Made by a program: the position numbers and the translations under genes. A model generated the notes under the pieces. The model was given only the letters and a program-made list of their open reading frames with translations, was not told the origin of the DNA and searched no databases. Positions 1-49,001 of a stretch of DNA of 49,001 nucleotides are shown here, one piece after another. The DNA is from Acidobacteriota bacterium (GTDB lineage Bacteria; Acidobacteriota; Thermoanaerobaculia; UBA5066; Gp7-AA6). The DNA lies in the NCBI GenBank assembly GCA_046735265.1, contig JBKPSZ010000011.1, positions 1 through 49,001 on the forward strand. The letters run 5' to 3'. Within the stretch, counting starts at the first letter, position 1. Each line of letters starts with the position of its first letter.

Positions 1-1089
1 TACCAGGGCAAAGGTCAGGAGAAAGACCCAGTCCGGAAAGACCGCGGAGGGCGTGCTCCCGCGCAGGAGAAGGTCCCGCAGGCCGTTGACGCCGTAGGTC
101 AGCGGATCCGCGCGAGAGATCGCCTGCAGCCACTTCGGATACGACTCGACCGGATAGAGCGCGCCCGAGGGAAAGAAGAGCAGCGCGTTGATGATGCCGA
201 ACATCCCGCGCAGGACCGAGACGCTTCGCGCGCGCGCGAAGAGCAGGAACCAAATCGCGGAGATCGCGAGCGCCGTCAGAAACACCGTGACGACGCCGGC
301 GACGACCGACCGGCCGTTCGTGATGGGAACCGGCGTCACGAGGAGCACAGCGGCGAGGACGAGCAGGCCGGCGAGCGACGCGACGATCGTCCCCGCGAGG
401 ACGTTGCCGGTCACGAGCGCGCCGGTCGAGATCGGGGTGACGAGATACCCCTCGTGGTACCCGTACATGCGGTCCTCGAGAACCTGAAGACCTCCCGACA
501 CCATCGAGCCCATGAAGATCGAGAGGCAGACGACCGCGGGTCCCAGGTAGGTCAGGTAGTCGAGATAGGGGTAGGCCTCGAGGCGCACGGCCGAGGCCGT
601 CCCTCCGGCCGCTCCGCGCGCCACCTCCTCCCACACCTGGCGCAGGGCTCCCTCGAGCGCGTCGTAGGAAAAGCGGTCCGTGTTGTCGCCGATGAAGGCG
701 GGAGCGGGCCCCTTCGGAGAGAGACGGAAAGGGAGGATCCAGACGCCGCGGTAGGCCCCGCGGCGCAGTCCCGCGAGCGCCTCCTCGCGGTCCACGAGGA
801 AGACGGCGTCCACGAGCTCCCGCCCCGATTCGAGGGCGAGCACGCCGCGCCGGCACGAGGCGGAGAAGGCGTTGCCGGCCTCGTCCACGACGGCGATCGG
901 CAGATGCCGGAGCTGTCGGTTGAGCGAATTGCCGAGCACGAGGAGATAGACGAGCGGGAAGAGCATCGTCGAGACGATCAGGACGGGTTGACGCCACAGA
1001 GTCAGATAGGCGCGCTGACAGATCGCCGCGATCCCGAGGAGCGCGCGCACCGGCCCGCGCGCCGGCCGCGGAGTGTCCTGGCGCTCCAT
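1..1089 (-). CDS. ABC-2 type transporter permease (runs off window start)
   Basis: Manual translation MERQDTPRP...LFFPSGALYPVESYPKWLQAISRADPLTYGV; multi-TM; directly follows the ATPase gene. Confidence 0.9.
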   Translation of the reverse strand, partial: MERQDTPRPARGPVRALLGIAAICQRAYLTLWRQPVLIVSTMLFPLVYLLVLGNSLNRQLRHLPIAVVDEAGNAFSASCRRGVLALESGRELVDAVFLVDREEALAGLRRGAYRGVWILPFRLSPKGPAPAFIGDNTDRFSYDALEGALRQVWEEVARGAAGGTASAVRLEAYPYLDYLTYLGPAVVCLSIFMGSMVSGGLQVLEDRMYGYHEGYLVTPISTGALVTGNVLAGTIVASLAGLLVLAAVLLVTPVPITNGRSVVAGVVTVFLTALAISAIWFLLFARARSVSVLRGMFGIINALLFFPSGALYPVESYPKWLQAISRADPLTYGVNGLRDLLLRGSTPSAVFPDWVFLLTFALV

Positions 1090-2123
1090 CAATCGCCGCG
1101 CAGGCCCCGGCCAGTGTAGGAGAAGAAAACGTCTTCGAGCGTCACCGGCGAGATCGTGAGGTATCGGACGCCGTAGCCCCGTTTCTCCAGATGGTCGGCG
1201 GCGTGCCGCCCGATGCCTTCTCCCGGACGGGACTGGAACTCGAAGGAGTCGGCCGCGTTCGAGCGCCAGTTTCTCCCGCCGAGCGCCAGGATCGCTTCGC
1301 GGTCGGCAGGCGAGAGCGCGCGGTCGATCTCGATCTGCGTGCGCTCGCCCGTCTCGAGCGAGCGCTTCAGCGCGGCGGGAGAGTCCTCGCAGAGGATCCG
1401 TCCCTGGTCGAGGATCGCGACCCGATCGCAGAGATAGTCCGCCTCGTCCATGGCGTGCGTCGTCAGGATGATCGCGAGCTCGGGATCGGCGGCCTTGAGC
1501 TCCTGGAGCATCTCCCAGATCGAGCGCCGGCTCAGCGGGTCGAGGCCCGTCGTCGGCTCGTCCAGGAAGAGGACGTGGGGAGAGTGGAGAACGCCGCGCG
1601 CGATCTCGAGCCGTCGCCGCATGCCCCCCGAAAGCTCGCGTGTGATCTGGCGGCGCCGCTCGGTCAGCCCGACCTGCGCGAGACGGCGGTCGATCATGCG
1701 CGCGAGACCGCGGCCGGAGAGCCCGTACATCTTTCCCTGAACGGACAGGTTCTCAGCGACGGTCAGGTTCTCGTCGGTCGTGACCGCCTGCGAGACGGTC
1801 CCGATGGACGCGCGCACCGCCGGGCGGTCGCGCACGATGTCCTTTCCGCGGATGCGCGCCGTGCCCGACGTCGGAGGCAGGAGCGTCGTGAGCATCCGGA
1901 CGAGCGTCGTCTTGCCGGCGCCGTTGGGCCCGAGCAGCCCGTACGTCTCCCCTTCCGGCACCGTGAACGAGATGGCGTCGTCCGCCGCGACGCCGTTGAA
2001 CTGCTTCGTCAGCCGCTCGACTTCGATCGAAGCGGGCCGCCGGGCGGCCGCGAGCCGGCCGGTTTCGTCCAGGAAAGGGGGGACTTCGAGGAGCGGCTCG
2101 AAGGAGCGCTCCCCGGCGCTCAA
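1089..2123 (-). CDS. ABC transporter ATP-binding protein (DrrA-like)
   Basis: Walker [14 protein letters not shown] signature, [11 protein letters not shown]; TTG start overlaps upstream stop (TTGA). Confidence 0.92.
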
Positions 2124-3028
2124 CTCTTCCCCGCTTCGACGACGAAGGTCTGCCCCGAGATCACCGAGGCGCCCTGCGGAGAGAGACGGACGGAAAAGGT
2201 CTTCAGGTCCCGGCTCTGAAGCCCCCAGTTGCGACGCGTGGCGAACTCGGAGCGCGGCTTGACCGAGACCACCCGAGCCGGAAAGCGATCCACCGGGCGC
2301 GCCTGCGGCCAGACCTGGACGTTGCCGCCGACCGGAAATGTCGAGAGCCGCTCCTCGGGAACCTCCACGCGGAGGTAGGGCGTGCCGACCTGCAGGGTCA
2401 ACAGGGGCTGTCCCGCCTCGACCCACTCCCCTTCCCGGTGATGGCGCGTCAGCACGGTGCCGGCCACCGGAGAGACGAGCGTGCCTTCCTTCTCGAAGTG
2501 CTTGACCTTGTCGGCCCGCACGGCGAGCGTCTTGTCCTGGGCTTCGAGCTGATCCCTCTCGGTCTCGAGCGCGCGGATTCCGGCCTCCGTCGCGTCGCGT
2601 CGATGGCGCAGCGACTCCAAGTCCGCCGCGGGCGCGATCCCCTCTTTCACGAGTCGGGCGAGGCGCTTCTCGTCGCTCGCGATCTGAGCGAGCTCGGCCT
2701 TCGCCTTCTCGACGTTCTGGCGGCGTGTGAGCTCGCGCGCCGTGAGCTCGGCGCGCTGGCGCTGAAAGTCGGCGGCGTCCTCGGAGAGCCCCGGCTGCTC
2801 GACTCTCGCGACGACGTCGCCGGCGGCGATCGACTCGCCTTCGTCCGGAACTCGCGTCACGACGCGTCCGGAGCGGGAAAGCGACAGATCGAGCGTCTGG
2901 TCTTCGGCGATCGCGAGAAGACGGACCGGCGCGCCGATGTCGTTCTCCTGACGAACGAGGGCGCCGTATCCCCAAGCGCCCGCCACCGCGATCGCGATCG
3001 CCACCCCGACCCAGGCTGCCTTTTTCAT
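2120..3028 (-). CDS. HlyD-family membrane fusion protein
   Basis: N-terminal TM, coiled coil, lipoyl-like [17 protein letters not shown]; GGAGG RBS. Confidence 0.85.
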
Positions 3029-3279
3029 CCTCCGATTCGCCGATTTCGATCTTATCTCCAATTCGTTGGGTCGGAGCCGCGAAGAAACAGGCGTTCGAAA
3101 GGGGCAATCGCCCCCCTCCCTTAATCTTTACGGGGGTTCCGTCAGCGAGCCGAACTTCGATCCCGCGGAGCCGCCCGGCGGCCTGCGACCTTTCGAAGAC
3201 CCGCGACGCGGCTCGCGTCGGCTCCGTTCCGATCCCGGCCGGACGCTCGATCGCGGGCCGCACCCCTTAGACTGGCCCC

Positions 3280-3765
3280 ATGGACGGCCCGCTCGTCGGA
3301 ATCATCATGGGAAGCCGGTCGGACTGGGAGACGCTGCGACATGCCTCGGAGACGCTCGTCGAGTTCGGGGTTTCGCACGAATGCCGCGTCGTGTCCGCCC
3401 ATCGCACACCGGCGTGGATGTCCGAGTACGCATCGGGGGCGGCGGGGCGGGGCCTCGAAGTCATCATCGCCGGGGCGGGCGGGGCCGCGCACCTGCCCGG
3501 CATGACGGCGGCCCAGACTTCGCTTCCCGTCCTCGGCGTCCCGGTCGAGAGCGCGTCGCTGAAAGGGATCGATTCGCTTCTCTCCATCGTTCAGATGCCG
3601 GGCGGCGTGCCGGTGGCGACGTTCGCGATCGGACGGCCCGGGGCGGTCAATGCCGCGCTCTTCGCCGTCTCGATCCTGGCGGCGAAGCGGCCGGACCTCG
3701 CCGAGAGGCTCCGACAGTTTCGCGAGGAGCAGACGCAGAGAGTCCTCAAGGAAGAGTTGCCTTGA
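3280..3765 (+). CDS. purE: N5-CAIR mutase
   Basis: [36 protein letters not shown]; TAGACT -10-like box 6 nt before ATG (possibly leaderless). Confidence 0.97.
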
Positions 3766-4931
3766 CCCCGGCGGTGCTCCCGGGCGCCGCCGTCGGCGTG
3801 CTCGGGAGCGGACAGCTCGGGCGGATGTTCGCAATCGCTGCGCGGCGCATGGGGTACCGCGTGCACACGCTGTCGCCCGACTACGACACGCCCACGGGGC
3901 AGGTCGCCGACGAAGAGGTCACGGCGCCCTACGAAGACCTCGACGCGGTGCGCGCCTTCGCGCGCGGCGTCGACGTGGTGACCTTCGAGTTCGAAAACGT
4001 GCCGGCCGCCGCCGTCGCGGCGGCTTCGGAAATCGTCCCGGTGCGTCCGGACGGCGCGATCCTCGAAACCACTCAGCATCGCCTTCGCGAGAAGACGTTC
4101 CTCGCGAAGGCGGGATTCCCGGTCACGACCTTCCAGGAGGTCCGATCCCTGTCCGACCTCGAAAAGGCGATTCGCGCGATCGGCTGTCCCGCCGTGCTCA
4201 AGGCTTCGACGTTGAGCTACGACGGAAAGGGCCAGTCGCGCATCGACGAGCCGTCCGAGGCTCCCCGTGCCTGGCAGGCGATCGCGGGCCGGGAGGCGAT
4301 CCTCGAGGGCTTCGTCCGCTTCGAACGGGAGGCCTCGGTGATCGTGGCGCGCTCGCTCGACGGGCGCATCGCCGACTTCGGGCTGCTCGAAAACACGCAC
4401 GCGAATCACATCCTCGACTACTCGGTCGCCTCGGGGGAGACCTCGAGCCCGGTGGCGCGCGATGCGGTCCGGATGGCGGGCGCCGTGGCCGAGGCGCTCG
4501 ACCTCGTCGGCGTCCTCTGCGTCGAGCTCTTCGTGACCGCCGACGGAAAGCTCCTCGTCAACGAGCTCGCGCCCCGCCCCCACAACTCGGGACACCTGAC
4601 CGTGGATGCCTGCGTCACGAGCCAGTTCGAGCAGCAGCTGCGTGCCGTTTGCGGCCTGCCGCTCGGCTCGACGCGCTATCTGCGCGCGGCCGCGATGGCG
4701 AATCTCCTCGGAGACGTGTGGTCCGGGGGGGAGCCGGACTGGGTCTCCGCAGCGCGATACCCGGACGTGAAGATCCACCTCTACGGGAAGAGCGAGCCGC
4801 GTCCGAGGCGCAAGATGGGGCATCTGACAGCGCTCGACGAGTCGCCCGGGAACGCGCTCGCCCGCGTCCTCGAGGCGCGCTCGGTTCTCACTCGCGGGCG
4901 GGCGGCGCCGGCGAAGGCGGTCGCCGGCTAG
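3762..4931 (+). CDS. purK: N5-CAIR synthetase
   Basis: [39 protein letters not shown]; TTGA overlap with purE. Confidence 0.96.
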
Positions 4932-5704
4932 AGAGAGCCGCTCGCCGGTCTCTCCGGGCGGGCGGCGGGGAGAAGCCGGTCGATCTCGTCGAGCGCCGTC
5001 TCCGCCTTCTCCGGGATCGCGAGGTCGACCCCGGACGACGCCGCGGTCGCTTCGGGATTGATCTCTGCGGTGAAGGCGCCCTGGCGCCGGGCTTGCCCCG
5101 CGAGCGCCGCGGCCGGATGGACCACCGACGAGGTGCCGATGACGAGACAGACGTCGCAATCGAGCGCTTCGACCGCGCGCCGGTAGGCTTCGGGCGGGAT
5201 CGGTTCGCCGAACCAGACGACGCCCGGCCGCGCGAGTCCGCCGCAGTGGAGACAGCGCGGAGGCACTTCCGGCAGCGCCGCGCGATCGTCGATCCACCGT
5301 TCGGGGGACGCGTCGCACCGGTTCCAGCACTGAAGCTCCCAGAGAGAGCCGTGGAAGCGAACGACGCCTCGCGTGCCGGCCCGCTCGTGCAGCCCGTCCA
5401 CGTTCTGGGTGACGAGAGCGAATCGCGGGAAACGCCGGCTCCAGGCGGCGAGCACGTCGTGGGCGCGATTGGGTCGCGCGGCCGCGACGAGCTCGCGCCG
5501 CCACGCGTACCACTCCCAGACGAGGTGCGGATCGCGCGCGAAAGCTTCCGGGGTGGCGAGCTCCTCCGGGCGAAAGCGGCGCCAGAGCCCTTCCGGCCCG
5601 CGGAAGGTGGGAATCCCGCTCGCGGCCGAGACGCCGGCGCCGGTGAGCACCGTGAGGCGGCGCGCCGAGGCGAGCCGCGCGGCGAGAACGTCGAGCGCGC
5701 TCAA
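4928..5704 (-). CDS. cobB: NAD-dependent protein deacylase (Sir2 family)
   Basis: GAGVSAASGIPTFRG, TQNVDGLH, HGSL, two CxxC-type zinc pairs, RPGVVWFGE, GTS. Confidence 0.93.
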   Translation of the reverse strand: MSALDVLAARLASARRLTVLTGAGVSAASGIPTFRGPEGLWRRFRPEELATPEAFARDPHLVWEWYAWRRELVAAARPNRAHDVLAAWSRRFPRFALVTQNVDGLHERAGTRGVVRFHGSLWELQCWNRCDASPERWIDDRAALPEVPPRCLHCGGLARPGVVWFGEPIPPEAYRRAVEALDCDVCLVIGTSSVVHPAAALAGQARRQGAFTAEINPEATAASSGVDLAIPEKAETALDEIDRLLPAARPERPASGSL

Positions 5705-6417
5705 GCGGCGACGGGAGGCTCGAAGAGTACCAACTCGGCTATGGGCTCGAATCCGAGCGACGCCGCGAGCCTGCGCGAGGCGACGTTCGACTCGAGGGCG
5801 CCCCAGACCGGCTCTTTCCCGTGTCTCGACATGTGCTCGATCATGTACTCGCAGCATTCGCGGGCGTGTCCGCGTCCCCGGTTCTCTTCGAGTGTGTCGA
5901 TCGAGAGATCCCAGAATTTCTCCGTCTCGTAGCCGGCGTAGCAGAACGAGACGGGCCGATCTCCGATGAACGCCGCCGCGACGTGCGTGAACCCGAGCGC
6001 CGTCTCGACCTCGTCGCGGAGGACGGGCGGCAGGTGACCGAGAGAAGCATTCGCGGGCGAGAGCATCGCGACGGCGGCGCCGGCGGAGCGTTTCGCCGCT
6101 ACGGCGGATGCGCCGGACGGCACGTGGACAAGCGCCCGGGAGGGGCGCCAGCCCGCCAGCGCGGCGGCGACGCGCTCCGCGCTTGCGGTCGGACAAAGGA
6201 CGGCCCGTCCGCCGTGGCGCTCGAGCTCCGCGCCGAGGCCCGAGAGCTCCGGCGTTCCGGAGACGCAGATGAGTCCGAAGTCGGTTCCCTGCACGACGAA
6301 GTCCGTCGGGCCCGGTCCGGGCGGCCCGACGAGCTCGCCGCGCCCCGAGAGGAGAATGCCGCGCATCTCGACCCACTCGGGCGCGTCCGGCAGGCGTGCG
6401 GCGAGCTCGCGCTTCAT
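5701..6417 (-). CDS. GNAT-family N-acetyltransferase
   Basis: IDTLEENRGRGHA acetyl-CoA motif, NVASRRLAASLGF. Confidence 0.85.
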   Translation of the reverse strand: MKRELAARLPDAPEWVEMRGILLSGRGELVGPPGPGPTDFVVQGTDFGLICVSGTPELSGLGAELERHGGRAVLCPTASAERVAAALAGWRPSRALVHVPSGASAVAAKRSAGAAVAMLSPANASLGHLPPVLRDEVETALGFTHVAAAFIGDRPVSFCYAGYETEKFWDLSIDTLEENRGRGHARECCEYMIEHMSRHGKEPVWGALESNVASRRLAASLGFEPIAELVLFEPPVAA

Positions 6418-6487
6418 TTCGCGATTCTCTCCCGGGAGGGTAAGCGCTTATCCTCTGCGTGCCGGCGACCCGGCTCGGGAGATCATC

Positions 6488-7237
6488 CTGTTCGAATACC
6501 AGTCTCTCTTCGATCAGCGCGGAGGGCAGTACAGCCGCGCGAATCGTCTCTATCCCGAGGCGCGCGCCGAAGAGGCCTCGGCGATCCTCTCTCACCTCGC
6601 GCTGTCTTCCGGCTCCGTCTGGCTCGACGTCTCGGCCGGCGGCGGATATCTTTCCGAGCGCGCCCGGGCGCAGGGACTGCCTCCCGCCCGCTTCGCCTGC
6701 GACGGCTCCCTTCCGTTTCTCCTCTCCGGCGGCACGTCCTTGCGCGGATGCGTCGCCGCCGCCGGTCTTCTCCCCTTTCGGGCGAGGCTCTTCGGCGCCG
6801 TCTCGTGTCTCGCCGCGCTCCACCACGCGGAGGATCCGGGCGCGGCATGCCGCGAGCTCCTCCGGGTCACCGGCGACGGAGGCCGGGCGGCGATCGGCGA
6901 CGTGGCGGGCGGCTCGGAAGCCTCGCGCTTCTTGAACGGATTCGTGGATCGCCAAACGGAGAGCGGCCACCACGGCCGCTTCTATTCGCTCGAGGACTTC
7001 GAGAGATTCCTGTCGACGGGAGGCACGCGCGACCGGCGCGCGGAGCGCCTGCGCATCCAGTGGATTCTCCCGTCGCGCCGGGACGCCGTCGTCTTCTTTC
7101 GAGACCTCTTCGGCCTCGTCCCGGAGACGACCGACCTCGAGATCGAACTGGCCTTAGCCGAGCTCGGCGCCGCGGAGGGGCCGGCCGGGTTCCAGATCCC
7201 CTGGACGATGCAGTTCGTTTCGGCGAGTCCGGATTGA
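6488..7237 (+). CDS. Class I SAM-dependent methyltransferase (start uncertain; CTG assumed)
   Basis: WLDVSAGGGYL motif I, LPFR, CLAALHH; no in-frame ATG/GTG nearby, GGGAG precedes CTG 6488. Confidence 0.75.
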   Translation: MFEYQSLFDQRGGQYSRANRLYPEARAEEASAILSHLALSSGSVWLDVSAGGGYLSERARAQGLPPARFACDGSLPFLLSGGTSLRGCVAAAGLLPFRARLFGAVSCLAALHHAEDPGAACRELLRVTGDGGRAAIGDVAGGSEASRFLNGFVDRQTESGHHGRFYSLEDFERFLSTGGTRDRRAERLRIQWILPSRRDAVVFFRDLFGLVPETTDLEIELALAELGAAEGPAGFQIPWTMQFVSASPD

Positions 7238-8007
7238 ACGCCGCGGTCCTCTCGCAAACGGTGCTCGCCGCCGTCTCGGCCCTTCTGGGCGGCAGCCTGC
7301 TCGAGTCCGAAATCCGGAGGGCCACGAGGCTCACGCGCGGACAGTGGCGCGATCTCGGCCGCGCCTTTCCGGGGCTTGGAGGCGATCCGGGGCCCGCCGC
7401 GGCGAGAGCGCGGCGGCGCTACGGCCGGCTCGTGGGCCGCGCGCTCGCGAACGGACGTTCGGACTTCGTGTTTCGGGGAGGAGTTCCCGAGCCCGAGCCC
7501 GGCGTCTACGCGACGGCTCACGTCGGAGACCTGCGGAGCCTCCGCTATCTCCTCCGGCCGCGGCTTCCGATCGCGACCGTCATCCGGCCGGACGAACGCA
7601 CCGGCGGCGATGCGCATCCCGAGTTCGAGCGGTGCGGCCCGGGCGAATTCCCGCAGACCTTTTCCTCGCGCGAGCCGCACCGGCTGCGCTCGGCGCTCGA
7701 GCGGGGCAGCCTGATCGTCTCGGCGGATCTGCCGGAAGAGGACGCCCGCGCTTTCCCCTGTCTCGGGGGGAGCCTCCGCCTCGATCCCCGTCCGTTTCGC
7801 CTCGCGCGGCTGGCGCGCGTCCGATGCCAACCGCTCTTCCTGACTTCCCCGCGAGGCCGGCTCACGATCACGATCGGTCCGGCCCTGCCGGGGAACGAGG
7901 ACGACGCCGTCGCCGCGTTCGCGCAATCGCTCGCGGGAATCGCCGAAGAGACTCCGCTCGAGATCGACGGGTACACGTGGTGGCACCGGCTGGGGCTCGC
8001 GCAATGA
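7234..8007 (+). CDS. LpxL/HtrB-like lysophospholipid acyltransferase
   Basis: TAHVGD (cf. HxGNWE), LIVSAD, C-terminal E.P...Y.WWHR; TTGA overlap. Confidence 0.6.
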   Translation: MNAAVLSQTVLAAVSALLGGSLLESEIRRATRLTRGQWRDLGRAFPGLGGDPGPAAARARRRYGRLVGRALANGRSDFVFRGGVPEPEPGVYATAHVGDLRSLRYLLRPRLPIATVIRPDERTGGDAHPEFERCGPGEFPQTFSSREPHRLRSALERGSLIVSADLPEEDARAFPCLGGSLRLDPRPFRLARLARVRCQPLFLTSPRGRLTITIGPALPGNEDDAVAAFAQSLAGIAEETPLEIDGYTWWHRLGLAQ

Positions 8008-9314
8008 GCCTCTCCGACGCCGTGAGCGCGGCTCTCTCCCGCGAACCGCGCCGGCCCGCGCTCCGCCGCGGCGAGGAGGCGCTCGACCGCGCGGCGCTCG
8101 AAGCCCGCGTCGACTCGCGCGCGGAAGAGATCGCGCGAGAGACGCCGCGCCTCCCGTTCTCGCTCGACGCTTCGGACCCGATCCACCTGGCCGTCGACTT
8201 CTTCGCGGCGCGGCGCCTGGGACGCACCGCCGTGATCCACGGCGAGGGGGTGCCGGAGAGGTTGAAGGGCGAGCGCGAAGAGCGGCTCGCCGGGCGAATG
8301 CCGCCCGGCTCTTCGGAAACCGTCTTCTTCTCGTCCGGCAGCGTCTCGCGCGGCAAGGCCATCCCGCTCTCGGAGGAACAGCTCCTCTTCTCCGCTCTCG
8401 CATATCCCGAGAGGACCGGCATCCGGTGCGGCGATCGCGTGGCGGTGGCGGTCCCCGTCGGTCAGGTCTTCGGGTTCCTGCGCGGGATCGTGAATTCGCT
8501 CCTCGTCGGAGCGGAGGTGCTCTTCTACTCGCCGCGGCGGGATCCGCTCGGGGAGGCGGATCGGCTGGGGGCGACTTTCGTGCTTCTCTCGCCGGCGCAG
8601 GCGCGTCTTTCGGCGCACGCCTCCGGACGATTGAGACTGCGCGGCGCCTTGACCGCCGGGGGACCGGTGGCGGAAGCCGGAGCGGGACGTCTCGAAGCCG
8701 ACCGGGCCGTCCCTCTGCGATTCGGATATGGACTGACCGAGACCTCGGCCCTCGGATCGCGCCAGCACTTCGATCGTCCGCGACGCCCGGGCAGCTCGGG
8801 GCTGCCGGCCCCGGGGCTACGAGTCGAGATCGTGGCGCCCCACGGGTCTCCGGTGCCCCCGGGCGAGACGGGCGAGATCCGAATCTCCGGCCGAAGCGTC
8901 TTTCGGGGGTACGTCGACCCGGCCGAGGCTTCCCCGTTCGATTCCGCCGGACGACTGCGGACCGGAGACCTCGGCTTTCTCGACGAAGCGGGCGAGCTCC
9001 ACGTGCGAGGCCGCGAGGCCGCGAGCCTGCACGTGGGCGGACGCATCCTCTGCGCCGAGGAGATCGAAGGCGTCGCTCTCGAGCAGTCCGGAGTCACCGA
9101 AGCCGCCGCGGTGCCGCTCGGGGAGACCTTCGGACTTCTGCTCGTGACCGAGGACGACTCCGATTCCTTTCTGCCAAGCGTGCGCGAGTACTTGAAAGCG
9201 CGTCTTCCGCTCTTCGCCCGCCCGAAGCGCGTGCGCCGTGTCGAGAGCCTGCCCCGCGCTCCGGGCGGAAAGCTCGACCGCGGCGCGGCCGCCCGGTGCT
9301 TCGAGACGCCCTGA
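8004..9314 (+). CDS. Adenylate-forming (AMP-binding) acyl ligase
   Basis: FSSGSVSRGK, GYGLTET, RTGDLG, PRAPGGKLDR; ATGA overlap. Confidence 0.88.
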   Translation: MSLSDAVSAALSREPRRPALRRGEEALDRAALEARVDSRAEEIARETPRLPFSLDASDPIHLAVDFFAARRLGRTAVIHGEGVPERLKGEREERLAGRMPPGSSETVFFSSGSVSRGKAIPLSEEQLLFSALAYPERTGIRCGDRVAVAVPVGQVFGFLRGIVNSLLVGAEVLFYSPRRDPLGEADRLGATFVLLSPAQARLSAHASGRLRLRGALTAGGPVAEAGAGRLEADRAVPLRFGYGLTETSALGSRQHFDRPRRPGSSGLPAPGLRVEIVAPHGSPVPPGETGEIRISGRSVFRGYVDPAEASPFDSAGRLRTGDLGFLDEAGELHVRGREAASLHVGGRILCAEEIEGVALEQSGVTEAAAVPLGETFGLLLVTEDDSDSFLPSVREYLKARLPLFARPKRVRRVESLPRAPGGKLDRGAAARCFETP

Positions 9315-10504
9315 GCGCCGGCCTCCGCCGAGCCGTCGAGCGGCTCGCGGAGGACGGTACGCCGTTCTTTCTCTTCGACCCGGGGGAGATCGACCGCCGC
9401 GCCGCCGCCTGGAGGAAGGCCGCCGCCGCCGTCGGTCCCGCGGACGTCTTCTATCCCTACAAGTGCAACCGGCACCCGGCCGTCGTTCGCCGGCTCGCCC
9501 GTGCCGGACTCGGCGCCGAGGTGGCGACCCGCGACGACCTCCGCACGGCTCGAGCGCTGGGCGTCGCGGGCACCCGCATCGTCGTGCACGGGCCCGCGAA
9601 GACGCGGGACGCAATCGACGCGGCGCTCGCGGCCGGCGCGCTCCTCGTCGCCGACGGGGCCGAGGACGGGCGGGCGATCCTCGCGAGGGCGAAGGCGTCC
9701 GCGAGCCGGCCTCGCTGGCTGCTCCGTCTCTCGCCCGGTTCTTCGAGGCCCGAACAACGGCCGTTCGGCTTTACGGGCCGGGATCTCGTCGCCTTCGCTC
9801 GCGGACTGCGCCGCGATCGCGCCCTTCTTCCCGCGGGCCTCGCCTTCCACCTGGGTACCGGCATTCCCTCGACGCTCCCGTACCGGAAGGCTCTCGAGCA
9901 ATCGGCCGAAGTCGCGCGAGAGCTCGCCGCGTCGGGCATCTCGATCTCGCAGCTCGACCTCGGAGGCGGCTTCGCGGCGCAGACCGAATCGCGCCTGGAC
10001 GGCCGCCTCCGGCCGCTCGGCGTCGGGATCGACCCGGAGGTCCTCGTCGAGGCGCTCGGGAAGGAGGCGCGCCGTCTCTTCGGGCCCGACGTCGAGCTCC
10101 TCTTCGAGCCGGGCCGCGCGATCGTGTCCCGGAGCTTCCGGCTCGTCGCCCGCGTCCTCCGCGTGAAGGAATCCGAGCGTCGCCGCACGGTCTTCCTCGA
10201 CGCGTCGCGGCTTTCGCACGCGTTCTTCGCCGGCTGGGGCCGGCATCCGATCGAGACGATCCCGCGGAGGCGAGGTCTGCGGAGGGCCGCCACTCTGGCC
10301 GGACCGCTCGGCGTCGGTGTGGACGTCTTTGCGCGGAGTGAGCTCCTGGCGCCGGTCCGGCCCGGCGACCTGGTCGTCATCGGCTCGGTCGGCGCCTACA
10401 ACTGGAACGCCGTCAACGGCTGGGCCGGTGCGACGCCCGCGGTGCGGAGAGTGAGAGCCGGGATCTCGATCGGCCCGCTGCGGGTGAGGGCGCGCGACCG
10501 CTAG
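9296..10504 (+). CDS. PLP-dependent decarboxylase, Orn/DAP/Arg (fold III) family
   Basis: YPYKCN (PLP Lys), FHLGT, LDLGGGF, EPGRA, GAY. Confidence 0.85.
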   Translation: MLRDALSAGLRRAVERLAEDGTPFFLFDPGEIDRRAAAWRKAAAAVGPADVFYPYKCNRHPAVVRRLARAGLGAEVATRDDLRTARALGVAGTRIVVHGPAKTRDAIDAALAAGALLVADGAEDGRAILARAKASASRPRWLLRLSPGSSRPEQRPFGFTGRDLVAFARGLRRDRALLPAGLAFHLGTGIPSTLPYRKALEQSAEVARELAASGISISQLDLGGGFAAQTESRLDGRLRPLGVGIDPEVLVEALGKEARRLFGPDVELLFEPGRAIVSRSFRLVARVLRVKESERRRTVFLDASRLSHAFFAGWGRHPIETIPRRRGLRRAATLAGPLGVGVDVFARSELLAPVRPGDLVVIGSVGAYNWNAVNGWAGATPAVRRVRAGISIGPLRVRARDR

Positions 10505-10971
10505 AGCCGGACCCCGAAGCTCAGCCCGTTCCGGCTGCTAGGCAAGATGAGCTCCGGGTGATTCTGGACGTCGGCCGCCCAGTGTTCGAGGAGCTTTCCG
10601 AGATCGTAGTCGGCGAAGCCGTTCTCGTCGCGTCCGCGGACGGGCGAGACCGTATCGATGTGAACCTGCCCTCCCCATTTGCTGTTCACGAGAACGTGCA
10701 GGCTGTCGAACGAGTTGACCTCACGGAAGCAGACGTCGTTGGGGTGCAGCCGCGAGCCGAGCACCGTGTCGGCTGCGAAGTGATAGTTGAGGTTGATCAA
10801 ATTCAGGAAGGAGCGGAAGACGTTCACGGGCCCGCCCGGATCCTTTTTCCAGATGAACTCGATCTTCGTGAGCTTCTGGTCCTTGGGCGCTGTAATGTCG
10901 TTGCTGAAGCTTTCCAGAGGGATCCCGAGCTGATTCAGCCGGTTCACGATCAACCCGACCGGGTCGCCCAT
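10501..10971 (-). CDS. Hypothetical protein, lower GC than flanks
   Basis: 156-aa ORF with natural composition; no family recognised. Confidence 0.7.
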   Translation of the reverse strand: MGDPVGLIVNRLNQLGIPLESFSNDITAPKDQKLTKIEFIWKKDPGGPVNVFRSFLNLINLNYHFAADTVLGSRLHPNDVCFREVNSFDSLHVLVNSKWGGQVHIDTVSPVRGRDENGFADYDLGKLLEHWAADVQNHPELILPSSRNGLSFGVRL

Positions 10972-11022
10972 CGCCCCCCCCGGGAGCGTCCCGCGAAGTG
11001 GCGGAAACGGTCCGAATCGAAG

Positions 11023-11044
11023 TCTATATCAGAATTGATATAGA
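11023..11044. promoter_or_regulatory. AT-rich palindrome, putative operator
   Basis: TCTATATCA-GAAT-TGATATAGA, perfect 9-bp arms in a divergent intergenic region. Confidence 0.55.
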
Positions 11045-11170
11045 GGTGCTGCGGCTCCCCCCGGTGGCACTTTGGTGCCATTCGGTCCAGCACCCAGTGG
11101 CTATTGAACCTTTCCTCACGAAGTCTTAACGTCCTCTCATCTCCTGAGCGCATTTCGAGTGATGAATTCG

Positions 11171-11530
11171 ATGACCCCGACGAAGTCGGAGCCGGTCGAC
11201 GCCGCAGCGGCCCTGCCGCCGGCCTCGAAGACGGCCCCGAGATCCCAGCCCGTCCGGCCGGCTGCGACCGAGCGCGGAGCTCCGATCGAAGTCGTCGCGA
11301 ATCGGACGCTGGAATCGGGCCGCGTCATCCTCTACGAACGGCTGACCGGCGTGGCCGCGCGGGAGCGCGCCCGGGGCACGGAGCCGCAAGGCGCCGGCAT
11401 GCCCGCCGAAGAGGTCGCGAGAGTGGAGTATTTGGAAGTCTGGAGCACTCCCCCGCCCGCCAATGGCTACGACTTCCGCATGTACTCCTTCGGCGGAGCC
11501 TTGCTCGCCACCCGATCCACCCGCTCCTGA
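11171..11530 (+). CDS. Hypothetical protein
   Basis: ORF fills the gap between divergent/convergent genes; start could be 11162. Confidence 0.6.
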   Translation: MTPTKSEPVDAAAALPPASKTAPRSQPVRPAATERGAPIEVVANRTLESGRVILYERLTGVAARERARGTEPQGAGMPAEEVARVEYLEVWSTPPPANGYDFRMYSFGGALLATRSTRS

Positions 11531-11585
11531 TTCCCCCGCGCGTCCGCGCGCCCCCTCCGTTCCGGTTGAAGCTTTCGCCTTTCGC

Positions 11586-12203
11586 TCAAGCCAGCGCGGG
11601 AGCGGTGCTGCGAACCGCCTCGAACCGCTCGGCGATGTCCTGCCAGTTCCAGACGCTCCAGACGGCCTCGAAGAAGTCGACCTTGCGGTTCTGGTACTGC
11701 AGGTAATAGGCGTGCTCCCAGGCGTCGAGCACCATGATCGGGAGCCCGCCCTGCGCGAGATTCGACTGGTGGTCGTAGATCTGCGTGGTCAGCAACCGCT
11801 GGGCGACCGGCTCCCAGATGAGCGCCGCCCACCCGGAGCCCATGATCGTGCCCGCGGCCTGCGACATCTGCTTCCGGAACTTCTCGAAGCTGCCGAAATC
11901 CTTGCGGAGCGCCTCGGCGAGCTCTCCCTCGGGACGCCCTCCGTTCTTCGCGGCGAGATTTCGCCAGAAGAGTGAGTGGAGCACGTGCCCGGAGAGGTTG
12001 AAGGCGAGCGCCTTTTCGAGCTTGCCCAGGCTCGAGAAGTCCTCCTTGGACCGCGCCTCGTCGAGCTTTTCGAGCGTTTCGTTGGCGCCCTTGACGTAAG
12101 CACCGTGGTGCTTGTCGTGGTGCAGCTCCATGATGCGCCCGGAAATGTGCGGCTCCAGGGCGGCGTAGTCGTACGGGAGTTCCGGCAGTTCGTAAGTGGA
12201 CAT
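11586..12203 (-). CDS. sodA: Superoxide dismutase Fe/Mn family
   Basis: [31 protein letters not shown]; AAGGAG RBS; metal specificity not determined. Confidence 0.95.
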
Positions 12204-12214
12204 CGGTTTTCTCC

Positions 12215-13138
12215 TTATGCAAATCGGTCGTTGCGATCGTTTCGAATTCCCTTTCCGGAAAGCCCCGCCGGGCCGACTCGAGGATGCGCTTCCGCCGCGC
12301 GGGCGGCCTCGGCCAGACGCACGCGAAACTCCTCGGCGGTGGACAGACGTCGCGCCGGGGCCTTCTCCAGGCAGTGCAGCACGAGTGCATCGAGCTCGGC
12401 CGGAAGATCCGGCGCCACGCAAGTCAAGGGCTCGGGCTCGTCGAAGAGGATCCGCTGGAAAAGCTCGCCGATGCCCTCACCCGGGAAGGGGCGGTGGCCG
12501 GCGAAGAGCTCGTAGGCGACGATCCCGATCGCGAAGACGTCGGCTCGCTGGTCCACCACTCCCCCTTCGATCTGCTCGGGGGCCATGTATCCCAGGGAAC
12601 CGATCGTGACGCCGGGCCGAGTCATGGACTGGTCTCCTCCGATCCACTTCGCGATTCCGAAGTCGAAGATCTTGATCGACCCGTCCGACAGGAGCCGCAG
12701 ATTCGACGGCTTGATGTCCCGGTGCACGATCTCCCGGCTGTGCGCGTATGCCAGACCGCGGGCGGTCTCATCCAGGATCCGGAACTTGTCGGTGTCGGAA
12801 AGGGGCGGGCCGCCGCCGAGGCGCGTCGAGAGATCCTCGCCGTCCAAGAATTCCTGCACGAGGAACCAGGGGGGATCCACGTCCTGGAAGTCGAAGATCC
12901 GGACGATGTTCGGATGGTCGAGTCCGCCCGCGAGCCTCGCCTCGCGCGCGAACCGTTCGCGGACCGACGTGTCCTCGCTCTCGCACGTTTTCAGGGCGAC
13001 CTCGCGGCCGATCGAGGGATCCCACGCACGGTAGACGTTGCCGAACCCGCCCGTGCCGATTCGCTCCTGGATCTCGAATCGGCCGAGTCTCTCCCCCGGT
13101 TCGCGCTCCCGACGGCACTCGCTCATCACGCTCGCCAC
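12215..13138 (-). CDS. Hanks-type Ser/Thr protein kinase (kinase domain only)
   Basis: [26 protein letters not shown]. Confidence 0.93.
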
Positions 13139-13145
13139 CGGGACC

Positions 13146-14285
13146 TCAGGACGGAGACGGGGGTTCGGCGTGGACGAGGGAAGGTTTCGAGACGGGGGGT
13201 CGCGCGATCTCCTGCTCGGGACCGGGGCGGCGCGATCGCGCGAAGTCGGAGAGGCTCATGGGCCGTCCGGCGTCGGCGGAACGGAGAAGCGCGCGGATCA
13301 CGCGAACGTCGGCGAGCCCTTCGCGGCCGGACGGTTCCGGATCGCGCCGCGAGAGAACGCAATCGGAGAATTCCACGAGCTCGGCGGCGAACTGGTCGCG
13401 CTTGCCGAAACGCCGTTCGCGCGTCTTGCCTCCCGTCGTCACGCTCAGATGGAGTGGCTCGGCGTATTCGTAGGCCGGATCGAGACGCAAGTCCCCCTTC
13501 GTGCCGACGAGCTGGTACCAGCCGGCGTCGGAGGCGCCGAAGCTGCAGGTGAAAGCCGCGAGGCGGTCCCCCGGAAATCGCAGCACCGCGCTCGCGGTCT
13601 CGGCGACGCGGCGGAAGCGGCGCTCCCGCGAGCTGGCCCTCCACGCCATGACCTCCAACGGCTCGGCGCGGAAGAGGTAGCGCGCGGCGTTGATGCAGTA
13701 GATGCCGATGTCGTACAGCGGTCCGCCTCCCTGCTCCTCCCCCTGGAGCCGGATGTTGCCGTGGGCCACCTGCATCGTGAAGAGCGACTGGAAGACGCGC
13801 GGATCTCCGATGCGGCCGGACCGGGCGAGGGCGACCGCTTCCAGGTTCCCCTTTTCGAAATGGAGGCGGTAGGCGGTCATCAGCCGCACACCGGCCTCGT
13901 CCGCCGCCCGGATGATGTCTTCGCACTCCTTCTCCGTCACCGCGAGCGGCTTCTCGCAGAGAACGTGCTTTCCGGCGCGCGCCGCGGCGACCGCGTAGTC
14001 GCGGTGCAGGAAATTCGGCAGGGCGATGAAGACGGCGTCGATGTCCTGGTCTTCCAGGCACGCCGCGAACTCTTCGTACGAGTACGTCCGGGACACCGAG
14101 TATTTCTTCGCGAGACGCCGGAGCTTCACCGGATCGCTCGACACGAGAGCGGCCAGCTCGGAATTTCGCCGCGCGTGCGCAAAAGCGGGAAGGATGGCGA
14201 TCTGCGCGATGTAGCCGAGACCGACGACCGCGTAACGGACGCGTTTCGGCTCGTCGCGTGGCTTTCTCGTGGGTCGGACGGGCAT
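13146..14285 (-). CDS. Gfo/Idh/MocA oxidoreductase (glucose-fructose oxidoreductase-like)
   Basis: YAVVGLG, HVLCEKP, AYRLHF, GGPLYDIGIY; GGAGG RBS. Confidence 0.92.
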   Translation of the reverse strand: MPVRPTRKPRDEPKRVRYAVVGLGYIAQIAILPAFAHARRNSELAALVSSDPVKLRRLAKKYSVSRTYSYEEFAACLEDQDIDAVFIALPNFLHRDYAVAAARAGKHVLCEKPLAVTEKECEDIIRAADEAGVRLMTAYRLHFEKGNLEAVALARSGRIGDPRVFQSLFTMQVAHGNIRLQGEEQGGGPLYDIGIYCINAARYLFRAEPLEVMAWRASSRERRFRRVAETASAVLRFPGDRLAAFTCSFGASDAGWYQLVGTKGDLRLDPAYEYAEPLHLSVTTGGKTRERRFGKRDQFAAELVEFSDCVLSRRDPEPSGREGLADVRVIRALLRSADAGRPMSLSDFARSRRPGPEQEIARPPVSKPSLVHAEPPSPS

Positions 14286-14308
14286 CGGCACCTCCCGGGA
14301 AGCGTCTC

Positions 14309-14324
14309 TGCAAGAAGCAGTCCC
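14309..14324 (-). promoter_or_regulatory. sigma-54 -24/-12 promoter (gfo-kinase-sod)
   Basis: GGGACTGCTTCTTGCA; GG-N10-GC with weaker -24. Confidence 0.55.
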
Positions 14325-14359
14325 ATCCCTGCGGCGAGTCCTCGCTCCGCGCCGGACTG

Positions 14360-14375
14360 TGGCACCTCGGTTGCA
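14360..14375 (+). promoter_or_regulatory. sigma-54 promoter (hydrolase)
   Basis: TGGCACCTCGGTTGCA, consensus match. Confidence 0.8.
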
Positions 14376-14553
14376 AGCTTCGAAAAAAGAAGCGCCGCGC
14401 GCTTCCGGAGGACGCCTCGACCGCGACGACCGACATGCAGAGCCAGCCCGCGATCGGACATCCTCCGATTCCCGCTCTCCTCCCGGAGCCGCGAAACGGC
14501 CTCGATCGACACCCCGTGTGCCCGACCGCGCTCCGTCCCGCCGCCGACCGGCG

Positions 14554-15456
14554 ATGAATCTCTCCGCACGCGCCCGCGCCTCGAAGGCCCGACTCGAACG
14601 CCTCGCGCTCTTCGCCATTCGCTCGGGATTCGCCGCGCTCGATCGGATCAGCCCTTGTGTGGCCGCTCAGTGCGCCGAGACGCTTCTCCGCACGCCGCCT
14701 TCCGCGCGCCTGACCCCGCGGGAACGGCGCCTGCTCGGTTCCGGCCGGCCCGGGTTCTCCCGAACACCGGTCGGCCGACTCGCGCTCTGGCATTGGGGGG
14801 AAGGCCCCGCGATTCTTCTCGTGCACGGCTGGGGAGGCCACGCGGGACGGCTGGCGGAGTTCGCGGCGCCCGTGGCGGCGCTCGGCTTTTCCGTGATCGC
14901 GTTCGACGCGCCGGGGCACGGGGCGTCGAGCACGCGCTTCGGGACGATCTTCGAGCTGATCGACGCGATTCGCGCGCTCGACGACCGATACGGCCCCTTC
15001 ACCGGCGTCATCGGGCATTCTTTGGGCGCGAGCGCCGCGGTCCTCTCGATGCGTCGAGGTGTGACTTTCGAGCGCGCGGTTCTGATCGCACCTCCCGCGG
15101 ATCTCGGCGCCTATCTGCCTCGCTTCGCCCGGCGCTTCGCGCTTCCCCAGCGCACGCGGGAGCTCCTGAAGCAGCGTCTCGAGGATCGCTACGGAATCCG
15201 CTGGGAACGCCTGCGTCTCGCCTCGATCTCGGGCCCGCCGCCGAAGACCGCGATGCTCGTCTTCCACGATTCGCGCGACGCGCGCGTCCCGCTGCGCGAC
15301 GGCGCGGCCATCGCGCGCACGTGGCCGGGCGCCCGGCTCGTGCGCACGCAGGGATTGGGGCACCACCGCATTCTCCGCGACCGCGGAGTCATCAAACGGA
15401 GCGCGGACTTCCTCCACCGCGCAGCGCTTCGCGCTCTCGAGGCCCGAGCGGGCTGA
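14554..15456 (+). CDS. Alpha/beta hydrolase
   Basis: LVHGWGG, FDAPGHG, GHSLG nucleophile, HDSRD, GLGHHRIL. Confidence 0.9.
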   Translation: MNLSARARASKARLERLALFAIRSGFAALDRISPCVAAQCAETLLRTPPSARLTPRERRLLGSGRPGFSRTPVGRLALWHWGEGPAILLVHGWGGHAGRLAEFAAPVAALGFSVIAFDAPGHGASSTRFGTIFELIDAIRALDDRYGPFTGVIGHSLGASAAVLSMRRGVTFERAVLIAPPADLGAYLPRFARRFALPQRTRELLKQRLEDRYGIRWERLRLASISGPPPKTAMLVFHDSRDARVPLRDGAAIARTWPGARLVRTQGLGHHRILRDRGVIKRSADFLHRAALRALEARAG

Positions 15457-15497
15457 CCCCGCGCCGGCCCCGCGTCGGGGGTTATGCTCGACCCGGG

Positions 15498-18407
15498 ATG
15501 AGACTCGCCAGAGGGGTTCGGACGAGCGCCGGAATCGCGCTGGCAGGGCTGGTGCTCAGTGCTCTCGTGGTCGTCACCTACCGAAACGTCCGCGGCGTGA
15601 TCGAGGCCGGGCGCTGGGTCGAGCACACCCGCGACGTCATCGGGCAGCTCGACCAGCTGCGCGCGCTCTTGAAAGAGGCCGAGTCCGGCGCCCGCGCGTA
15701 CGTCCTGACGGGCCAGACGGACAGCCTCGAACCCTATCAAGAGGCCCTGATCGAGGCTCCGGCGTTCGGTGAACGCATCGAGTCGCTCGTTCGGGATAGC
15801 CCGGAACAACTCGCGCGGGCAAAAGACCTCCGTGTTCACCTCGCCGAGAGGCTCGATGCCCTGAAGCAGATCGTCGCGGCGCGCGACTCGGGAGGCCTCG
15901 AGGCCGGTGCCCGGTCGGTCGCCGAGGGGCGCGGAATGCGGGAGATGGAGGTCGTGGAGCAAGTCGCCGACGACATGGTGGCTGCCGAGCGCTCGCTCCT
16001 ATCGACGCGAACTGGAAACTTCGAGCGGGTGGCGCGGGAGGCGCTGATCGCGCTCGCGATCGGCGCCGTGCTCCTCTTCGTCTTCCTCGCGCTGATCGGA
16101 GCGCTCCTGCGGATGGATCTCCTGAAGCGGCACGAGGCGGAAGAACAGCTTCGCCTCTCCGAGGCCGAGATGCGCACGACGCTCCGCTCGATCGGCGACG
16201 GCGTGATCGCGACGGACACGTCGGGCCGGATCGTATTGATGAACACGGTGGCCGAGAACTTGACGGGCTGGCCGGAAGCCGAGGCGATCGGCCGCGCTGT
16301 CTCGGAAGTCTTCCGGGTCGCGAGCGAGACCACCGGGGAGCCGGTCGAGAACCCGATCACTCGGGTCCTCGCCGAAGGTCGAGCGGCCGGTCTCGCGAAC
16401 CAGACGGTCCTGATCCAGCGGACGGGAGAGCGCATCCCGATCGCCGACAGCGGCGCCCCCATCCAAAACGACTCGGGAGAGATCAAGGGCGCGGTCCTCG
16501 TCTTCCGCGACATCGCGGAGAAAAGGTCCGCCGAACGCGATTTGCAGCGGCTCGCGGCGATCGTTTCTTCCTCCGAGGACGCGATCGTGGGAGAGACGCT
16601 CGACGGCAAAATCACCGACTGGAACGCGGCCGCCGAGCGGCTCTTCGGCTATTCGAGCGCCGACGTGATGGGCAAGCACATCGGCCTGCTCGAGCCGCCC
16701 GAATTCGAGGAGTCGACCGGGGCCCGCCTCGGACGGATCCGTCGTGGCGAGCGCGTCCAGGTCTTCGACACGACGCGCGTCACGAAGGACGGCGGTCGCG
16801 TGCCGGTCTCGGTCTCGGTCTCGCCGATCCGGAATTTCGACGGCGCCGTCATCGGCGCTTCGAAGGTCGTCCGCGACATCACGGACCGCAAGAATGCCGA
16901 GATCGCCCTGCGCGCGAGCGAAGAGCGGTTCCGCGTCCTCTCCGACGCCGTCGCGGCTCTCGTCTGGGCCAGCGACGAGCGGGGCCGGTTGACGTACGTC
17001 AATCGGCCCTGGCGGGAATTCACCGGGCACGAGGAGGGGGGGACGCCCGACTCCTGGACCTCGATCGTCCATCCGGACGATCTGCCCGCCGCGCTCGCAA
17101 AGTGGCAAGTCTGCGTCGTGAACGGCGAGCCTTTCGTCGGCGACGTGCGCCTGCGGAGAAAGGATGGCGCCTACCGCTGGTTCGCGGCGCGGACCTCGCT
17201 CATTCCGAGCCGATCGGGCCCGATCTGGGTCGGCACGGCCGCCGACGTGGACGACTTGAAGACGGCCGCATCGGCGCTCCAAAAGGCCAAGGAGGCCGCC
17301 GAGGACGCGGCGCACGCGAAAGACCGCTTCCTGGCGGTGCTCTCGCACGAGCTTCGGACTCCTCTGACTCCCGCGCTCGTCGCGTCGCAGACCCTGGAGC
17401 GCCGTCGCGACCTGCCCGAAGACGCGCGCCAGTCCGCCTCGCTCATTCGCCGCAACGTCGAGCTCGAGGCCCTTCTCGTCGACGACCTCCTCGACCTGAC
17501 CAAGATCGCGCGCGGGATGGTCGAGATCCGGCGCCAAAGCGTGGACGTTCACGAGCTCGTCCGACAGGTCGCCGACATCTGCCGGAGCGACCTCCATGGC
17601 AGACGCCAGATTCTTTCGGTCGAGCTCGCCGCCGCCATTCATCACACCGAGGGGGATCCGGCGCGGCTCCAGCAGGTCTTCTGGAATCTCCTGAAGAACG
17701 CGATCAAGTTCACGCCGGTCGGCGGCTCGATCTCTCTGCGAAGCGAGAACCCACAGACGGAACGGATCCGCCTGTCGGTGAAGGACACCGGAATCGGGAT
17801 CCCCGCGGGGATTCTCCCGCGCATCTTCGATCCGTTCGAGCGGGGTCCCAAGACGATCAGCCCCCGGCTTTCGGGGCTCGGCCTCGGCCTCTCGATCTCG
17901 AGAACTCTGATCGAGCTCCACGGGGGGACGATCCGCGCCGAAAGCGACGGCGAGGGGAAAGGCTCCACGTTCTCCGTCGAGCTCGAGGCGTTCGTCGAGA
18001 AGGCGATCGCCCCGGCCGCTCGCCGAGACGACCAGCGGCGCGCCCGGAAGCTCGCGATCCTTCTGGTCGAGGATCACACCGACACCGCGGGAGCCTTGGC
18101 CGATCTCCTTCAGCAGGAAGGGCACACCGTCACGATCGCCGACTCGACGCAAGCCGCTTTGGAGGCGTTCCGCGCCAACTCCTACGACCTGCTCATCACC
18201 GACCTCGGGCTGCCTGACGGCAACGGGCACGAGCTGCTCGGACAGCTGCGCCGGATCCGTCCGGTCGAAGGGATCGTGCTCTCGGGATACGGGATGGACT
18301 CGGATGTCGCCAAGAGCCGCGCTGCCGGCTTCGCGCACCACCTGACGAAACCCGTTCAGATCGGCAAGCTGCTCAGTACGCTCGCCGAAATCGAAGTCTC
18401 GAACTGA
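15498..18407 (+). CDS. Hybrid sensor kinase CHASE3-PAS x3-HisKA-HATPase-REC
   Basis: WVEHT..V/AESGARAY (CHASE3), SHELRTPL, NLLKNAIKFT, DTGIG, GLGLGL, C-terminal REC LLVEDH..TDLGLPD. Confidence 0.93.
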   Translation: MRLARGVRTSAGIALAGLVLSALVVVTYRNVRGVIEAGRWVEHTRDVIGQLDQLRALLKEAESGARAYVLTGQTDSLEPYQEALIEAPAFGERIESLVRDSPEQLARAKDLRVHLAERLDALKQIVAARDSGGLEAGARSVAEGRGMREMEVVEQVADDMVAAERSLLSTRTGNFERVAREALIALAIGAVLLFVFLALIGALLRMDLLKRHEAEEQLRLSEAEMRTTLRSIGDGVIATDTSGRIVLMNTVAENLTGWPEAEAIGRAVSEVFRVASETTGEPVENPITRVLAEGRAAGLANQTVLIQRTGERIPIADSGAPIQNDSGEIKGAVLVFRDIAEKRSAERDLQRLAAIVSSSEDAIVGETLDGKITDWNAAAERLFGYSSADVMGKHIGLLEPPEFEESTGARLGRIRRGERVQVFDTTRVTKDGGRVPVSVSVSPIRNFDGAVIGASKVVRDITDRKNAEIALRASEERFRVLSDAVAALVWASDERGRLTYVNRPWREFTGHEEGGTPDSWTSIVHPDDLPAALAKWQVCVVNGEPFVGDVRLRRKDGAYRWFAARTSLIPSRSGPIWVGTAADVDDLKTAASALQKAKEAAEDAAHAKDRFLAVLSHELRTPLTPALVASQTLERRRDLPEDARQSASLIRRNVELEALLVDDLLDLTKIARGMVEIRRQSVDVHELVRQVADICRSDLHGRRQILSVELAAAIHHTEGDPARLQQVFWNLLKNAIKFTPVGGSISLRSENPQTERIRLSVKDTGIGIPAGILPRIFDPFERGPKTISPRLSGLGLGLSISRTLIELHGGTIRAESDGEGKGSTFSVELEAFVEKAIAPAARRDDQRRARKLAILLVEDHTDTAGALADLLQQEGHTVTIADSTQAALEAFRANSYDLLITDLGLPDGNGHELLGQLRRIRPVEGIVLSGYGMDSDVAKSRAAGFAHHLTKPVQIGKLLSTLAEIEVSN

Positions 18408-18449
18408 TTCGTCGCCGCGGCGCGGCGGGGCTTTCCGACCGGTCGCGGA

Positions 18450-18626
18450 TCAGAGCTGCGAGCGCAGGAGTCCCGCCGCGCGTTCGATCGCCTTTTGGTC
18501 CACGGGCGCCGGCGCGACGTTTCGAGATTCTTTCGGGGGAGATGGGGGTGAGAACCAAAAGACCACCAGAAGCGTCGCGACGATCGCGCCGACGGCGGTG
18601 GCCTTCCGGCTCGGAGGGCTGATCAA
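18450..18626 (-). CDS. Possible small single-TM protein (58 aa)
   Basis: TTG-started LISPPSRKATAVGAIVATLLVVFWF...; no clear RBS. Confidence 0.3.
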   Translation of the reverse strand: MISPPSRKATAVGAIVATLLVVFWFSPPSPPKESRNVAPAPVDQKAIERAAGLLRSQL

Positions 18627-18659
18627 AAGAGAGGCGGGCCCATCGCGGGCCCGCCTCTC
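18625..18659 (-). terminator. Intrinsic terminator
   Basis: GAGAGGCGGGCCC/GGGCCCGCCTCTC hairpin followed by TTTT on the minus strand. Confidence 0.8.
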
Positions 18660-18674
18660 CGCAAGACGGTGAGA

Positions 18675-18893
18675 CTACTCCTCTTCGTCGCTCTCCGATC
18701 CGGTTCCCCGGCGGCCGGGGGTTGGCTCGCCGCTCGGGTTGGTCTGCCCCGGGTACTCCTTGCCGCCCTGTCCCTGCCGACCAGGCTCGTTGCCCTGCCG
18801 ACCGGGCTCCTTCGACGGGGAGCCGGTTCGCGGCGATTCGGGTTCGTTCTCACGATGCTTGTCGTCACGGCGCAGATCTTCTCTTTCGGCCAT
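18675..18893 (-). CDS. Small hydrophilic disordered protein
   Basis: MAEREDLRRDDK...; AAGGAG RBS, own promoter and terminator. Confidence 0.8.
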   Translation of the reverse strand: MAEREDLRRDDKHRENEPESPRTGSPSKEPGRQGNEPGRQGQGGKEYPGQTNPSGEPTPGRRGTGSESDEEE

Positions 18894-18945
18894 GAGGTCT
18901 CTCCTTGAATTGAATACACGGCACCATGCCGCGCGCTGAAACGGC

Positions 18946-18961
18946 TGCAAGAAGCGTTCCG
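18946..18961 (-). promoter_or_regulatory. sigma-54 promoter
   Basis: CGGAACGCTTCTTGCA. Confidence 0.7.
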
Positions 18962-18977
18962 CGAGGCGAGCGAATGC

Positions 18978-19028
18978 AAAAAAATAGGCCGCGGTGTGCG
19001 GCCGCGGCCCGGGTGAAAGAACTGCCAC
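18978..19028 (-). ncRNA. Candidate sigma-54-dependent sRNA 1
   Basis: Promoter at 19039-19054, then about 18 nt, then GGCCGCGG/CCGCGGCC hairpin and T7. Confidence 0.45.
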
Positions 19029-19038
19029 TCGAAAATCT

Positions 19039-19054
19039 TGCAATCCGTCTGCCA
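19039..19054 (-). promoter_or_regulatory. sigma-54 promoter
   Basis: TGGCAGACGGATTGCA. Confidence 0.7.
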
Positions 19055-19096
19055 AACCAGTCACCTGACTTGCTCGGGCGCCTGGAGACGGCACCG

Positions 19097-19203
19097 GTCA
19101 TTCCGAGGAGTCTTCGACGAGGAATCCCGAGCTTCGACGCGCGATGCCATCTCGAGGTTCAGGCCTGCCGAGTCCGGGATCCCTCGCGATCGCTCGGGAT
19201 GAC
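19097..19203. repeat. REP-like palindromic element (GTCATTCC...GGATGAC type)
   Basis: GTCATTCCGAG..CGAGGAATCCC ... GGGATCCCTCG..CTCGGGATGAC nested inverted ends. Confidence 0.7.
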
Positions 19204-19260
19204 CCCTCGCCGGCGGGCGCAAGGGTCGCCCCTACTCAGACGCCGAATCGACCGTCACGG

Positions 19261-20979
19261 CTAAAAAGCCTGAGAGCCCGAGAAGGACAAGAGCCATCCC
19301 TTCCGACCGCGGGGATCGGGCTGGAAGGCGTACCCGAGGTCCACGCGCAGGAACGCGGACGCCCGCGCGATCGCGAACCGCAGCCCGACTCCGGCGTCCG
19401 CTTTCAATCGAGACCAGTTGAGCGATTCGCCGGGGGGGGCGGCCGCGCCCGCGTCGACGAACACCGCGAGGCCCGGCGCCACGAGCTGAAAGATCTCGCA
19501 GCCGCAGAAGATGCGGTGCTCGAGGTTGGCGAGAACCCGGCGGTCTCCTTCGAAAGCGTAGAGCGGAGAGGCGCGCAGCCCCGTCGCGCCGTCGGCGTAG
19601 AGGAGCCGGTCCGCGTCGAGATTCCAGCCCCGGGCCGCGGCCACGCGCGCGAGCAGGGTCTGCGGCCGGGCTCCCACGAAGCGGCGCACGAACCGCAGCT
19701 CGCCCGAAACGATCGTGTTCCGCCAGGCGTCGTTCTCCCGCCGGGCGCTTCCCGCGAGCCGGGCGAGGACGAAGGAATTCCCTCCGAGCCGAAAGCCCTC
19801 CTGCCAGTCGAGCCGCGCGAGAGTCGAATTGACGGGCGCGCCGAAGGCCGCGGGAGAGACTCCCACGTCGAGGGTGATCGAGCGGCCCACGTTGAAGTCC
19901 TGGTAGCGGAGGTCCTCATCCACGTAGTTCCACGTCAGGTAGTCGTGCCGCACGAACTGGGCCTCGAGGAAGACGTCGTGATAGGTTCGCGGCGCCGGTC
20001 TCTCCGTCCCTTCCCACCCCGGCGTCTCCGAGAAACGGTCGTCCTGCCAGTCGAGCCCGATGCCGAATCTCAGCGCGCGATCGGGGCTCGCGCGGGCGGC
20101 GAATCCCCAGCGTCCCGTGATCCGCCGAAAGGATCGCTCGTAGCGGGAGACCTCCTCGCCCCCGCGGTAAAGCGATTCCCGGCGTCGGCCGTCGTCGAAG
20201 CGCGCGGCTGCCGTCCAGGGCGCCCGGATCGAATAGAACGGCCGCTCGAGCTCGAGCAGGCGCTCCTCTCCGTCGGAGTTGGATGCGTACACGACGTGGG
20301 CGCGGCCGTACGGCAAGAGGAACTGAGGATCAGAGTATTCGACGACGCGATAGGAGCGGTGGATGTCGTCGCCGTAGGAGACGGACACCCGCCGCCCGGT
20401 GCCGAGCAGGTTCTTCTCGCCCAGCGTGAACCCCTGGTGCATCTCGCCGCCGTCCCGGCCGACGGCGATTCCGACGAGAAGGGTCCAGGCGTCCTGCGTC
20501 TCGACGCGGACGTCCACCAAGCCGTCGTGCGGCTCGGTCGCGATGACCGAGGCCCTCTGAAAGAAGCCGGACGCTCGGAGATTTCTCTCGGTCTCGGCGA
20601 GACGGTCAGGATCGAAGGGGTCCCCCTCATCGAAGAGCAGCAGCCGCCGGACGAGGCTCTCCCGCGTCGTCACGTGCAGCCAGTTCGCCGCGCGATAGAG
20701 CCAGCCGTTAGCGGCCTCCTCGGACGAGAAGATGTCCACCGTTCGAATGTCGATCGAACCGATGCGCAGGTTGCCCTGCGCGCGCGCGAAGAGACTGTAG
20801 AAGAGCGCAGCGAGGCAGGCTCCAGCCCGCGCCGCCAAGAAGGCGGACCGCCCCGCAGGCTCGGGGCGACGAGGCAAAAGACCTCCGCGGGCGGGATGGT
20901 TGGGGTGGAGGGCCCCCGGCCGACGCCGCTCTCGCGCCGCCGTGCGGGAGTTGCAGGAGGGGTGGTTCGAGTCTTCCAT
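19261..20979 (-). CDS. Omp85/BamA-TamA family outer membrane protein
   Basis: POTRA-like LAETERNLR, GEKNLLGTG, GLRA, FVDAG, GVGLRF, terminal F; start uncertain. Confidence 0.82.
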   Translation of the reverse strand: MEDSNHPSCNSRTAARERRRPGALHPNHPARGGLLPRRPEPAGRSAFLAARAGACLAALFYSLFARAQGNLRIGSIDIRTVDIFSSEEAANGWLYRAANWLHVTTRESLVRRLLLFDEGDPFDPDRLAETERNLRASGFFQRASVIATEPHDGLVDVRVETQDAWTLLVGIAVGRDGGEMHQGFTLGEKNLLGTGRRVSVSYGDDIHRSYRVVEYSDPQFLLPYGRAHVVYASNSDGEERLLELERPFYSIRAPWTAAARFDDGRRRESLYRGGEEVSRYERSFRRITGRWGFAARASPDRALRFGIGLDWQDDRFSETPGWEGTERPAPRTYHDVFLEAQFVRHDYLTWNYVDEDLRYQDFNVGRSITLDVGVSPAAFGAPVNSTLARLDWQEGFRLGGNSFVLARLAGSARRENDAWRNTIVSGELRFVRRFVGARPQTLLARVAAARGWNLDADRLLYADGATGLRASPLYAFEGDRRVLANLEHRIFCGCEIFQLVAPGLAVFVDAGAAAPPGESLNWSRLKADAGVGLRFAIARASAFLRVDLGYAFQPDPRGRKGWLLSFSGSQAF

Positions 20980-21000
20980 GGAACCTTGAGGGAAACCCCA

Positions 21001-21016
21001 AGCAAGGCGGGTGCCA
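21001..21016 (-). promoter_or_regulatory. sigma-54 promoter (Omp85)
   Basis: TGGCACCCGCCTTGCT. Confidence 0.8.
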
Positions 21017-21028
21017 CCGCGCCGGGAA

Positions 21029-21044
21029 TGGAACGGAACTTGCT
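21029..21044 (+). promoter_or_regulatory. sigma-54 promoter (iron permease-like)
   Basis: TGGAACGGAACTTGCT. Confidence 0.75.
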
Positions 21045-21065
21045 CTCCCGGAGACGGGGGATTCC

Positions 21066-21551
21066 ATGGCGAAGAAAGGCTCGGGCCGCCTTCCGAGGCG
21101 GTCTCCGCTCGAGCGGCTGTCGCTTCGGGCTACCGAATGGGCGGGAAGCTCCCCCGCCTTCGCCGTCGCCTTCGGCGTGATCCTCGTGTGGGCGCTGACC
21201 GGTCCGGTGTTCCACTACTCCGACACCTGGCAGCTCGTGATCAACACGGGCACCACCATCGTGACGTTCCTGATGGTGTTTCTGATCCAGCGCGCGCAGA
21301 ACAAGGAGTCGCGCGCGATTCATCTCAAGTTGAACGAAATCGTCGCCGCCCTCGAGGGAGCGAGCAATCATCTCGTCGGCGCCGAGGACCTGACCGAAGC
21401 CGAGCTCGAGGTTCTCCGGCTCCATTACGCGAAGCTGTCGAAGATGGCCGAGGCCGACGCCACGATCACGCGATCCCACTCGGTGGAGGAAGCGGAGCGC
21501 CGGCACGAGCGCAAGACGGTCAAGGCGGGTGGAAAAGCGCGATCGAGCTGA
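21066..21551 (+). CDS. Low-affinity iron permease family protein
   Basis: GPVFHYSDTWQLVINTGTTIVTFLMVFLIQ..QN...AIHLKLNE. Confidence 0.9.
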   Translation: MAKKGSGRLPRRSPLERLSLRATEWAGSSPAFAVAFGVILVWALTGPVFHYSDTWQLVINTGTTIVTFLMVFLIQRAQNKESRAIHLKLNEIVAALEGASNHLVGAEDLTEAELEVLRLHYAKLSKMAEADATITRSHSVEEAERRHERKTVKAGGKARSS

Positions 21552-21564
21552 GACTTCCGCCGAA

Positions 21565-21580
21565 TGGCACGTCTCATGCT
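21565..21580 (+). promoter_or_regulatory. sigma-54 promoter (BON)
   Basis: TGGCACGTCTCATGCT. Confidence 0.75.
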
Positions 21581-21662
21581 TCCCTGCTCTGCCAGACGCG
21601 GAATGACCGCGTCCATATACGCTGGCGGGCGTTCGGTCCGCCGGTCCGAGGAGGGAACGCAA

Positions 21663-21983
21663 ATGACTCGTAACCACTCCAGGCTCCTGGCGGCCGTCGT
21701 GGCCGCAGTGGTCGCCGTCGGCATCGCCTGCACGACCACGCAGACTCCCGGCGAACAGATCGACGACGCCTCGATCCACACCGCCGTGAAGTCCAAGCTG
21801 ACGGCCGACCGTTTCTCGAACATCACGAACGTCGACATCAACGTCACCAACGGCGTCGTGACTCTCGCCGGCGAAGTGCCGAACGCCAAGGTCAAGGCCG
21901 ACGCCGAAGCCGAAGCTCGCAGCGTCAAGGGCGTCAAGAGAGTCATCAACAACCTTCAGGTGAGCAATCCACCGAAATCGTGA
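21663..21983 (+). CDS. BON-domain lipoprotein (OsmY-like)
   Basis: Lipobox GIAC; DDASIHTAVKSKL, NGVVTLAGEV, VKGVKRVINNL. Confidence 0.9.
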   Translation: MTRNHSRLLAAVVAAVVAVGIACTTTQTPGEQIDDASIHTAVKSKLTADRFSNITNVDINVTNGVVTLAGEVPNAKVKADAEAEARSVKGVKRVINNLQVSNPPKS

Positions 21984-22027
21984 GGGCGCGCTCCCTTGAG
22001 GAACGCGCATAGGAAAGGGGGGCAAAG

Positions 22028-22207
22028 ATGCTTCGACTCGCTCTAATCTTCCTGGCGATCGGACTCGTCGCGGCGCTTCTGGGATTCACGGGGGTCGCGG
22101 GCGCCTCGTTCGCGATCGCGAAGATTTTCGCGCTGATCTTCGGCGTCCTGTTTCTCGTCTTTCTGCTGCTGGGTCTGACGGCGGCAAACAGAATCACTTC
22201 GCCCTAG
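22028..22207 (+). CDS. DUF1328/UPF0391 small membrane protein
   Basis: MLRLALIFLAIGLVAALLGFTGVAGASFAIAKIF (manual translation, 59 aa). Confidence 0.88.
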   Translation: MLRLALIFLAIGLVAALLGFTGVAGASFAIAKIFALIFGVLFLVFLLLGLTAANRITSP

Positions 22208-22229
22208 CAAGAAGGAGAGTCGAACGACG

Positions 22230-22257
22230 AGGGCCGCCGGAAGGCGGCCCTTTTTTT
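22230..22257 (+). terminator. Intrinsic terminator
   Basis: GGGCCGCC-GGAA-GGCGGCCC then T7. Confidence 0.9.
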
Positions 22258-22270
22258 CGCCAGCTGAGGA

Positions 22271-22510
22271 TCAGGGACTTCCGCCGCTCAAAGCATCAGA
22301 AGTCCCTGGTCCTGGGTTCCGAATCGTCAATCCAACCGCCTTCGCGGCCGGCGGCTCGTGCGGTGGATCGGGCTCTTCCGGCTCTCGCCGCGGAGATCGA
22401 TTTCCGTCGGGAAAGGGAGGGGCCTCGGCGGGAATTTCCCGCCGAGGCTCCTCGACCGGAGGCGTGGGCGACTCCTCCGGATCTCGATACGGTGTAGGGG
22501 TCGGCTCCAA
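22271..22510 (-). CDS. Pro/Glu-rich small hypothetical protein
   Basis: TTG-started ORF in frame with the upstream lipoprotein. Confidence 0.4.
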   Translation of the reverse strand: MEPTPTPYRDPEESPTPPVEEPRREIPAEAPPFPDGNRSPRREPEEPDPPHEPPAAKAVGLTIRNPGPGTSDALSGGSP

Positions 22511-22513
22511 CCG

Positions 22514-22702
22514 TTATGGCGTGGGAGTCGTTGCGGGAGGGACGGGCGTTTCGGCCATCATCGGGGTCGTCCCCGGTGTCGGCGCGCCGCTGTCGGTGGT
22601 CTTCTCGGTCTCCGTCGTGGTCACGGTCTTCTTTTCGCAGCCGCCCGCGAAAAGACAACCGAGCGCCGCAGCCGCAGCGATCGCCATCAGCTTCCTTCGC
22701 AT
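22514..22702 (-). CDS. Small Thr/Pro-rich lipoprotein
   Basis: MRRKLMAIAAAAALGCLFAGGC lipobox; GAGGA RBS. Confidence 0.75.
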   Translation of the reverse strand: MRRKLMAIAAAAALGCLFAGGCEKKTVTTTETEKTTDSGAPTPGTTPMMAETPVPPATTPTP

Positions 22703-22764
22703 CGGATTTCCTCCTCTCTTTGGGGCGCCGCCGGACCCGACCGACACGTCCCGGGGCATCCTGA

Positions 22765-22780
22765 TGCAGAAGGCGTGCCT
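22765..22780 (-). promoter_or_regulatory. sigma-54 promoter
   Basis: AGGCACGCCTTCTGCA. Confidence 0.7.
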
Positions 22781-22800
22781 CTTCCCGGACGGTTCCCGGG

Positions 22801-22816
22801 AGGCATGTTCCTTGCT
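22801..22816 (+). promoter_or_regulatory. sigma-54 promoter
   Basis: AGGCATGTTCCTTGCT. Confidence 0.72.
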
Positions 22817-22872
22817 CAGGCTTCCTCGTTCGGGACCGCATGGAGCGGTCGCCGAAGCGAAAGGAGCATTTG

Positions 22873-23184
22873 ATGAGGAACAGACTCGTGGCCGCGATGT
22901 CGGCGCTGGCGTTCGTCTGCCTGGCGACTCTTGCCGTGGCGGCGCCCGATCCGAGCCAGAGCGATACGAAGTCCGTCAGTGGCGTGATTTCCCGCGTGGA
23001 TATGAACGCCAAGTCGATGGTCGTCAAGGACGCGTCTGGCAACGAGGTCACCGTTTACTGGAACGAGGCGACCCGGGTCAGCGGCGATCTGCGGGAGGGG
23101 TCTACGGTGAAGATCGACACCCGCGAGCAGGACGGCAAGACCTGGGCGACGTCGATCGACGTTCAGGCCAAGAAGCCTTACTGA
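22873..23184 (+). CDS. Small secreted beta-rich protein (OB-fold/DUF5666-like)
   Basis: Signal peptide; SGVISRVD...DLREGSTVKI; AAGGAG RBS. Confidence 0.75.
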   Translation: MRNRLVAAMSALAFVCLATLAVAAPDPSQSDTKSVSGVISRVDMNAKSMVVKDASGNEVTVYWNEATRVSGDLREGSTVKIDTREQDGKTWATSIDVQAKKPY

Positions 23185-23205
23185 GTCGGGCGGACGTTCG
23201 TCCGC

Positions 23206-25050
23206 TCATGCTTGCGGAGGGGGTCCCGAGTGGACCCCCCCACTCTTTCCATCCAGGGCTCGGCTGATGTTGACGGCCGCCGAAATCAGAGCGAGATGCG
23301 TGAAGGCCTGGGGAAAGTTCCCGAGGGCCTCGCCGGTCAGTCCAATCTCCTCGGCGTACAGGCCGAGATGGTTGGCATAGCCGAGCATCTTCTCGAAGGT
23401 CAATCTCGCCTCTTCGAGCCTTCCGGCGCGAGCCAGCGCCTCCGCCAGCCAGAATGTGCACATCGAGAAAGTCCCCTCCTCGCCTCCGATTCCGTCGGGG
23501 GCAATGCGATGGTCGTATCGGTAGACGAGGTGGTCGCTTACGAGGTTGTTCTGCATCGCGTCGAGCGTGCGCCGCATGCGCGGATCGGTCGGTGAAACGA
23601 ACTTGACCATCGGCGCGAGGAGCATGGCGGCGTCGAGATCCTCTCCGCCGATCGTCTGGACGAAGGAGTTGCGGTGCGGCGAGAAGCCCTGCGCCATGAT
23701 CATGTCGTAGATCGCGTCCCGGTTGGCGATCCACTTCGGCAAGTCCGCCGGCAGGCTGCGCTTGTCCGCCAGCCGCTGCGCCCGGTCGAGCGCGACCCAG
23801 CACATCAGCTTGGAAAAGGTGAACTGGTGACGTCCTCCGCGGACCTCCCAGATGCCCTCGTCCGGCTTGCGCCAGTGATCGCACACCCAATCGGCGAGCG
23901 CCCGCACGCCGACCCAGAGCCCGTGCGAAATCGGCTCGCCGTACTTGTTGTAGAGATAGACCGCGTCCATGACTTCGCCCGAGATGTCGAGTTGGAACTG
24001 ACGACTCGCGTCGTTTCCGACCCGCACCGGCCGGGAGCCGCGATAGCCGTCGAGGTGGTCGAGTGTCGACTCCGGCACGTCGGTCCTTCCGTCGATCCCG
24101 TAGAGCACCTGGAGGCCTCGCTCGGGATCGATCTCGCGGCACCGCGCCTCGAGGAAGTGCATGAAGCTCTCGGCTTCCTCCGTCAGCCCGACCCGGAGGA
24201 AGGCGTAGAGCGTGAAGGCCGCATCGCGCATCCAGGTGTAGCGATAGTCCCAGTTGCGGTTCCCGCCGACTCGCTCCGGAAGGCTCGACGTCGCGGCGGC
24301 GACGATCGCCCCGGTCCGGACGTACGTGAGGAGCTTCAGGGCGAGGCACGACCGCTTCACCATTTCGCGCCACCGCCCCTCGTACTGGCTGCGCGAGATC
24401 CACGATTGCCAGAAACGGAGCGTCGCGCGGAACTCCTCGTGGCATCGCTTCTGGAGGCCCTCGAGAGGAGGCGGAGGCTGGGAATCCGCCTGCGAAAGGA
24501 CGACCGGGATCTCGTCCCCCTCCTTCAAGAGGAAGGAGCCGACGACACCGCCGTCCCGCGGCTCGCAGGGCAGCGGCGTGACGAGATCGACCGCTCGCTT
24601 TCCGCCCGAGAAGCGAATGCCCGACGCCGTTCGCTCGCAGCGGGGGCCGGTGAGCGCGTAGTCGAACGCCGGCGTGCAGGAGAGCTCGAAGGGAAGGGAC
24701 CCGCGCACTCCGCGCACGATCCGGACGACCTGATGATCCTCGGGCTTCTTTCCTCCCCCGCTCACGTGAATCGGCATGAAGTCGACGACTTCTCCGACGC
24801 CGTCGGGGGTCAGGAAGCGCGTCAGGAGGACGTTCGAATCGGGAAGGTACATCTGACGCCGGCGCGCCTCCTCCGAGGTCGCCGCGATGCGAAAGAAGCC
24901 TCCCTTCTCGTCGTCGAGGATCGATGCGAAGAGCGAGGGAGAGTCGAAGTGCGGCAGGCAGAGCCAGTCAATCGAGCCGTCGATGCCGACGAGGGCCGCG
25001 GTGTGCAGGTCGCCGATGACCCCGTGATGTTCGATCGGCAGATAGCTCAT
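23206..25050 (-). CDS. Glycoside hydrolase family 15 (trehalase-like)
   Basis: IGDLHTAALV, TSSLPE..GG.RNWDYRYTWMRD, GNFPQAFTH. Confidence 0.93.
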   Translation of the reverse strand: MSYLPIEHHGVIGDLHTAALVGIDGSIDWLCLPHFDSPSLFASILDDEKGGFFRIAATSEEARRRQMYLPDSNVLLTRFLTPDGVGEVVDFMPIHVSGGGKKPEDHQVVRIVRGVRGSLPFELSCTPAFDYALTGPRCERTASGIRFSGGKRAVDLVTPLPCEPRDGGVVGSFLLKEGDEIPVVLSQADSQPPPPLEGLQKRCHEEFRATLRFWQSWISRSQYEGRWREMVKRSCLALKLLTYVRTGAIVAAATSSLPERVGGNRNWDYRYTWMRDAAFTLYAFLRVGLTEEAESFMHFLEARCREIDPERGLQVLYGIDGRTDVPESTLDHLDGYRGSRPVRVGNDASRQFQLDISGEVMDAVYLYNKYGEPISHGLWVGVRALADWVCDHWRKPDEGIWEVRGGRHQFTFSKLMCWVALDRAQRLADKRSLPADLPKWIANRDAIYDMIMAQGFSPHRNSFVQTIGGEDLDAAMLLAPMVKFVSPTDPRMRRTLDAMQNNLVSDHLVYRYDHRIAPDGIGGEEGTFSMCTFWLAEALARAGRLEEARLTFEKMLGYANHLGLYAEEIGLTGEALGNFPQAFTHLALISAAVNISRALDGKSGGVHSGPPPQA

Positions 25051-26513
25051 GAAGCGAGCGCCGCCGGCAGATAGTCCTCCGCGCGCGGGAATTCCGACAG
25101 ATCCCGCGAGATCGCCGCGCGGAGGTACGCGTCGAGCCAGTGGTAGATGTCGCGTTCGCGGACGATGCGCCGAAGGCGGCGCATCCGCTCCTTCTTTTCC
25201 GAGTCGGGCATCGTGAGAGCCCGCCGGAGAGTCTCCGCGACCCCTTCGACGTCGTACGGGTTGACGAGGAGGGCGCCGGTCTGTAGCTCCGCCGCCGCCC
25301 CGGCGAACTCCGACAGGACCAGGACGCCGTCATCGGCGAGCCGTGTGGCGCAATACTCCTTGGCGACGAGGTTCATGCCGTCCTTGAGCGGCGTGACGAG
25401 GGCGACGTCGGCCGCCAGATAGTACGCGGGCAGGCGCGGGCCCTCGAGGCTGCGATGGATGTAGTGGATCGGGACCCAGCCCGACCGCGTGAACTGGCCG
25501 TTGATTTCGCCGACGAGACCTTCGATCGCCGCTCGGTGCTCGCGGTACCCGGGGATGTCCTCGCGGCTGGGGACGGCCACCTGCACGAGCGTCACCTTTC
25601 CTCGCTGCTCCGGGTCCTTCTGAAGCATCCAGCGAAAGGCCTCGAGCTTCTGCGGAATTCCCTTCGTGTAATCGAGGCGGTCGATCCCGAGCACGATCTG
25701 CCTCGCGCCCTCGTCCTGCTTCAAGCTCTCCGTCTTCTCGATCACGTCGGCTCGCCGGGCGAGGCGCGAGAACGAGCGCGCGTCGATCGAGATCGGAAAG
25801 GTGCCGACGCGCACCTCGCGCCCTTCCCAGCGCACGCGCACCACCGCCCCTTTTCCGGTGATCGACGCTTCCGGCAGGAGCAACCGGGCGCACTGGAGAA
25901 AATTCCGCCGGTCGCGGATCGTCTGGAACCCGACCAGGTCGAACTCGAGGAGCGATCGCAGGATCGGAAAGCGCCAGGGCAGCTTCAGGAAGATGTCGAG
26001 CGGCGGAAAAGGGATGTGAAGGAAGAACGCGATTCGAGAGGAGACGCCCAGGCGGCGAAGCTCGCCCGCCATCCCCATCAAGTGGTAATCGTGCACCCAG
26101 ATGAAGTCTTCGGGCTGCGCGCCCGCGGCCGTCTCCTTTGCGAACTTCCGGTTGACCGCCTCGTAGGCTTGCCAATAGGAGGGATGGAAGCGACACATCG
26201 AGAGGAGGTCGTGGAAGAGAGGCCAGATCACCTCGTTCGAGAAGCCGTGGTAGAAGCCGTCGCGCTCCGCGGCCGTCAGCGACACGGGCACGAGCTCGTA
26301 GCCGAACCGCTCCGCCGACCGGGCGAGCACCGCTCGCGGATCCGCCAGCTCCTCTTCGACGACGCCGCTCCACCCGATCCAGCGGCCCCCGCGATTCTGC
26401 AGCACGGGCCGCAGCGCCGTCACGAGGCCGCCGCTGCCCGGCTCGATCCGCCAGTCCGCCCCTTCGCGGGCGAGGGTGAAGGGGAGACGGTTGGAGACGA
26501 CGACGAGTCTCAT
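25047..26513 (-). CDS. otsA: Trehalose-6-phosphate synthase
   Basis: [47 protein letters not shown]. Confidence 0.95.
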
Positions 26514-27394
26514 GCCGCTCCCCCGTTCGCGCCGGCGGGGAGTCGCGCCTCGGCCCGAGCGGCGCGCTCCCATCGCGTGAGGAAGCCGATCAAGTCCTCC
26601 GGAGGCCGCAGCCACAGGTCCGCCTCCGTCGGCCGCCGCCGGTCGCGAACGAGAACGCGCAACCCGTGGCCGCGCAGCGCGAGGAAGGCGTCTTCGTCCG
26701 TTCGGTCGTCGCCGAGATAAGCGACGGAGGCGCCGGGCGGAAGCTCGGCGAGCACCGATTCGACGACCCGCCCCTTGCTCGACCCTGCGGGACGGAACTC
26801 GAGCCCGCCGTCGAAGGGGAGCGCCACGAGTCCCCGTCGGTCGAGCGAGGACCGCCACCACTCGACGAGTGCCGTGCGCGCCTCGGGAAATCGCTCCGGA
26901 TCGGCGCGCTCGTGGAGGGCGAAACCGAACGGCTTTCTCTCGAAGAGATCCAGCCACCCTCGCTCCTCGATCCACTGGCCGATTCGATCGAGAAGGTCCG
27001 TGAGCGGCAGCGGAATCGGAGGGGCTGAGAGCGAACCGTCCGCCGCTCGGCGCTCGAGGCCGTGGGACCCCCACAGATCCGCCCTCGGAACGATCCAGTC
27101 GGTGCGGGCCTCGAGGTCGGCGAGCGCCCGCCCGCTTGCGACGACGAGCCGCGTGCCGCCGGCTTCGAGAATGCGCTGGATCGCCTCGGGAACCCCCGGG
27201 TGCGGGAGCGCGAGCTCGCGCCCTCCGCGGAAAGGCGCGAGCGTGCCGTCGTAGTCGACCATCAGGACGCGCGCCGGCGCTTCGCGGAGCGCCGCGAAGA
27301 AGACGTCGAGGAGGGCGCGCGTGGAACTGCGTCGCTCGCGGGGCCGCCGCGCGGACGTGGAACGAGATTCTCCTGAAGAGGAGCGAATCGCCAT
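26510..27394 (-). CDS. otsB: Trehalose-6-phosphate phosphatase (HAD)
   Basis: DYDGTLAP, SGR, GSHGLE, KG, GDDRTDEDAF. Confidence 0.92.
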   Translation of the reverse strand: MAIRSSSGESRSTSARRPRERRSSTRALLDVFFAALREAPARVLMVDYDGTLAPFRGGRELALPHPGVPEAIQRILEAGGTRLVVASGRALADLEARTDWIVPRADLWGSHGLERRAADGSLSAPPIPLPLTDLLDRIGQWIEERGWLDLFERKPFGFALHERADPERFPEARTALVEWWRSSLDRRGLVALPFDGGLEFRPAGSSKGRVVESVLAELPPGASVAYLGDDRTDEDAFLALRGHGLRVLVRDRRRPTEADLWLRPPEDLIGFLTRWERAARAEARLPAGANGGAA

Positions 27395-27409
27395 TTCCAG
27401 AGCTCGAGG

Positions 27410-27425
27410 TGCGAAAACCGTGCCG
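27410..27425 (-). promoter_or_regulatory. sigma-54 promoter (otsBA-GH15)
   Basis: CGGCACGGTTTTCGCA. Confidence 0.7.
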
Positions 27426-27446
27426 GATTTCGCGAGGTCGGAGCGG

Positions 27447-27462
27447 TGGCAGGCGAATTGCT
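27447..27462 (+). promoter_or_regulatory. sigma-54 promoter (metallothionein-PRC)
   Basis: TGGCAGGCGAATTGCT. Confidence 0.75.
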
Positions 27463-27487
27463 TCGAATCTCGGCGGAGGAGTTCACC

Positions 27488-27640
27488 ATGACGTGCCAAC
27501 ACCGCGGATGTGGTTGTCAGGAAACCACCGTCGAACTCGAAGGAAGGAAGTTCTGCAGCGAGGCATGCGCCGACATGGAGACGACGGGACGCCACGGCGC
27601 GCACTGTCCGTGCGGACACGCCGACTGCGCCGCCGTCTGA
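27488..27640 (+). CDS. SmtA-like bacterial metallothionein
   Basis: CQHRGCGC...FCSEAC...CPCGHADC in 50 aa; GGAGGAG RBS. Confidence 0.82.
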   Translation: MTCQHRGCGCQETTVELEGRKFCSEACADMETTGRHGAHCPCGHADCAAV

Positions 27641-27718
27641 TCCTTCGAGTTTCGAGGCAAGCGATTTCGCGACGGACGGAGGGTCCGCCCGTCGAAATAC
27701 CAACCAAGGAGGAAAGGA

Positions 27719-28084
27719 ATGGCCAAGGTTCTGGATCAGCCGAGAGTGCTCTCCGCGTCGACGTTGAAGGGAGACCCGGTCCGCAATGCCGCCGGGGAGG
27801 ATCTCGGAAATATCGAAGAGTTCATGATCGACCTCGAGACGGGGAGGGTCGCGTACGCCGTCCTCTCGTTCGGCGGATTCCTCGGCATGGGCAACAAGCT
27901 GTTCGCCCTGCCCTGGGAGGCGCTCCGGCTCGACACCGACAGGCACGAGTTCGTCTTGAATGTCGACAAGGAAGTCTTGAAGAAGGCTCCCGGCTTCGAC
28001 AAGGACAACTGGCCGGATTTCGCCGACCGGTCCTGGGGAGCCGGCATCTACCGCTACTACGGCCACCGGCCGTACTGGGAGTAG
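27719..28084 (+). CDS. PRC-barrel domain protein
   Basis: GEDLGNIEEFMID..GRVAYAVLSFGGFLGMG.KLFALPW. Confidence 0.92.
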   Translation: MAKVLDQPRVLSASTLKGDPVRNAAGEDLGNIEEFMIDLETGRVAYAVLSFGGFLGMGNKLFALPWEALRLDTDRHEFVLNVDKEVLKKAPGFDKDNWPDFADRSWGAGIYRYYGHRPYWE

Positions 28085-28094
28085 ATCCTCGCCC

Positions 28095-28162
28095 CGCCTC
28101 TCCGGCGGAACCTCGCCGGGCTCCGTTCGCTCGGCGCGTCTCCGCCGGAGAGGCGCCCTTTT
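28095..28162 (+). terminator. Long hairpin, probable terminator
   Basis: 15-bp arms CGCCTCTCCGGCGGA/TCCGCCGGAGAGGCG, inner stem, then CCCTTTT. Confidence 0.55.
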
Positions 28163-28183
28163 CGTCCGGATCGGAGGCGACTC

Positions 28184-29038
28184 ATGGCTCGTGGTTCTTC
28201 GGCGAGGCCGCTGTGGAGTGGCCAGATCTCGTTCGGCCTGGTCTCGATTCCCGTCGGGCTCTACAGCGCGGTCGAATCTTCGGAGCGGATTTCCTTCCAC
28301 TTTCTGCACCGCAAAGACATGGCGCCGATCCGCTACAAGAAATTCTGCAGCCGCGAGGACGTCGAAGTCTCCAACGACGAAATCGTGAAGGGACGAAAGA
28401 CCGGCAACCGCTGGACGGTCGTCGAAAAGAAGGAGCTCGAGAAGGCGGCCGCGGAGGCCACGCCCGGAGAGGAGCGCGACGCGATCGAGGTCCTCCAGTT
28501 CGTTCCGCCCGAGTCGATCGATCCCCTCTCGATCGACCAGCCCTACTACGTCGCGCCCCGCAAAGGGGGCGAAAAGGCGTATGCGGTTCTCCGCGAGGCG
28601 CTGGCCGATCGCAAGCGCGCCGGTATCGTGCGGCTGGCGCTGCGCGAGCGGCCGCATCTGGGAGCGCTCTTGCCTTCCGCCCGGGCCCTCACGCTCGTGA
28701 CGCTTCGTCCCTTCGAGGAGATGCGCAATCCGGGTCGGTTGCCGCTGCCCTCCGACGGCAAGCGGCCCGCGGAGGTCAAGCTCGCCGAAATGCTGGTGGA
28801 CCGGCTCTCCGAAGACGGGTGGGATCCCGCGGCGCACCCCGACCGGTACCGCAAGGCCCTCGAAAAACTTCTCGCGTCGAAGAAGCCCAAGGCGGCGGCC
28901 GCCGGAGGCACCGCGGCGCCCGAACAAGAAGGCGGCGAAGTCGTGGACCTCATGGAGGCGCTTCGACGGAGTGTCGGGCGGGGCGCCCGCCGCGAACCGG
29001 TGCGGCGCTCGAAAGCCCGGCGGGCCGGCGCGGCGTAA
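28184..29038 (+). CDS. ku: NHEJ Ku protein
   Basis: WSGQISFGLVSIPV, PIRY, IVKG, YYVAP, VVDLMEALRRS, basic tail. Confidence 0.93.
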   Translation: MARGSSARPLWSGQISFGLVSIPVGLYSAVESSERISFHFLHRKDMAPIRYKKFCSREDVEVSNDEIVKGRKTGNRWTVVEKKELEKAAAEATPGEERDAIEVLQFVPPESIDPLSIDQPYYVAPRKGGEKAYAVLREALADRKRAGIVRLALRERPHLGALLPSARALTLVTLRPFEEMRNPGRLPLPSDGKRPAEVKLAEMLVDRLSEDGWDPAAHPDRYRKALEKLLASKKPKAAAAGGTAAPEQEGGEVVDLMEALRRSVGRGARREPVRRSKARRAGAA

Positions 29039-29131
29039 GCGGCGCGCGTTCCCATTCGCTCCGAAAAAGAATCGGCCAGGCCCTGGAGACCTGGCCGATC
29101 CTCCGACGCGAACTTTGGATCGCGGTGATTT

Positions 29132-29281
29132 CTACGTGACCGAGCGCCCCTGGATCAACCGGATCAGCAGGATCACGACCGCGGCGACGAGCAGGATGTG
29201 GATGAAGCCCGAGATCGTGTATCCCGACACGACGCCGAGGAGCCACAGTACGAGCAGGATCACGAATATGGTCCAGAGCAT
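29132..29281 (-). CDS. lmo0937/DUF5670-family small membrane protein
   Basis: MLWTIFVILLVLWLLGVVSGYTISGFIHILLV (manual translation, 49 aa); AAGGAG RBS. Confidence 0.88.
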   Translation of the reverse strand: MLWTIFVILLVLWLLGVVSGYTISGFIHILLVAAVVILLIRLIQGRSVT

Positions 29282-29344
29282 TTTTCGTCACTCCTTCCTA
29301 GTTCCAGGCGGCCGTCGAGGGCCCCTCCTGTGCGGATGGTAAGG

Positions 29345-29360
29345 AGCGAAAAGCGTGCCA
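29345..29360 (-). promoter_or_regulatory. sigma-54 promoter
   Basis: TGGCACGCTTTTCGCT. Confidence 0.75.
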
Positions 29361-29382
29361 GCCGGGGACCCGAAGCGAAGGA

Positions 29383-30687
29383 TCAGCGGCGGAGACGCGC
29401 CCTCTCGCCCGAGGCGCGCGACGTCTTGCGCGGCGGGGAGGCCTTCGCGCGCGCGGGTTTCTTGACGTCACCGGAAGAGGCTCGCTTCGTCGGCTCGCAC
29501 TCCTCGCCGAGTTTTTCGGGCAGCAGCGTCCGGACCGTGGCCGCCGGAATCGTGCCTTTCTCCGTGAGGATGTACGAGCGGTGCACCATGTTCCGGAGCT
29601 CCCTCACGTTGCCGGGCCAGGTGTGCTTCTGAAGAAGGTCGAGCGCCGTGGGCTCGAAGGATTCGACCCCGGCCTTCTCCTGGGCTTCGATCTCACGCCG
29701 GAAATGCTCGGCCAAGACCGGGATGTCTTCCTTGCGGTCCTTGAGCGAAGGGAGGCAGAGCGGGAAGACGTTCAGCCGGTAATAGAGGTCCTCGCGGATC
29801 TTCCCCTTCTCGAGCGCGTCCTTCGGGTCCCGGTTGGTGGCCGAGAGCAGACGCACGTCCACCTTCAGCTCTTGAGTCCCGCCGACGCGTCGGATCGTGC
29901 GCTCCTCCAGCACGCGAAGGAGCCGCACCTGCAGCTCGGCGCTCATCTCCGTGATCTCGTCCAAAAAGAGCGTCCCGCCGTTGGCCTCTTCGAAGTAGCC
30001 GACGCGCCGGCGGTCCGCGCCCGTGAACGACCCGCGCTCGTGCCCGAAGAGCTCGCTCTCGATCAGAGTCGGGGAAACCGCTCCGCAGTTGAAGGCCACG
30101 AACGGCTTTCCGGCCCGACGCGAGAGGCGGTGGATCGTGCGCGCCGCGACCTCCTTGCCGCTCCCGGACGGCCCCGAGATCAGGACCGGCGCCAGAGTCC
30201 GTGCGACCTTTCGGATCTCCTCGAACACCCGACGGATCGCCTCGGAGCGCCCCACCATCTCCCCGAGACGCCCCGTCTCCTGGAGCTCGGTTCTCAGTGT
30301 GTCGAGCTCGCTTTCGAGCCGACGGCGCTCGGCGACCCTCTGAAAGACCGCCTCGAGCTGAGCGGGCCGGAGCGGTTTCAAGAGGTAGTCCGTTGCGCCG
30401 GCGCGAAGCGCTTCGATGGCGTGGTCGATGGCGCTCGAGCCGGTGATGACGACGGCGTCGAGGTCCGGCTGGGTCTGCTTCGCCTCCCGGAGGATTTCCA
30501 ACCCGTCCCCGTCGGGCAGCGCGATGTCGACCACCAGCAGGTGCGGCTGAAAGTCTCGAACGGCGTCGGAAGCTTGGCGCGCCGTTCCGACCGCGAGCGT
30601 CTCGCCTCCGATGCCGCCGAGCTCGGAGATTGCCTCCTCGAGCCCGCGTCGGGTCGAGACGTCGTCCTCGACGATCAGAGTCTTCAA
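29383..30687 (-). CDS. sigma-54 activator (REC-AAA+), lacking C-terminal HTH
   Basis: REC (VEDD, VDIALPD, KP); GPSGSGKE, ELFGHERGSFTGA, LFLDEI, REDLYYRL, WPGNVREL; basic low-complexity tail. Confidence 0.93.
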   Translation of the reverse strand: MKTLIVEDDVSTRRGLEEAISELGGIGGETLAVGTARQASDAVRDFQPHLLVVDIALPDGDGLEILREAKQTQPDLDAVVITGSSAIDHAIEALRAGATDYLLKPLRPAQLEAVFQRVAERRRLESELDTLRTELQETGRLGEMVGRSEAIRRVFEEIRKVARTLAPVLISGPSGSGKEVAARTIHRLSRRAGKPFVAFNCGAVSPTLIESELFGHERGSFTGADRRRVGYFEEANGGTLFLDEITEMSAELQVRLLRVLEERTIRRVGGTQELKVDVRLLSATNRDPKDALEKGKIREDLYYRLNVFPLCLPSLKDRKEDIPVLAEHFRREIEAQEKAGVESFEPTALDLLQKHTWPGNVRELRNMVHRSYILTEKGTIPAATVRTLLPEKLGEECEPTKRASSGDVKKPARAKASPPRKTSRASGERARLRR

Positions 30688-30938
30688 GCGGTTCGGCCCT
30701 TCTCCGGCGTTTGCATTTCGAGCGCGTCCTGGCGTCCCCTCTCGAACAGCTCGAAAGCCCGCGAGAGCTCGCGGCGGGCCGTCGCGAGCGCGATGGAAGG
30801 ATCGTCTCCCCGCTCCGCCCGGCGGCTGGCCGTTTCCAGATGCAGCGAAACCGCCGAGAGCGGCGTCGATACGTCGTGCAGGAAACGCCGCAACCAGGCG
30901 CGGTCGAGGACGTTCCCGCGATTCGGTTCCGAGCTCAT
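30684..30938 (-). CDS. Stand-alone HisKA/DHp-like protein (putative phosphotransferase)
   Basis: H-box-like FLHDVSTPLSAVSL, 84 aa, no ATPase domain; TTGA overlap with the activator. Confidence 0.7.
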   Translation of the reverse strand: MSSEPNRGNVLDRAWLRRFLHDVSTPLSAVSLHLETASRRAERGDDPSIALATARRELSRAFELFERGRQDALEMQTPEKGRTA

Positions 30939-30984
30939 CTCGATAAATCCTATGTCAGGGGTCTCTGTCTCGGAGAAAGCCGCT

Positions 30985-31018
30985 AAAAACAGGCGCCCCC
31001 GCGCAAACGGGGGCGCCT
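30985..31018 (-). terminator. Intrinsic terminator
   Basis: AGGCGCCCCC/GGGGGCGCCT hairpin plus GTTTTT on minus. Confidence 0.8.
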
Positions 31019-31040
31019 TCGAAGGGGATCGATTCGAGGC

Positions 31041-31691
31041 TTACGCCTTCGAGGCGTAGTGCGCGATCACGGTCACCTTGTCTCCGTTGTCCCCCTTCCG
31101 GTAGGTCACCTTGACCCGGTCACCCACCGCGACGGGACGAAGGATGGAGGCGTTCTCGTCCAGATCGAACGTGAAGTCCTTGTCTCCCGGTCCGGTCACG
31201 ACGATCTTCTTGCCGGGCTCGTACTTCTTGATCGTTCCGACGACCGTCTCCGTCTTCACCTTCGTGTCGGGCGCGTTCGGCACCTTGTTCTTCACCGTCT
31301 CTTCCGTGTGAGAGCGAGGCATGGCCGCCGCGTTCGGCATGGCGCCCGGTCCGGACGCCTCGGACAGGACGGAGACGCGCTCGTGTCCGTCGTTGTCCTT
31401 CCAGTACTGGACCTTGGCCTTCTGACCCACGGCGATCGCGCCGGTCACCTTGGCGTTCTCGTCGAGGTCGAAGGTATAGGTCTTGTCGTTGGGGCCGGAG
31501 ATCTTGATCTTCTTACCGGCCTCGTACTCCTTCACCGTCCCGACGACCGATTCCATCTTGGTCTTCGTGTCGGGGCCGGGTCCGGAGTGCTTCACGGTCG
31601 TCTCCGTGTGCGTCTTCGTCTGCGGCTCCTGGGCGAGCGCCAGGCTTCCGGCCGCGAGACAGACTCCGACCAAAACCAGAGCTCGTTTCAT
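31041..31691 (-). CDS. Secreted protein with two tandem beta-rich repeats
   Basis: Signal peptide; duplicated VVGT.K.YE.GKKI...GP.DK..TFDLDENA. Confidence 0.85.
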   Translation of the reverse strand: MKRALVLVGVCLAAGSLALAQEPQTKTHTETTVKHSGPGPDTKTKMESVVGTVKEYEAGKKIKISGPNDKTYTFDLDENAKVTGAIAVGQKAKVQYWKDNDGHERVSVLSEASGPGAMPNAAAMPRSHTEETVKNKVPNAPDTKVKTETVVGTIKKYEPGKKIVVTGPGDKDFTFDLDENASILRPVAVGDRVKVTYRKGDNGDKVTVIAHYASKA

Positions 31692-31738
31692 AGTCGTTCT
31701 CCTTTCAACGGCCTCGCGAGAGGCCATTGAAGGAGTTA

Positions 31739-31754
31739 TTCAAGAGTCGTGCCG
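31739..31754 (-). promoter_or_regulatory. sigma-54-like promoter (variant -12)
   Basis: CGGCACGACTCTTGAA. Confidence 0.5.
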
Positions 31755-33920
31755 GAATCGTTCGGCGTCGGTCGAGACGACGACTTCGACTCCTTCGGCC
31801 GGGCGACTCGTCGACACGCCGACTTCCTCTCCGCGCGTTTCCACGTGCACGTCGAGGGTGCCTGTCGCCCCGCGCAGGTTCTGAAGCCGGATGTCGCGGA
31901 GAAACGGAGGCAGCTTCGGGCTCTCGAACCGAAACCGGCGGCCGCCTGCGTCGATCGACAGACCGAGACAGCACTGCAGAAGCAGGAACACGGCGCCCGC
32001 CGACCACGACTGCGGCGCGCAGGCCAGCGGATAGAGCGTCGGAGGCTCGCCTTCGTGCCGCTCGAAGCCGCAGAAGAGCTCCGGCAGTCTGCGCAGCTCC
32101 ATCTGGCGGCTGACGTCGAGCATCGCGACGAGCAGGCGCATGGCGAGGTCCTGCCGCCCGTACGCCGCAAGCCCGGCGGCGGCGAGCGCGTTGTCGTGGG
32201 GCCAGATCGAGCCGTTGTGGTACGACATCGGGTTGAAGCGCGCCTGCCCGCGCGCGATCGTTCGAATTCCCCAGCCCGAGAACCCGTCGTCGGAAAAGAG
32301 GGTGCGAGCGACCGACTCCGCGCGCTCGGGCAGCGCGATGCCGGTCCAGAGCGCGTGCGCGGCGCTCGAGCACGCGACGCGACAGGGACGTTTTTCCCCG
32401 TCGAGCGCCATGGCGTAGCTCGAAAGCTCCTCGCACCAGTAGGCCTCGTCGAAGGCGCGGCGCATCCGATCTCCCGCGCTGCGGAGCGTCTCCGCGCGCC
32501 CGCGATGTCCGAGAGCTTCGGTCAGCCGCGCCGCTCCGAGGCGCGCTGCGTAGACGTAGCCCTGAACTTCGGCGAGCGCGATGGGGCCGTCGGCGAGCCG
32601 GCCGTCGGCGTGGAAGACCGCGTCCTGGGAGTCCCGCCAACCCTGTTGAACGAGACCCCTCGGCGACTGCCGGTGATATTCGACGAATCCGTCACCGTCC
32701 CGGTCGCCCCACGAATCGATCCAGTCGAGCGCCGCCTCGACGTGAGGCCAGAGCGTCTCGAGGAAAGCGTCGTCGCCGGTGCGTTCGTGGTAGGCCGCGG
32801 CGAGCATGACGAAGAGAGGCGTCGCGTCGACGCTGCCGTAGTACCGCCCGAAAGGGACCTCGCCGAGCGCGGCCATTTCCCCCTTGCGCGCCTCGTGGAG
32901 GATCTTCCCGGGCTCGGCGTCGTGCTCGGGGTCGAGCTCGCGCGCCTGCGTCTCGGAGAGGTAGGAGAGCACGCCCTTCGCGAGCGACGGATCGAGCCAG
33001 AGCGTCTCCAGGGCCGTCACGATCCCGTCGCGTCCGAACGGAGTGCAGAACCAGGGCACCCCGGCGAACGGGTAGGGGCCGGACGGAAGGGCCGTCGTCA
33101 TCATCTCCAGGTCCGCCGCCGAGCGCCGCAGCCACGCTCCGAAGGCCTCGTGCGGACAGGCGACCGTGGCCTTCTCGGCGGCGGCCGACTCCGCGCGGGC
33201 CGCCGACGGCAGCCGCGGCGTTGGCCGATCCTCCCCCGAGCTCTGGCAGTAGATCGTCTGGAGAAGCCGTCGCTTTTCTCCGGGCTCCAGGCGCAGCGAG
33301 AAGACGACTCCGCCCGGGCGCACTTCGCCCGGCTGAGGATCGCAGTAGAGGTGCGTCTCGCGGACGACGCCGTCCCGGCCCGCATAGGACATCCGGACGC
33401 CGCGTTCCTCCGGGATGGCCGGAAGGCGGCGCCCCTTCTTTTCGCGAGAGGTTCCGCGCACTTCGAAGACGTCCGCAAAGTCCGCGTCCACCGCGACCGA
33501 CATGCGCACGCTCGTCGGCTCGAGCCCGTAGTTGCGCAACGAGATCGCCTGAGAGAATCCGCCCGGGAACGTCCAGACTTCCCGCACGAGGTGGACGGTC
33601 CCGCGCGGGACCGCCATGTGGCCGTCGCGATAGACGTCGGCGTTCGTCAGGTGCGCGACGAAAGAACCGCTGTCGTCCCGCAGGCCGGAGCTCAAGAGCA
33701 GCGGCCGCTGCCCTTCCAGGGTCAGCGCGAGCCGGGAAAGAAAGCGCGTCCCCTCGTGATAGAGGCCGAGCTCGGGCAGTCCGACGGAAGCGATGTCGCC
33801 CAGCCGGTCGCAGATGGCGAACGTCTCGCCCCGCTTGAGCACCCGGGTTCGGCCATCGAGCCTCGACGAGGTCGCCCGGATGTAGAACTGATTGTCGATT
33901 TCGATGACGTCTTCGTCCAA
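31740..33920 (-). CDS. Amylo-alpha-1,6-glucosidase / glycogen-debranching family
   Basis: AGVPWFCTPFGRD, AEPGKILHE, YYGSVDATPLF, QGWRDS, YHNGSIWPHDN, PELFCG. Confidence 0.92.
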   Translation of the reverse strand: MDEDVIEIDNQFYIRATSSRLDGRTRVLKRGETFAICDRLGDIASVGLPELGLYHEGTRFLSRLALTLEGQRPLLLSSGLRDDSGSFVAHLTNADVYRDGHMAVPRGTVHLVREVWTFPGGFSQAISLRNYGLEPTSVRMSVAVDADFADVFEVRGTSREKKGRRLPAIPEERGVRMSYAGRDGVVRETHLYCDPQPGEVRPGGVVFSLRLEPGEKRRLLQTIYCQSSGEDRPTPRLPSAARAESAAAEKATVACPHEAFGAWLRRSAADLEMMTTALPSGPYPFAGVPWFCTPFGRDGIVTALETLWLDPSLAKGVLSYLSETQARELDPEHDAEPGKILHEARKGEMAALGEVPFGRYYGSVDATPLFVMLAAAYHERTGDDAFLETLWPHVEAALDWIDSWGDRDGDGFVEYHRQSPRGLVQQGWRDSQDAVFHADGRLADGPIALAEVQGYVYAARLGAARLTEALGHRGRAETLRSAGDRMRRAFDEAYWCEELSSYAMALDGEKRPCRVACSSAAHALWTGIALPERAESVARTLFSDDGFSGWGIRTIARGQARFNPMSYHNGSIWPHDNALAAAGLAAYGRQDLAMRLLVAMLDVSRQMELRRLPELFCGFERHEGEPPTLYPLACAPQSWSAGAVFLLLQCCLGLSIDAGGRRFRFESPKLPPFLRDIRLQNLRGATGTLDVHVETRGEEVGVSTSRPAEGVEVVVSTDAERFRHDS

Positions 33921-33945
33921 GACGGCACCTTACGGGCGAAGCCGG

Positions 33946-35043
33946 TCAGACGCTCGCATCCGGCGCCCGAACCTCGGGCGCCGCCCGCAGCGCGGGGCGT
34001 CGCGCGAACGGCACCACCCGGTGAGAGGCGACCTCGCGGTAGATCGCCTCGTAGTCCTCCGCCATCCGCTCCGCGGTGAACCGCCGCTCGAAAGCCTCGC
34101 GGCAGCGGAATCGGTCGATCCGCTCGATGCGGTGAACCGCGTCGACCGCGCCGTCGATGTCCGACACGATGAAACCGGTCTCCCCTGGCTCGACGACCTC
34201 GTCGACGGACCCGCCCGGGAAGGCGATGACCGGCGTTCCGCAGGCGAGCGCCTCGATCATGACGAGGCCGAACGGCTCCGGCCAGTCGATCGGGAAGAGC
34301 AGTGCCGCCGCGTGCCCGAGGAATTCGTTCTTCTCCTCCTCTCCGATCTCGCCGAGAAAGGTCACGTGGGGGTCGGACAGGAGCGGCACGATCTGCCGCT
34401 CGAAATATTCGGTGTCCGCGCGGTCCACCTTCGCCGCGATCCGAAGCCGCCGGCCCGAGCGCCGGGCGATCTCGATCGCGCGGTCGACGCGCTTCTCCGG
34501 GGAAATGCGGCCGAGGAACGCGAGGTAGCCGCCGGCGCCCTTTCGGAACTCGTAGAGGTTCTCCGGCAGCCCGTGGGGGACCGTGGCCCGCCACGATGCG
34601 TTCGGAAGCTGATGGCGCTGCGCCCGGGAGATCGACACGAGCGGCATGTCGGAATACTCCCGATACAGCGGCTCCAGATCCGGCAGGTCCATGCGCCCGT
34701 GGAGCGTCGTCACCTGCGGCACGGCGGTGCGGCGCGAGAACGGAAAGTGCAGATAGTCCACGTGGAAGTGGATCACGTCGAACCGGCGGGCTTCCGCGAA
34801 AACCTGTTCGAGAAGGAGCAGATGCCGCGCGATCGGATCGTGGCACTCCGGGTCGAGACGCAGCGCGCGGCGCGCGGTCGGAACGAGGCGGGCCGACGTG
34901 CGCGAGTCGCCGCTCGCGAAAAGAGTCACGTCGTGCCCGAGGCGCACGAGCTCTTCGGTGAGATAGGAGACCACCCTCTCCGTGCCGCCGTAGCGCGCGG
35001 GAGGGACACTTTCGTAAAGCGGGGCGACCTGTGCAATCTTCAT
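33946..35043 (-). CDS. GT4 glycosyltransferase
   Basis: VPPARYGGTERVV, GRISPEK, WPEPFGLVMIEALACGTPV. Confidence 0.93.
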   Translation of the reverse strand: MKIAQVAPLYESVPPARYGGTERVVSYLTEELVRLGHDVTLFASGDSRTSARLVPTARRALRLDPECHDPIARHLLLLEQVFAEARRFDVIHFHVDYLHFPFSRRTAVPQVTTLHGRMDLPDLEPLYREYSDMPLVSISRAQRHQLPNASWRATVPHGLPENLYEFRKGAGGYLAFLGRISPEKRVDRAIEIARRSGRRLRIAAKVDRADTEYFERQIVPLLSDPHVTFLGEIGEEEKNEFLGHAAALLFPIDWPEPFGLVMIEALACGTPVIAFPGGSVDEVVEPGETGFIVSDIDGAVDAVHRIERIDRFRCREAFERRFTAERMAEDYEAIYREVASHRVVPFARRPALRAAPEVRAPDASV

Positions 35044-35057
35044 CACTTCTCCAGAGA

Positions 35058-35073
35058 AGCAGATTTCGTGCCT
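35058..35073 (-). promoter_or_regulatory. sigma-54 promoter (GT4 operon)
   Basis: AGGCACGAAATCTGCT. Confidence 0.7.
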
Positions 35074-35119
35074 CCTCGCGCAAGGCGTGGAGACTCGGAT
35101 CGAATCGTCGAGAACGTTG

Positions 35120-35389
35120 CTACCGGCCGGCCCGGGCCCGACCGATTCCATAGGTCGGCGCCGGCGGAACCGCTTCCGGCGGGGAGGGGAAACGCTTCAC
35201 CGACGCGACCGATCCGCGCGGGCCCTTCCCTCCGTCGCCTTCTTCCGAGGCGCCGGTCCGGACGAAGAGAACAGAAAGCAGCGCGGCGGAACAGGCGAGG
35301 ACGATGTAAAGCGAACCCGAAATCGCGTAGAACAACGCCACACCGACGATCAGAACGAGCAGTGCGGCGAGGATCAGCTGACGAAACAT
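35120..35389 (-). CDS. Small 2-TM hypothetical protein
   Basis: MFRQLILAALLVLIVGVALFY... Confidence 0.6.
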   Translation of the reverse strand: MFRQLILAALLVLIVGVALFYAISGSLYIVLACSAALLSVLFVRTGASEEGDGGKGPRGSVASVKRFPSPPEAVPPAPTYGIGRARAGR

Positions 35390-35434
35390 CTCTTTCCGGT
35401 CCGGCCACTCCGGGCGGCCGGCAGACACCTCCCT

Positions 35435-35450
35435 AGCAATCCGCCTGCCA
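35435..35450 (-). promoter_or_regulatory. sigma-54 promoter
   Basis: TGGCAGGCGGATTGCT. Confidence 0.75.
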
Positions 35451-35461
35451 CGGCTCGGCGC

Positions 35462-36406
35462 TCACCGGAGGCGATCCCGGAGGCGCCGCAGGACCGGGAC
35501 GTCATCCGTGAGGATCCCGTCGGCGCCGATCCGGAGGAGCTGCCGGAGCCTCGCCGGCCGGTTGATCGTCCACGCCGTGACCCGGTCGAAATCGCCGCGC
35601 TGTCTCGCGGCGACGACCCGGCAGACCTCTCTCCGGAAGCCCGGCCAGAGTCTCTCGCCGCAGCCGAGGCTGACCTCGCGGACCCCGCGTGGAATGCCGT
35701 CACGCTCGACGCCGGGCAGTTCGAAGTCCGCGCAGATGCGCACGTTCTCCGGCAACCCGCCGCGGCCGGCTTCGGCGACGAATGCGTCGACCACCTCGCG
35801 CCGGGGACTCAGGAGATGGAAATCGATGCGTCGGAGTCCCGGGCGCTCCGCCGCCTCCCGAACCGTCTCGACGAGAGCCGCAGCCGGTCCTGAGTCATTT
35901 TCGCCGAGCTTCGTGTCGAGAAGGATTCGCTCGAGCCCGCGCGCGCTCGCCGCCCAGTCGAAGAGCTCGGCGAGCGGGACGATGGCGGCCGAACCGTCGC
36001 CTCCGACCCGGGAATAGCCGTATCGCGCCCGGAGGTCGCTCTCGTCGAGCTCTCGAACCGGGCGCCGCCAGGGAGAGCCGGGATCCGGGACCGACGGACG
36101 GTACGCATACCCTTCCGCGCCCGCCTGCCGGAGCAGGGCGATCCGGTCGTCGGGGTCCGCGTCGTGCCAGACGACAAAACGGTCGTCGCGGGTGACGCAG
36201 ACGTCACATTCGATCGCGTTGGCTCCGAGCTCGAGCGCGCGTGCGTAGGATTCGAGGGTGTTCTCCGGCTTCTCGCGGGGCGCGCCCCGGTGGCCCACGA
36301 TCGCGAACCGGCCAGGCCGGATCCCGTTCCGGCAGCGCGGATGGAGCCAGCCGTCGATGACGAACGCCGCACGATGGCCGAGGCCGGGCTCCCCGAACCG
36401 AGTCAA
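35462..36406 (-). CDS. Glycerophosphodiester phosphodiesterase
   Basis: GHRGA..PENTLES, IECDV, VVWHD, AWTIN, DGILTD; TTGA overlap. Confidence 0.88.
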   Translation of the reverse strand: MTRFGEPGLGHRAAFVIDGWLHPRCRNGIRPGRFAIVGHRGAPREKPENTLESYARALELGANAIECDVCVTRDDRFVVWHDADPDDRIALLRQAGAEGYAYRPSVPDPGSPWRRPVRELDESDLRARYGYSRVGGDGSAAIVPLAELFDWAASARGLERILLDTKLGENDSGPAAALVETVREAAERPGLRRIDFHLLSPRREVVDAFVAEAGRGGLPENVRICADFELPGVERDGIPRGVREVSLGCGERLWPGFRREVCRVVAARQRGDFDRVTAWTINRPARLRQLLRIGADGILTDDVPVLRRLRDRLR

Positions 36407-37371
36407 ACGCCGACCCGGTGTCTCCCGTCCGCCGGCCAGAGAAGGGCGAAACGGTCCTGGGTGGCGATGGCGTCTCCTCCCTTTTCGAGGCCGCGGACTT
36501 CGATCGTGAGCGCCTCCTCTTCTAAGGCGCAGTCGAGATAGTGAAAGAAGCGCAACGGCGGGCCGGCGAACGCGTCGTCGGAATGCCGGCGGCGGCGCTC
36601 TTCGGAGAGGCGCACCCGGGCGGCGCCGCCTCCCCCCGCGACCACGAACGTCTTTCCGCCGCGCTCGAAGCGCTCGTAGCTGTGCACGTGGCCCGAGATC
36701 ATCGCGAGGGACTTCCGCGACGCCCGGAAGGGCGGGACGAAGAAGCGCTGGACGTGACGTTCGTCCGAGGTGATCGTGCTGTTCGTGAACGGCGGATGAT
36801 GAAGGAAGACGAGGACGCCGCGCACGTCCGGATCCGAATCCGCGGCTGCCAGGATCGCGTCGAACCAGGCGCGCTGTTCGCGCCACTGTCGGGCCGACAG
36901 GAACCGGACGTTGGAATCGAGGAAGACGAGACCGAGAGGCCCGTAGCGGACGGCGTACCAGTGCCGCGCTTCGACCTCGGGAAAACGCGAGAAGAAGTTC
37001 TGCAGCGCCCGCGGACGCGAGATCCAGTACTCGTGATTCCCGAGAACGGGAAAGAGGCGCAGCCGCGCCGACCGCAGCGGCGAGCAGACGCGGTCGAAGC
37101 GCGACCAGCCGGCCGCCGACGATCCGCAGAACACCATGTCCCCCAGCAGCGCCAGAAAGTCGGGATCCGATCGCACGATTTCGCCGACGAGTCGCTCGCG
37201 CTCGGGGCCGTTCGACTCCCGCCAGAATTCCAGCCGCGAGGTGGGCTGCAGATCACCAACGATCGCGAAGTGCCCGGTCCGAACCGGGACATCCGCGGCC
37301 GCGAAGGGGCCGGAAGTCTCCGGCGAGGGTCGGACCGCCGCCCAGGCGGCCGCGCTCTCAGCCGGGCTCAT
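36403..37371 (-). CDS. Metallophosphoesterase
   Basis: GDLQ, LGDMV, GNHE, HHPP, SGHVHSYER. Confidence 0.9.
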   Translation of the reverse strand: MSPAESAAAWAAVRPSPETSGPFAAADVPVRTGHFAIVGDLQPTSRLEFWRESNGPERERLVGEIVRSDPDFLALLGDMVFCGSSAAGWSRFDRVCSPLRSARLRLFPVLGNHEYWISRPRALQNFFSRFPEVEARHWYAVRYGPLGLVFLDSNVRFLSARQWREQRAWFDAILAAADSDPDVRGVLVFLHHPPFTNSTITSDERHVQRFFVPPFRASRKSLAMISGHVHSYERFERGGKTFVVAGGGGAARVRLSEERRRRHSDDAFAGPPLRFFHYLDCALEEEALTIEVRGLEKGGDAIATQDRFALLWPADGRHRVGV

Positions 37372-37742
37372 TTCGAGACGAGATACTCGCGCTGCCGGAG
37401 GAACCCACGCTGCGATTCCTCCCTCCACGCACGCGGCCACCGCGGGGATCGAACGGCTTTGAGAAGCGCCCGGCAGAGAGCCAGCGACCTCGTCGGCCCC
37501 CGAGCGCTTACGAGCGCCGAGATGCTTCCCCGACCGTGGTGCGGCTCGTACCAGATCGCGGTCCAGCCGCCGCTCTGCTCGACGAGCTGGTACTTCCATC
37601 CCTTGCGGTCCGAAACGAGCTCCGCCAGAGCGAGGGCGGTCCAGTCGCGGGTCGAAAAGGGAGGCACCGAGTCCCCCGCGTGGTCTCCGAAGATCAATGC
37701 GTGCAGTTTTGCGTCGAGCTCCGGCCCTGCCGACACATCCAT
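37368..37742 (-). CDS. Hypothetical protein resembling phage ABA-sandwich/BC1872-like domain
   Basis: AGPELDA...PPFST...LALCRALLKA pattern. Confidence 0.55.
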   Translation of the reverse strand: MDVSAGPELDAKLHALIFGDHAGDSVPPFSTRDWTALALAELVSDRKGWKYQLVEQSGGWTAIWYEPHHGRGSISALVSARGPTRSLALCRALLKAVRSPRWPRAWREESQRGFLRQREYLVSK

Positions 37743-37754
37743 GCCATTTCTTCG

Positions 37755-37770
37755 AGCAAGGTCCGTACCA
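37755..37770 (-). promoter_or_regulatory. sigma-54 promoter
   Basis: TGGTACGGACCTTGCT. Confidence 0.78.
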
Positions 37771-37787
37771 GCGGAAAACCGGCGCCG

Positions 37788-37803
37788 GGGTACGGGACTT
37801 GCT
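37788..37803 (+). promoter_or_regulatory. sigma-54 promoter
   Basis: GGGTACGGGACTTGCT. Confidence 0.7.
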
Positions 37804-37825
37804 CGAATCGAGAGCGGGAGAAGCC

Positions 37826-38209
37826 ATGAAAAAGGGGAAAAAGAACGAAAAAGCCGAGCGACGCGACGCCGAAGCCCCGCACGACTCGGAATCGACGATG
37901 CGGAAGGGCATGGCGACGGAAGGCGTGGAAGTGGACGACGCGGAGACGATGGCGTCGACGGGAAATGCCGCCGCCTCCTTTCAAGAAGTCGCGAGCGGAA
38001 CCGCGACTGGCCGCGGCCTCGATCGAGAGGAGACCGGCGGAACCGGCGGCCTCGCGGCGGGCGAGGACTCCGACGATGTCGCCGCCGGAGACTGGGATCG
38101 CGCGGAGCTGCGCTCCCCGGCCGCCTACCCCGAGCCCGGCCGCGAGGTGCCCGAGCCGGAGCGCGAGCTCACGGCGCGCGACTTCCTGCCCGAGGACGAC
38201 GAGGACTGA
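37826..38209 (+). CDS. Acidic hydrophilic hypothetical protein
   Basis: MKKGKKNEK...; GGAG RBS; D/E-rich. Confidence 0.7.
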   Translation: MKKGKKNEKAERRDAEAPHDSESTMRKGMATEGVEVDDAETMASTGNAAASFQEVASGTATGRGLDREETGGTGGLAAGEDSDDVAAGDWDRAELRSPAAYPEPGREVPEPERELTARDFLPEDDED

Positions 38210-38871
38210 CCCCGCATCGCCAGGCGCCGCGCCTCGGAGAGATCGCGCACGAGGCCGGCGCGCAGCTTCTCGCGGCCGGCGTGATCGGGAGCGCGCAGGA
38301 CGGCCGCGGGGTGCAGCGAGCGCAGGACGACCGGACCGTCAGTCTCTTCCCGGCGGCGCAGGGCTTCCGCGGCGGTGGCGCCGAGCGCGACGACGACGCG
38401 TGGCCCGATCGCGTCGAGCTCCGCTTCGAGCCAGGGAAGACACGCGTCGATCTCGGAGATCCGCGGCTTCTTGTGGATCCGGCGCTTGCCCCGCTCCTCG
38501 AATTTGAAGTGCTTGACCGCGTTGGTCACGTAGACCTCTTCGCGCGGGAGGTTCGCCGCCTCCAGCGCGGCGGCGAGCTCCCCGCCCGCCGGACCCACGA
38601 AGGGCCGGCCCTCGCGATCCTCCTTGTCTCCGGGTTGCTCGCCGACGAGGACGACCGAGGCCGACGGCCGGCCCTCGCCGAAGACGGTCTGTGTCGCAGG
38701 CAGGTAGAGGGGGCATCCGCGGCAGGCGCGGGAAGCGCGGGAGAGCTTGCGCAGGTCGCGCGACTCCGGCACGAAGGGGGAGGCGTCGTAACGCGGCGGC
38801 CCCGACCGCGCAGAACTCCCAGGCGCGGAAGCGAGTGCCTTCCTCACTGCCGGCCCAGCCTTCTTCACCAT
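38125..38871 (-). CDS. udgX: UdgX-family uracil-DNA binding protein
   Basis: CRGC, VGEQPGD.ED..GRPFVGPAG, TNAVKHFK, KRRIH signature. Confidence 0.88.
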   Translation of the reverse strand: MVKKAGPAVRKALASAPGSSARSGPPRYDASPFVPESRDLRKLSRASRACRGCPLYLPATQTVFGEGRPSASVVLVGEQPGDKEDREGRPFVGPAGGELAAALEAANLPREEVYVTNAVKHFKFEERGKRRIHKKPRISEIDACLPWLEAELDAIGPRVVVALGATAAEALRRREETDGPVVLRSLHPAAVLRAPDHAGREKLRAGLVRDLSEARRLAMRGQSSSSSGRKSRAVSSRSGSGTSRPGSG

Positions 38872-40070
38872 CGCCCCAGCAGGTGCCGGCCCGCGAGCAG
38901 CCGACCCACCAGCTTCTCGGCGAAATCCCCGATTTTCTTGGGAGCGGCGCCGAGGATTCGGCGGCCCGCGGAGCTCGCCGTGCCCCCCACGTCACGCGCG
39001 TGTTTCTTCGATCCTGCCGACTCGGAACGCGTCCTGCGGATCGCGCTCTCGAGAAGCATCGGCTCGCCTCGCATCCCGACGGCGGCCTGCAGGGCCTGGC
39101 GATAAACCGTCTCCCACTCGTCGTAGTCCACGTCGAGCTCCGCCACCGTTTCGAAGAGCTCGAGGAGGCGCTTCCGAACGGCGGGAGATTGCTTCTCGCC
39201 CGGCGTCGCGCGCGATTCGCCTTCGCCGGGACCATGCTCCTCCCAGAGCTTCCGGATCCTCTCCTCCACCTTTTGCGCTTCGGCCGAAGTGGTCTCGAGG
39301 CCCGGAGTCCGCGGCGCCCTCTCCGCGATGACGGCCTGGACGCGTGCGACCTCGATTTTCTGCCCGCGGACGGTGACTCCCCCCGGATAGAGCGTGATTT
39401 CGAGCTCCCGGCCGCGGAAGACTTCGAGCTTCTCCGGGACCTCGGAGGAAATCGTTTCGCCGCCGAGACCCCGCATCAGCCGGGAGAGGACGCGGGCGTG
39501 CCACGGCGGAATCGACCGCTTCAAGGCGAAGCCCGCCCGTCGCAATGCTTTCAGGAGCTCGTCCGCGATCTCGTGATAGCGGCCGGGCGGGCTGATCAGC
39601 GCGAGATCTCCCTGGTTCCACCCGGCCATGAGCGCGAGGAGCTTGCGCCACGGCACGGCGACGCAGACGATCAGAAACGCGGCCGCGAGCGCCGCCGTGA
39701 TCGAGAAGCCCGCCGCGAGTCGGCGAAGGAGCGGCGGCTTCTTCTTCGATCGGGACCGGTTCCGAAAGACCAGACCGACGCCCATGGGCACCGCGATCGC
39801 CAGCGCGATCCAGATGGCGCGCACGATTTCCTGCGGGGCGCCTTTCGGAATGGGAAGGAGCGCGACGACGAGCGCCATCGGTTTGGGAAAGATCGCTCCG
39901 ACGAGGAGGATCGGCCAGGCGGCGGCCGCCGCGACCGCAGCGGAGAGAAGCGTCTGTTCTTTCCGGCTCACGCGGCCGAAGACCGCCATCACCGACCAGC
40001 CGAAGAGAGCCTCGAGCACCTTGCCGAGCGACTTCTGAAGAAGCGCGATGAGAGCCTGAAGAATCGCCAT
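38865..40070 (-). CDS. Hypothetical membrane protein
   Basis: Several N-terminal TMs plus soluble C-terminal domain. Confidence 0.75.
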   Translation of the reverse strand: MAILQALIALLQKSLGKVLEALFGWSVMAVFGRVSRKEQTLLSAAVAAAAAWPILLVGAIFPKPMALVVALLPIPKGAPQEIVRAIWIALAIAVPMGVGLVFRNRSRSKKKPPLLRRLAAGFSITAALAAAFLIVCVAVPWRKLLALMAGWNQGDLALISPPGRYHEIADELLKALRRAGFALKRSIPPWHARVLSRLMRGLGGETISSEVPEKLEVFRGRELEITLYPGGVTVRGQKIEVARVQAVIAERAPRTPGLETTSAEAQKVEERIRKLWEEHGPGEGESRATPGEKQSPAVRKRLLELFETVAELDVDYDEWETVYRQALQAAVGMRGEPMLLESAIRRTRSESAGSKKHARDVGGTASSAGRRILGAAPKKIGDFAEKLVGRLLAGRHLLGRW

Positions 40071-40082
40071 GCCCCGGTCTGG

Positions 40083-40098
40083 AGCAAAGGCCGCGCCG
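40083..40098 (-). promoter_or_regulatory. sigma-54 promoter
   Basis: CGGCGCGGCCTTTGCT. Confidence 0.65.
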
Positions 40099-40108
40099 GG
40101 CCGGAGGC

Positions 40109-40124
40109 TGGCACACCCCTTGCG
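40109..40124 (+). promoter_or_regulatory. sigma-54 promoter
   Basis: TGGCACACCCCTTGCG. Confidence 0.78.
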
Positions 40125-40137
40125 ACCAGAAATCTCC

Positions 40138-41850
40138 ATGTCGGCGGCCCGAAACACCGCGGGCCGGGCATGGCGACGTGTCTTCGCGCGGGGCCGCACC
40201 TCGCGCCGATTCGCGATCGCCGGCGCCTCGGTCCTCGCCCTCGTCCTCCTGGCCGGGGTCGCTTCCGTTCTCCTGGACGCGCCGGTCCGGCGCAGCATGG
40301 AACGCGAGGTGAACCGGCGCCTCCAGGGCTATTCCGTTCGAATCGGGAAGCTCGACCTGCAGCTCTACCGGCTCGCCGTGGATCTTCGGGACGTCACGAT
40401 TCGACAGGAATCGAATCCCGAGCCGCCGATGGCGAGTCTCCCGCGCCTGCACGCGAGTATCGAGTGGCGCGCTCTCCTGCGCGGCCGCCTCGTGGCCGAT
40501 TTCCTCTTTCAGAAGACGCAGCTCTACGTGAACCTGACTCAGGCGAAGAGCGAGGCGAAGAGCCCGACGCGTCTGAAGGACAAAGGCTGGCAGGAGGCGG
40601 CGCTCGCGATTTTTCCCCTGAAGATCAACACGCTCCGCGTCGAGGACGGACGCGTCACCTACATCGACACGGACCCCGCGCATCCGATCCAGCTCTCGCA
40701 TCTCGACTTCGAGGCGAAGGACATCCGGAACGTGCGGTCCCAGCCGCACGCGTATCCGTCTCCCGTCCGCGCGACCGCCGTCGTCTTCGACTCCGGCCGC
40801 GCGTCGATCGAGGGGCACGCGGACTTTCTCTCGGAGCCCTTCCCCGGGATCCACGTTCGCTTCTCGCTTCGCGAGATCCCGCTTCAGCAGCTCCAGCCCG
40901 TCTCCCACCACGCGAACCTCTCGGTTCGCGGCGGGACCCTGTCCGCGCAGGGAGAGACCGAGCTCGCGCCGGGAGTCCGACTGGCGTCGATCTCGGATCT
41001 CGCGATTTCGGGTTTGAAGGTCGACTACGTGCGCGCGGCCGCGCCGAAACAGGCGTCCGCCGGCGGCGCGGCGAAGGCCAGCGCGAAATCGCCGCCGACG
41101 AGCGGAGGCGTGCCCGGAAAGGATCGGCTCGCATTGCGCGTCGACGGCCTCCGGATCACTGACAGCGAGTTCGGTCTCGAGGATCGGACGAAGGATCCGC
41201 CGTATCGCGTTTACATCGACCAGGCGGAATTCCGGCTCGACGGCTACGGCCGCCTCGACTCTCCCGCGCCCGCGAACGCCGTCCTGACGGGTCGCTTCCA
41301 GGGAAGCGGCCCGGCGCGGGCGACGCTCAAAATGGCACCGGACCGGGGGAAAGGGCCCGACTTCGATCTCGCCGTGCGCATCGACAACACCGACATGACG
41401 AAGATGAATCGCCTCCTCGACGCCTACGGGAACTTCGACGTGACGGAAGGCCGCTTCTCGCTCTACTCCGAGATTTCCGTCCGCGACGGAATGGTGCGCG
41501 GTTACGTCAAGCCGCTCTTTCGCGACATGAAGGTCTACGACCCGCAGCAGGACAAGAAGAAGGGCTTCTTCCGCGAGGTCTACGAGGGTCTCGTCGGAGT
41601 CGTCACGAAGCTCCTCGAAAACAAGCGCGACGAGGTGGCGACGGTCGCGGAGTTGAGCGGTCCGATCGCGAAACCCGGTTCGAACACGCTTCAGGTGATC
41701 GGAGGTCTCGTCCAGAACGCCTTCTTCAAGGCGATTCTGCCGGGGCTCGAGAGGGACATCGCGCGGATGCCGAAGAAGACAGCGGCAATCCCGGAACCCG
41801 CGGATCGCCGGGCGGCCGCCCCCGCCTCCCTCGCTCAGTCGAGCTGGTAA
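40138..41850 (+). CDS. DUF748/AsmA-like protein
   Basis: N-terminal TM; AYGNFDV..G.FSLYSE...GYVKPLF, NAFFKAILPG. Confidence 0.82.
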   Translation: MSAARNTAGRAWRRVFARGRTSRRFAIAGASVLALVLLAGVASVLLDAPVRRSMEREVNRRLQGYSVRIGKLDLQLYRLAVDLRDVTIRQESNPEPPMASLPRLHASIEWRALLRGRLVADFLFQKTQLYVNLTQAKSEAKSPTRLKDKGWQEAALAIFPLKINTLRVEDGRVTYIDTDPAHPIQLSHLDFEAKDIRNVRSQPHAYPSPVRATAVVFDSGRASIEGHADFLSEPFPGIHVRFSLREIPLQQLQPVSHHANLSVRGGTLSAQGETELAPGVRLASISDLAISGLKVDYVRAAAPKQASAGGAAKASAKSPPTSGGVPGKDRLALRVDGLRITDSEFGLEDRTKDPPYRVYIDQAEFRLDGYGRLDSPAPANAVLTGRFQGSGPARATLKMAPDRGKGPDFDLAVRIDNTDMTKMNRLLDAYGNFDVTEGRFSLYSEISVRDGMVRGYVKPLFRDMKVYDPQQDKKKGFFREVYEGLVGVVTKLLENKRDEVATVAELSGPIAKPGSNTLQVIGGLVQNAFFKAILPGLERDIARMPKKTAAIPEPADRRAAAPASLAQSSW

Positions 41851-42008
41851 TACCGGCCGGGAAGGAGAATCTCGGGCCGCGGCGCCGGGGTCCGGCTCGC
41901 CGGCGAGTCTTCGGTGTCGTCGAGGTCATCGGCGTCGTCGATCCAGCCGATCTCCGGCCGGACGTCCGTTTCCGGATCCGCAACGCGGTCGCCCACTTCG
42001 TACTTCAT
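41835..42008 (-). CDS. Small acidic hypothetical protein (57 aa)
   Basis: MKYEVGDRVADPETD... with GGAGG RBS (manual translation). Confidence 0.5.
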   Translation of the reverse strand: MKYEVGDRVADPETDVRPEIGWIDDADDLDDTEDSPASRTPAPRPEILLPGRYYQLD

Positions 42009-42026
42009 CGTTTCCTCCGGATCCTT

Positions 42027-42062
42027 TCTTCCAGGCCGACCGCCTCTTCCAGGCCGACCGCC
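42027..42062. repeat. 18-bp perfect tandem duplication
   Basis: TCTTCCAGGCCGACCGCC x2. Confidence 0.9.
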
Positions 42063-42068
42063 GGCGCA

Positions 42069-42347
42069 CTACGAGCGCCGGTCGTGGCCCGCGACTTTCA
42101 CGAGCTTGTTGTAGAGACCGAAGATCAAAAGAGTCGGCACCCACTGGCCGAAGAAGTTCGACAGAGTCGCGAGCCTTCGGCTGCGGGTCGCCTGTAGCCC
42201 GAGCGACGCGACCATCGAAGCGAGCGCTCCCCACAGCCAGACGTCGGACGGAAGCTTCGCAGTCTGGCGCTCGATCTCGCGCGCGACGGGGCCTTCGCGC
42301 ACGTCCTTATCCGACGAGACGGTGGATTCGACTTCTTGTGATTCCAT
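42069..42347 (-). CDS. Small membrane protein
   Basis: EGPVAREIERQTAKLPSD.WLW...FFGQWVPTLLIFGLYNKLVK; AGGAG RBS. Confidence 0.82.
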   Translation of the reverse strand: MESQEVESTVSSDKDVREGPVAREIERQTAKLPSDVWLWGALASMVASLGLQATRSRRLATLSNFFGQWVPTLLIFGLYNKLVKVAGHDRRS

Positions 42348-42405
42348 GAGAGGTCTCCTGTGGGTTTGTGGTCCTATGCGCCATCCTGCGTCCGGTCGAA
42401 GCTCT

Positions 42406-42421
42406 TGCACCTCACATGCCA
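42406..42421 (-). promoter_or_regulatory. sigma-54 promoter
   Basis: TGGCATGTGAGGTGCA. Confidence 0.65.
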
Positions 42422-42432
42422 CGGCCGTTCGG

Positions 42433-42448
42433 CGGCACGTCGGTTGCA
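42433..42448 (+). promoter_or_regulatory. sigma-54 promoter
   Basis: CGGCACGTCGGTTGCA. Confidence 0.78.
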
Positions 42449-42493
42449 GATTTCGAGCCGAAAGGACGAGGGTCTGACCACCGGAGGATTTTC

Positions 42494-42736
42494 ATGACCG
42501 ACATGCGCTGCGAAGTCTGCGGAAATTCCTATGACAAGGCGTTCGAGCTGCGGGTCGCCGGCGCGGTTCACGTGTTCGATTCGTTCGAGTGCGCGATACA
42601 CGCGCTCGCGCCCACCTGTAAACATTGCGGCTGCCGGATCCTGGGACACGGGATCGAGAGCGCCGGGGTCTTCTTCTGCTGCGCGAGCTGCGCGCGGATG
42701 GACGGGACGCCCGGCGCCCGCGACCGGCTGGCTTGA
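42494..42736 (+). CDS. Cys-rich metal-binding (metallothionein/TRASH-like) protein
   Basis: CEVCGN.YDKAF, FDSFECAIH, CKHCGCRILGHG, FCCASC. Confidence 0.85.
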   Translation: MTDMRCEVCGNSYDKAFELRVAGAVHVFDSFECAIHALAPTCKHCGCRILGHGIESAGVFFCCASCARMDGTPGARDRLA

Positions 42737-42820
42737 AAGAGCTTCGGGCCGGAAGCCGCCCCTCCGAAGAGAAGCAAGGAAGCGACTGACCGGCCCGTCT
42801 CCCTCACGCGCGACCCGCGT

Positions 42821-43102
42821 TTAGGTTCCTTCGTCCTCGTCTTCTCCGGTTCCGCGCTTCCCGCTTTGACCGGGCCGTCCGCTCTGCCCCGACGACTCCT
42901 TCTTGCCGGTGAATTGCCCCTGCTCGTCGCGCGGCTGGTCGGCGCTTCCCTGGCCGCCGCGGCCTTGCGTCGAACGGCTGCGCCCGGATTCGCTCGAATC
43001 TTTGTCGCCCGGCCGGCTCGATCCACTCTGACCGGTCCGTCCACCCTGTCCGCTCCGTCCGCCTCGTCCGCCCTGTCCCGAACGATTGTCTTTCTCTGGC
43101 AT
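42821..43102 (-). CDS. Gly/Ser/Arg-rich hydrophilin-like protein
   Basis: Repeated SGQGGR, RDEQGQF; AGGAGG RBS. Confidence 0.78.
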   Translation of the reverse strand: MPEKDNRSGQGGRGGRSGQGGRTGQSGSSRPGDKDSSESGRSRSTQGRGGQGSADQPRDEQGQFTGKKESSGQSGRPGQSGKRGTGEDEDEGT

Positions 43103-43132
43103 TGTGACGATCCTCCTGGACCATTTCGAACC

Positions 43133-43148
43133 TACAAGAAACATGCCT
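43133..43148 (-). promoter_or_regulatory. sigma-54-like promoter (variant -12)
   Basis: AGGCATGTTTCTTGTA. Confidence 0.5.
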
Positions 43149-43219
43149 CGGCGCGAAGATTGGACGCGAGATCGCGCGCGGCGCGCCCTGCGTGGCGAAA
43201 AAAATTTCTTGATCACGTC

Positions 43220-43235
43220 TGGCACGCATCCTGCT
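43220..43235 (+). promoter_or_regulatory. sigma-54 promoter
   Basis: TGGCACGCATCCTGCT. Confidence 0.78.
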
Positions 43236-43263
43236 CCGCGCGATTGGCTGGAGGAACCCAACC

Positions 43264-43887
43264 ATGAAGGAATCCCAGGTCGAAAATCTCTTGTACGAGG
43301 CGCTCGAAACCGAGATGGGGGGCGTTCAGGTCTACACGAACGCGGTCGAGTGCGCCCAGAACGAGGATCTGAAGAAGGAGTGGGAGGAGTATCTCGAGCA
43401 GACGCAGCGTCACGAGGAGATCCTGCGCGAAGTCTTCGACAAGCTCGGGCTCGATCCCGAGAAGGAGACGCCCGGACGCCGGATCGTGCGTCACCAGGGG
43501 GAGTCGCTCGTCGAAGCCATCCAGATGGCCCGCAAGGGCGGCGAACCCGAGGCGGCCCAGATCGTGGCCGCCGAGTGCGTCGTTCTCGCCGAAACGAAGG
43601 ACCATCAGAACTGGGAGCTGATCGGCGAGGTGTCGAAGAAGGCCACGGGAGAGACCAAGAAGGTCCTGTCGGAGGCGCACGACGAGGTCGAGGACGAGGA
43701 GGACGAGCACCTGTACCACACGATGGGATGGTCCCGGGAGCTCTGGATGGATTCGCTGGGGCTCCCCGCCGTGCTTCCGCCTCCGGAAGAGGAGAAGGAC
43801 GTCAAGACGGCGATCGGAGCGGCCCGCGCCAAGCAGTCGCGCAAGGAGATGCTCCGGGGCGGCAAGTCCGACCGGCGCTCTGCCTGA
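43264..43887 (+). CDS. Ferritin-like (DUF892-like) protein
   Basis: LYEALETEMGG..VY, QTQRH, AETKDH.NW, EDEEDEHLYH. Confidence 0.85.
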   Translation: MKESQVENLLYEALETEMGGVQVYTNAVECAQNEDLKKEWEEYLEQTQRHEEILREVFDKLGLDPEKETPGRRIVRHQGESLVEAIQMARKGGEPEAAQIVAAECVVLAETKDHQNWELIGEVSKKATGETKKVLSEAHDEVEDEEDEHLYHTMGWSRELWMDSLGLPAVLPPPEEEKDVKTAIGAARAKQSRKEMLRGGKSDRRSA

Positions 43888-43945
43888 CGACGTCTGCGGG
43901 ATCACGCTCCGGCGGAGAAGGCCGCCGGGCCCTCACCGCGCGACC

Positions 43946-43961
43946 GGGTACGCGAGTTGCA
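43946..43961 (+). promoter_or_regulatory. sigma-54 promoter with no downstream CDS
   Basis: GGGTACGCGAGTTGCA. Confidence 0.65.
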
Positions 43962-43971
43962 TTGTGAGGAG

Positions 43972-44036
43972 ACGGGTTACTAAGAGTTTTCGGAAGGCCG
44001 CGAGTCCGACGGGGGCGTTAGCGGCCGTTCTTTTTT
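43972..44036 (+). ncRNA. Candidate sigma-54-dependent sRNA 2
   Basis: Promoter, then AU-rich stretch, then GGCCGC/GCGGCC stem and T6. Confidence 0.42.
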
Positions 44037-44074
44037 CTACGAGGCTTTCGAGAGGCACCGGCTCGATCGGAGCG

Positions 44075-45079
44075 TCACAGGAATTTCTCGAGCCGAAGGC
44101 GGCCCCGCTGCGCCAGGAGCCCTTTCCAGAGATCCCCCTTTCGCTTCAACCTCGCCGGCGCGTTGTCCATCCGGAAGTCGGCCAGCTCGACGCCCTTCGA
44201 GATCTCCGCCCACGTCACGGGCATCGAGACCGTCGCGCGGGGCCGCGGGCGGACCGAGTAGATCGACGCGAGCGTCCTCCCCCAGGCGTTCTGGTTGTAG
44301 TCCACGAGAACGCGCCCGTGCGGCCGGTCGGCCACGACGTAGACCGCCGTGACGAGCTTCGGGTCGCGCGTCTCCATCACGCGCGCGACCTCCTTGGCGA
44401 ACGTCCAGACCTGCTTCTGCGTCGGGCCCCGGACGATCGGGACGTAGACGTGGATTCCGCGCGAGCCGGTCGTTTTCGCGAAGCTCGGGATCTTCAGGTG
44501 GTCGAGCGTGTCCTTGAGCAGGAGGGCGGTGTCGAGGACCTTCCGCCACGTCGCGCCCGGCACCGGGTCGAGGTCGAAGTGCAGATAGTCGGGGCGGTCC
44601 ACGTCGTCGCAGCGCGCGTACCACTGATTGAGGTCGATGCACCCCAGGTTGACGACCCAGAGGAGCGCCGGCAGGTCCTGGATCATCGGGAAGTCGATCA
44701 CGTTGCCCGAGGAGTGCGCGATCGAGCAGGTCTCGATCCAGTCGGGACGCGGCGACGGCGCGCGCTTCATGAAGAAAAACTCCCCGTCCGCGCCGTGCGG
44801 GTAGCGCTTCATCACCATGGCGCGGTCCTTCAGGTGCGGGAGCAGATACGTCGAGACGTCGGCGTAGTACTGGAGAAGGTCCCCTTTCGTCCGGCCGAGT
44901 TCGCGCCAGAAGACCTTGTTCAGGTTCGTCAGCTGGACGATCCGGCCGCCGAAGTCGAGCGCGACGTCGTTCGACTCGCGCGGGATCACGAGACGGCCGG
45001 GGAAGTCCAGCGCCGCCTTTGCCCGCGGGCGTGGGCTGCGTCGGGACGGATGGTGATCGCGCGTGGCCCGGGGCGTCAC
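44075..45079 (-). CDS. ligD: LigD-type primase-polymerase domain protein (POL only)
   Basis: TNLNKVFW, TKGDL..YY, RYPHG, PDYLHFDLDP, KTTGSRGIH, VDYNQN, YSVR; no ligase domain. Confidence 0.88.
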   Translation of the reverse strand: MTPRATRDHHPSRRSPRPRAKAALDFPGRLVIPRESNDVALDFGGRIVQLTNLNKVFWRELGRTKGDLLQYYADVSTYLLPHLKDRAMVMKRYPHGADGEFFFMKRAPSPRPDWIETCSIAHSSGNVIDFPMIQDLPALLWVVNLGCIDLNQWYARCDDVDRPDYLHFDLDPVPGATWRKVLDTALLLKDTLDHLKIPSFAKTTGSRGIHVYVPIVRGPTQKQVWTFAKEVARVMETRDPKLVTAVYVVADRPHGRVLVDYNQNAWGRTLASIYSVRPRPRATVSMPVTWAEISKGVELADFRMDNAPARLKRKGDLWKGLLAQRGRLRLEKFL

Positions 45080-45711
45080 GTCGTCAACCGCTCGCCGGAG
45101 CGGGGCAATCGCGGGAGCCGCGGCGGCCGAGGACCGTGGCGGACGGCGCCCGCGATCGGGGCGTAGTCGAGCTCCTTGCCCTCCCGCGCTCCGCGCAGAA
45201 GGAGTCCTCCGCGGCTCATGTCTCCCCTTCCCACGAAGGACGGCGGAAAGAGAAGCCGCGCGCCGAAGATCCCGAGGAGGAGGTCCACGTACTTGCCCGT
45301 CGCGACGCTCCCGAGCAGAACGACTTCCGCCTCCGGCCCCGCGATCCGCCGCAGGCGCCGCGCGTCGCGCTCGAGCGGTTTCCGGTAACGCGGATTGTCC
45401 TGGTGAATGTCGACTTCGGCGAATCGCCGGAGATCCTGGAGTCGGACCGGCGCGTCCGCCGGCACGAGCCCGTGCGTCGGCGTGATCACGAGCGCTCCCG
45501 GCAGGTCTCCCGACGGCCGCGCGAACCGAGTCGCGTAGAGGAGCTTTCCGCGGAAGTAGAGTCCCGACAAAAAGGCAAAGACGTCGCCCAGCGGCGCGCC
45601 GCCCTCCCGGAGCCGGAGCGCGAGGTCGAAGCGGGCTTCCTCGCGGAGGAGCAGACGCGCCCGCAAACCCGCGCAACTGGCGGGTGAGAGAAGAAAGAAC
45701 CGCGGTGTCAT
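45076..45711 (-). CDS. Hypothetical protein, weakly YaaA/DUF328-like
   Basis: FLLSPA, SGLYFRGK, LVITPTHGLVP, GRGDMSRGGLLLR; GTGA overlap with ligD-POL. Confidence 0.75.
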   Translation of the reverse strand: MTPRFFLLSPASCAGLRARLLLREEARFDLALRLREGGAPLGDVFAFLSGLYFRGKLLYATRFARPSGDLPGALVITPTHGLVPADAPVRLQDLRRFAEVDIHQDNPRYRKPLERDARRLRRIAGPEAEVVLLGSVATGKYVDLLLGIFGARLLFPPSFVGRGDMSRGGLLLRGAREGKELDYAPIAGAVRHGPRPPRLPRLPRSGERLTT

Positions 45712-45785
45712 GTGCGGAGAATATGCAAAGAGGGCACTCCTCCGGCGCGGCCCTTCGACGGATTGGGGACATATACTCCCCGCTC

Positions 45786-45801
45786 TGGCCCGTGTTTCGC
45801 A
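45786..45801 (+). promoter_or_regulatory. sigma-54 promoter (CheB/CheR kinase)
   Basis: TGGCCCGTGTTTCGCA. Confidence 0.65.
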
Positions 45802-45815
45802 GCGGGTAAGAAGGA

Positions 45816-48800
45816 ATGGCGGGAAAGCGTTCCTCGAAGGCGGGAAAATCGGCACGCCGTGGGAGAAGGCTTTCGCGGAACCGGCTGCCGTCTGTCTCCC
45901 GGCGCCCCCGGAAGAAAGCCGCCGGAGCGTCGCATCCCAAGCGCGTTGCGAACTCGTCGGCCGCTTCGCCGAAGCCGACTTCCGCGGTCGGCTCCGACGG
46001 GTTCCCCATCGTCGGCATCGGGGCTTCCGCGGGAGGCCTCGAAGCCGTCACCCAGCTCCTGAAAGACTTTCCTCCGAACAGCGGTGTGGCGCTCGTCGTC
46101 GTCCAGCATCTGGATCCGACTCACGAGAGCATGCTCGCCGCGATCCTCTCCCGCCATACGGAGATGCCCGTCGTCGAGGTGACCAACGGCATGCCCGTCG
46201 CGCCCAACCGTGTCTTCGTGATGCCGCCCAACGCGACGATGCATCTCGTCGACGGCTCCTTCCGGGTGGACCCGAGGCGCCCCCATGACGGCCCATCGCT
46301 CCCGATCGATTCCTTCTTCCTGTCGCTCGCCGACGTTTCCAAGTCTTCCGCCGTCGGCGTCGTTCTTTCCGGAAACGCCTCCGACGGGACGATCGGCTTG
46401 ACCGCGATCAAGGCGGCGGGCGGCATCACCCTGGCTCAGGAGGAGTCCACCGCCCGATTTCCCGGGATGCCGCACGCGGCGATCTCTTCGGGAGCCGTGG
46501 ACTTCGTCCTTCCCCCCGAGGAGATCGGCCGGCAACTGTCGCAGATCGCCCGGCATCCGCTGATCCGGAAGCAGCCGGAGCCCCCAGCGGAAAAGACGGA
46601 CGAGAGCGCTCTCAAGCAGATCTTCGGGATGCTGCGGTCGGCGACCGGCGTCGACTTCGCCTACTACCGGCAGACCACGATTCTCCGTCGTCTCTCCCGG
46701 CGAATGGTTCTCGCGGGTGTCCAGAGCTACGAACAGTTCCTGGGCTACTTGAAGAAGAACCCTGCGGAGCTGGGCGCGCTCTACGGAGACATGCTCATCA
46801 CGGTAACGTCGTTCTTCCGGGACCCGCAAACGTTCCGCTTCCTCCAGAAGAAAGTCTTTCCCGCCTTCTTCCGCAGGCGCGCGCCGGACAACCCGGTCCG
46901 GGTCTGGGTGCCGGGATGCGCCACCGGAGAGGAGGCCTACTCCCTCGCGATGGCGCTCTTCGAGGCCCGCGACGGCAGCGAGAACGTCCCCATCCAGATC
47001 TTCGCGACCGACGTCAACGAGGCTTCGGTCGAGCGCGCCCGACAGGCCGTGTATTCGGAGAGCGCCTTGAAGGACATCTCCCCGGAACGGATCCGGAGTT
47101 TTTTCACGAAGTACGACGGCCGATTCCAGATCGCCAAGCGGATTCGGGACGCCTGCGTTTTTGCGCGCCAGAACATCATGGCGGACCCGCCGTTCTCGAA
47201 CCTGGATCTCCTCTCCTGTCGCAATCTCTTCATCTATCTCGATCCGCAGTTCCAGAAGAAGATCTATCCCGTTTTCCATCACGTCCTGAAGCCGACGGGC
47301 TATCTGGTCCTCGGGCCGTCCGAGTCCCTCTCCGGATTCAGCGATCTCTTCGTTCCGATCGACCGGCGGCACCGCGTGTACCGCAAGAAGCCGGCGGCGA
47401 CGCAGCGGATCTACGATTTCCCGTTGAAGCCTTTCGAGTCGTCGCCGGCGTCGCTTCCCGCCCTCGGGTCCCCGACGTCGCGCGCAACCGCGGCGGGGGG
47501 GAGGGCGGGAGGCCCCTCGGAGGTGCAGCGGGAAACCGACAGTGTTCTGCTTTCCGACTACGCTCCCTCCGGCGTTGTCGTGAACAGCAGCCTCGACATC
47601 GTCTACGTGCGCGGACGCACCGGGCCGTATCTGGAGCCGGCGAGCGGCCGGGCGAACCTGAATATCCTGCACATGGCGCGCGAGGGCCTCCTGCCCGATC
47701 TGCGCACCGCTCTCCAGCAGGCCAAGCAGCGCAACATGCGCACGCGCCGCGCCGGAGTTTTCGTTCGTCAGAACGGCGACTACGCCGAGGTGGAGATCGA
47801 GGTGGTTCCGCTGCGGGGTGCCGCCGAAGGCGGAGGCCGTCAGTACTTCGTCATCTTCCATCCGGCGACTTCCCCGGACTCCCCGGGGCGCACTGCGAAG
47901 GCGGTCTCTGCGGGGAAAAAAGGAGGAAAGCCTCCTTCTTCGGAGGTCCATCGCGTCAAGCGCGAGTTCGACACCGCTCGCCGCGAGCTCGCGGCCACAC
48001 GGGAGTATCTCCAGTCGATCATCGAGGAACGCGAGGCCGCCAACGAGGAGCTGAAATCGGCCAACGAGGAGATCCTGTCCTCCAACGAGGAGCTCCAGTC
48101 GACGAACGAAGAGCTCAATACCGCCAAGGAGGAGCTCCAGTCCTCCAACGAGGAGCTCACGACGTTGAACGAGGAGCTCCAGAACCGCGACGCCGAAAGC
48201 ACCCGGGTCAAGGACGATCTCGTCAACCTCCTGACGAGCATCCAGATTCCGATCGTGATGCTCGGCCTCGACGGGCGCATCCGCCGCTTCACGCCCGCGG
48301 CGGCCCGTCTGATGAACCTGCTCCCGACCGACGTCGATCGGCCGATCCGCGACATCCGGTTCGACTTGGACGTCCCGGATCTCGTGGCCCTCGGGCTCGA
48401 ATCGGTGGACACGGGCATGCCTCGAACCCGCGAGGTCCGCGAGTCCTCGGGACGGTGGTGGCTCCTCCGTGTGCACCCGTACTACAGCGGGGAGCGCCGG
48501 ATCGACGGGTTCGTCTGCACCTTCACGGACATCGATTCGCACAAGAAGGCGATCGAGGAGGAGGCGGCACGCCGCGAGTTCGCCCGCGAGATCTTCTCGA
48601 CGGTTCCGCAGGTGCTCCTCGTGCTGGACAAGGATCTCACCATCTTCTCGGCCAACAATACGTTCTTCGAGATGTTCTCGACGACCGCCGAGGCGACGGT
48701 CGGCCGGAACTTCTGCGAGCTCGGCGACGGCGCCTGGAACATTCCCGATCTGCGTCGGGCGCTCGACGCGGTCATCCCGACGGGTCAGGATGTCGAGGGA

Positions 48801-49001
48801 TTCGAAGTGGAGCGCCTCTTCCCGGTCATCGGTGTCCGGACATTCCTCGTCTCGGCGCGCCGGCTTCGTCTGCCGCACGGGGACCCTCCCCTGATCCTGG
48901 TCGCGATCGAGAACATCACGGAGGTCCGGCGGGCGCATCTCGCCGAGAAGAGCAAGCTCGAGCAGGAGCTTCGCCAGCTCCAGAAGATGGACTCCATCGG
49001 G
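45816..49001 (+). CDS. CheB/CheR fusion with PAS domains, probable His kinase (runs off window end)
   Basis: Manual translation: GIGASAGGLEA, VQHLDP, ITVTSFFRD, WVPGCATGEEAYS, SCRNLFIY, NEELQSTNEEL, ends QKMDSIG. Confidence 0.92.
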   Translation, partial: MAGKRSSKAGKSARRGRRLSRNRLPSVSRRPRKKAAGASHPKRVANSSAASPKPTSAVGSDGFPIVGIGASAGGLEAVTQLLKDFPPNSGVALVVVQHLDPTHESMLAAILSRHTEMPVVEVTNGMPVAPNRVFVMPPNATMHLVDGSFRVDPRRPHDGPSLPIDSFFLSLADVSKSSAVGVVLSGNASDGTIGLTAIKAAGGITLAQEESTARFPGMPHAAISSGAVDFVLPPEEIGRQLSQIARHPLIRKQPEPPAEKTDESALKQIFGMLRSATGVDFAYYRQTTILRRLSRRMVLAGVQSYEQFLGYLKKNPAELGALYGDMLITVTSFFRDPQTFRFLQKKVFPAFFRRRAPDNPVRVWVPGCATGEEAYSLAMALFEARDGSENVPIQIFATDVNEASVERARQAVYSESALKDISPERIRSFFTKYDGRFQIAKRIRDACVFARQNIMADPPFSNLDLLSCRNLFIYLDPQFQKKIYPVFHHVLKPTGYLVLGPSESLSGFSDLFVPIDRRHRVYRKKPAATQRIYDFPLKPFESSPASLPALGSPTSRATAAGGRAGGPSEVQRETDSVLLSDYAPSGVVVNSSLDIVYVRGRTGPYLEPASGRANLNILHMAREGLLPDLRTALQQAKQRNMRTRRAGVFVRQNGDYAEVEIEVVPLRGAAEGGGRQYFVIFHPATSPDSPGRTAKAVSAGKKGGKPPSSEVHRVKREFDTARRELAATREYLQSIIEEREAANEELKSANEEILSSNEELQSTNEELNTAKEELQSSNEELTTLNEELQNRDAESTRVKDDLVNLLTSIQIPIVMLGLDGRIRRFTPAAARLMNLLPTDVDRPIRDIRFDLDVPDLVALGLESVDTGMPRTREVRESSGRWWLLRVHPYYSGERRIDGFVCTFTDIDSHKKAIEEEAARREFAREIFSTVPQVLLVLDKDLTIFSANNTFFEMFSTTAEATVGRNFCELGDGAWNIPDLRRALDAVIPTGQDVEGFEVERLFPVIGVRTFLVSARRLRLPHGDPPLILVAIENITEVRRAHLAEKSKLEQELRQLQKMDSIG

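Follow-up and report, generated by a model that had tools for sequence, protein, structure and literature searches.

A predicted stress or desiccation regulon of sigma-54 in a soil acidobacterium not yet cultured, with an activator lacking a helix-turn-helix domain as its most likely driver

Introduction

Is a ~32-kb cluster of stress-type genes in an uncultured soil acidobacterium a regulon of RpoN (sigma-54), and, if so, which activator would serve it? The regulons of RpoS in Gammaproteobacteria, SigB in Firmicutes and EcfG in Alphaproteobacteria contain otsBA, BON/OsmY-like, DUF892/YciEF-like, Ku/LigD and PRC-barrel genes. The cluster lies in a window of 49,001 nt, the whole stretch of DNA analysed here (contig JBKPSZ010000011.1, assembly GCA_046735265.1), for which an original prediction had listed 23 exact GG-N10-GC elements and proposed a general stress response run by RpoN.

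Results

Enrichment and orientation of the sigma-54-type motif

We found that all 23 listed sites exist: 10 nt separate GG from GC in each, and the strand is the one facing the downstream open reading frame (ORF) or hairpin-ended unit. All 23 are intergenic, with 0 inside called genes, the gene calls and start codons coming from a simple codon-usage caller made for this analysis and blind to the motif. The bare GG-N10-GC pattern, the looser form of the proposed motif, is not enriched in the intergenic DNA of the island (109 observed vs 97.1 +/- 9.4 expected from dinucleotide shuffles), and in DNA of 68% GC it is not by itself significant. The fuller consensus TGGCACN5TTGCW stands: allowing at most 2 mismatches, the whole window contains 30 matches vs 6.88 +/- 2.68 (maximum 15; 100 shuffles), and with GG and GC fixed, the 26 intergenic stretches of the island (4,920 bp) contain 22 matches vs 0.40 +/- 0.58 (maximum 3; 200 shuffles). 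These 22 are all the claimed exact sites minus the weak one at 14309, which has 4 mismatches. Genome-wide, the motif is sevenfold denser in intergenic than in coding DNA (0.451 vs 0.064 per kb), so the expected enrichment over both shuffled and coding background was recovered, and 17 of the 117 oriented genome sites (within 300 nt of a gene) fall in this contig, which makes up 1.2% of the genome. The claim that no site lies between the genes of the first 14 kb also holds, with 0 matches within an intergenic share of only 1,144 bp.

Every site is co-oriented with its downstream unit, sites between same-strand genes included, and ~25 of 26 inferred transcription units carry one. Seven promoter pairs stand back to back, their starts separated by 26-51 nt, too short an intergenic distance to hold enhancers. 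Start codons cluster 12-15 nt after the motif end (19 of 117; none at 9-11 or 16), a peak that fits the expectation for leaderless sigma-54 transcripts starting ~11-12 nt after the GC, and we infer such leaderless starts, with many transcripts expected to begin at, or within ~4 nt of, the start codon. Additionally, one soil metatranscriptome yielded only a few contigs, on four genes, and contigs can neither reveal starts nor rule out DNA carry-over.

Could the motif be bound by some other protein, for example a repressor or an ECF-type sigma, and only look like the sigma-54 consensus? GG...GC strings are plentiful in high-GC genomes and the bare pattern is unenriched, but the motif agrees with the sigma-54 consensus in both elements, in their fixed spacing and in the G that follows TGGCAC, the orientation is strict, the variable pair spacing does not suit one palindromic operator, the start-codon peak fits sigma-54 start spacing, and both rpoN and an enhancer-binding protein (EBP) gene are present. 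We regard this alternative as very improbable, and the best explanation includes the prediction that the sites are working sigma-54 (-24/-12) promoters.

Promoters and gene content of the cluster

Below, promoters are sigma-54-type and match the consensus unless stated otherwise; gene families are from Pfam, and ORFs given only by length and composition are described from their sequence. The weak -24/-12-like site (14309..14324, -) precedes a GFO/IDH/MocA oxidoreductase (13146-14291), a Ser/Thr kinase (12215-13138) and an Fe/Mn SOD (11586-12203; all -), possibly one unit given gaps of 7 and 11 nt; the orthologue in G019 has a better site and that in G010 has none. The promoter at 14360..14375 (+, 0 mismatches), whose equivalent position is occupied in G010, G004 and G002, faces an operon of an alpha/beta hydrolase (14554..15456, +) and a CHASE3-PAS-HisKA-HATPase-REC hybrid histidine kinase (15498..18407, +), a candidate sensor with orthologues of 57-75% identity in G002, G010 and G004. 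A 72-aa hydrophilin, rich in Gly/Glu/Pro/Arg and without Pfam match (18675..18893, -), follows a promoter at 18946..18961 (-) conserved in 2 of 2 orthologues. Back-to-back promoters at 21001..21016 (-, 0 mismatches) and 21029..21044 (+, near-identical site in G004) serve a POTRA/Omp85-like outer-membrane protein gene (19261..20979, -; weak domain matches) and a PF04120 (low-affinity iron permease family) gene (21066..21551, +; E=5.5e-52), and that at 21565..21580 (+, site in 2 of 3 orthologues) serves genes for a BON-domain protein with signal peptide (21663-21983, +) and DUF1328 (22028-22207, +). Next come a 62-aa lipoprotein-like ORF (22514..22702, -) with its promoter at 22765..22780 (-) and a secreted DUF5666 protein (22873..23184, +) with its promoter at 22801..22816 (+, site in 3 of 3 orthologues).

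The pair at 27410..27425 (-) and 27447..27462 (+, identical 16-mer in G002 and G004), also back to back in L025, L026, G004 and G019, separates otsB (26510-27394), otsA (25047-26513) and a GH15 TreH-like trehalase gene (23206-25050; NCBIfam TreH1 E=1.5e-125, under that model's cut-off) on the minus strand from a 50-aa Cys-rich ORF (27488-27640), a PRC-barrel gene (27719-28084) and Ku (28184-29038) on the plus strand. A 49-aa DUF5670 membrane protein (29132..29281, -) has its promoter (29345..29360, -) directly after the gene for the REC-AAA+ EBP P0001 (29383..30687, -), which adjoins that for P0002, an 84-aa DHp (HisKA)-only candidate phosphotransferase (30684..30938, -), and that for a 216-aa secreted two-repeat protein of no assigned family (31041..31691, -). 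Before these three lies the first of two variant sites that had been proposed and that inspection bears out (31739..31754, -; GG-N10-GA), with canonical sites upstream in 2 of 5 orthologues.

Further along, a GT4 glycosyltransferase (33946-35046, -) and a GDE_N_bis/MGH1-like glycoside hydrolase (31740-33920, -) follow the promoter at 35058..35073 (-, ATG 15 nt after the motif), also present in L026, and an 89-aa membrane ORF (35120..35389, -) follows that at 35435..35450 (-). The promoter at 37755..37770 (-) precedes a 124-aa unknown (37368-37742), a metallophosphoesterase (36403-37371) and a GDPD gene (35462-36406; all -), and that at 37788..37803 (+) an acidic, probably disordered 127-aa ORF (37826..38209, +), whose end is uncertain because it overlaps the 3' end of a UDG-superfamily glycosylase gene (38125-38772, -) by 85 nt. 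The glycosylase follows a 401-aa membrane protein (38865-40070, -) with a promoter at 40083..40098 (-, ATG 13 nt after the motif), and a DUF748/AsmA-like gene (40138..41850, +) has one at 40109..40124 (+, ATG 14 nt after the motif); its orthologue in G019 has a site 13 nt before the start. A 92-aa membrane ORF (42069..42347, -; promoter 42406..42421, -) and an 80-aa Cys-rich ORF (42494..42736, +; promoter 42433..42448, +, site in 2 of 2 orthologues) are followed by a 93-aa Gly/Ser/Arg/Gln-rich hydrophilin (42821..43102, -) behind the second variant site (43133..43148, -; GG-N10-GT). The DUF892/ferritin-like gene (43264..43887, +) follows a promoter at 43220..43235 (+), and in relatives a site lies at most ~70 nt upstream of 6 of 7 orthologues, one of the six in the unpublished genome G022. 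At the contig end, the promoter at 45786..45801 (+, ATG 15 nt after the motif) precedes a CheB-CheR-PAS sensor gene (45816..49001, +) that runs off the contig.

Two sites had been assigned to short RNAs, and each has a terminator-like hairpin but no ORF downstream. Candidate 1 (18978..19028, -; ~50 nt, predicted ends), behind the promoter at 19039..19054 (-, 1 mismatch), has its hairpin at 19010-18986 plus a T-run and gave no blastn match in the related loci compared. Candidate 2 (43972..44040, +; ~70 nt, predicted ends) follows the promoter at 43946..43961 (+), and its hairpin (44011-44032, plus T-run) has a counterpart in G010, with 90% conservation over 41 nt, ~46 nt after a motif there.

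The unit of a 211-aa unknown (45076-45711, -) and a LigD primase-polymerase (44075-44989, -) is the sole one without a canonical site, with only TTTGCA 13 nt before its ATG and AG, not GG, at the -24 spacing. The weak 14309 site, the two non-canonical sites and this LigD unit weigh against the proposed regulon.

Upon examining gene content (Pfam, NCBIfam), we observe a general-stress or desiccation type, comprising trehalose synthesis and turnover, Ku plus LigD-type end joining and UDG, BON, PRC, DUF892, DUF1328 and DUF5670 proteins, hydrophilins, Cys-rich small proteins and envelope proteins. The stress role is thus a prediction read from gene families, and the RpoN-run general stress response first proposed is supported, the term 'general stress response' describing gene content only. 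A real regulon could instead serve a specialised desiccation, dormancy or resting-cell programme, as trehalose genes, hydrophilins, Ku and LigD, BON and envelope proteins dominate, and patchy genes such as DUF892 (2 of 11 other same-genus genomes, 7 of 24 in the family) fit an accessory niche trait. The same motif elsewhere in the genome, before glyoxalase, SDR, Zn-ADH, HrcA, DUF3175 and ABC1-kinase genes, argues against this by indicating a broader set, and we consider the specialised programme a possibility to be kept in mind, though a doubtful one. Across the genome, the sigma-54 regulon extends to genes unrelated to stress, for example those for MacB/FtsX permeases and a TonB-type receptor.

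Conservation in related genomes

Across 14 related locus sets from Thermoanaerobaculia (Acidobacteriota), orthologues of first genes have the motif upstream in 33 of 42 cases, compared with 1 of 31 among control orthologues, so the conservation anticipated at orthologues is present. A chance or compositional artefact, for which the unenriched bare dinucleotide pattern is the sole argument, is already refuted by this comparison and by the 22 sites vs 0.40 expected, and we give it practically no credence. The DUF5670 promoter adjoins the EBP gene in 12 of 12 loci and is the only promoter linked to it in every relative. Furthermore, all 10 intergenic sites in 60 kb of G002 lie within a 12-kb island, and the islands in G002, G010, G004, G019, L025 and L026 are all centred on a P0001-type EBP. 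Rather than a mobile island, this is a variable regulon cluster whose size differs between relatives.

Sigma-54 machinery and the candidate activator

The genome encodes an intact RpoN with AID, CBD and DBD domains, which the proposed regulon called for, and 12 full-length EBPs. Eleven of the 12 have an HTH_8 match within their frames; P0001, the sole EBP encoded in the 49-kb contig, is the only one without such a match. P0001 carries a REC domain and an AAA+ domain (PF00158, E=1e-69), and in place of a Fis-type DNA-binding domain it has a short basic tail of Lys/Arg/Ala/Pro/Ser, read directly from its sequence. This tail is conserved in kind: among 34 loci homologous to P0001, 29 have a similar one, including two from the unpublished G022 and G030, and 5 keep an HTH. 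The GAFTGA-type loop and Walker motifs do not vary among 11 orthologues, and P0001 is therefore predicted to be an active activator.

His21 of P0002 is invariant, and in relatives a DHp+CA minimal kinase occupies the same position. A predicted (DHp)2-REC complex scored 0.60 (best control 0.06), with runs agreeing in at least 85% of contacts and partner pLDDT of at least 83. Of 80 solved complexes, 58 attain the mark used, as do 2 of 110 mismatched pairs; only 7 of those 80, but both passing mismatches, scored 0.60 or less. Since kinase-receiver complexes have already been solved, the pass may reflect likeness only, and the model weakly supports a P0002-receiver complex.

Alternatively, these could be true sigma-54 promoters served by several HTH-bearing EBPs with enhancers inside neighbouring coding sequence, P0001 controlling only its DUF5670 neighbour or acting as a co-factor or inhibitor. 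Such partners exist in the 11 other EBPs with HTH_8, and the DUF5670 promoter is the one constantly linked to the EBP gene. Additionally, a sigma-54 stress island of similar kind, again with back-to-back pairs, occurs in the sister-family genome G028, although 14 of its 14 EBPs have HTH_8 and the island-adjacent EBP is another protein (45% identity to P0001); the compact architecture thus needs no EBP without the domain, and the activator may differ between lineages. Against several EBPs stand the lack of any other EBP in the contig, the P0001-centred islands named above and the invariant loop and Walker motifs, and no shared upstream k-mer rose above shuffles in a search of exact words, which degenerate sites would escape. 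We judge this alternative unlikely.

Discussion

We consider it likely that RpoN governs this 32-kb cluster as a conserved sigma-54 stress/desiccation regulon, with P0001 as the most likely activator, probably acting through a phosphorelay and possibly without enhancers. The CHASE3-PAS hybrid kinase, itself sigma-54-dependent, would sense a stress signal, perhaps alongside the CheB-CheR-PAS sensor, and phosphate would pass via the DHp-only protein, co-transcribed with the EBP, to the EBP receiver domain. An AAA+ ring would then assemble and, needing no sequence-specific enhancer, remodel closed E-sigma54 complexes while free in solution or while tethered to DNA by its tail in a non-specific manner, so that all promoters fire together, the kinase's and probably the EBP operon's included (positive feedback). 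Enhancer-independent action of P0001 would also be expected to cross-activate promoters of the 11 HTH-bearing EBPs, an objection on grounds of specificity.

In overlapping gene repertoire, and in placing many small stress genes under one sigma factor, the cluster resembles the RpoS, SigB and EcfG regulons, whereas those factors are of the sigma-70 family with anti-sigma or proteolysis switches and here we find -24/-12 promoters, an ATP-driven EBP and a proposed phosphorelay. Spo0B/ChpT-type histidine phosphotransferases are kinase-derived; P0002 is like them a predicted DHp helix pair with an H-box His and without ATPase domain, and relatives have DHp+CA in its place, but it is much smaller.

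The best solved-structure match of P0001 is Aquifex aeolicus NtrC1 (1NY5; E=7e-91), with REC, coiled-coil linker and AAA+ all included in the matched residues 3-380. NtrC1 and DctD-type response-regulator EBPs possess an HTH, which P0001 lacks. According to passages in the literature, EBPs without a DNA-binding domain exist, namely CtcC, FlgR and FleT (PMC3162934, PMC7482065); in the scheme of Francke et al. 2011 (PMC3162934), Helicobacter FlgR and Chlamydia CtcC (for the latter also PMC7482065) are of type Ic. Like these two, P0001 combines REC with an AAA+ sigma-54 activator domain and lacks an HTH, and two-component control and enhancer-free action would be expected. FlgR and CtcC hosts have essentially one EBP and small genomes. 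In contrast, P0001 is one of 12 EBPs and carries a basic tail, its putative targets are stress genes rather than flagellar or developmental ones, and no NCBIfam equivalog, FlgR included, reached its cut-off for P0001. That an EBP without a DNA-binding domain can fire many sigma-54 promoters enhancer-free is described for DctD250, a truncated AAA+-only DctD (PMC3844500). DctD250 is an engineered truncation also lacking a receiver; P0001 is natural, basic-tailed and would be receiver-controlled.

In agreement with the original prediction, searches covering Acidobacteriota and Thermoanaerobaculia gave no description of a sigma-54 stress regulon. Overall, these findings suggest that this lineage may entrust a general-stress-like programme to a sigma factor that does not usually have this role.

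Sigma-54-type sites across the stress cluster

We found that nearly every transcription unit between 14.3 and 45.8 kb of the window stands behind a sigma-54-type site: by our count the interval holds 26 units, 25 of which have one (23 canonical and two variant). The window is the complete 49,001-bp contig C11 of the source genome G000, an assembly of 3.95 Mb in 362 contigs that is rated 94% complete. For gene calling we trained log-odds scores of codon usage on the long ORFs of G000, blind to the motif; this yielded 47 window genes and 3,642 genome-wide, and small ORFs were added manually wherever a site was followed by a Shine-Dalgarno-like sequence with an ATG. As the original prediction had it, each of the 23 sites described as exact has, on the strand that points at the downstream unit, a GG and a GC separated by 10 nt, and none falls inside a called gene. 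The two variants read GG-N10-GA (31739) and GG-N10-GT (43133), and all 25 sites are co-oriented with an ORF or a hairpin-ended unit. Seven back-to-back promoter pairs have starts 26-51 nt apart. The single weak member is site 14309, with four mismatches, and the unit without a canonical site, encoding a 211-aa protein and the LigD primase-polymerase, shows only a TTTGCA at 13 nt upstream of its ATG, the expected GG being replaced by AG.

The motif as literally proposed, a bare GG-N10-GC, is not enriched in the intergenic DNA of the cluster (109 occurrences versus 97.1 +/- 9.4 in dinucleotide shuffles), and we dropped it as a criterion; the signal resides only in the fuller consensus TGGCACN5TTGCW, for which the expected excess over shuffled and coding background is present. 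Allowing up to two mismatches, this consensus has 30 matches in the window versus 6.88 +/- 2.68 in shuffles, and with GG and GC fixed, 22 matches lie in the 4,920 bp of cluster intergenic DNA versus 0.40 +/- 0.58 (maximum 3 in 200 shuffles). The rest of G000 has 127 matches in 324 kb of intergenic DNA versus 25.15 +/- 3.48. The genome total is 381 matches, split into 149 in intergenic DNA, at 0.451 per kb, and 232 in coding DNA, at 0.064 per kb; 17 of the 117 oriented matches within 300 nt of a gene fall in the window contig. The reported absence of sites from the first 14 kb holds, with no consensus match there, yet that region contains only 1,144 bp of intergenic DNA. It does contain a perfect palindrome, TGGCAC-N4-GTGCCA, at 11065-11080, where the genes 10501-10971 (-) and 11159-11530 (+) diverge. 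Though similar to a pair of -24 half-sites, this palindrome has a GG-N9-GC spacing, which fits a dimeric regulator's operator better than a sigma-54 promoter. We also considered a mobile island and rejected it: GC content ranges from 64 to 73% along the window with no compositional break at the cluster, and the housekeeping genes flanking the cluster also flank it in relatives.

Gene content of the cluster and of the wider regulon

Pfam and NCBIfam assignments place several functional groups in the cluster. Signalling is represented by an alpha/beta hydrolase with a CHASE3-PAS-HisKA-HATPase-REC hybrid kinase and by a CheB-CheR-PAS sensor, trehalose and sugar metabolism by OtsB, OtsA, a GH15 TreH-like trehalase and a GT4 with a GDE/MGH1-like hydrolase, and DNA repair by Ku, UDG and the LigD primase-polymerase. 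Small protective proteins comprise three hydrophilic low-complexity and two Cys-rich small proteins, BON, DUF1328, DUF5666, PRC-barrel, DUF5670 and DUF892, and the envelope and remaining functions comprise POTRA/Omp85-like, DUF748/AsmA-like, PF04120, GDPD and metallophosphoesterase proteins. As in a general stress regulon, many unrelated protective genes stand behind the motif of a single alternative sigma factor, which is carried by about 25 of 26 units along 32 kb; the cluster promoters are of the -24/-12 type and not those of a sigma-70-family factor such as RpoS, SigB or EcfG. A 127-aa acidic ORF behind site 37788 (37826-38209, +) overlaps the 3' end of the UDG gene (38125-38772, -) by 85 nt; either its true end lies earlier or the two transcripts would be antisense at their ends.

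Outside the window, we annotated 38 downstream genes from 46 sites with at most one mismatch or in site-rich contigs. Stress-type genes recur among them, namely a DUF892 paralogue with a divergent Zn-ADH, a 383-aa BON protein, DUF5666, glyoxalase-fold proteins, SDR, DUF3175, HAD, ABC1 kinase and HrcA; others encode two MacB/FtsX permeases, a TonB-type receptor, kinases, a peptidase and PKD/DUF11 proteins. With downstream genes so mixed, sigma-54 appears to serve several sub-regulons in G000, the stress-type set being the largest that can be seen. Sites also form two small clusters elsewhere in G000: contig C302, with six sites, carries the 383-aa BON protein, DUF5666, the ABC1 kinase, a methyltransferase and a DAO-Rieske oxidoreductase, and contig C15, with four, carries the DUF892 paralogue and Zn-ADH as a divergent pair. 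The gene for HrcA, the heat-shock repressor (C273:3997-5064), has a one-mismatch site 27 nt before its called start.

Start-codon spacing and short RNA candidates

The distance from the motif end to the called start codon peaks at 12-15 nt, where 19 of the 117 oriented sites fall, with none at 9-11 and none at 16 nt, a distribution that depends on our start calls; sites 40083, 40109 and 45786 are examples in the window. The C of the GC is conventionally at -12 in sigma-54 promoters, which places the first base of these start codons at +2 to +5 and suggests that many sigma-54 transcripts may be leaderless or nearly so. As gene calling took no account of the motif, the peak is an independent, if indirect, sign that the sites are promoters and that transcription would start where expected.

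Two sites precede candidate short RNAs, as originally described, with terminator-like hairpins within about 50-70 nt and no ORF. A search of the whole window against Rfam gave no family at gathering score, leaving both candidates without a known family; the first has no blastn match among the related loci compared, and the second matches over its hairpin only, in G010, a genome of the same genus. This motif-plus-hairpin module (43946-44040), found in G010 at L145:12528-12566, adjoins in both genomes the 3' end of a convergent LigD-type gene, and the upstream gene differs; it could encode a short RNA antisense to the end of the LigD mRNA or serve as a bidirectional terminator. ARAGORN places a 92-nt tRNA-Pro(CGG) at 35353-35444 (-), overlapping site 35435 and the start of an 89-aa ORF, which is probably a false call in GC-rich DNA, because Rfam gave no tRNA in the window at gathering score.

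In a soil metatranscriptome (run X1), 6% of the sampled words were present. Its contigs match 18500-38499 with 0-2 differences at 22893-23172, 27525-27691, 27728-28040 and 31030-31195, so that the DUF5666 gene, the Cys-rich/PRC unit and a 216-aa gene are each covered in part; these contigs are uninformative on transcript starts, strand and level, and we do not interpret the uncovered parts. Given such near-identical contigs, the source organism or a very close strain is present in this RNA library, with DNA carry-over possible.

Sigma-54 machinery

The genome encodes the factor that the promoters would need: one intact rpoN, on contig C164, whose 486-aa product has AID, CBD and DBD domains. 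There are 12 full-length PF00158 frames in G000, plus fragments, and the only enhancer-binding protein (EBP) within the cluster is P0001 (29383-30687, -), which consists of a receiver, a coiled-coil linker, an AAA+ domain and a lid, with NtrC1 (1NY5) as its nearest solved structure. Its AAA+ domain has the hallmarks of an EBP (PF00158, E=1e-69; loop GSFTGA, with F221, T222, G223 and A224 invariant in 11 orthologues), as does its receiver (PF00072, residues 4-114, with the acceptor D54 invariant). Against NCBIfam, P0001 matched no equivalog at cut-off. Pfam found no HTH in it, and a six-frame HTH_8 search matched the other 11 of the 12 full EBP frames and not P0001, which thus departs from the NtrC family in lacking the Fis-type HTH and falls with FlgR- and CtcC-type EBPs without a DNA-binding domain. 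In its place, the last ~44 residues contain 14 Lys/Arg and 6 Asp/Glu, as counted by eye.

Directly upstream, and overlapping the start of P0001 by 4 nt, lies P0002 (30684-30938, -), an 84-aa ORF with an H-box whose HisKA match is weak (E=6e-4, below the Pfam cut-off). Its His21 is invariant in 10 sequences, five of which carry HATPase_c, absent from P0002, as befits a candidate phosphotransferase derived from a kinase. At this position five relatives have a 198-225-aa minimal kinase of DHp plus HATPase_c (L023:9354-10004 and L024:9330-10004 among them), the latter domain confirmed by Pfam in the two that were scanned, and the window and four others keep only a DHp stub of 74-88 aa. The series from sensor-less minimal kinase to DHp-only stub appears to be a natural loss of the catalytic domain. 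A predicted complex of (DHp)2 with the P0001 receiver scored 0.60 versus 0.06 for the best control, which supports the pairing weakly.

Conservation in relatives

Homologues of P0001 at E<=1e-130 were found in 28 of the 41 genomes searched, G000 included, with 19/24 in its own family and 6/7 and 2/9 in two sister families. Among the 34 homologous EBP loci that we read, 29 end in a basic tail and five in a Fis-type HTH (27 of 32 tail-type without the loci of the unpublished genomes G022 and G030, both tail-type; L022 and L116 are apparently one contig). The tails cannot be aligned and are similar in composition, as judged by reading the sequences. Within the own family the basic tail is found at every one of the 19 loci; of the sister genera, one is tail-type and another HTH-type.

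EBP-centred clusters are found at loci L025 and L026 and in 40-60-kb regions of G002, G010 and G004, of the same genus, and G019, of another; their size and gene order vary, and the sites recur at the same genes. Conservation of the motif at orthologues, which the original prediction had named as a check, is borne out: 33 of 42 first-in-unit orthologues have a site within 300 nt upstream, versus 1 of 31 controls (14 locus sets, at least 45% identity and 60% coverage; controls are orthologues of the window genes at 1-13138). In several of the misses, for example OtsB in L025 and L026, the site is farther upstream in the same intergenic region. The site accompanies 12 of 12 DUF5670 orthologues, and DUF892 orthologues, present in 7 of 24 family genomes, have it within ~70 nt in six of the seven (5/6 without the unpublished G022). 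In G002, all ten intergenic sites of 60 kb lie inside its 12-kb cluster. Whole-genome pattern counts in five relatives were discarded, the reversed-pattern control being equal or higher (G002: 32+22 versus 60+71); as these counts include coding DNA, they cannot test tail-type EBP against regulon size.

A closed sister-family genome, G028, provides a further comparison. It has a sigma-54 stress cluster (L197-L200, C1:298001-343000) with Ku, LigD-like, BON, AsmA-like and CheB-CheR-PAS genes and with 12 intergenic sites in 40 kb, including four back-to-back pairs. Its closest P0001 homologue retains the HTH, and 14 of its 14 EBPs have an HTH_8 match. The EBP adjoining the cluster is a different REC-AAA+ protein, 45% identical to P0001, whose HTH_8 match lies in another reading frame than its AAA+ domain, apparently through a frameshift before the HTH or a sequencing error. 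The idea that so compact a layout requires a domain-less EBP is weakened, as G028 has the same layout with HTH in all its EBPs.

A putative activator without an enhancer

That RpoN runs this stress gene set, as first proposed, is supported as far as sequence analysis reaches, and the best-supported reading is that the cluster would be a sigma-54 stress or desiccation regulon switched by P0001. We infer that P0001 may act without an enhancer, on account of the missing HTH, the lack of a common upstream word, the back-to-back layout and published precedent. In a comparison of the 215-nt stretches that precede the 25 sites, exact 7-, 8- and 9-mers reached a top support of 12, 8 and 5, versus shuffle maxima of 15, 9 and 6; degenerate sites would escape such a search of exact words. 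As precedent, parts of PMC3162934 and PMC7482065 describe CtcC, FlgR and FleT as type Ic EBPs, without a DNA-binding domain, and part of PMC3844500 describes DctD250, an AAA+-only activator that is promiscuous and enhancer-free. Two observations count against enhancer independence: with 11 other EBPs in G000 it leaves promoter specificity unexplained, and the G028 cluster occurs in a genome whose EBPs all have an HTH_8 match.

Upstream of P0001, gene order and domain logic suggest a phosphorelay, to which the complex prediction adds slight weight: the hybrid kinase would pass phosphate to the DHp-only P0002 and from there to the P0001 receiver.

Novelty and biological meaning

The -24/-12 promoters, the NtrC1-like activator and EBPs without a DNA-binding domain are known kinds. 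Sigma-54 with stress is likewise not new in itself, given that part of PMC7057263 states a role for sigma-54 in stress responses. Our literature search, which covered openly readable main texts, found no sigma-54 stress regulon in Acidobacteriota or Thermoanaerobaculia, and the main text of PMC12316311 has no occurrence of 'Acidobacteri', 'trehalose', 'general stress' or 'desiccation'. What appears new, judging from this literature search, is the near-complete sigma-54 wiring of general-stress-type genes, conserved across at least two Thermoanaerobaculia families, together with the occurrence, in a genome rich in other EBPs, of one that has a basic tail and no DNA-binding domain, and with a start-codon peak hinting at leaderless sigma-54 transcripts.

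Textbooks present general stress responses as the work of sigma-70-family factors. If sigma-54 drives this gene set, a switch with another mechanism is able to do the same work, one that is enhancer-dependent and ATP-driven, with a tight off-state, all-or-none activation and no anti-sigma factor. The start-codon peak draws attention to leaderless mRNAs made from sigma-54 promoters, which have been little studied, and the homologue series, with HTH or basic tail, offers a ready-made system for studying how enhancer dependence is lost.

Across the family, it is conceivable, though we hold it somewhat doubtful, that sigma-54 is the master factor of the stress or desiccation response, with a phosphorelay-controlled activator in which a histone-like basic tail replaces the DNA-binding domain. 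Such a tail in place of a sequence-specific domain would let any gene join the regulon by gaining a 16-nt promoter only. This would account for the dense back-to-back promoters, the varying gene content of the island among relatives and the leaderless sigma-54 mRNAs, and would place another paradigm alongside RpoS, SigB and EcfG. Few soil bacteria are as abundant as the Acidobacteriota, whose survival of drying is, to our knowledge, poorly understood; the promoter motif and its putative activator would provide a directly testable regulon for soil metatranscriptomes.

Follow-up and report, generated by a model that had tools for sequence, protein, structure and literature searches.

Can a protein of 84 residues, with a HisKA-like domain and nothing else, pass phosphoryl groups from hybrid histidine kinases to the sigma-54 activator whose gene begins where its own gene ends? 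The window (the whole stretch of 49,001 nucleotides of acidobacterial contig that was analysed) poses this question through the following features.

15498..18407, + strand: hybrid histidine kinase, CHASE3-PAS x3-HisKA-HATPase_c-REC with no Hpt; candidate phosphodonor
29132-29281: DUF5670 small membrane protein gene, downstream of the sigma-54-type motif
29345..29360, - strand: -24/-12 motif of sigma-54 type with 1 mismatch; the DUF5670 gene lies 64 nt downstream
29383..30687, - strand: sigma-54 activator, 434 aa, REC + Sigma54_activat + AAA_lid, TTG start
30684..30938, - strand: DHp-only gene, 84 aa, product begins MSSEPNRGN; HisKA-like domain alone
30951-30948, - strand: AGGA, Shine-Dalgarno-like as read from the sequence, 9 nt before the DHp ATG
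31018-30991, - strand: terminator-like hairpin, 12 pairs (10 G-C), then GTTTTT
31041..31727, - strand: gene for a 228-aa protein that has two repeats and a hydrophobic segment at its N terminus, upstream of the DHp gene

A bare DHp hairpin coupled to a sigma-54 activator

The first-pass annotation had described a two-helix-sized ORF that carries an H-box, lacks sensor and ATPase domains, and has a stop codon overlapping the activator start. Each element of that description holds. The H-box FLHDVSTPL (H21-D22-V-S-T25-P26-L27) satisfies the HisKA pattern of His, an acidic residue next to it, Thr or Asn at H+4 and Pro at H+5, which makes H21 the candidate phospho-acceptor, with D22 as its acidic neighbour at H+1 and T25 at H+4. 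AlphaFold2 predicts a hairpin of two helices, 7-42 and 48-76, at a mean pLDDT of 86.3. The ORF stops 63 residues past the His, has no HATPase_c match, and contains no C-terminal CA-like alpha/beta domain. Its stop codon TGA (30686-30684) shares bases with the TTG start of the activator (30687-30685); this overlap of 4 bases recurs at 10 of 21 loci with a short form such as this one and at 10 of 12 loci with the longer DHp+CA form described below.

Assignment to a domain family is less direct. Pfam HisKA (PF00512) matches residues 20-66 over profile positions 10-55 with 20.2 bits, under the cut-off of 26.9 (E 6e-4), and the long-form relative P0129 likewise falls under it at 23.4 bits. Pfam Hpt (PF01627) gives nothing at E<=1, and the model has two helices only. 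A Foldseek search of the model against PDB had no match at E<=0.001, its best being E 1.2, and mixed kinase DHp chains with unrelated hairpins, so that this search is uninformative for a bare hairpin.

Within the open frame there is no in-frame ATG, GTG or TTG upstream of the ATG of the 84-aa ORF, and its GC3 (0.80) is like that of neighbouring genes. The terminator-like hairpin sits between the DHp gene and the upstream 228-aa gene, which suggests that DHp gene and activator form a two-gene unit of their own. Many short-form loci have the 228-aa gene upstream, and it was not seen within 5 kb of the long-form loci; its product is context only for the pair. A scan for sigma-70 promoters over 29000-32000 gave no match. 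Contig sets from 4 soil metatranscriptomes, compared over 29383-31727, gave no coverage of the DHp ORF; the only matches in that region are exact ones to parts of the 228-aa gene and short stretches of conserved AAA+ sequence that belong to other organisms.

The activator matches Pfam REC (73.5 bits), Sigma54_activat (234 bits) and AAA_lid_14. Its receiver residues D8, D9, D54, T82 and K104 are intact in the window and invariant in 35/35 sequences. No Pfam HTH match was found and the protein ends in a basic tail, which identifies the partner as a sigma-54 activator without a DNA-binding domain (DBD-less); in the outgroup orthologues, as read by eye, an HTH tail of Fis type is still there. A mis-called activator start as the source of the 84-aa ORF was considered and rejected: 33 orthologous activators start M-K/R-x-L-I-V-E-D-D. 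The motif at 29345..29360 in front of the DUF5670 gene is a possible activator target. Sigma-54-type promoters are also locally in excess, in the vicinity of trehalose, Ku and ferritin-like genes. Taken together, the DBD-less activator and the promoter excess suggest a soil-bacterial stress regulon.

Conservation and selection of the short form

One account of so small a gene is that it is a non-functional kinase remnant whose frame merely remains open. The HisKA score below threshold fits this, as does the existence of sister genera with a full DHp+CA gene at the same position; even so, we regard it as very improbable in view of the conservation. The short form occurs in 29 sampled genomes of the family, spread over three genera. 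Of 70 candidates with lengths of 56-147 aa, 69 match at E<=0.01, and 36 representatives (50% clustering) match at E<=0.001. A class-wide profile search scored high only in family f1, with weaker kinase-like relatives in f2 and f3. Across short loci the median dN/dS is 0.27 (124 of 190 pairs, those with 0.05<dS<1.5); length is constant, with 54-65 residues following the His in 21/21 loci; its stop codon still overlaps the activator start; and 26 positions are nearly invariant in an alignment of 71 short-form sequences. Judged by these comparisons, the 84-aa gene is real and under selection; it is not an ORF that arose by chance, and it is not a fragment in decay.

The His itself, whose conservation had been proposed as a check, is present without exception at the 22 short loci inspected in which the gene is coupled to the activator, in 65/71 short proteins (metagenomic and genomic) and in 117/117 long forms. 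The residue at H+1 is D or E in 68/71 short forms. The six His-less short proteins retain E35, A54, L58 and R69 of helix 2, which speaks for a partner that works without phosphorylation, an anti-activator or adaptor that would contact either receiver or AAA+ domain in the style of NifL on NifA. NifL is treated as a kinase-like anti-activator of a sigma-54 activator in the text available to us of PMC12998190. We give this reading little credence here. The His-less protein P0210 was traced to locus L070 and an Arg variant resembling the His-less P0199 to L078, and both are paralogues with no activator following; every coupled short locus has its His, and the phospho-acceptor residues of the receiver are invariant. 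Alignment of the six His-less proteins gave no stretch conserved enough for scanning. Two close His-less variants were scanned, with no locus in genome contigs and one in metagenome contigs.

Long-form relatives and loss of the CA domain

At this position, in front of the same sigma-54 activator, five sister genera (26 genomes) have a sensor-less DHp+CA protein of about 215-235 aa, and an outgroup family likewise has one of about 215 aa. Among 464 longer candidates, 154 match the 84-aa protein at E<=0.01; most of the 120 matches listed carry PF02518, with DHp identity of 56-76%. The 84-aa protein is thus homologous to the DHp domains of HATPase_c-bearing proteins, with E about 1e-17 to DHp+CA proteins. 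The long forms (e.g. P0129) are 60-75% identical to it across the DHp, share its H-box, position, 4-base overlap, activator and hybrid-kinase neighbourhood, and differ from it in their conserved CA and nearly invariant H+4 Thr.

With a DHp+CA version at the same locus in sister genera, the 84-aa protein reads as a truncated kinase derivative, and on the evidence of these alignments it is a stable, selected one rather than a recent fragment. This qualifies the first-pass annotation in several ways. Its stand-alone DHp protein coupled to the activator stands, given the 4-base overlap and the intact receiver Asp54. It had also held that full-length kinase homologues would make the gene a fragment: longer DHp+CA homologues exist, and the fragment does not follow, with 29 genomes and a dN/dS of 0.27. 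The synteny and length constancy it proposed to examine are both found for the short form beside the activator, while the sister genera carry the longer protein (about 215 aa).

What the ancestor did is less clear. The CA of the long forms is strongly conserved (N-box Asn in 117/117, 'GK.WGMGL'), and the G1-box Asp is replaced by Asn in 116/117 long forms and by Ser in f3. Sensor-less and with its G1 Asp replaced, the ancestor may never have been an ordinary autokinase. In a fold search, the predicted structure of the long form finds ordinary kinase cores first (HK853, DivL), with ChpT (4fmt/4fpp) at ranks 40-41; a sequence search of PDB with the long form has DivL (4q20, E 2.6e-8) as its sole match. 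The conserved CA and the matches to kinase cores would suit an ancestor that was a true kinase, its activity simply lost in the short form. In either case, the CA domain would have been cleanly lost from a sensor-less DHp+CA ancestor of about 215 aa, already placed between hybrid kinases and the same sigma-54 activator, to yield the 84-aa protein. The rooted activator tree has g1+g7, g3 and the long clade in a polytomy of three, so that one or two CA losses fit alike.

Relay or phosphatase

The main rival to a relay is a dedicated phosphatase or phosphate sink, in which the CA domain was lost and the "off" half of a bifunctional kinase remains: the DHp dimer would dephosphorylate the activator, and the donor would be elsewhere (acetyl phosphate, for example, or a further kinase). 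EnvZ offers a precedent that counts for this reading, in that its DHp domain, when isolated, dephosphorylates OmpR~P. A phosphatase role has also been raised for the "HisKA, no HATPase" proteins of a census, in the part of that report at hand (PMC5847659). According to the available text of PMC3510030, a Thr or Asn at H+4 is needed for phosphatase activity only, and the acidic residue at H+1 serves kinase chemistry and is dispensable for phosphatase activity. The H+4 residue of the 71 short forms is T in 32, A in 32 and another residue in 7, and A is found in 4/5 loci of the window's own genus; in the long forms it is T in 116/117. H+4 Thr is thus relaxed in the short forms and kept in the long, the reverse of what is expected if the short protein is a phosphatase and nothing else. 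The Thr is retained in the window's protein and at 16/16 g3 loci, so phosphatase function is possible there. The His and the acidic H+1 residue, both needless for a phosphatase, are conserved in the coupled copies, and a phosphatase would leave the activator with no identified donor although hybrid kinases adjoin it. On balance, we consider this reading unlikely, and phosphotransfer through His21 to be preferred.

Hybrid kinases, Hpt domains and the supply of CA

The relay needs a donor, and the neighbourhood offers candidates. In the window, the nearest hybrid kinase lies 12 kb from the DHp/activator pair, and full-length orthologues of it lie 4.6-12 kb from the pair in 5/5 other short-form genomes tested. 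Hybrid kinases without Hpt, counted as matches to a histidine kinase core with REC, are encoded within +-5 kb at 12/12 long loci (two each, divergent), at 12/22 short loci and at 2/2 loci of outgroup family f3; the other 10 of the 22 short loci have no hybrid kinase within 5 kb. This linkage is inherited, and the loci are not independent observations of it. The ORF at 45816, which the first-pass annotation took for a possible further kinase, is CheB-CheR-PAS-PAS in its visible part, with no kinase domain there, and runs off the contig end.

Hpt domains are scarce. The genome has 1, within an HK-REC-Hpt frame, and five near-complete relatives have 0-1 each; judged from shared open frames, at least 5 hybrid kinases of this genome have no Hpt. 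Comparison of receivers did not narrow the choice of donor. Among 44 of the genome's 49 receiver matches, none exceeds 34% identity to the activator receiver (the receiver of the window's hybrid kinase has 26%), which gives no lead to a shared docking partner.

The same survey bears on a split kinase, in which a CA domain supplied in trans, by another kinase or a stand-alone ATPase, would phosphorylate His21 with ATP and so feed the activator. Domains A and B of EnvZ restore kinase activity in trans, and the Rv0600c/Rv0601c/TcrA system of Mycobacterium tuberculosis has been described as a split kinase made of a His-only and an ATP-binding-only protein; both precedents count for it, as does the conservation of the His and H+1 Asp. 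A review refers to the mycobacterial system as "two SKs and one RR" in the portion available (PMC3544749). Here the second component is hard to find. The window's genome (G000, 94% complete) has no CA of the DHp family elsewhere, the best others belonging to ordinary kinases at 26-35% identity. Its two small HATPase ORFs are unlinked and, by sequence reading, RsbW/SpoIIAB-like (anti-sigma-kinase-like). No CA-only gene adjoins the pair in 22 short loci. A split kinase is accordingly an improbable explanation. With no CA in the ORF and none of the family elsewhere in the genome, the 84-aa protein would have no way to autophosphorylate.

Co-folding with the activator receiver

Co-folding of the protein with the activator's receiver, also proposed at the outset, gave a positive prediction. 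With two DHp chains and activator receiver 1-122, ipSAE was 0.65, 0.63 and 0.65, compared with 0.01 for the best of 3 controls; the mark applied is one reached by 58/80 solved complexes and by 2/110 mismatched pairs. Runs agreed in at least 84% of contacts, with partner pLDDT of at least 85. In the predicted complex, the two DHp chains pack together and both touch the receiver, the interface joins DHp residues 17, 20-21 and 24-39 to receiver alpha1 and the loops around Asp54, and His21 is placed at the receiver active site. An interface of this canonical kind, as predicted, counts also for a phosphatase. DHp and receiver are a textbook pair, and the co-fold may succeed through likeness to HK853-RR468.

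A proposed relay through His21

On these sequence data a relay through His21 is the best-supported reading. We put at about even the chance that the 84-aa protein is a homodimeric, DHp-only phosphotransfer protein, like Spo0B or ChpT, that feeds the sigma-54 activator. It would be the "His2" of a four-step relay. Hpt-less hybrid kinases, with the CHASE3-PAS kinase at 15498-18407 as the candidate within the window, would autophosphorylate and pass the phosphoryl group to the Asp of their own C-terminal receivers. A hybrid-kinase receiver would then dock against helix 1 in the DHp dimer and phosphorylate His21. The activator receiver would dock at the same surface, take the phosphoryl group on Asp54 and switch on the AAA+ domain. 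Having no DNA-binding domain, the activator would act from solution, and might so reach the numerous sigma-54-type promoters among the stress and desiccation genes around it. Reverse flow, draining the activator while the kinases are off, would be compatible with the relay. Anatomy, conservation, ancestry and synteny of the gene, the intact acceptor sites and the canonical form of the predicted interface are established by the analysis; the donor kinases, the regulon and each phosphotransfer step are what we infer, on evidence that is circumstantial.

Comparison with known systems

FlgS/FlgR of Helicobacter and CtcB/CtcC of Chlamydia are pairs of a soluble kinase and a sigma-54 activator without a DNA-binding domain. 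They share with this locus the REC-AAA+ partner that has no HTH and the cytoplasmic, sensor-poor upstream protein; their kinases keep a functional CA, unlike the 84-aa protein.

ChpT of Caulobacter and Spo0B of Bacillus are closer in the proposed role. As described in the text available of PMC3433190, both are hairpins that dimerise into a four-helix bundle with a shuttling His, do not autophosphorylate with ATP, and stand between a kinase or relay receiver and a terminal regulator, the place proposed here for the 84-aa protein, which also has hybrid kinases for its context as they do. Both retain a C-terminal CA-like alpha/beta domain, which the 84-aa protein lacks, ending 10-15 residues past helix 2. 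No sequence similarity to either was detected for this family (the long form, searched by sequence against PDB, found DivL alone). Their regulators bind DNA, whereas the partner here is a sigma-54 AAA+ activator.

Hpt proteins (PF01627; ArcB-C, Ypd1) share the proposed job, that of a His2 between hybrid-kinase and terminal receivers. They are monomeric four-helix bundles of another family, and nearly absent in these genomes.

Censuses have turned up "HisKA, no HATPase" proteins or "possible incomplete histidine kinases" (P2CS; PMC5847659; bioRxiv 10.64898/2026.02.27.708494), for which, in the available portions of these sources, phosphoacceptor, phosphotransfer or phosphatase roles are suggested. 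They too have a conserved His and no ATPase domain. As far as these portions describe them, they carry N-terminal PAS, GAF or other sensors, unlike the bare two-helix protein of this locus, which also differs in having a traceable DHp+CA ancestor and in being translationally coupled to its regulator. The openly accessible literature that was searched holds no description of this DHp-only family, and the term "DHp-only" occurs in none of its best-matching papers.

Significance

DHp-type dimeric phosphotransferases are few (Spo0B, ChpT), each with a degenerate ATPase-like domain. Here that domain has been removed outright, and the short and long forms at the same locus would provide a natural before/after pair for its contribution. 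The role of the second domain in specificity, directionality or regulation becomes directly testable, and so does the sufficiency of a bare DHp; if the relay is true, transferases of the ChpT/Spo0B type could do without their CA-like domain. In its boldest form, which we advance tentatively and with somewhat more doubt than belief, the protein would rank as the smallest His-Asp relay protein in nature: a dimeric DHp protein of about 80 aa, dispensing with a CA-like domain, that links several Hpt-less kinases to a DBD-less activator of a desiccation and stress regulon. For annotation, genes with "HisKA without HATPase" are usually labelled as hypothetical or mis-labelled as kinases. In organisms rich in hybrid kinases and poor in Hpt, proteins of this kind could supply the relay step that is otherwise missing.

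A conserved family of DHp-only proteins

The first-pass annotation had described a stand-alone 84-aa DHp protein whose stop overlaps the start of an activator gene, and that description is accurate, with the ORF, the overlap and the H-box (FLHDVSTPL) all read directly in the sequence. The gene begins at the sole start codon within its open frame, and its TGA overlaps the TTG start of the REC-AAA+ sigma-54 activator gene (29383-30687, - strand). The DHp gene and its upstream neighborhood are as follows:

30684-30938, - strand: DHp-only protein, 84 residues (ORF reading)
9 nt 5' of the DHp gene start, - strand: AGGA (sequence reading)
31018-30991, - strand: strong terminator-like hairpin of 12 pairs (10 G-C), then GTTTTT, closing the 228-aa gene upstream
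31041-31727, - strand: 228-aa protein whose two halves resemble each other; hydrophobic segment at the N-terminus, no significant Pfam match

The Pfam HisKA match of the 84-aa protein lies under the curated cut-off (20.2 bits vs 26.9). AlphaFold2, given a 71-row alignment, models it as a hairpin of two helices (residues 7-42 and 48-76; mean pLDDT 86.3); a fold search with this very simple model returned nothing significant.

A word-indexed protein search matched 69 of 70 candidates of similar length at E<=0.01, and an exhaustive HMMER search of a representative library yielded 36 proteins at E<=0.001. Nearly all matches of the word-indexed search are 70-95 aa, and the named ones belong to metagenome-assembled genomes of Thermoanaerobaculia or Acidobacteriota. 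When 71 short forms are aligned, four positions do not vary (E35, A54, L58 and R69), and some 20 others reach at least 90% conservation. By these comparisons the DHp-only ORF is a member of a protein family, and a chance ORF is excluded.

Length and synteny, which the annotation had named as checks, are both conserved. Short forms end 54-65 residues past the His in 21 loci (the window and L038-L057), and an orthologous activator (62-83% identity) lies directly downstream in 34/34 loci, 22 of them short and 12 long. The distance from DHp stop to activator start is -4 in 10 of 21 short loci; six others have +3 to +18 and the remaining five +79 to +95, which leaves no room for a remnant of a CA domain between the two genes. 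The 79-95 nt spacer, rather than the 4-base overlap, is seen in loci L042, L043, L045, L046 and L048, all from genus g3.

In many loci of the window's genus (g1) and of g3, the short form has the 228-aa protein gene upstream; the 5 kb around long-form loci showed no copy of it. Three soil metatranscriptome runs contain contigs that match this gene exactly.

Descent from a two-domain protein

Among longer candidates, 154 of 464 match the 84-aa query at E<=0.01; these are typically 215-235 aa, carry PF02518 (HATPase_c) and show 56-76% identity in the DHp region. In a survey of 401 genomes sampled across the class, the long-form query finds a match in 56 of the 57 genomes of the window's family, f1 (E<=1e-8), and 54 of the 57, plus the window's own genome, score above 90 bits with a short-form profile; three f1 genomes, each 89% complete, gave no match. 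The long form is matched over its full length in 26 genomes of g2, g4, g5, g6 and g8 (E 1e-60 to 1e-138), and 29 genomes of g1, g3 and g7 have a DHp-only match. Long forms extend 193-203 residues past the His (12 long loci). The window's own genome (94% complete, 362 contigs) holds no CA domain of this family elsewhere.

In outgroup family f3, a DHp+CA protein of about 215 aa sits directly upstream of the activator orthologue (59% identity), and f2 has a related arrangement; the two-domain form is therefore ancestral. Judged from sequence, the 84-aa protein descends from a kinase-like one. The annotation had held that full-length kinase homologues would mark the ORF as a fragment: DHp+CA relatives do exist and the protein is derived, but the short forms are a conserved family, with a median Nei-Gojobori dN/dS of 0.27 (58-codon core, 20 short loci; 124 of 190 pairs with 0.05<dS<1.5) and values of 0.01-0.38 for close pairs. 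A maximum-likelihood activator tree rooted on f2 and f3 places the long forms in one clade (SH-aLRT 95); g1+g7, g3 and the long clade form a three-way split, so there was either one loss of CA or two.

The CA domain is strongly conserved among 117 long forms, with the N-box Asn in all 117 and a G2-like "GK.WGMGL". In GHKL ATPases the Asp of the G1 box binds adenine N6 and is otherwise generally regarded as universal. At the position aligned with the DivL G1-box Asp, 116 of the 117 have Asn (the region of residues 160-167 in P0129, a long-form protein), as in this example:

L058 5001-5672, - strand: long-form relative with Asn in place of the G1 Asp

The f3 outgroup has Ser there; f2, inspected by eye, lacks both the N-box Asn and the G2 box. 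Because the G1 Asp is replaced, ordinary ATP-dependent autokinase activity may never have been a property of the family, and the CA domain of the long forms may form a nucleotide pocket that is non-catalytic or does not take ATP. We keep this as a hint, since the long-form model (pLDDT 86.2) best matches ordinary kinase cores, ChpT ranking 40-41.

The candidate phosphoacceptor histidine and a possible phosphatase role

The His is conserved, as the annotation expected, in 22/22 coupled short loci, 65/71 short proteins and 117/117 long forms. Six of the 71 short proteins lack it. Two His-less loci, one encoding a member of these six (P0210) and the other a further variant, are paralogues with no activator downstream:

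L070 3001-3291, + strand: His-less paralogue (P0210), metagenome locus
L078 4040-4366, - strand: His-less paralogue, an Arg variant resembling P0199; second copy in genome G284

In these Lys or Arg replaces the His while the helix-2 motif E..F..FERGR is kept; G284 also has a normal coupled copy with His. Loss of the His thus accompanies loss of activator coupling in two cases.

The main rival, that the DHp protein serves only as a phosphatase, seems less likely from the residues near the His. For HisKA domains, Willett and Kirby (PMC3510030) give the adjacent acidic residue as required for kinase and dispensable for phosphatase activity, and Thr/Asn at H+4 as the reverse. Asp or Glu is found at H+1 in 68/71 short forms. 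At H+4, Thr is present in 116/117 long forms, while the 71 short forms have Thr in 32, Ala in 32 and other residues in 7 (Ala in 4/5 loci of g1). After CA loss, it would appear, the phosphatase residue was freed in roughly half the lineages; constraint on the His and H+1, the residues of phospho-His chemistry, stays. This pattern speaks against the family acting solely as phosphatases; it is not decisive for the window's protein and the g3 copies, every one of which keeps the H+4 Thr.

The activator receiver as predicted partner

The activator matches Response_reg (73.5 bits), Sigma54_activat (234 bits) and AAA_lid_14; no HTH family is among its Pfam matches. D8, D9, D54, T82 and K104 of the receiver are kept in 35/35 sequences, with long or short partner alike, so the activator is still a phospho-acceptor and requires a donor.

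Co-folding with this receiver, another proposed check, predicts a complex. Two 84-aa chains with receiver residues 1-122 give ipSAE of 0.65, 0.63 and 0.65, while the best of three controls gives 0.01. In the tool's calibration, 58 of 80 solved complexes attained the mark passed here, as did 2 of 110 mismatched pairs; since kinase-regulator complexes are solved, likeness alone may account for the pass. At least 84% of contacts agree between runs, with partner pLDDT of at least 85. The predicted interface is the canonical one, made by residues 17, 20-21 (His included), 24-33, 35-36 and 39 of chain one, 59, 62, 65-66 and 69 of chain two, and, on the receiver, alpha1 (9-22), residue 56 beside Asp54, and the beta4-alpha4 and beta5-alpha5 loops.

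Candidate phosphodonors

15498-18407: hybrid kinase, CHASE3-PAS-HisKA-HATPase_c-REC, without Hpt

In 5/5 other short-form genomes tested (four of g1, one of g3), a full-length orthologue of this kinase is encoded 4.6-12 kb away from the DHp gene; the five long-form genomes tested lack one. All five of the latter carry instead, directly upstream and divergently transcribed, two different hybrid kinases (GAF-HisKA-HATPase-REC-REC and REC...HisKA-HATPase-REC). Within 5 kb either side, matches to a kinase-core-plus-receiver query (coverage 80% or more) number two in 12/12 long loci and at least one in 12/22 short loci, with one at both f3 loci and none at the f2 locus; the loci are related, so these counts are not independent, though three different hybrid-kinase types are involved. 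The annotation's second possible donor, ORF 45816-49001 (+), encodes a CheB methylesterase, a CheR methyltransferase and two PAS domains before it exits the contig; any kinase domain of it would be outside the window.

The window's own genome has one Hpt, inside an HK-REC-Hpt frame (C286 4797-6311, +), and at least five hybrid kinases without Hpt (HATPase_c and receiver matches in a shared open frame). Five near-complete relatives (G068, G120, G036, G056, G024) have 0-1 Hpt each, always within a large frame. Hybrid kinases number several per genome in f1 despite this scarcity. A relay from Hpt-less hybrid kinases needs a His2 carrier, for which the 84-aa protein is the obvious candidate.

A putative relay to stress-gene promoters

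ChpT, a dimeric transferase, combines a DHp hairpin with an atypical Bergerat-fold domain, and it neither binds ATP/ADP nor autophosphorylates; the Spo0B bundle is likewise made from two hairpins (PMC3433190). The 84-aa protein's proposed working mode is like theirs, but it lacks their defining two-domain architecture and has no sequence link to them. Proteins with "HisKA, no HATPase" are a recognized census category with suggested phosphoacceptor, phosphotransfer and phosphatase roles, and, unlike the 84-aa protein, those described carry sensor domains (PMC5847659; bioRxiv 10.64898/2026.02.27.708494). Neither a bare DHp transferase nor this 84-aa family is described in the literature searched, whose coverage was partial. 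The protein is best filed as a minimal DHp-type transferase.

Its most likely function, to which we give about even chances, is His2 of a relay in which Hpt-less hybrid kinases would pass phosphoryl groups through the DHp protein to the sigma-54 activator. Hybrid-kinase C-terminal receivers are seen as intermediaries shuttling phosphoryl between DHp domains (PMC9981736). The relay first proposed is partly supported, by the coupling, the His, the acceptor Asp and the hybrid-kinase context, and tempered by the protein's descent from a DHp+CA form.

Activators of f1 (window, L038-L069, L077) are 402-434 aa with a basic Lys/Arg/Pro/Ala-rich tail and no Fis-type HTH, while outgroup orthologues (f2 and f3; L072, L074, L075, L076) are 456-488 aa and end in a Fis-type, HTH-like region; loss of the DNA-binding domain in f1 therefore preceded loss of CA. 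The window has 30 matches to TGGCAC-N5-TTGCW with at most two mismatches, against 6.9 +- 2.7 in shuffles (30 reached by 0/100).

21001-21016 (-), 21029-21044 (+), 29345-29360 (-), 35435-35450 (-), 37755-37770 (-), 43220-43235 (+): examples of sigma-54-type -24/-12 motifs
23206-29281, 31740-35151, 43264-43887: stress/desiccation-type genes around the pair

Several motifs sit 13-64 nt 5' of ORF starts in correct orientation, a spacing that points to leaders being short or missing and to a sigma-54 regulon in this region. The stress set includes GT20 (OtsA-like, trehalose-phosphate-synthase-like), GH15 trehalase-like, Ku, PRC barrel, DUF5670 small membrane, DUF892/rubrerythrin-like, glycogen-debranching (GDE)/mannosylglycerate-hydrolase-like (MGH-like) and GT4 glycosyltransferase proteins. 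It is plausible that the activator, lacking a DNA-binding domain, works from solution on the promoters of these stress genes.

Follow-up and report, generated by a model that had tools for sequence, protein, structure and literature searches.

Group 1 sigma-54 activators, among them the NtrC, AtoC and ZraR proteins, bind their enhancers through a terminal Fis-type HTH. CtcC of Chlamydia, whose kinase is CtcB, comes from a reduced genome with no other sigma-54 activator, and FlgR of Helicobacter is said to have been reported as enhancer-independent by Brahmachary et al. in 2004. Both proteins are listed as activators without a DNA-binding domain in sections of PMC3162934 and in Table 1 of PMC7175178, and the former source, in the portion that deals with FlgR, gives it as the only activator in its genome. 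The CtcC receiver restrains the ATPase: in the part of PMC7482065 that bears on this point, a construct reduced to the ATPase consumed about four times more ATP.

Like FlgR of Helicobacter pylori and Campylobacter, the protein described here combines a receiver with a sigma-54 AAA+ domain and has no C-terminal HTH. It is the 434-residue product of an ORF at 29383..30687 on the minus strand (TTG start, stop codon at 29383-29385) of the window, by which we mean the whole 49,001-nucleotide stretch that was analysed, and it also resembles CtcC in domain content (receiver plus ATPase, no DNA-binding domain). FlgR is alone in its genome, whereas this activator stands beside 11 others, and its candidate targets are stress genes, not the flagellar genes of FlgR or the developmental genes of CtcC. 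In line with the original prediction of an intact receiver and an intact AAA+ domain with a GSFTGA loop, Pfam recognizes Response_reg (PF00072, 73.5 bits; residues 4-114, 30346..30678), Sigma54_activat (PF00158, 234 bits; residues 144-310, 29758..30258) and AAA_lid_14 (residues 316-389, 29521..29742, including WPGNVREL), all on the minus strand. Walker A GPSGSGKE (172-179), Walker B D243/E244, the GSFTGA loop that forms the sigma-54 contact motif (219-224; 30016..30033, minus strand) and the receiver residues E7/D8, acceptor D54, T82 and K104 are invariant among 22 aligned homologues. The protein thus has the Walker A/B AAA+ module and the GAFTGA-type L1 loop of a bEBP, in a genome with rpoN and -24/-12 sites, together with the acidic pocket, acceptor Asp, Thr/Ser and Lys of a response regulator. 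A serine at the second position of GAFTGA also occurs in LevR, according to the relevant passage of PMC3162934.

Comparison with characterized families places the divergence at the C-terminus. Alignments to the NCBIfam profiles of NtrC, AtoC, ZraR and FlgR stop at about query residue 380-405, corresponding to about profile position 372-394 of 429-469, so that the HTH part of all four profiles is unmatched. None of these equivalog cut-offs was reached by the activator and, scoring 291.8 bits where the FlgR model requires 750, it is not a FlgR orthologue. The closest solved structure is the receiver and ATPase of Aquifex aeolicus NtrC1 (1ny5, E = 4.9e-91 over residues 1-380), which shares the receiver-linker-AAA+ plan with its long linker helix; in the AlphaFold model of the activator this helix spans 30 residues (108-137). 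The model has a mean pLDDT of only 65, with parts of the AAA+ core below 50; judged too poor to support a fold search, it serves here for the tail and linker helix only. By analogy, receiver-mediated negative control of ring assembly is likely to be common to NtrC1 and the activator.

Beyond WPGNVREL and the lid helices the chain ends in KLGEECEPTKRASSGDVKKPARAKASPPRKTSRASGERARLRR, 43 residues with 14 Lys/Arg against 5 Asp/Glu. By both sequence and structure model, this basic low-complexity tail (residues 392-434; 29386..29514, minus strand) replaces the HTH. The original prediction had described exactly this, a basic disordered tail in place of a Fis-type HTH, and had proposed an HTH_8 search and a structure prediction as checks; the observation is confirmed. 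HTH_8 was absent from the protein in a Pfam search even at E <= 1, and residues 392-434 are modelled without secondary structure at pLDDT 31-37. An HTH encoded in a shifted frame, which had been named as a possible refutation, was not found either: stop-to-stop translations of all frames across 29000-29600 contained no HTH-like stretch, and tblastn searches of 28900-29700 with the C-terminal 62 residues from eight HTH-bearing orthologues gave at best E = 0.16 (15.8 bits). Receiver plus AAA+ and no DNA-binding domain is the composition of a group 5 bEBP; the C-terminal Fis-type HTH (HTH_8) of group 1 is lacking.

The other refutation foreseen, a local truncation with the HTH still present in close orthologues, also fails, since orthologues at 66-89% identity are HTH-less too. 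HTH_8 (PF02954) is unlisted in all 120 best homologues (66-100% identity), which have the same domain list. Among 25 orthologues from the same order, 17 end in a basic tail and eight retain a Fis-type HTH. The former are all 15 of family f1 and both of genus g11 (two rechecked by Pfam), while the latter, from family f2 and from genus g10 of family f3, are more distant, at 51-60% identity. The HTH-less architecture is kept across 55-100% identity (tblastn) in 17 genomes of two lineages, orthologues with and without the HTH share their gene neighbourhood, and the HTH-less label requires two changes on the tree (200 of 200 bootstrap trees). The tree shows two independent losses of the HTH, each of which left a polycationic, predictedly disordered tail. 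These tails measure 25-43 aa and carry a net charge of +7 to +12 in 17 of 17 proteins, against 0 to +8 across the 68-83 aa of the HTH-bearing C-termini (n = 8); their composition and charge are conserved, their sequence is not. That both losses ended in a polycationic segment gives indirect support to the functional importance of the tail. The comparisons support the view that we are dealing with a real and conserved HTH-less sigma-54 activator, built like FlgR and CtcC, and not with a truncation. We favour, with about even confidence, a reading in which it would be a phosphorylation-controlled, enhancer-independent group 5 bEBP and the main activator of a dispersed sigma-54 stress/dormancy regulon; the "enhancer-independent master regulator" of the original prediction is, judged from the DNA, plausible.

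The activator gene follows a remnant of its cognate histidine kinase (84 aa; 30684..30938, minus strand), whose stop overlaps the activator start and which is reduced to the DHp domain, retaining the H-box FLHDVSTPL and lacking the ATP-binding domain. The cognate kinase is DHp-only in the activator's genus and comprises DHp and HATPase_c in relatives of other genera; a search of the rest of the activator's genome (94% complete) turned up nothing close to the CA domain of the orthologues, and a cognate kinase with both the DHp and the ATP-binding CA domain of a two-component system was not found. This puts the route of D54 phosphorylation in question and counts against the favoured reading. To our knowledge, neither the polycationic tail, with its convergent origin, nor the DHp-only kinase has a counterpart in FlgR-type systems. 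A strong intrinsic terminator (12-pair stem plus T-run; 30991..31018, minus strand) cuts the operon off from the gene that precedes it, and a strict pattern, a PWM scan and a loose pattern all left 30939-31040 empty of -24/-12 sites, as had been claimed for the region 5' of the activator's own operon.

On the other side of the gene, a predicted sigma-54 promoter, TGGCACGCTTTTCGC (29346..29360, minus strand), lies 22 nt past the activator stop, followed by the gene for a DUF5670 membrane protein of 49 aa (29132..29281, minus strand). The promoter is kept 15-28 nt after the activator stop in four relatives of the genus, all four of which have the order kinase-activator-promoter-DUF5670. Across the order, no gene accompanies the activator and a GG-N10-GC promoter as constantly as DUF5670 does, the site being present at 7 of 7 loci inspected. 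In genome G027 (98% complete) the orthologue and DUF5670 are both absent, and both are present in two congeners. The -24 element lies 17 nt past the tRNA-Thr gene in the HTH-less genus g11 and 118 nt past it in the HTH-bearing genome G022.

Further predicted sigma-54 promoters are spread over the window, including four back-to-back pairs, a compact layout that, with the 17-nt spacing in g11, speaks for the favoured reading. The promoter at 27447..27461 (plus strand), invariant in five genomes of the genus, precedes an operon for a Cys-rich peptide, a PRC-barrel protein and Ku (27488-29038) and is paired with CGGCACGGTTTTCGC at 27411..27425 (minus), which faces OtsB/OtsA-like genes (25047-27300, minus). 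Another pair consists of 21002..21016 (minus), before a POTRA/Omp85-like gene (19261-20979, minus), and 21029..21043 (plus), before an Iron_permease (PF04120) gene at 21066-21551. In the remaining two, the partner is a weaker site: 37756..37770 (minus), before a 124-aa ORF (37368-37742), is joined by 37788-37802 (plus), and 40109..40123 (plus), before a DUF748/AsmA-like gene (40138-41850), by 40084-40098 (minus). Single promoters stand before a BON-domain gene ending at 21983 (21565..21579, plus), before a small membrane ORF and a GT4 glycosyltransferase gene at 33946-35151 (35436..35450, minus), before an 80-aa Cys-containing ORF at 42494-42736 (42433..42447, plus) and before a DUF892/rubrerythrin-like gene at 43264-43887 (43220..43234, plus); the last of these proteins had no match as a query in five relatives, so that its promoter cannot be compared there. 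A consensus site at 14360..14374 (plus) has an alpha/beta hydrolase (14554-15457) as its next plus-strand ORF. A hairpin and T-run, possibly a small RNA, lie about 30 nt beyond the site at 19040..19054 (minus), near which a second, weaker site (18947-18961) precedes an ORF starting at 18892. The PWM scan adds a weaker site at 22801..22815 (plus) before a DUF5666 gene (22840-23184). At least 11 sites lie 13-80 nt ahead of ORF starts. Rfam returned no family at gathering score on the whole window. Contigs 99% identical to the Cys-rich and PRC-barrel genes (27525-28040) occur in two small soil metatranscriptome runs of one study; none covers the activator, a gap in cover that means nothing, and starts, strands and levels are not readable from them.

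These sites are far more frequent than expected. TGGCAC-N5-TTGC with at most one mismatch occurs 13 times in the window against 1.04 expected, a looser sigma-54 pattern 36 times against 23.7, and the PWM scan gives 18 sites against 5.7 in mononucleotide shuffles. Our tally is about 14 strong and 3 weaker sites, and the more than 20 promoters originally proposed were not reproduced (about 14-17). Of 120 consensus sites in the genome, 13 fall in the window, which holds 1.2% of the bases, a density on the contig about nine times that of the genome; because the PWM was trained on the window's own sites, a genome-wide PWM scan is circular for the window and the enrichment rests on the generic consensus. 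Two loci from other genera of the family (L017 and L018) have no strict-PWM site within 20 kb of the gene, and this "island" is therefore specific to the activator's genus. Outside the window, sigma-54-like sites precede stress-type genes (Pyrid_ox_like, glyoxalase, DUF892-like, HrcA and DUF6496) on contigs that carry no activator gene; in all, at least nine contigs other than the window's have such sites before stress-type or secreted-protein genes and no activator gene. In G022, whose orthologue bears an HTH, PRC-barrel and BON genes have sigma-54-like sites as well, which implies that the regulon predates the HTH loss and that an HTH-less activator is not required, a point against the favoured reading. 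Searches for shared upstream elements returned nothing: across 14 promoters, each taken with 215 nt of upstream sequence, k-mers of 8, 10 and 12 nt (at most one mismatch) did not exceed their frequency in random windows, and exact dyads (4-6-nt half-sites, spacers of 0-14 nt) at 17 promoters were no commoner than in controls. In HTH-bearing relatives these searches were likewise empty, both for 21 family f2 promoters and for three of G022, and inspection revealed no recurrent palindrome upstream of promoters in HTH-bearing loci. Since the outcome is equally null where the orthologue has its HTH, these searches are uninformative on enhancers.

The genome encodes 12 complete sigma-54 activators, 11 with an HTH in the same open frame and only the ORF at 29383-30687 without, and a single rpoN (contig C164); the other 11 could serve the island promoters, which also counts against our reading, and an activator acting from solution beside them would face a cross-activation problem that FlgR does not. 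The closest paralogue, encoded on contig C199 of the same genome (G000), suggests a different arrangement. It is a 411-aa pseudo-activator with a pseudo-receiver and a Walker A of GESGTEKE, in which GAFTGA and the Walker B DE are missing but the lid and HTH_8 are intact (Pfam detects only positions 3-59 of Sigma54_activat, plus AAA_lid_14 and HTH_8), and from its sequence it could supply DNA binding in trans. The activator would then provide the ATPase and the GAFTGA-type loop, and mixed assemblies would remain enhancer-dependent, an explanation that we regard as unlikely. The HTH segments of HTH-bearing orthologues find their best match in the genome at C199:4495-4695 (48-57% identity, E 1e-13 to 1e-16, against only about 1e-6 to 8e-4 for the other activators), and in a 39-row tree activator orthologues and pseudo-activators form one clade (100/100) apart from the genome's 11 other activators. 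The pseudo-activator is present at full length in 16 of 18 family f1 genomes, and 6 of 6 from family f3 have a shorter version. It was not found as a separate gene in family f2, where 5 of 5 orthologues retain the HTH, and an alignment of 11 sequences shows no variation in its HTH or in its odd Walker A. The complementarity of the two states is not strict, however, as genus g10 has both a pseudo-activator and an HTH-bearing orthologue; the pseudo-activator gene has a UbiD-like neighbour and is remote from both activator and island; no dyad or k-mer is common to the 17 island promoters (a low-power search); and a convergent polycationic tail would be needless if a partner tethered the activator. 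A predicted complex of activator 1-390 with pseudo-activator 1-345 scored 0.01 in a run without controls and speaks neither for nor against an interaction. In FleQ/FleT of Rhodobacter sphaeroides and HrpR/HrpS of Pseudomonas syringae, the models for such a pair, paralogues are active only jointly and both partners keep their ATPase motifs, whereas the C199 protein has lost GAFTGA and Walker B and its gene is unlinked to the activator; moreover, the GAFTGA-less activator-like proteins VpsR, TyrR and Rhodobacter NtrC act alone at sigma-70 promoters, which argues against a partner role. Hetero-oligomeric activators are documented in passages of PMC9542535, and FleT is described there and in a portion of PMC3162934 as having neither a regulatory nor a DNA-binding domain.

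A narrower role, rather improbable in our estimation, would confine the activator to DUF5670 and perhaps a few neighbours, with HTH-bearing activators from other loci firing the rest and the clustering reflecting a stress island. DUF5670 is indeed the sole gene linked to the activator across the order, the co-absence in G027 is limited to it, other genera are without strict sigma-54 sites within 20 kb, and 11 further activators are at hand. A protein without a specific DNA-binding domain has, on the other hand, no evident means of picking one promoter, there is no second activator gene on the 49-kb contig, and the at least nine activator-less contigs with sites before stress-type or secreted-protein genes fit a broader reach. 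The RpoN regulon of Salmonella has reportedly been defined with an activator domain that lacked its DNA-binding part and acted promiscuously. A further alternative, in which the tail stands in for the HTH as a sequence-specific DNA-binding or protein-docking element and leaves the activator enhancer-dependent, has a slim chance of being right: all 17 HTH-less orthologues keep a basic segment there, which evolved on two occasions, but conservation is limited to composition and charge, lengths range between 25 and 43 aa, disorder is predicted, and no AT-hook core of the RGRP type is visible in the tails. A decaying gene, recently truncated and without function, is the least credible explanation and very nearly dismissed; nothing beyond the missing domain speaks for it, and it is already contradicted by conservation, as catalytic and receiver residues are all invariant, the best 120 homologues are listed with the same domains, and the architecture is retained at 55-100% identity in 17 genomes of two lineages.

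Under the favoured reading of an enhancer-independent main activator, phosphorylation of D54 would free the AAA+ domain from the receiver's hold by NtrC1-like negative control, and the freed protein would assemble into a ring that remodels closed complexes of the sigma-54 holoenzyme without binding any particular site upstream. The +9 tails, six to a ring, may raise the concentration of the ring on DNA non-specifically. The regulon would include DUF5670, the Cys-rich/PRC-barrel/Ku operon, OtsBA, the BON, DUF892-like and iron-permease-like genes and envelope proteins, a large share of it gathered around the activator gene in the activator's genus, and the activator's own operon would not be sigma-54 dependent.

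Previously known sigma-54 activators without a DNA-binding domain come from two reduced genomes, with a single activator for a single programme. What is new here is that such a protein shares the genome of a free-living soil bacterium with 11 activators of the enhancer-bound kind, and that its candidate tie is to stress and dormancy genes, not to flagella or development; the clade also captures the transition, with two HTH losses and the same polycationic outcome. The case raises the questions of how an activator acting from solution achieves specificity among many sigma-54 promoters, whether a disordered basic tail can substitute for an enhancer-binding domain, and whether HTH loss frees a regulon to grow without new upstream sites. 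More tentatively, this acidobacterial family may have placed its general stress/dormancy response on sigma-54, not on a sigma-70-family factor, under one enhancer-independent activator, with an ancestral regulator split three ways. If so, the three pieces would be an ATPase without DNA binding, an HTH paralogue without ATPase and, in the activator's genus, a DHp-reduced kinase, and the tail would be a general way to serve many scattered promoters that lack a UAS alongside 11 enhancer-bound activators. Quite apart from this tentative reading, the case draws attention to a candidate role of sigma-54 in the stress response of a soil lineage that is abundant and for the most part uncultured.

The sigma-54 activator encoded at 29383-30687 (-), exactly the limits originally predicted, is a 434-residue protein with a TTG start. 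The window that carries it is one entire contig (C11, 49,001 bases) of a 3.95-Mb MAG that is 94% complete, and the named relatives of the protein bear the source labels Thermoanaerobaculia or Acidobacteriota. Pfam identifies a receiver (Response_reg, residues 4-114), an ATPase domain (Sigma54_activat, residues 144-310, 234 bits) and a lid (AAA_lid_14, residues 316-389), and finds no HTH_8 even at E <= 1. The alignments to the NtrC, AtoC, NtrX, ZraR and FlgR profiles of NCBIfam stop at approximately residue 380-405, and the activator scores below the cut-off of each of these five (NtrC, 367 vs 558.6; FlgR, 291.8 vs 750). Across an alignment of 22 homologues, the receiver residues E7/D8, D54, T82 and K104, Walker A (residues 172-179), the GSFTGA loop (residues 219-224), Walker B (D243/E244) and the GNVREL motif are all invariant. 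The closest solved structure is the receiver-ATPase of NtrC1 (1ny5, E = 4.9e-91), which covers residues 1-380. An AlphaFold model of modest quality (mean pLDDT 65) connects receiver and ATPase by a single 30-residue helix (108-137) and leaves residues 392-434 without secondary structure (pLDDT 31-37); these C-terminal 43 residues contain 14 K/R against 5 D/E. Pfam and the alignment thus bear out the proposed combination of an intact receiver and AAA+ domain with no Fis-type HTH, and we regard a sigma-54 activator without an HTH as certain.

The missing domain could reflect a local truncation or a selected state. A frame-shifted HTH would have favored the former, but none is encoded in the other frames or downstream of the gene, and a tblastn search of 28900-29700 with eight orthologous HTH segments gave a best E of 0.16. 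The 120 closest homologues in the database, 392-441 residues long and 66-100% identical, likewise all lack PF02954 in their domain lists. Among 31 genomes of the order, 27 contain a match at E <= 1e-100, the source genome included; two genomes are flagged as unpublished, G024 among the 27 and G005 among the four without a match. Full orthologues were taken from 25 published genomes, leaving aside G024 and also G008, whose partial match has three in-frame TGA codons. A basic tail replaces the HTH in all 15 genomes of family f1 and in both of genus g11 (family f3), and a Fis-type HTH is present in all three genomes of genus g10 (family f3) and all five of family f2; a Pfam re-check found HTH_8 at 31.9-45.6 bits in three HTH-bearing orthologues and not in two tailed ones. 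An HTH in close orthologues, named beforehand as grounds for refutation, is absent at 66-89% identity and present at 51-60%. In a maximum-likelihood tree of the 25 orthologues and four paralogues, restricted to the receiver, the AAA+ domain and the greater part of the lid, the orthologues form one clade (100/100). Within it, f1, f2 and f3 each have good support, and the HTH-less label requires two changes in 200 of 200 bootstrap trees. The tails of the HTH-less orthologues, 25-43 residues long with a net charge of +7 to +12, share composition and not sequence. The HTH was therefore lost twice, leaving a polycationic disordered tail each time, and this repeated outcome argues for a selected state.

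A different explanation is that a second protein lends the activator specific DNA binding in trans. HTH segments from those orthologues that keep the domain match a gene elsewhere in the source genome (contig C199; L045:3430-4662, +) with 48-57% identity and E values of 1e-13 to 1e-16, far better than they match the HTH of any other activator in this genome. In its 411-residue product, here called the pseudo-activator, the receiver-like domain lacks the acceptor Asp, Walker A reads GESGTEKE, and GAFTGA and the Walker B DE are both missing; the lid is normal and an HTH_8 is present. It is full length in 16 of 18 family f1 genomes and shorter and receiver-less in six of six family f3 genomes (G024 included), and 11 aligned sequences show no variation in its HTH or its unusual Walker A; in family f2 the search matched solely the C-terminus of the orthologue itself. 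A 39-row tree unites activator orthologues and pseudo-activators in one clade (100/100), separate from the genome's remaining 11 activators, with the pseudo-activators monophyletic (100/99) and their placement within the clade not settled. The two proteins are therefore one another's nearest paralogues, and their losses are complementary; by analogy they might work together as do FleQ/FleT or HrpR/HrpS, described as cooperating activators (PMC9542535). However, an HTH-bearing orthologue and the pseudo-activator occur together in genus g10, the pseudo-activator gene adjoins a UbiD-like gene at a great distance from the island of sigma-54 promoters around the activator gene, and such a tether would leave the convergent basic tail superfluous; we consider the partnership unlikely.

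The cognate kinase is also reduced. In f2, f3 and part of f1, the gene upstream of the activator encodes a sensor-less DHp + HATPase_c kinase that extends 195-211 residues past the phospho-accepting His and whose stop overlaps the activator start. Nine loci from genera g1 and g2 (the window, L004-L006, L009 and L013-L016) encode a kinase that ends 62-67 residues past the His, with the H-box and the overlap retained. The DHp-only remnant in the window (30684-30938, -; 84 residues) is translationally coupled to the activator, and no close copy of the missing kinase domain was found elsewhere in the source genome. The DHp protein might act on the receiver as a phosphatase or a phosphotransfer step, and acetyl phosphate or an orphan kinase might donate the phosphate.

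The genome has one rpoN and 12 complete activator genes, and contig ends interrupt two more; in 11 of the 12 an HTH_8 shares the open frame, the sole exception being the activator of the window. Counting TGGCAC-N5-TTGC with at most one mismatch, the window contains 13 sites against 1.04 expected from shuffles, or 11% of the 120 sites genome-wide on 1.2% of the bases (0.265 vs 0.03 per kb); a looser pattern gives mostly noise (36 sites vs 23.7 expected). Most sites lie 13-80 nt before an ORF start, and they precede genes for a DUF5670 membrane peptide, a Cys-rich peptide/PRC-barrel/Ku operon, a BON protein, a PF04120 'iron permease', DUF5666, POTRA/Omp85-like, DUF748/AsmA-like and DUF892/rubrerythrin-like proteins and a GT4 glycosyltransferase. 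We count approximately 14 strong and three weaker promoters, short of the more than 20 first suggested; the accompanying claim that no -24/-12 site precedes the activator's own operon is confirmed, and a strong terminator stands immediately ahead of that operon. Four promoter pairs are divergent and back to back, with -24 elements just ~10-25 nt apart: 27447-27461 (+) with 27411-27425 (-), the latter facing OtsB/OtsA-like genes, 21002/21029 (span 21002-21043), 37756/37788 (37756-37802) and 40084/40109 (40084-40123). Upstream of the PRC operon, conservation in a five-genome alignment is limited to the first of these pairs, the promoters at 27447-27461 (+) and 27411-27425 (-). Two small soil metatranscriptome runs of one study contain contigs that match the genes for the Cys-rich peptide and the PRC-barrel protein (27525-28040) at 99% identity, without strand or start information.

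At 18975-19054 (-), a near-consensus site stands ~30 nt ahead of a 9-bp GC hairpin and T-run, and another, weaker site and an ORF come next; the element may be either a terminator that is shared or a short RNA that depends on sigma-54 (fold z-score only -1.75, no Rfam family). Trehalose/glycogen genes flank the activator at 23206-27300 (-) and 31740-35151 (-), comprising GH15 trehalase/glucoamylase-like, OtsA-like, OtsB-like, amylo-alpha-1,6-glucosidase-like and GT4 members (the OtsA/OtsB and debranching-enzyme names come from reading the translations), and fit a desiccation or dormancy theme. A large CheB-CheR-PAS fusion at 45816-49001 (+) runs into the contig end and probably represents the N-terminal portion of a hybrid sensor kinase.

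Of the 107 consensus sites beyond the window, 44 are accompanied, at no more than 200 nt, by a ribosome-binding site and an ORF. Ten of these genes were run through Pfam, among them Pyrid_ox_like, two glyoxalases, a second DUF892-like protein, HrcA, DUF6496, DUF11 and DUF6600, and none of the ten lies on a contig with an activator gene. The consensus is matched exactly 27 nt ahead of a gene for HrcA, the heat-shock repressor (contig C273, 3955, +). A sigma-54-like site (GGCACGCCGCTTGC) 79 nt ahead of the rpoN start (contig C164, ~18070, +) suggests possible autoregulation.

Linkage between the activator and a candidate target is conserved. A sigma-54 promoter starts 22 nt past the activator stop, ahead of DUF5670, and the order DHp gene, activator, promoter, DUF5670 recurs in four of four genus relatives (promoter 15-28 nt past the stop). 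Each of the seven loci inspected has a GG-N10-GC site at DUF5670, both where the neighboring orthologue has an HTH and where it lacks one. G027 (family f2, genus g9, 98% complete) has no DUF5670 and no activator orthologue, its best match (44% identity) being no closer than a paralogue; two congeners have both. Since sigma-54-like sites at PRC-barrel and BON genes occur in the HTH-bearing G022 as well as in HTH-less relatives, the sigma-54 stress regulon predates HTH loss. A dense island is peculiar to the activator's own genus: other genera of f1 have no strict site within 20 kb of the activator gene.

As for an enhancer, no k-mer or dyad was shared upstream of 14-17 island promoters more often than in random windows; the method had no positive control and was equally blank for the promoters of family f2 and G022, whose orthologues have the HTH. 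In HTH-less genus g11, the DUF5670 -24 element lies 17 nt past a tRNA-Thr gene, whereas the same interval in G022 measures 118 nt and holds several palindromes, a suggestive, single comparison. By architecture the activator belongs to group 5 of the bEBPs with FlgR and CtcC, which are described as lacking a DNA-binding domain (PMC3162934, PMC7175178); orthology to either was rejected, the FlgR profile staying below its cut-off. FlgR is given in the same source (PMC3162934) as the only activator of its genome, whereas 11 conventional activators coexist here, and the activator further differs from FlgR and CtcC in its stress-gene setting, its dismantled partners and a clade in which the basic tail evolved twice. 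Among the papers listed by our literature searches, one mentions Acidobacteria, none studies an acidobacterial sigma-54 regulon and, in the search on that class, none names Thermoanaerobaculia. We give roughly even chances to the joint reading that, in this bacterium, the activator would work without a specific enhancer and would be the chief activator of the island.
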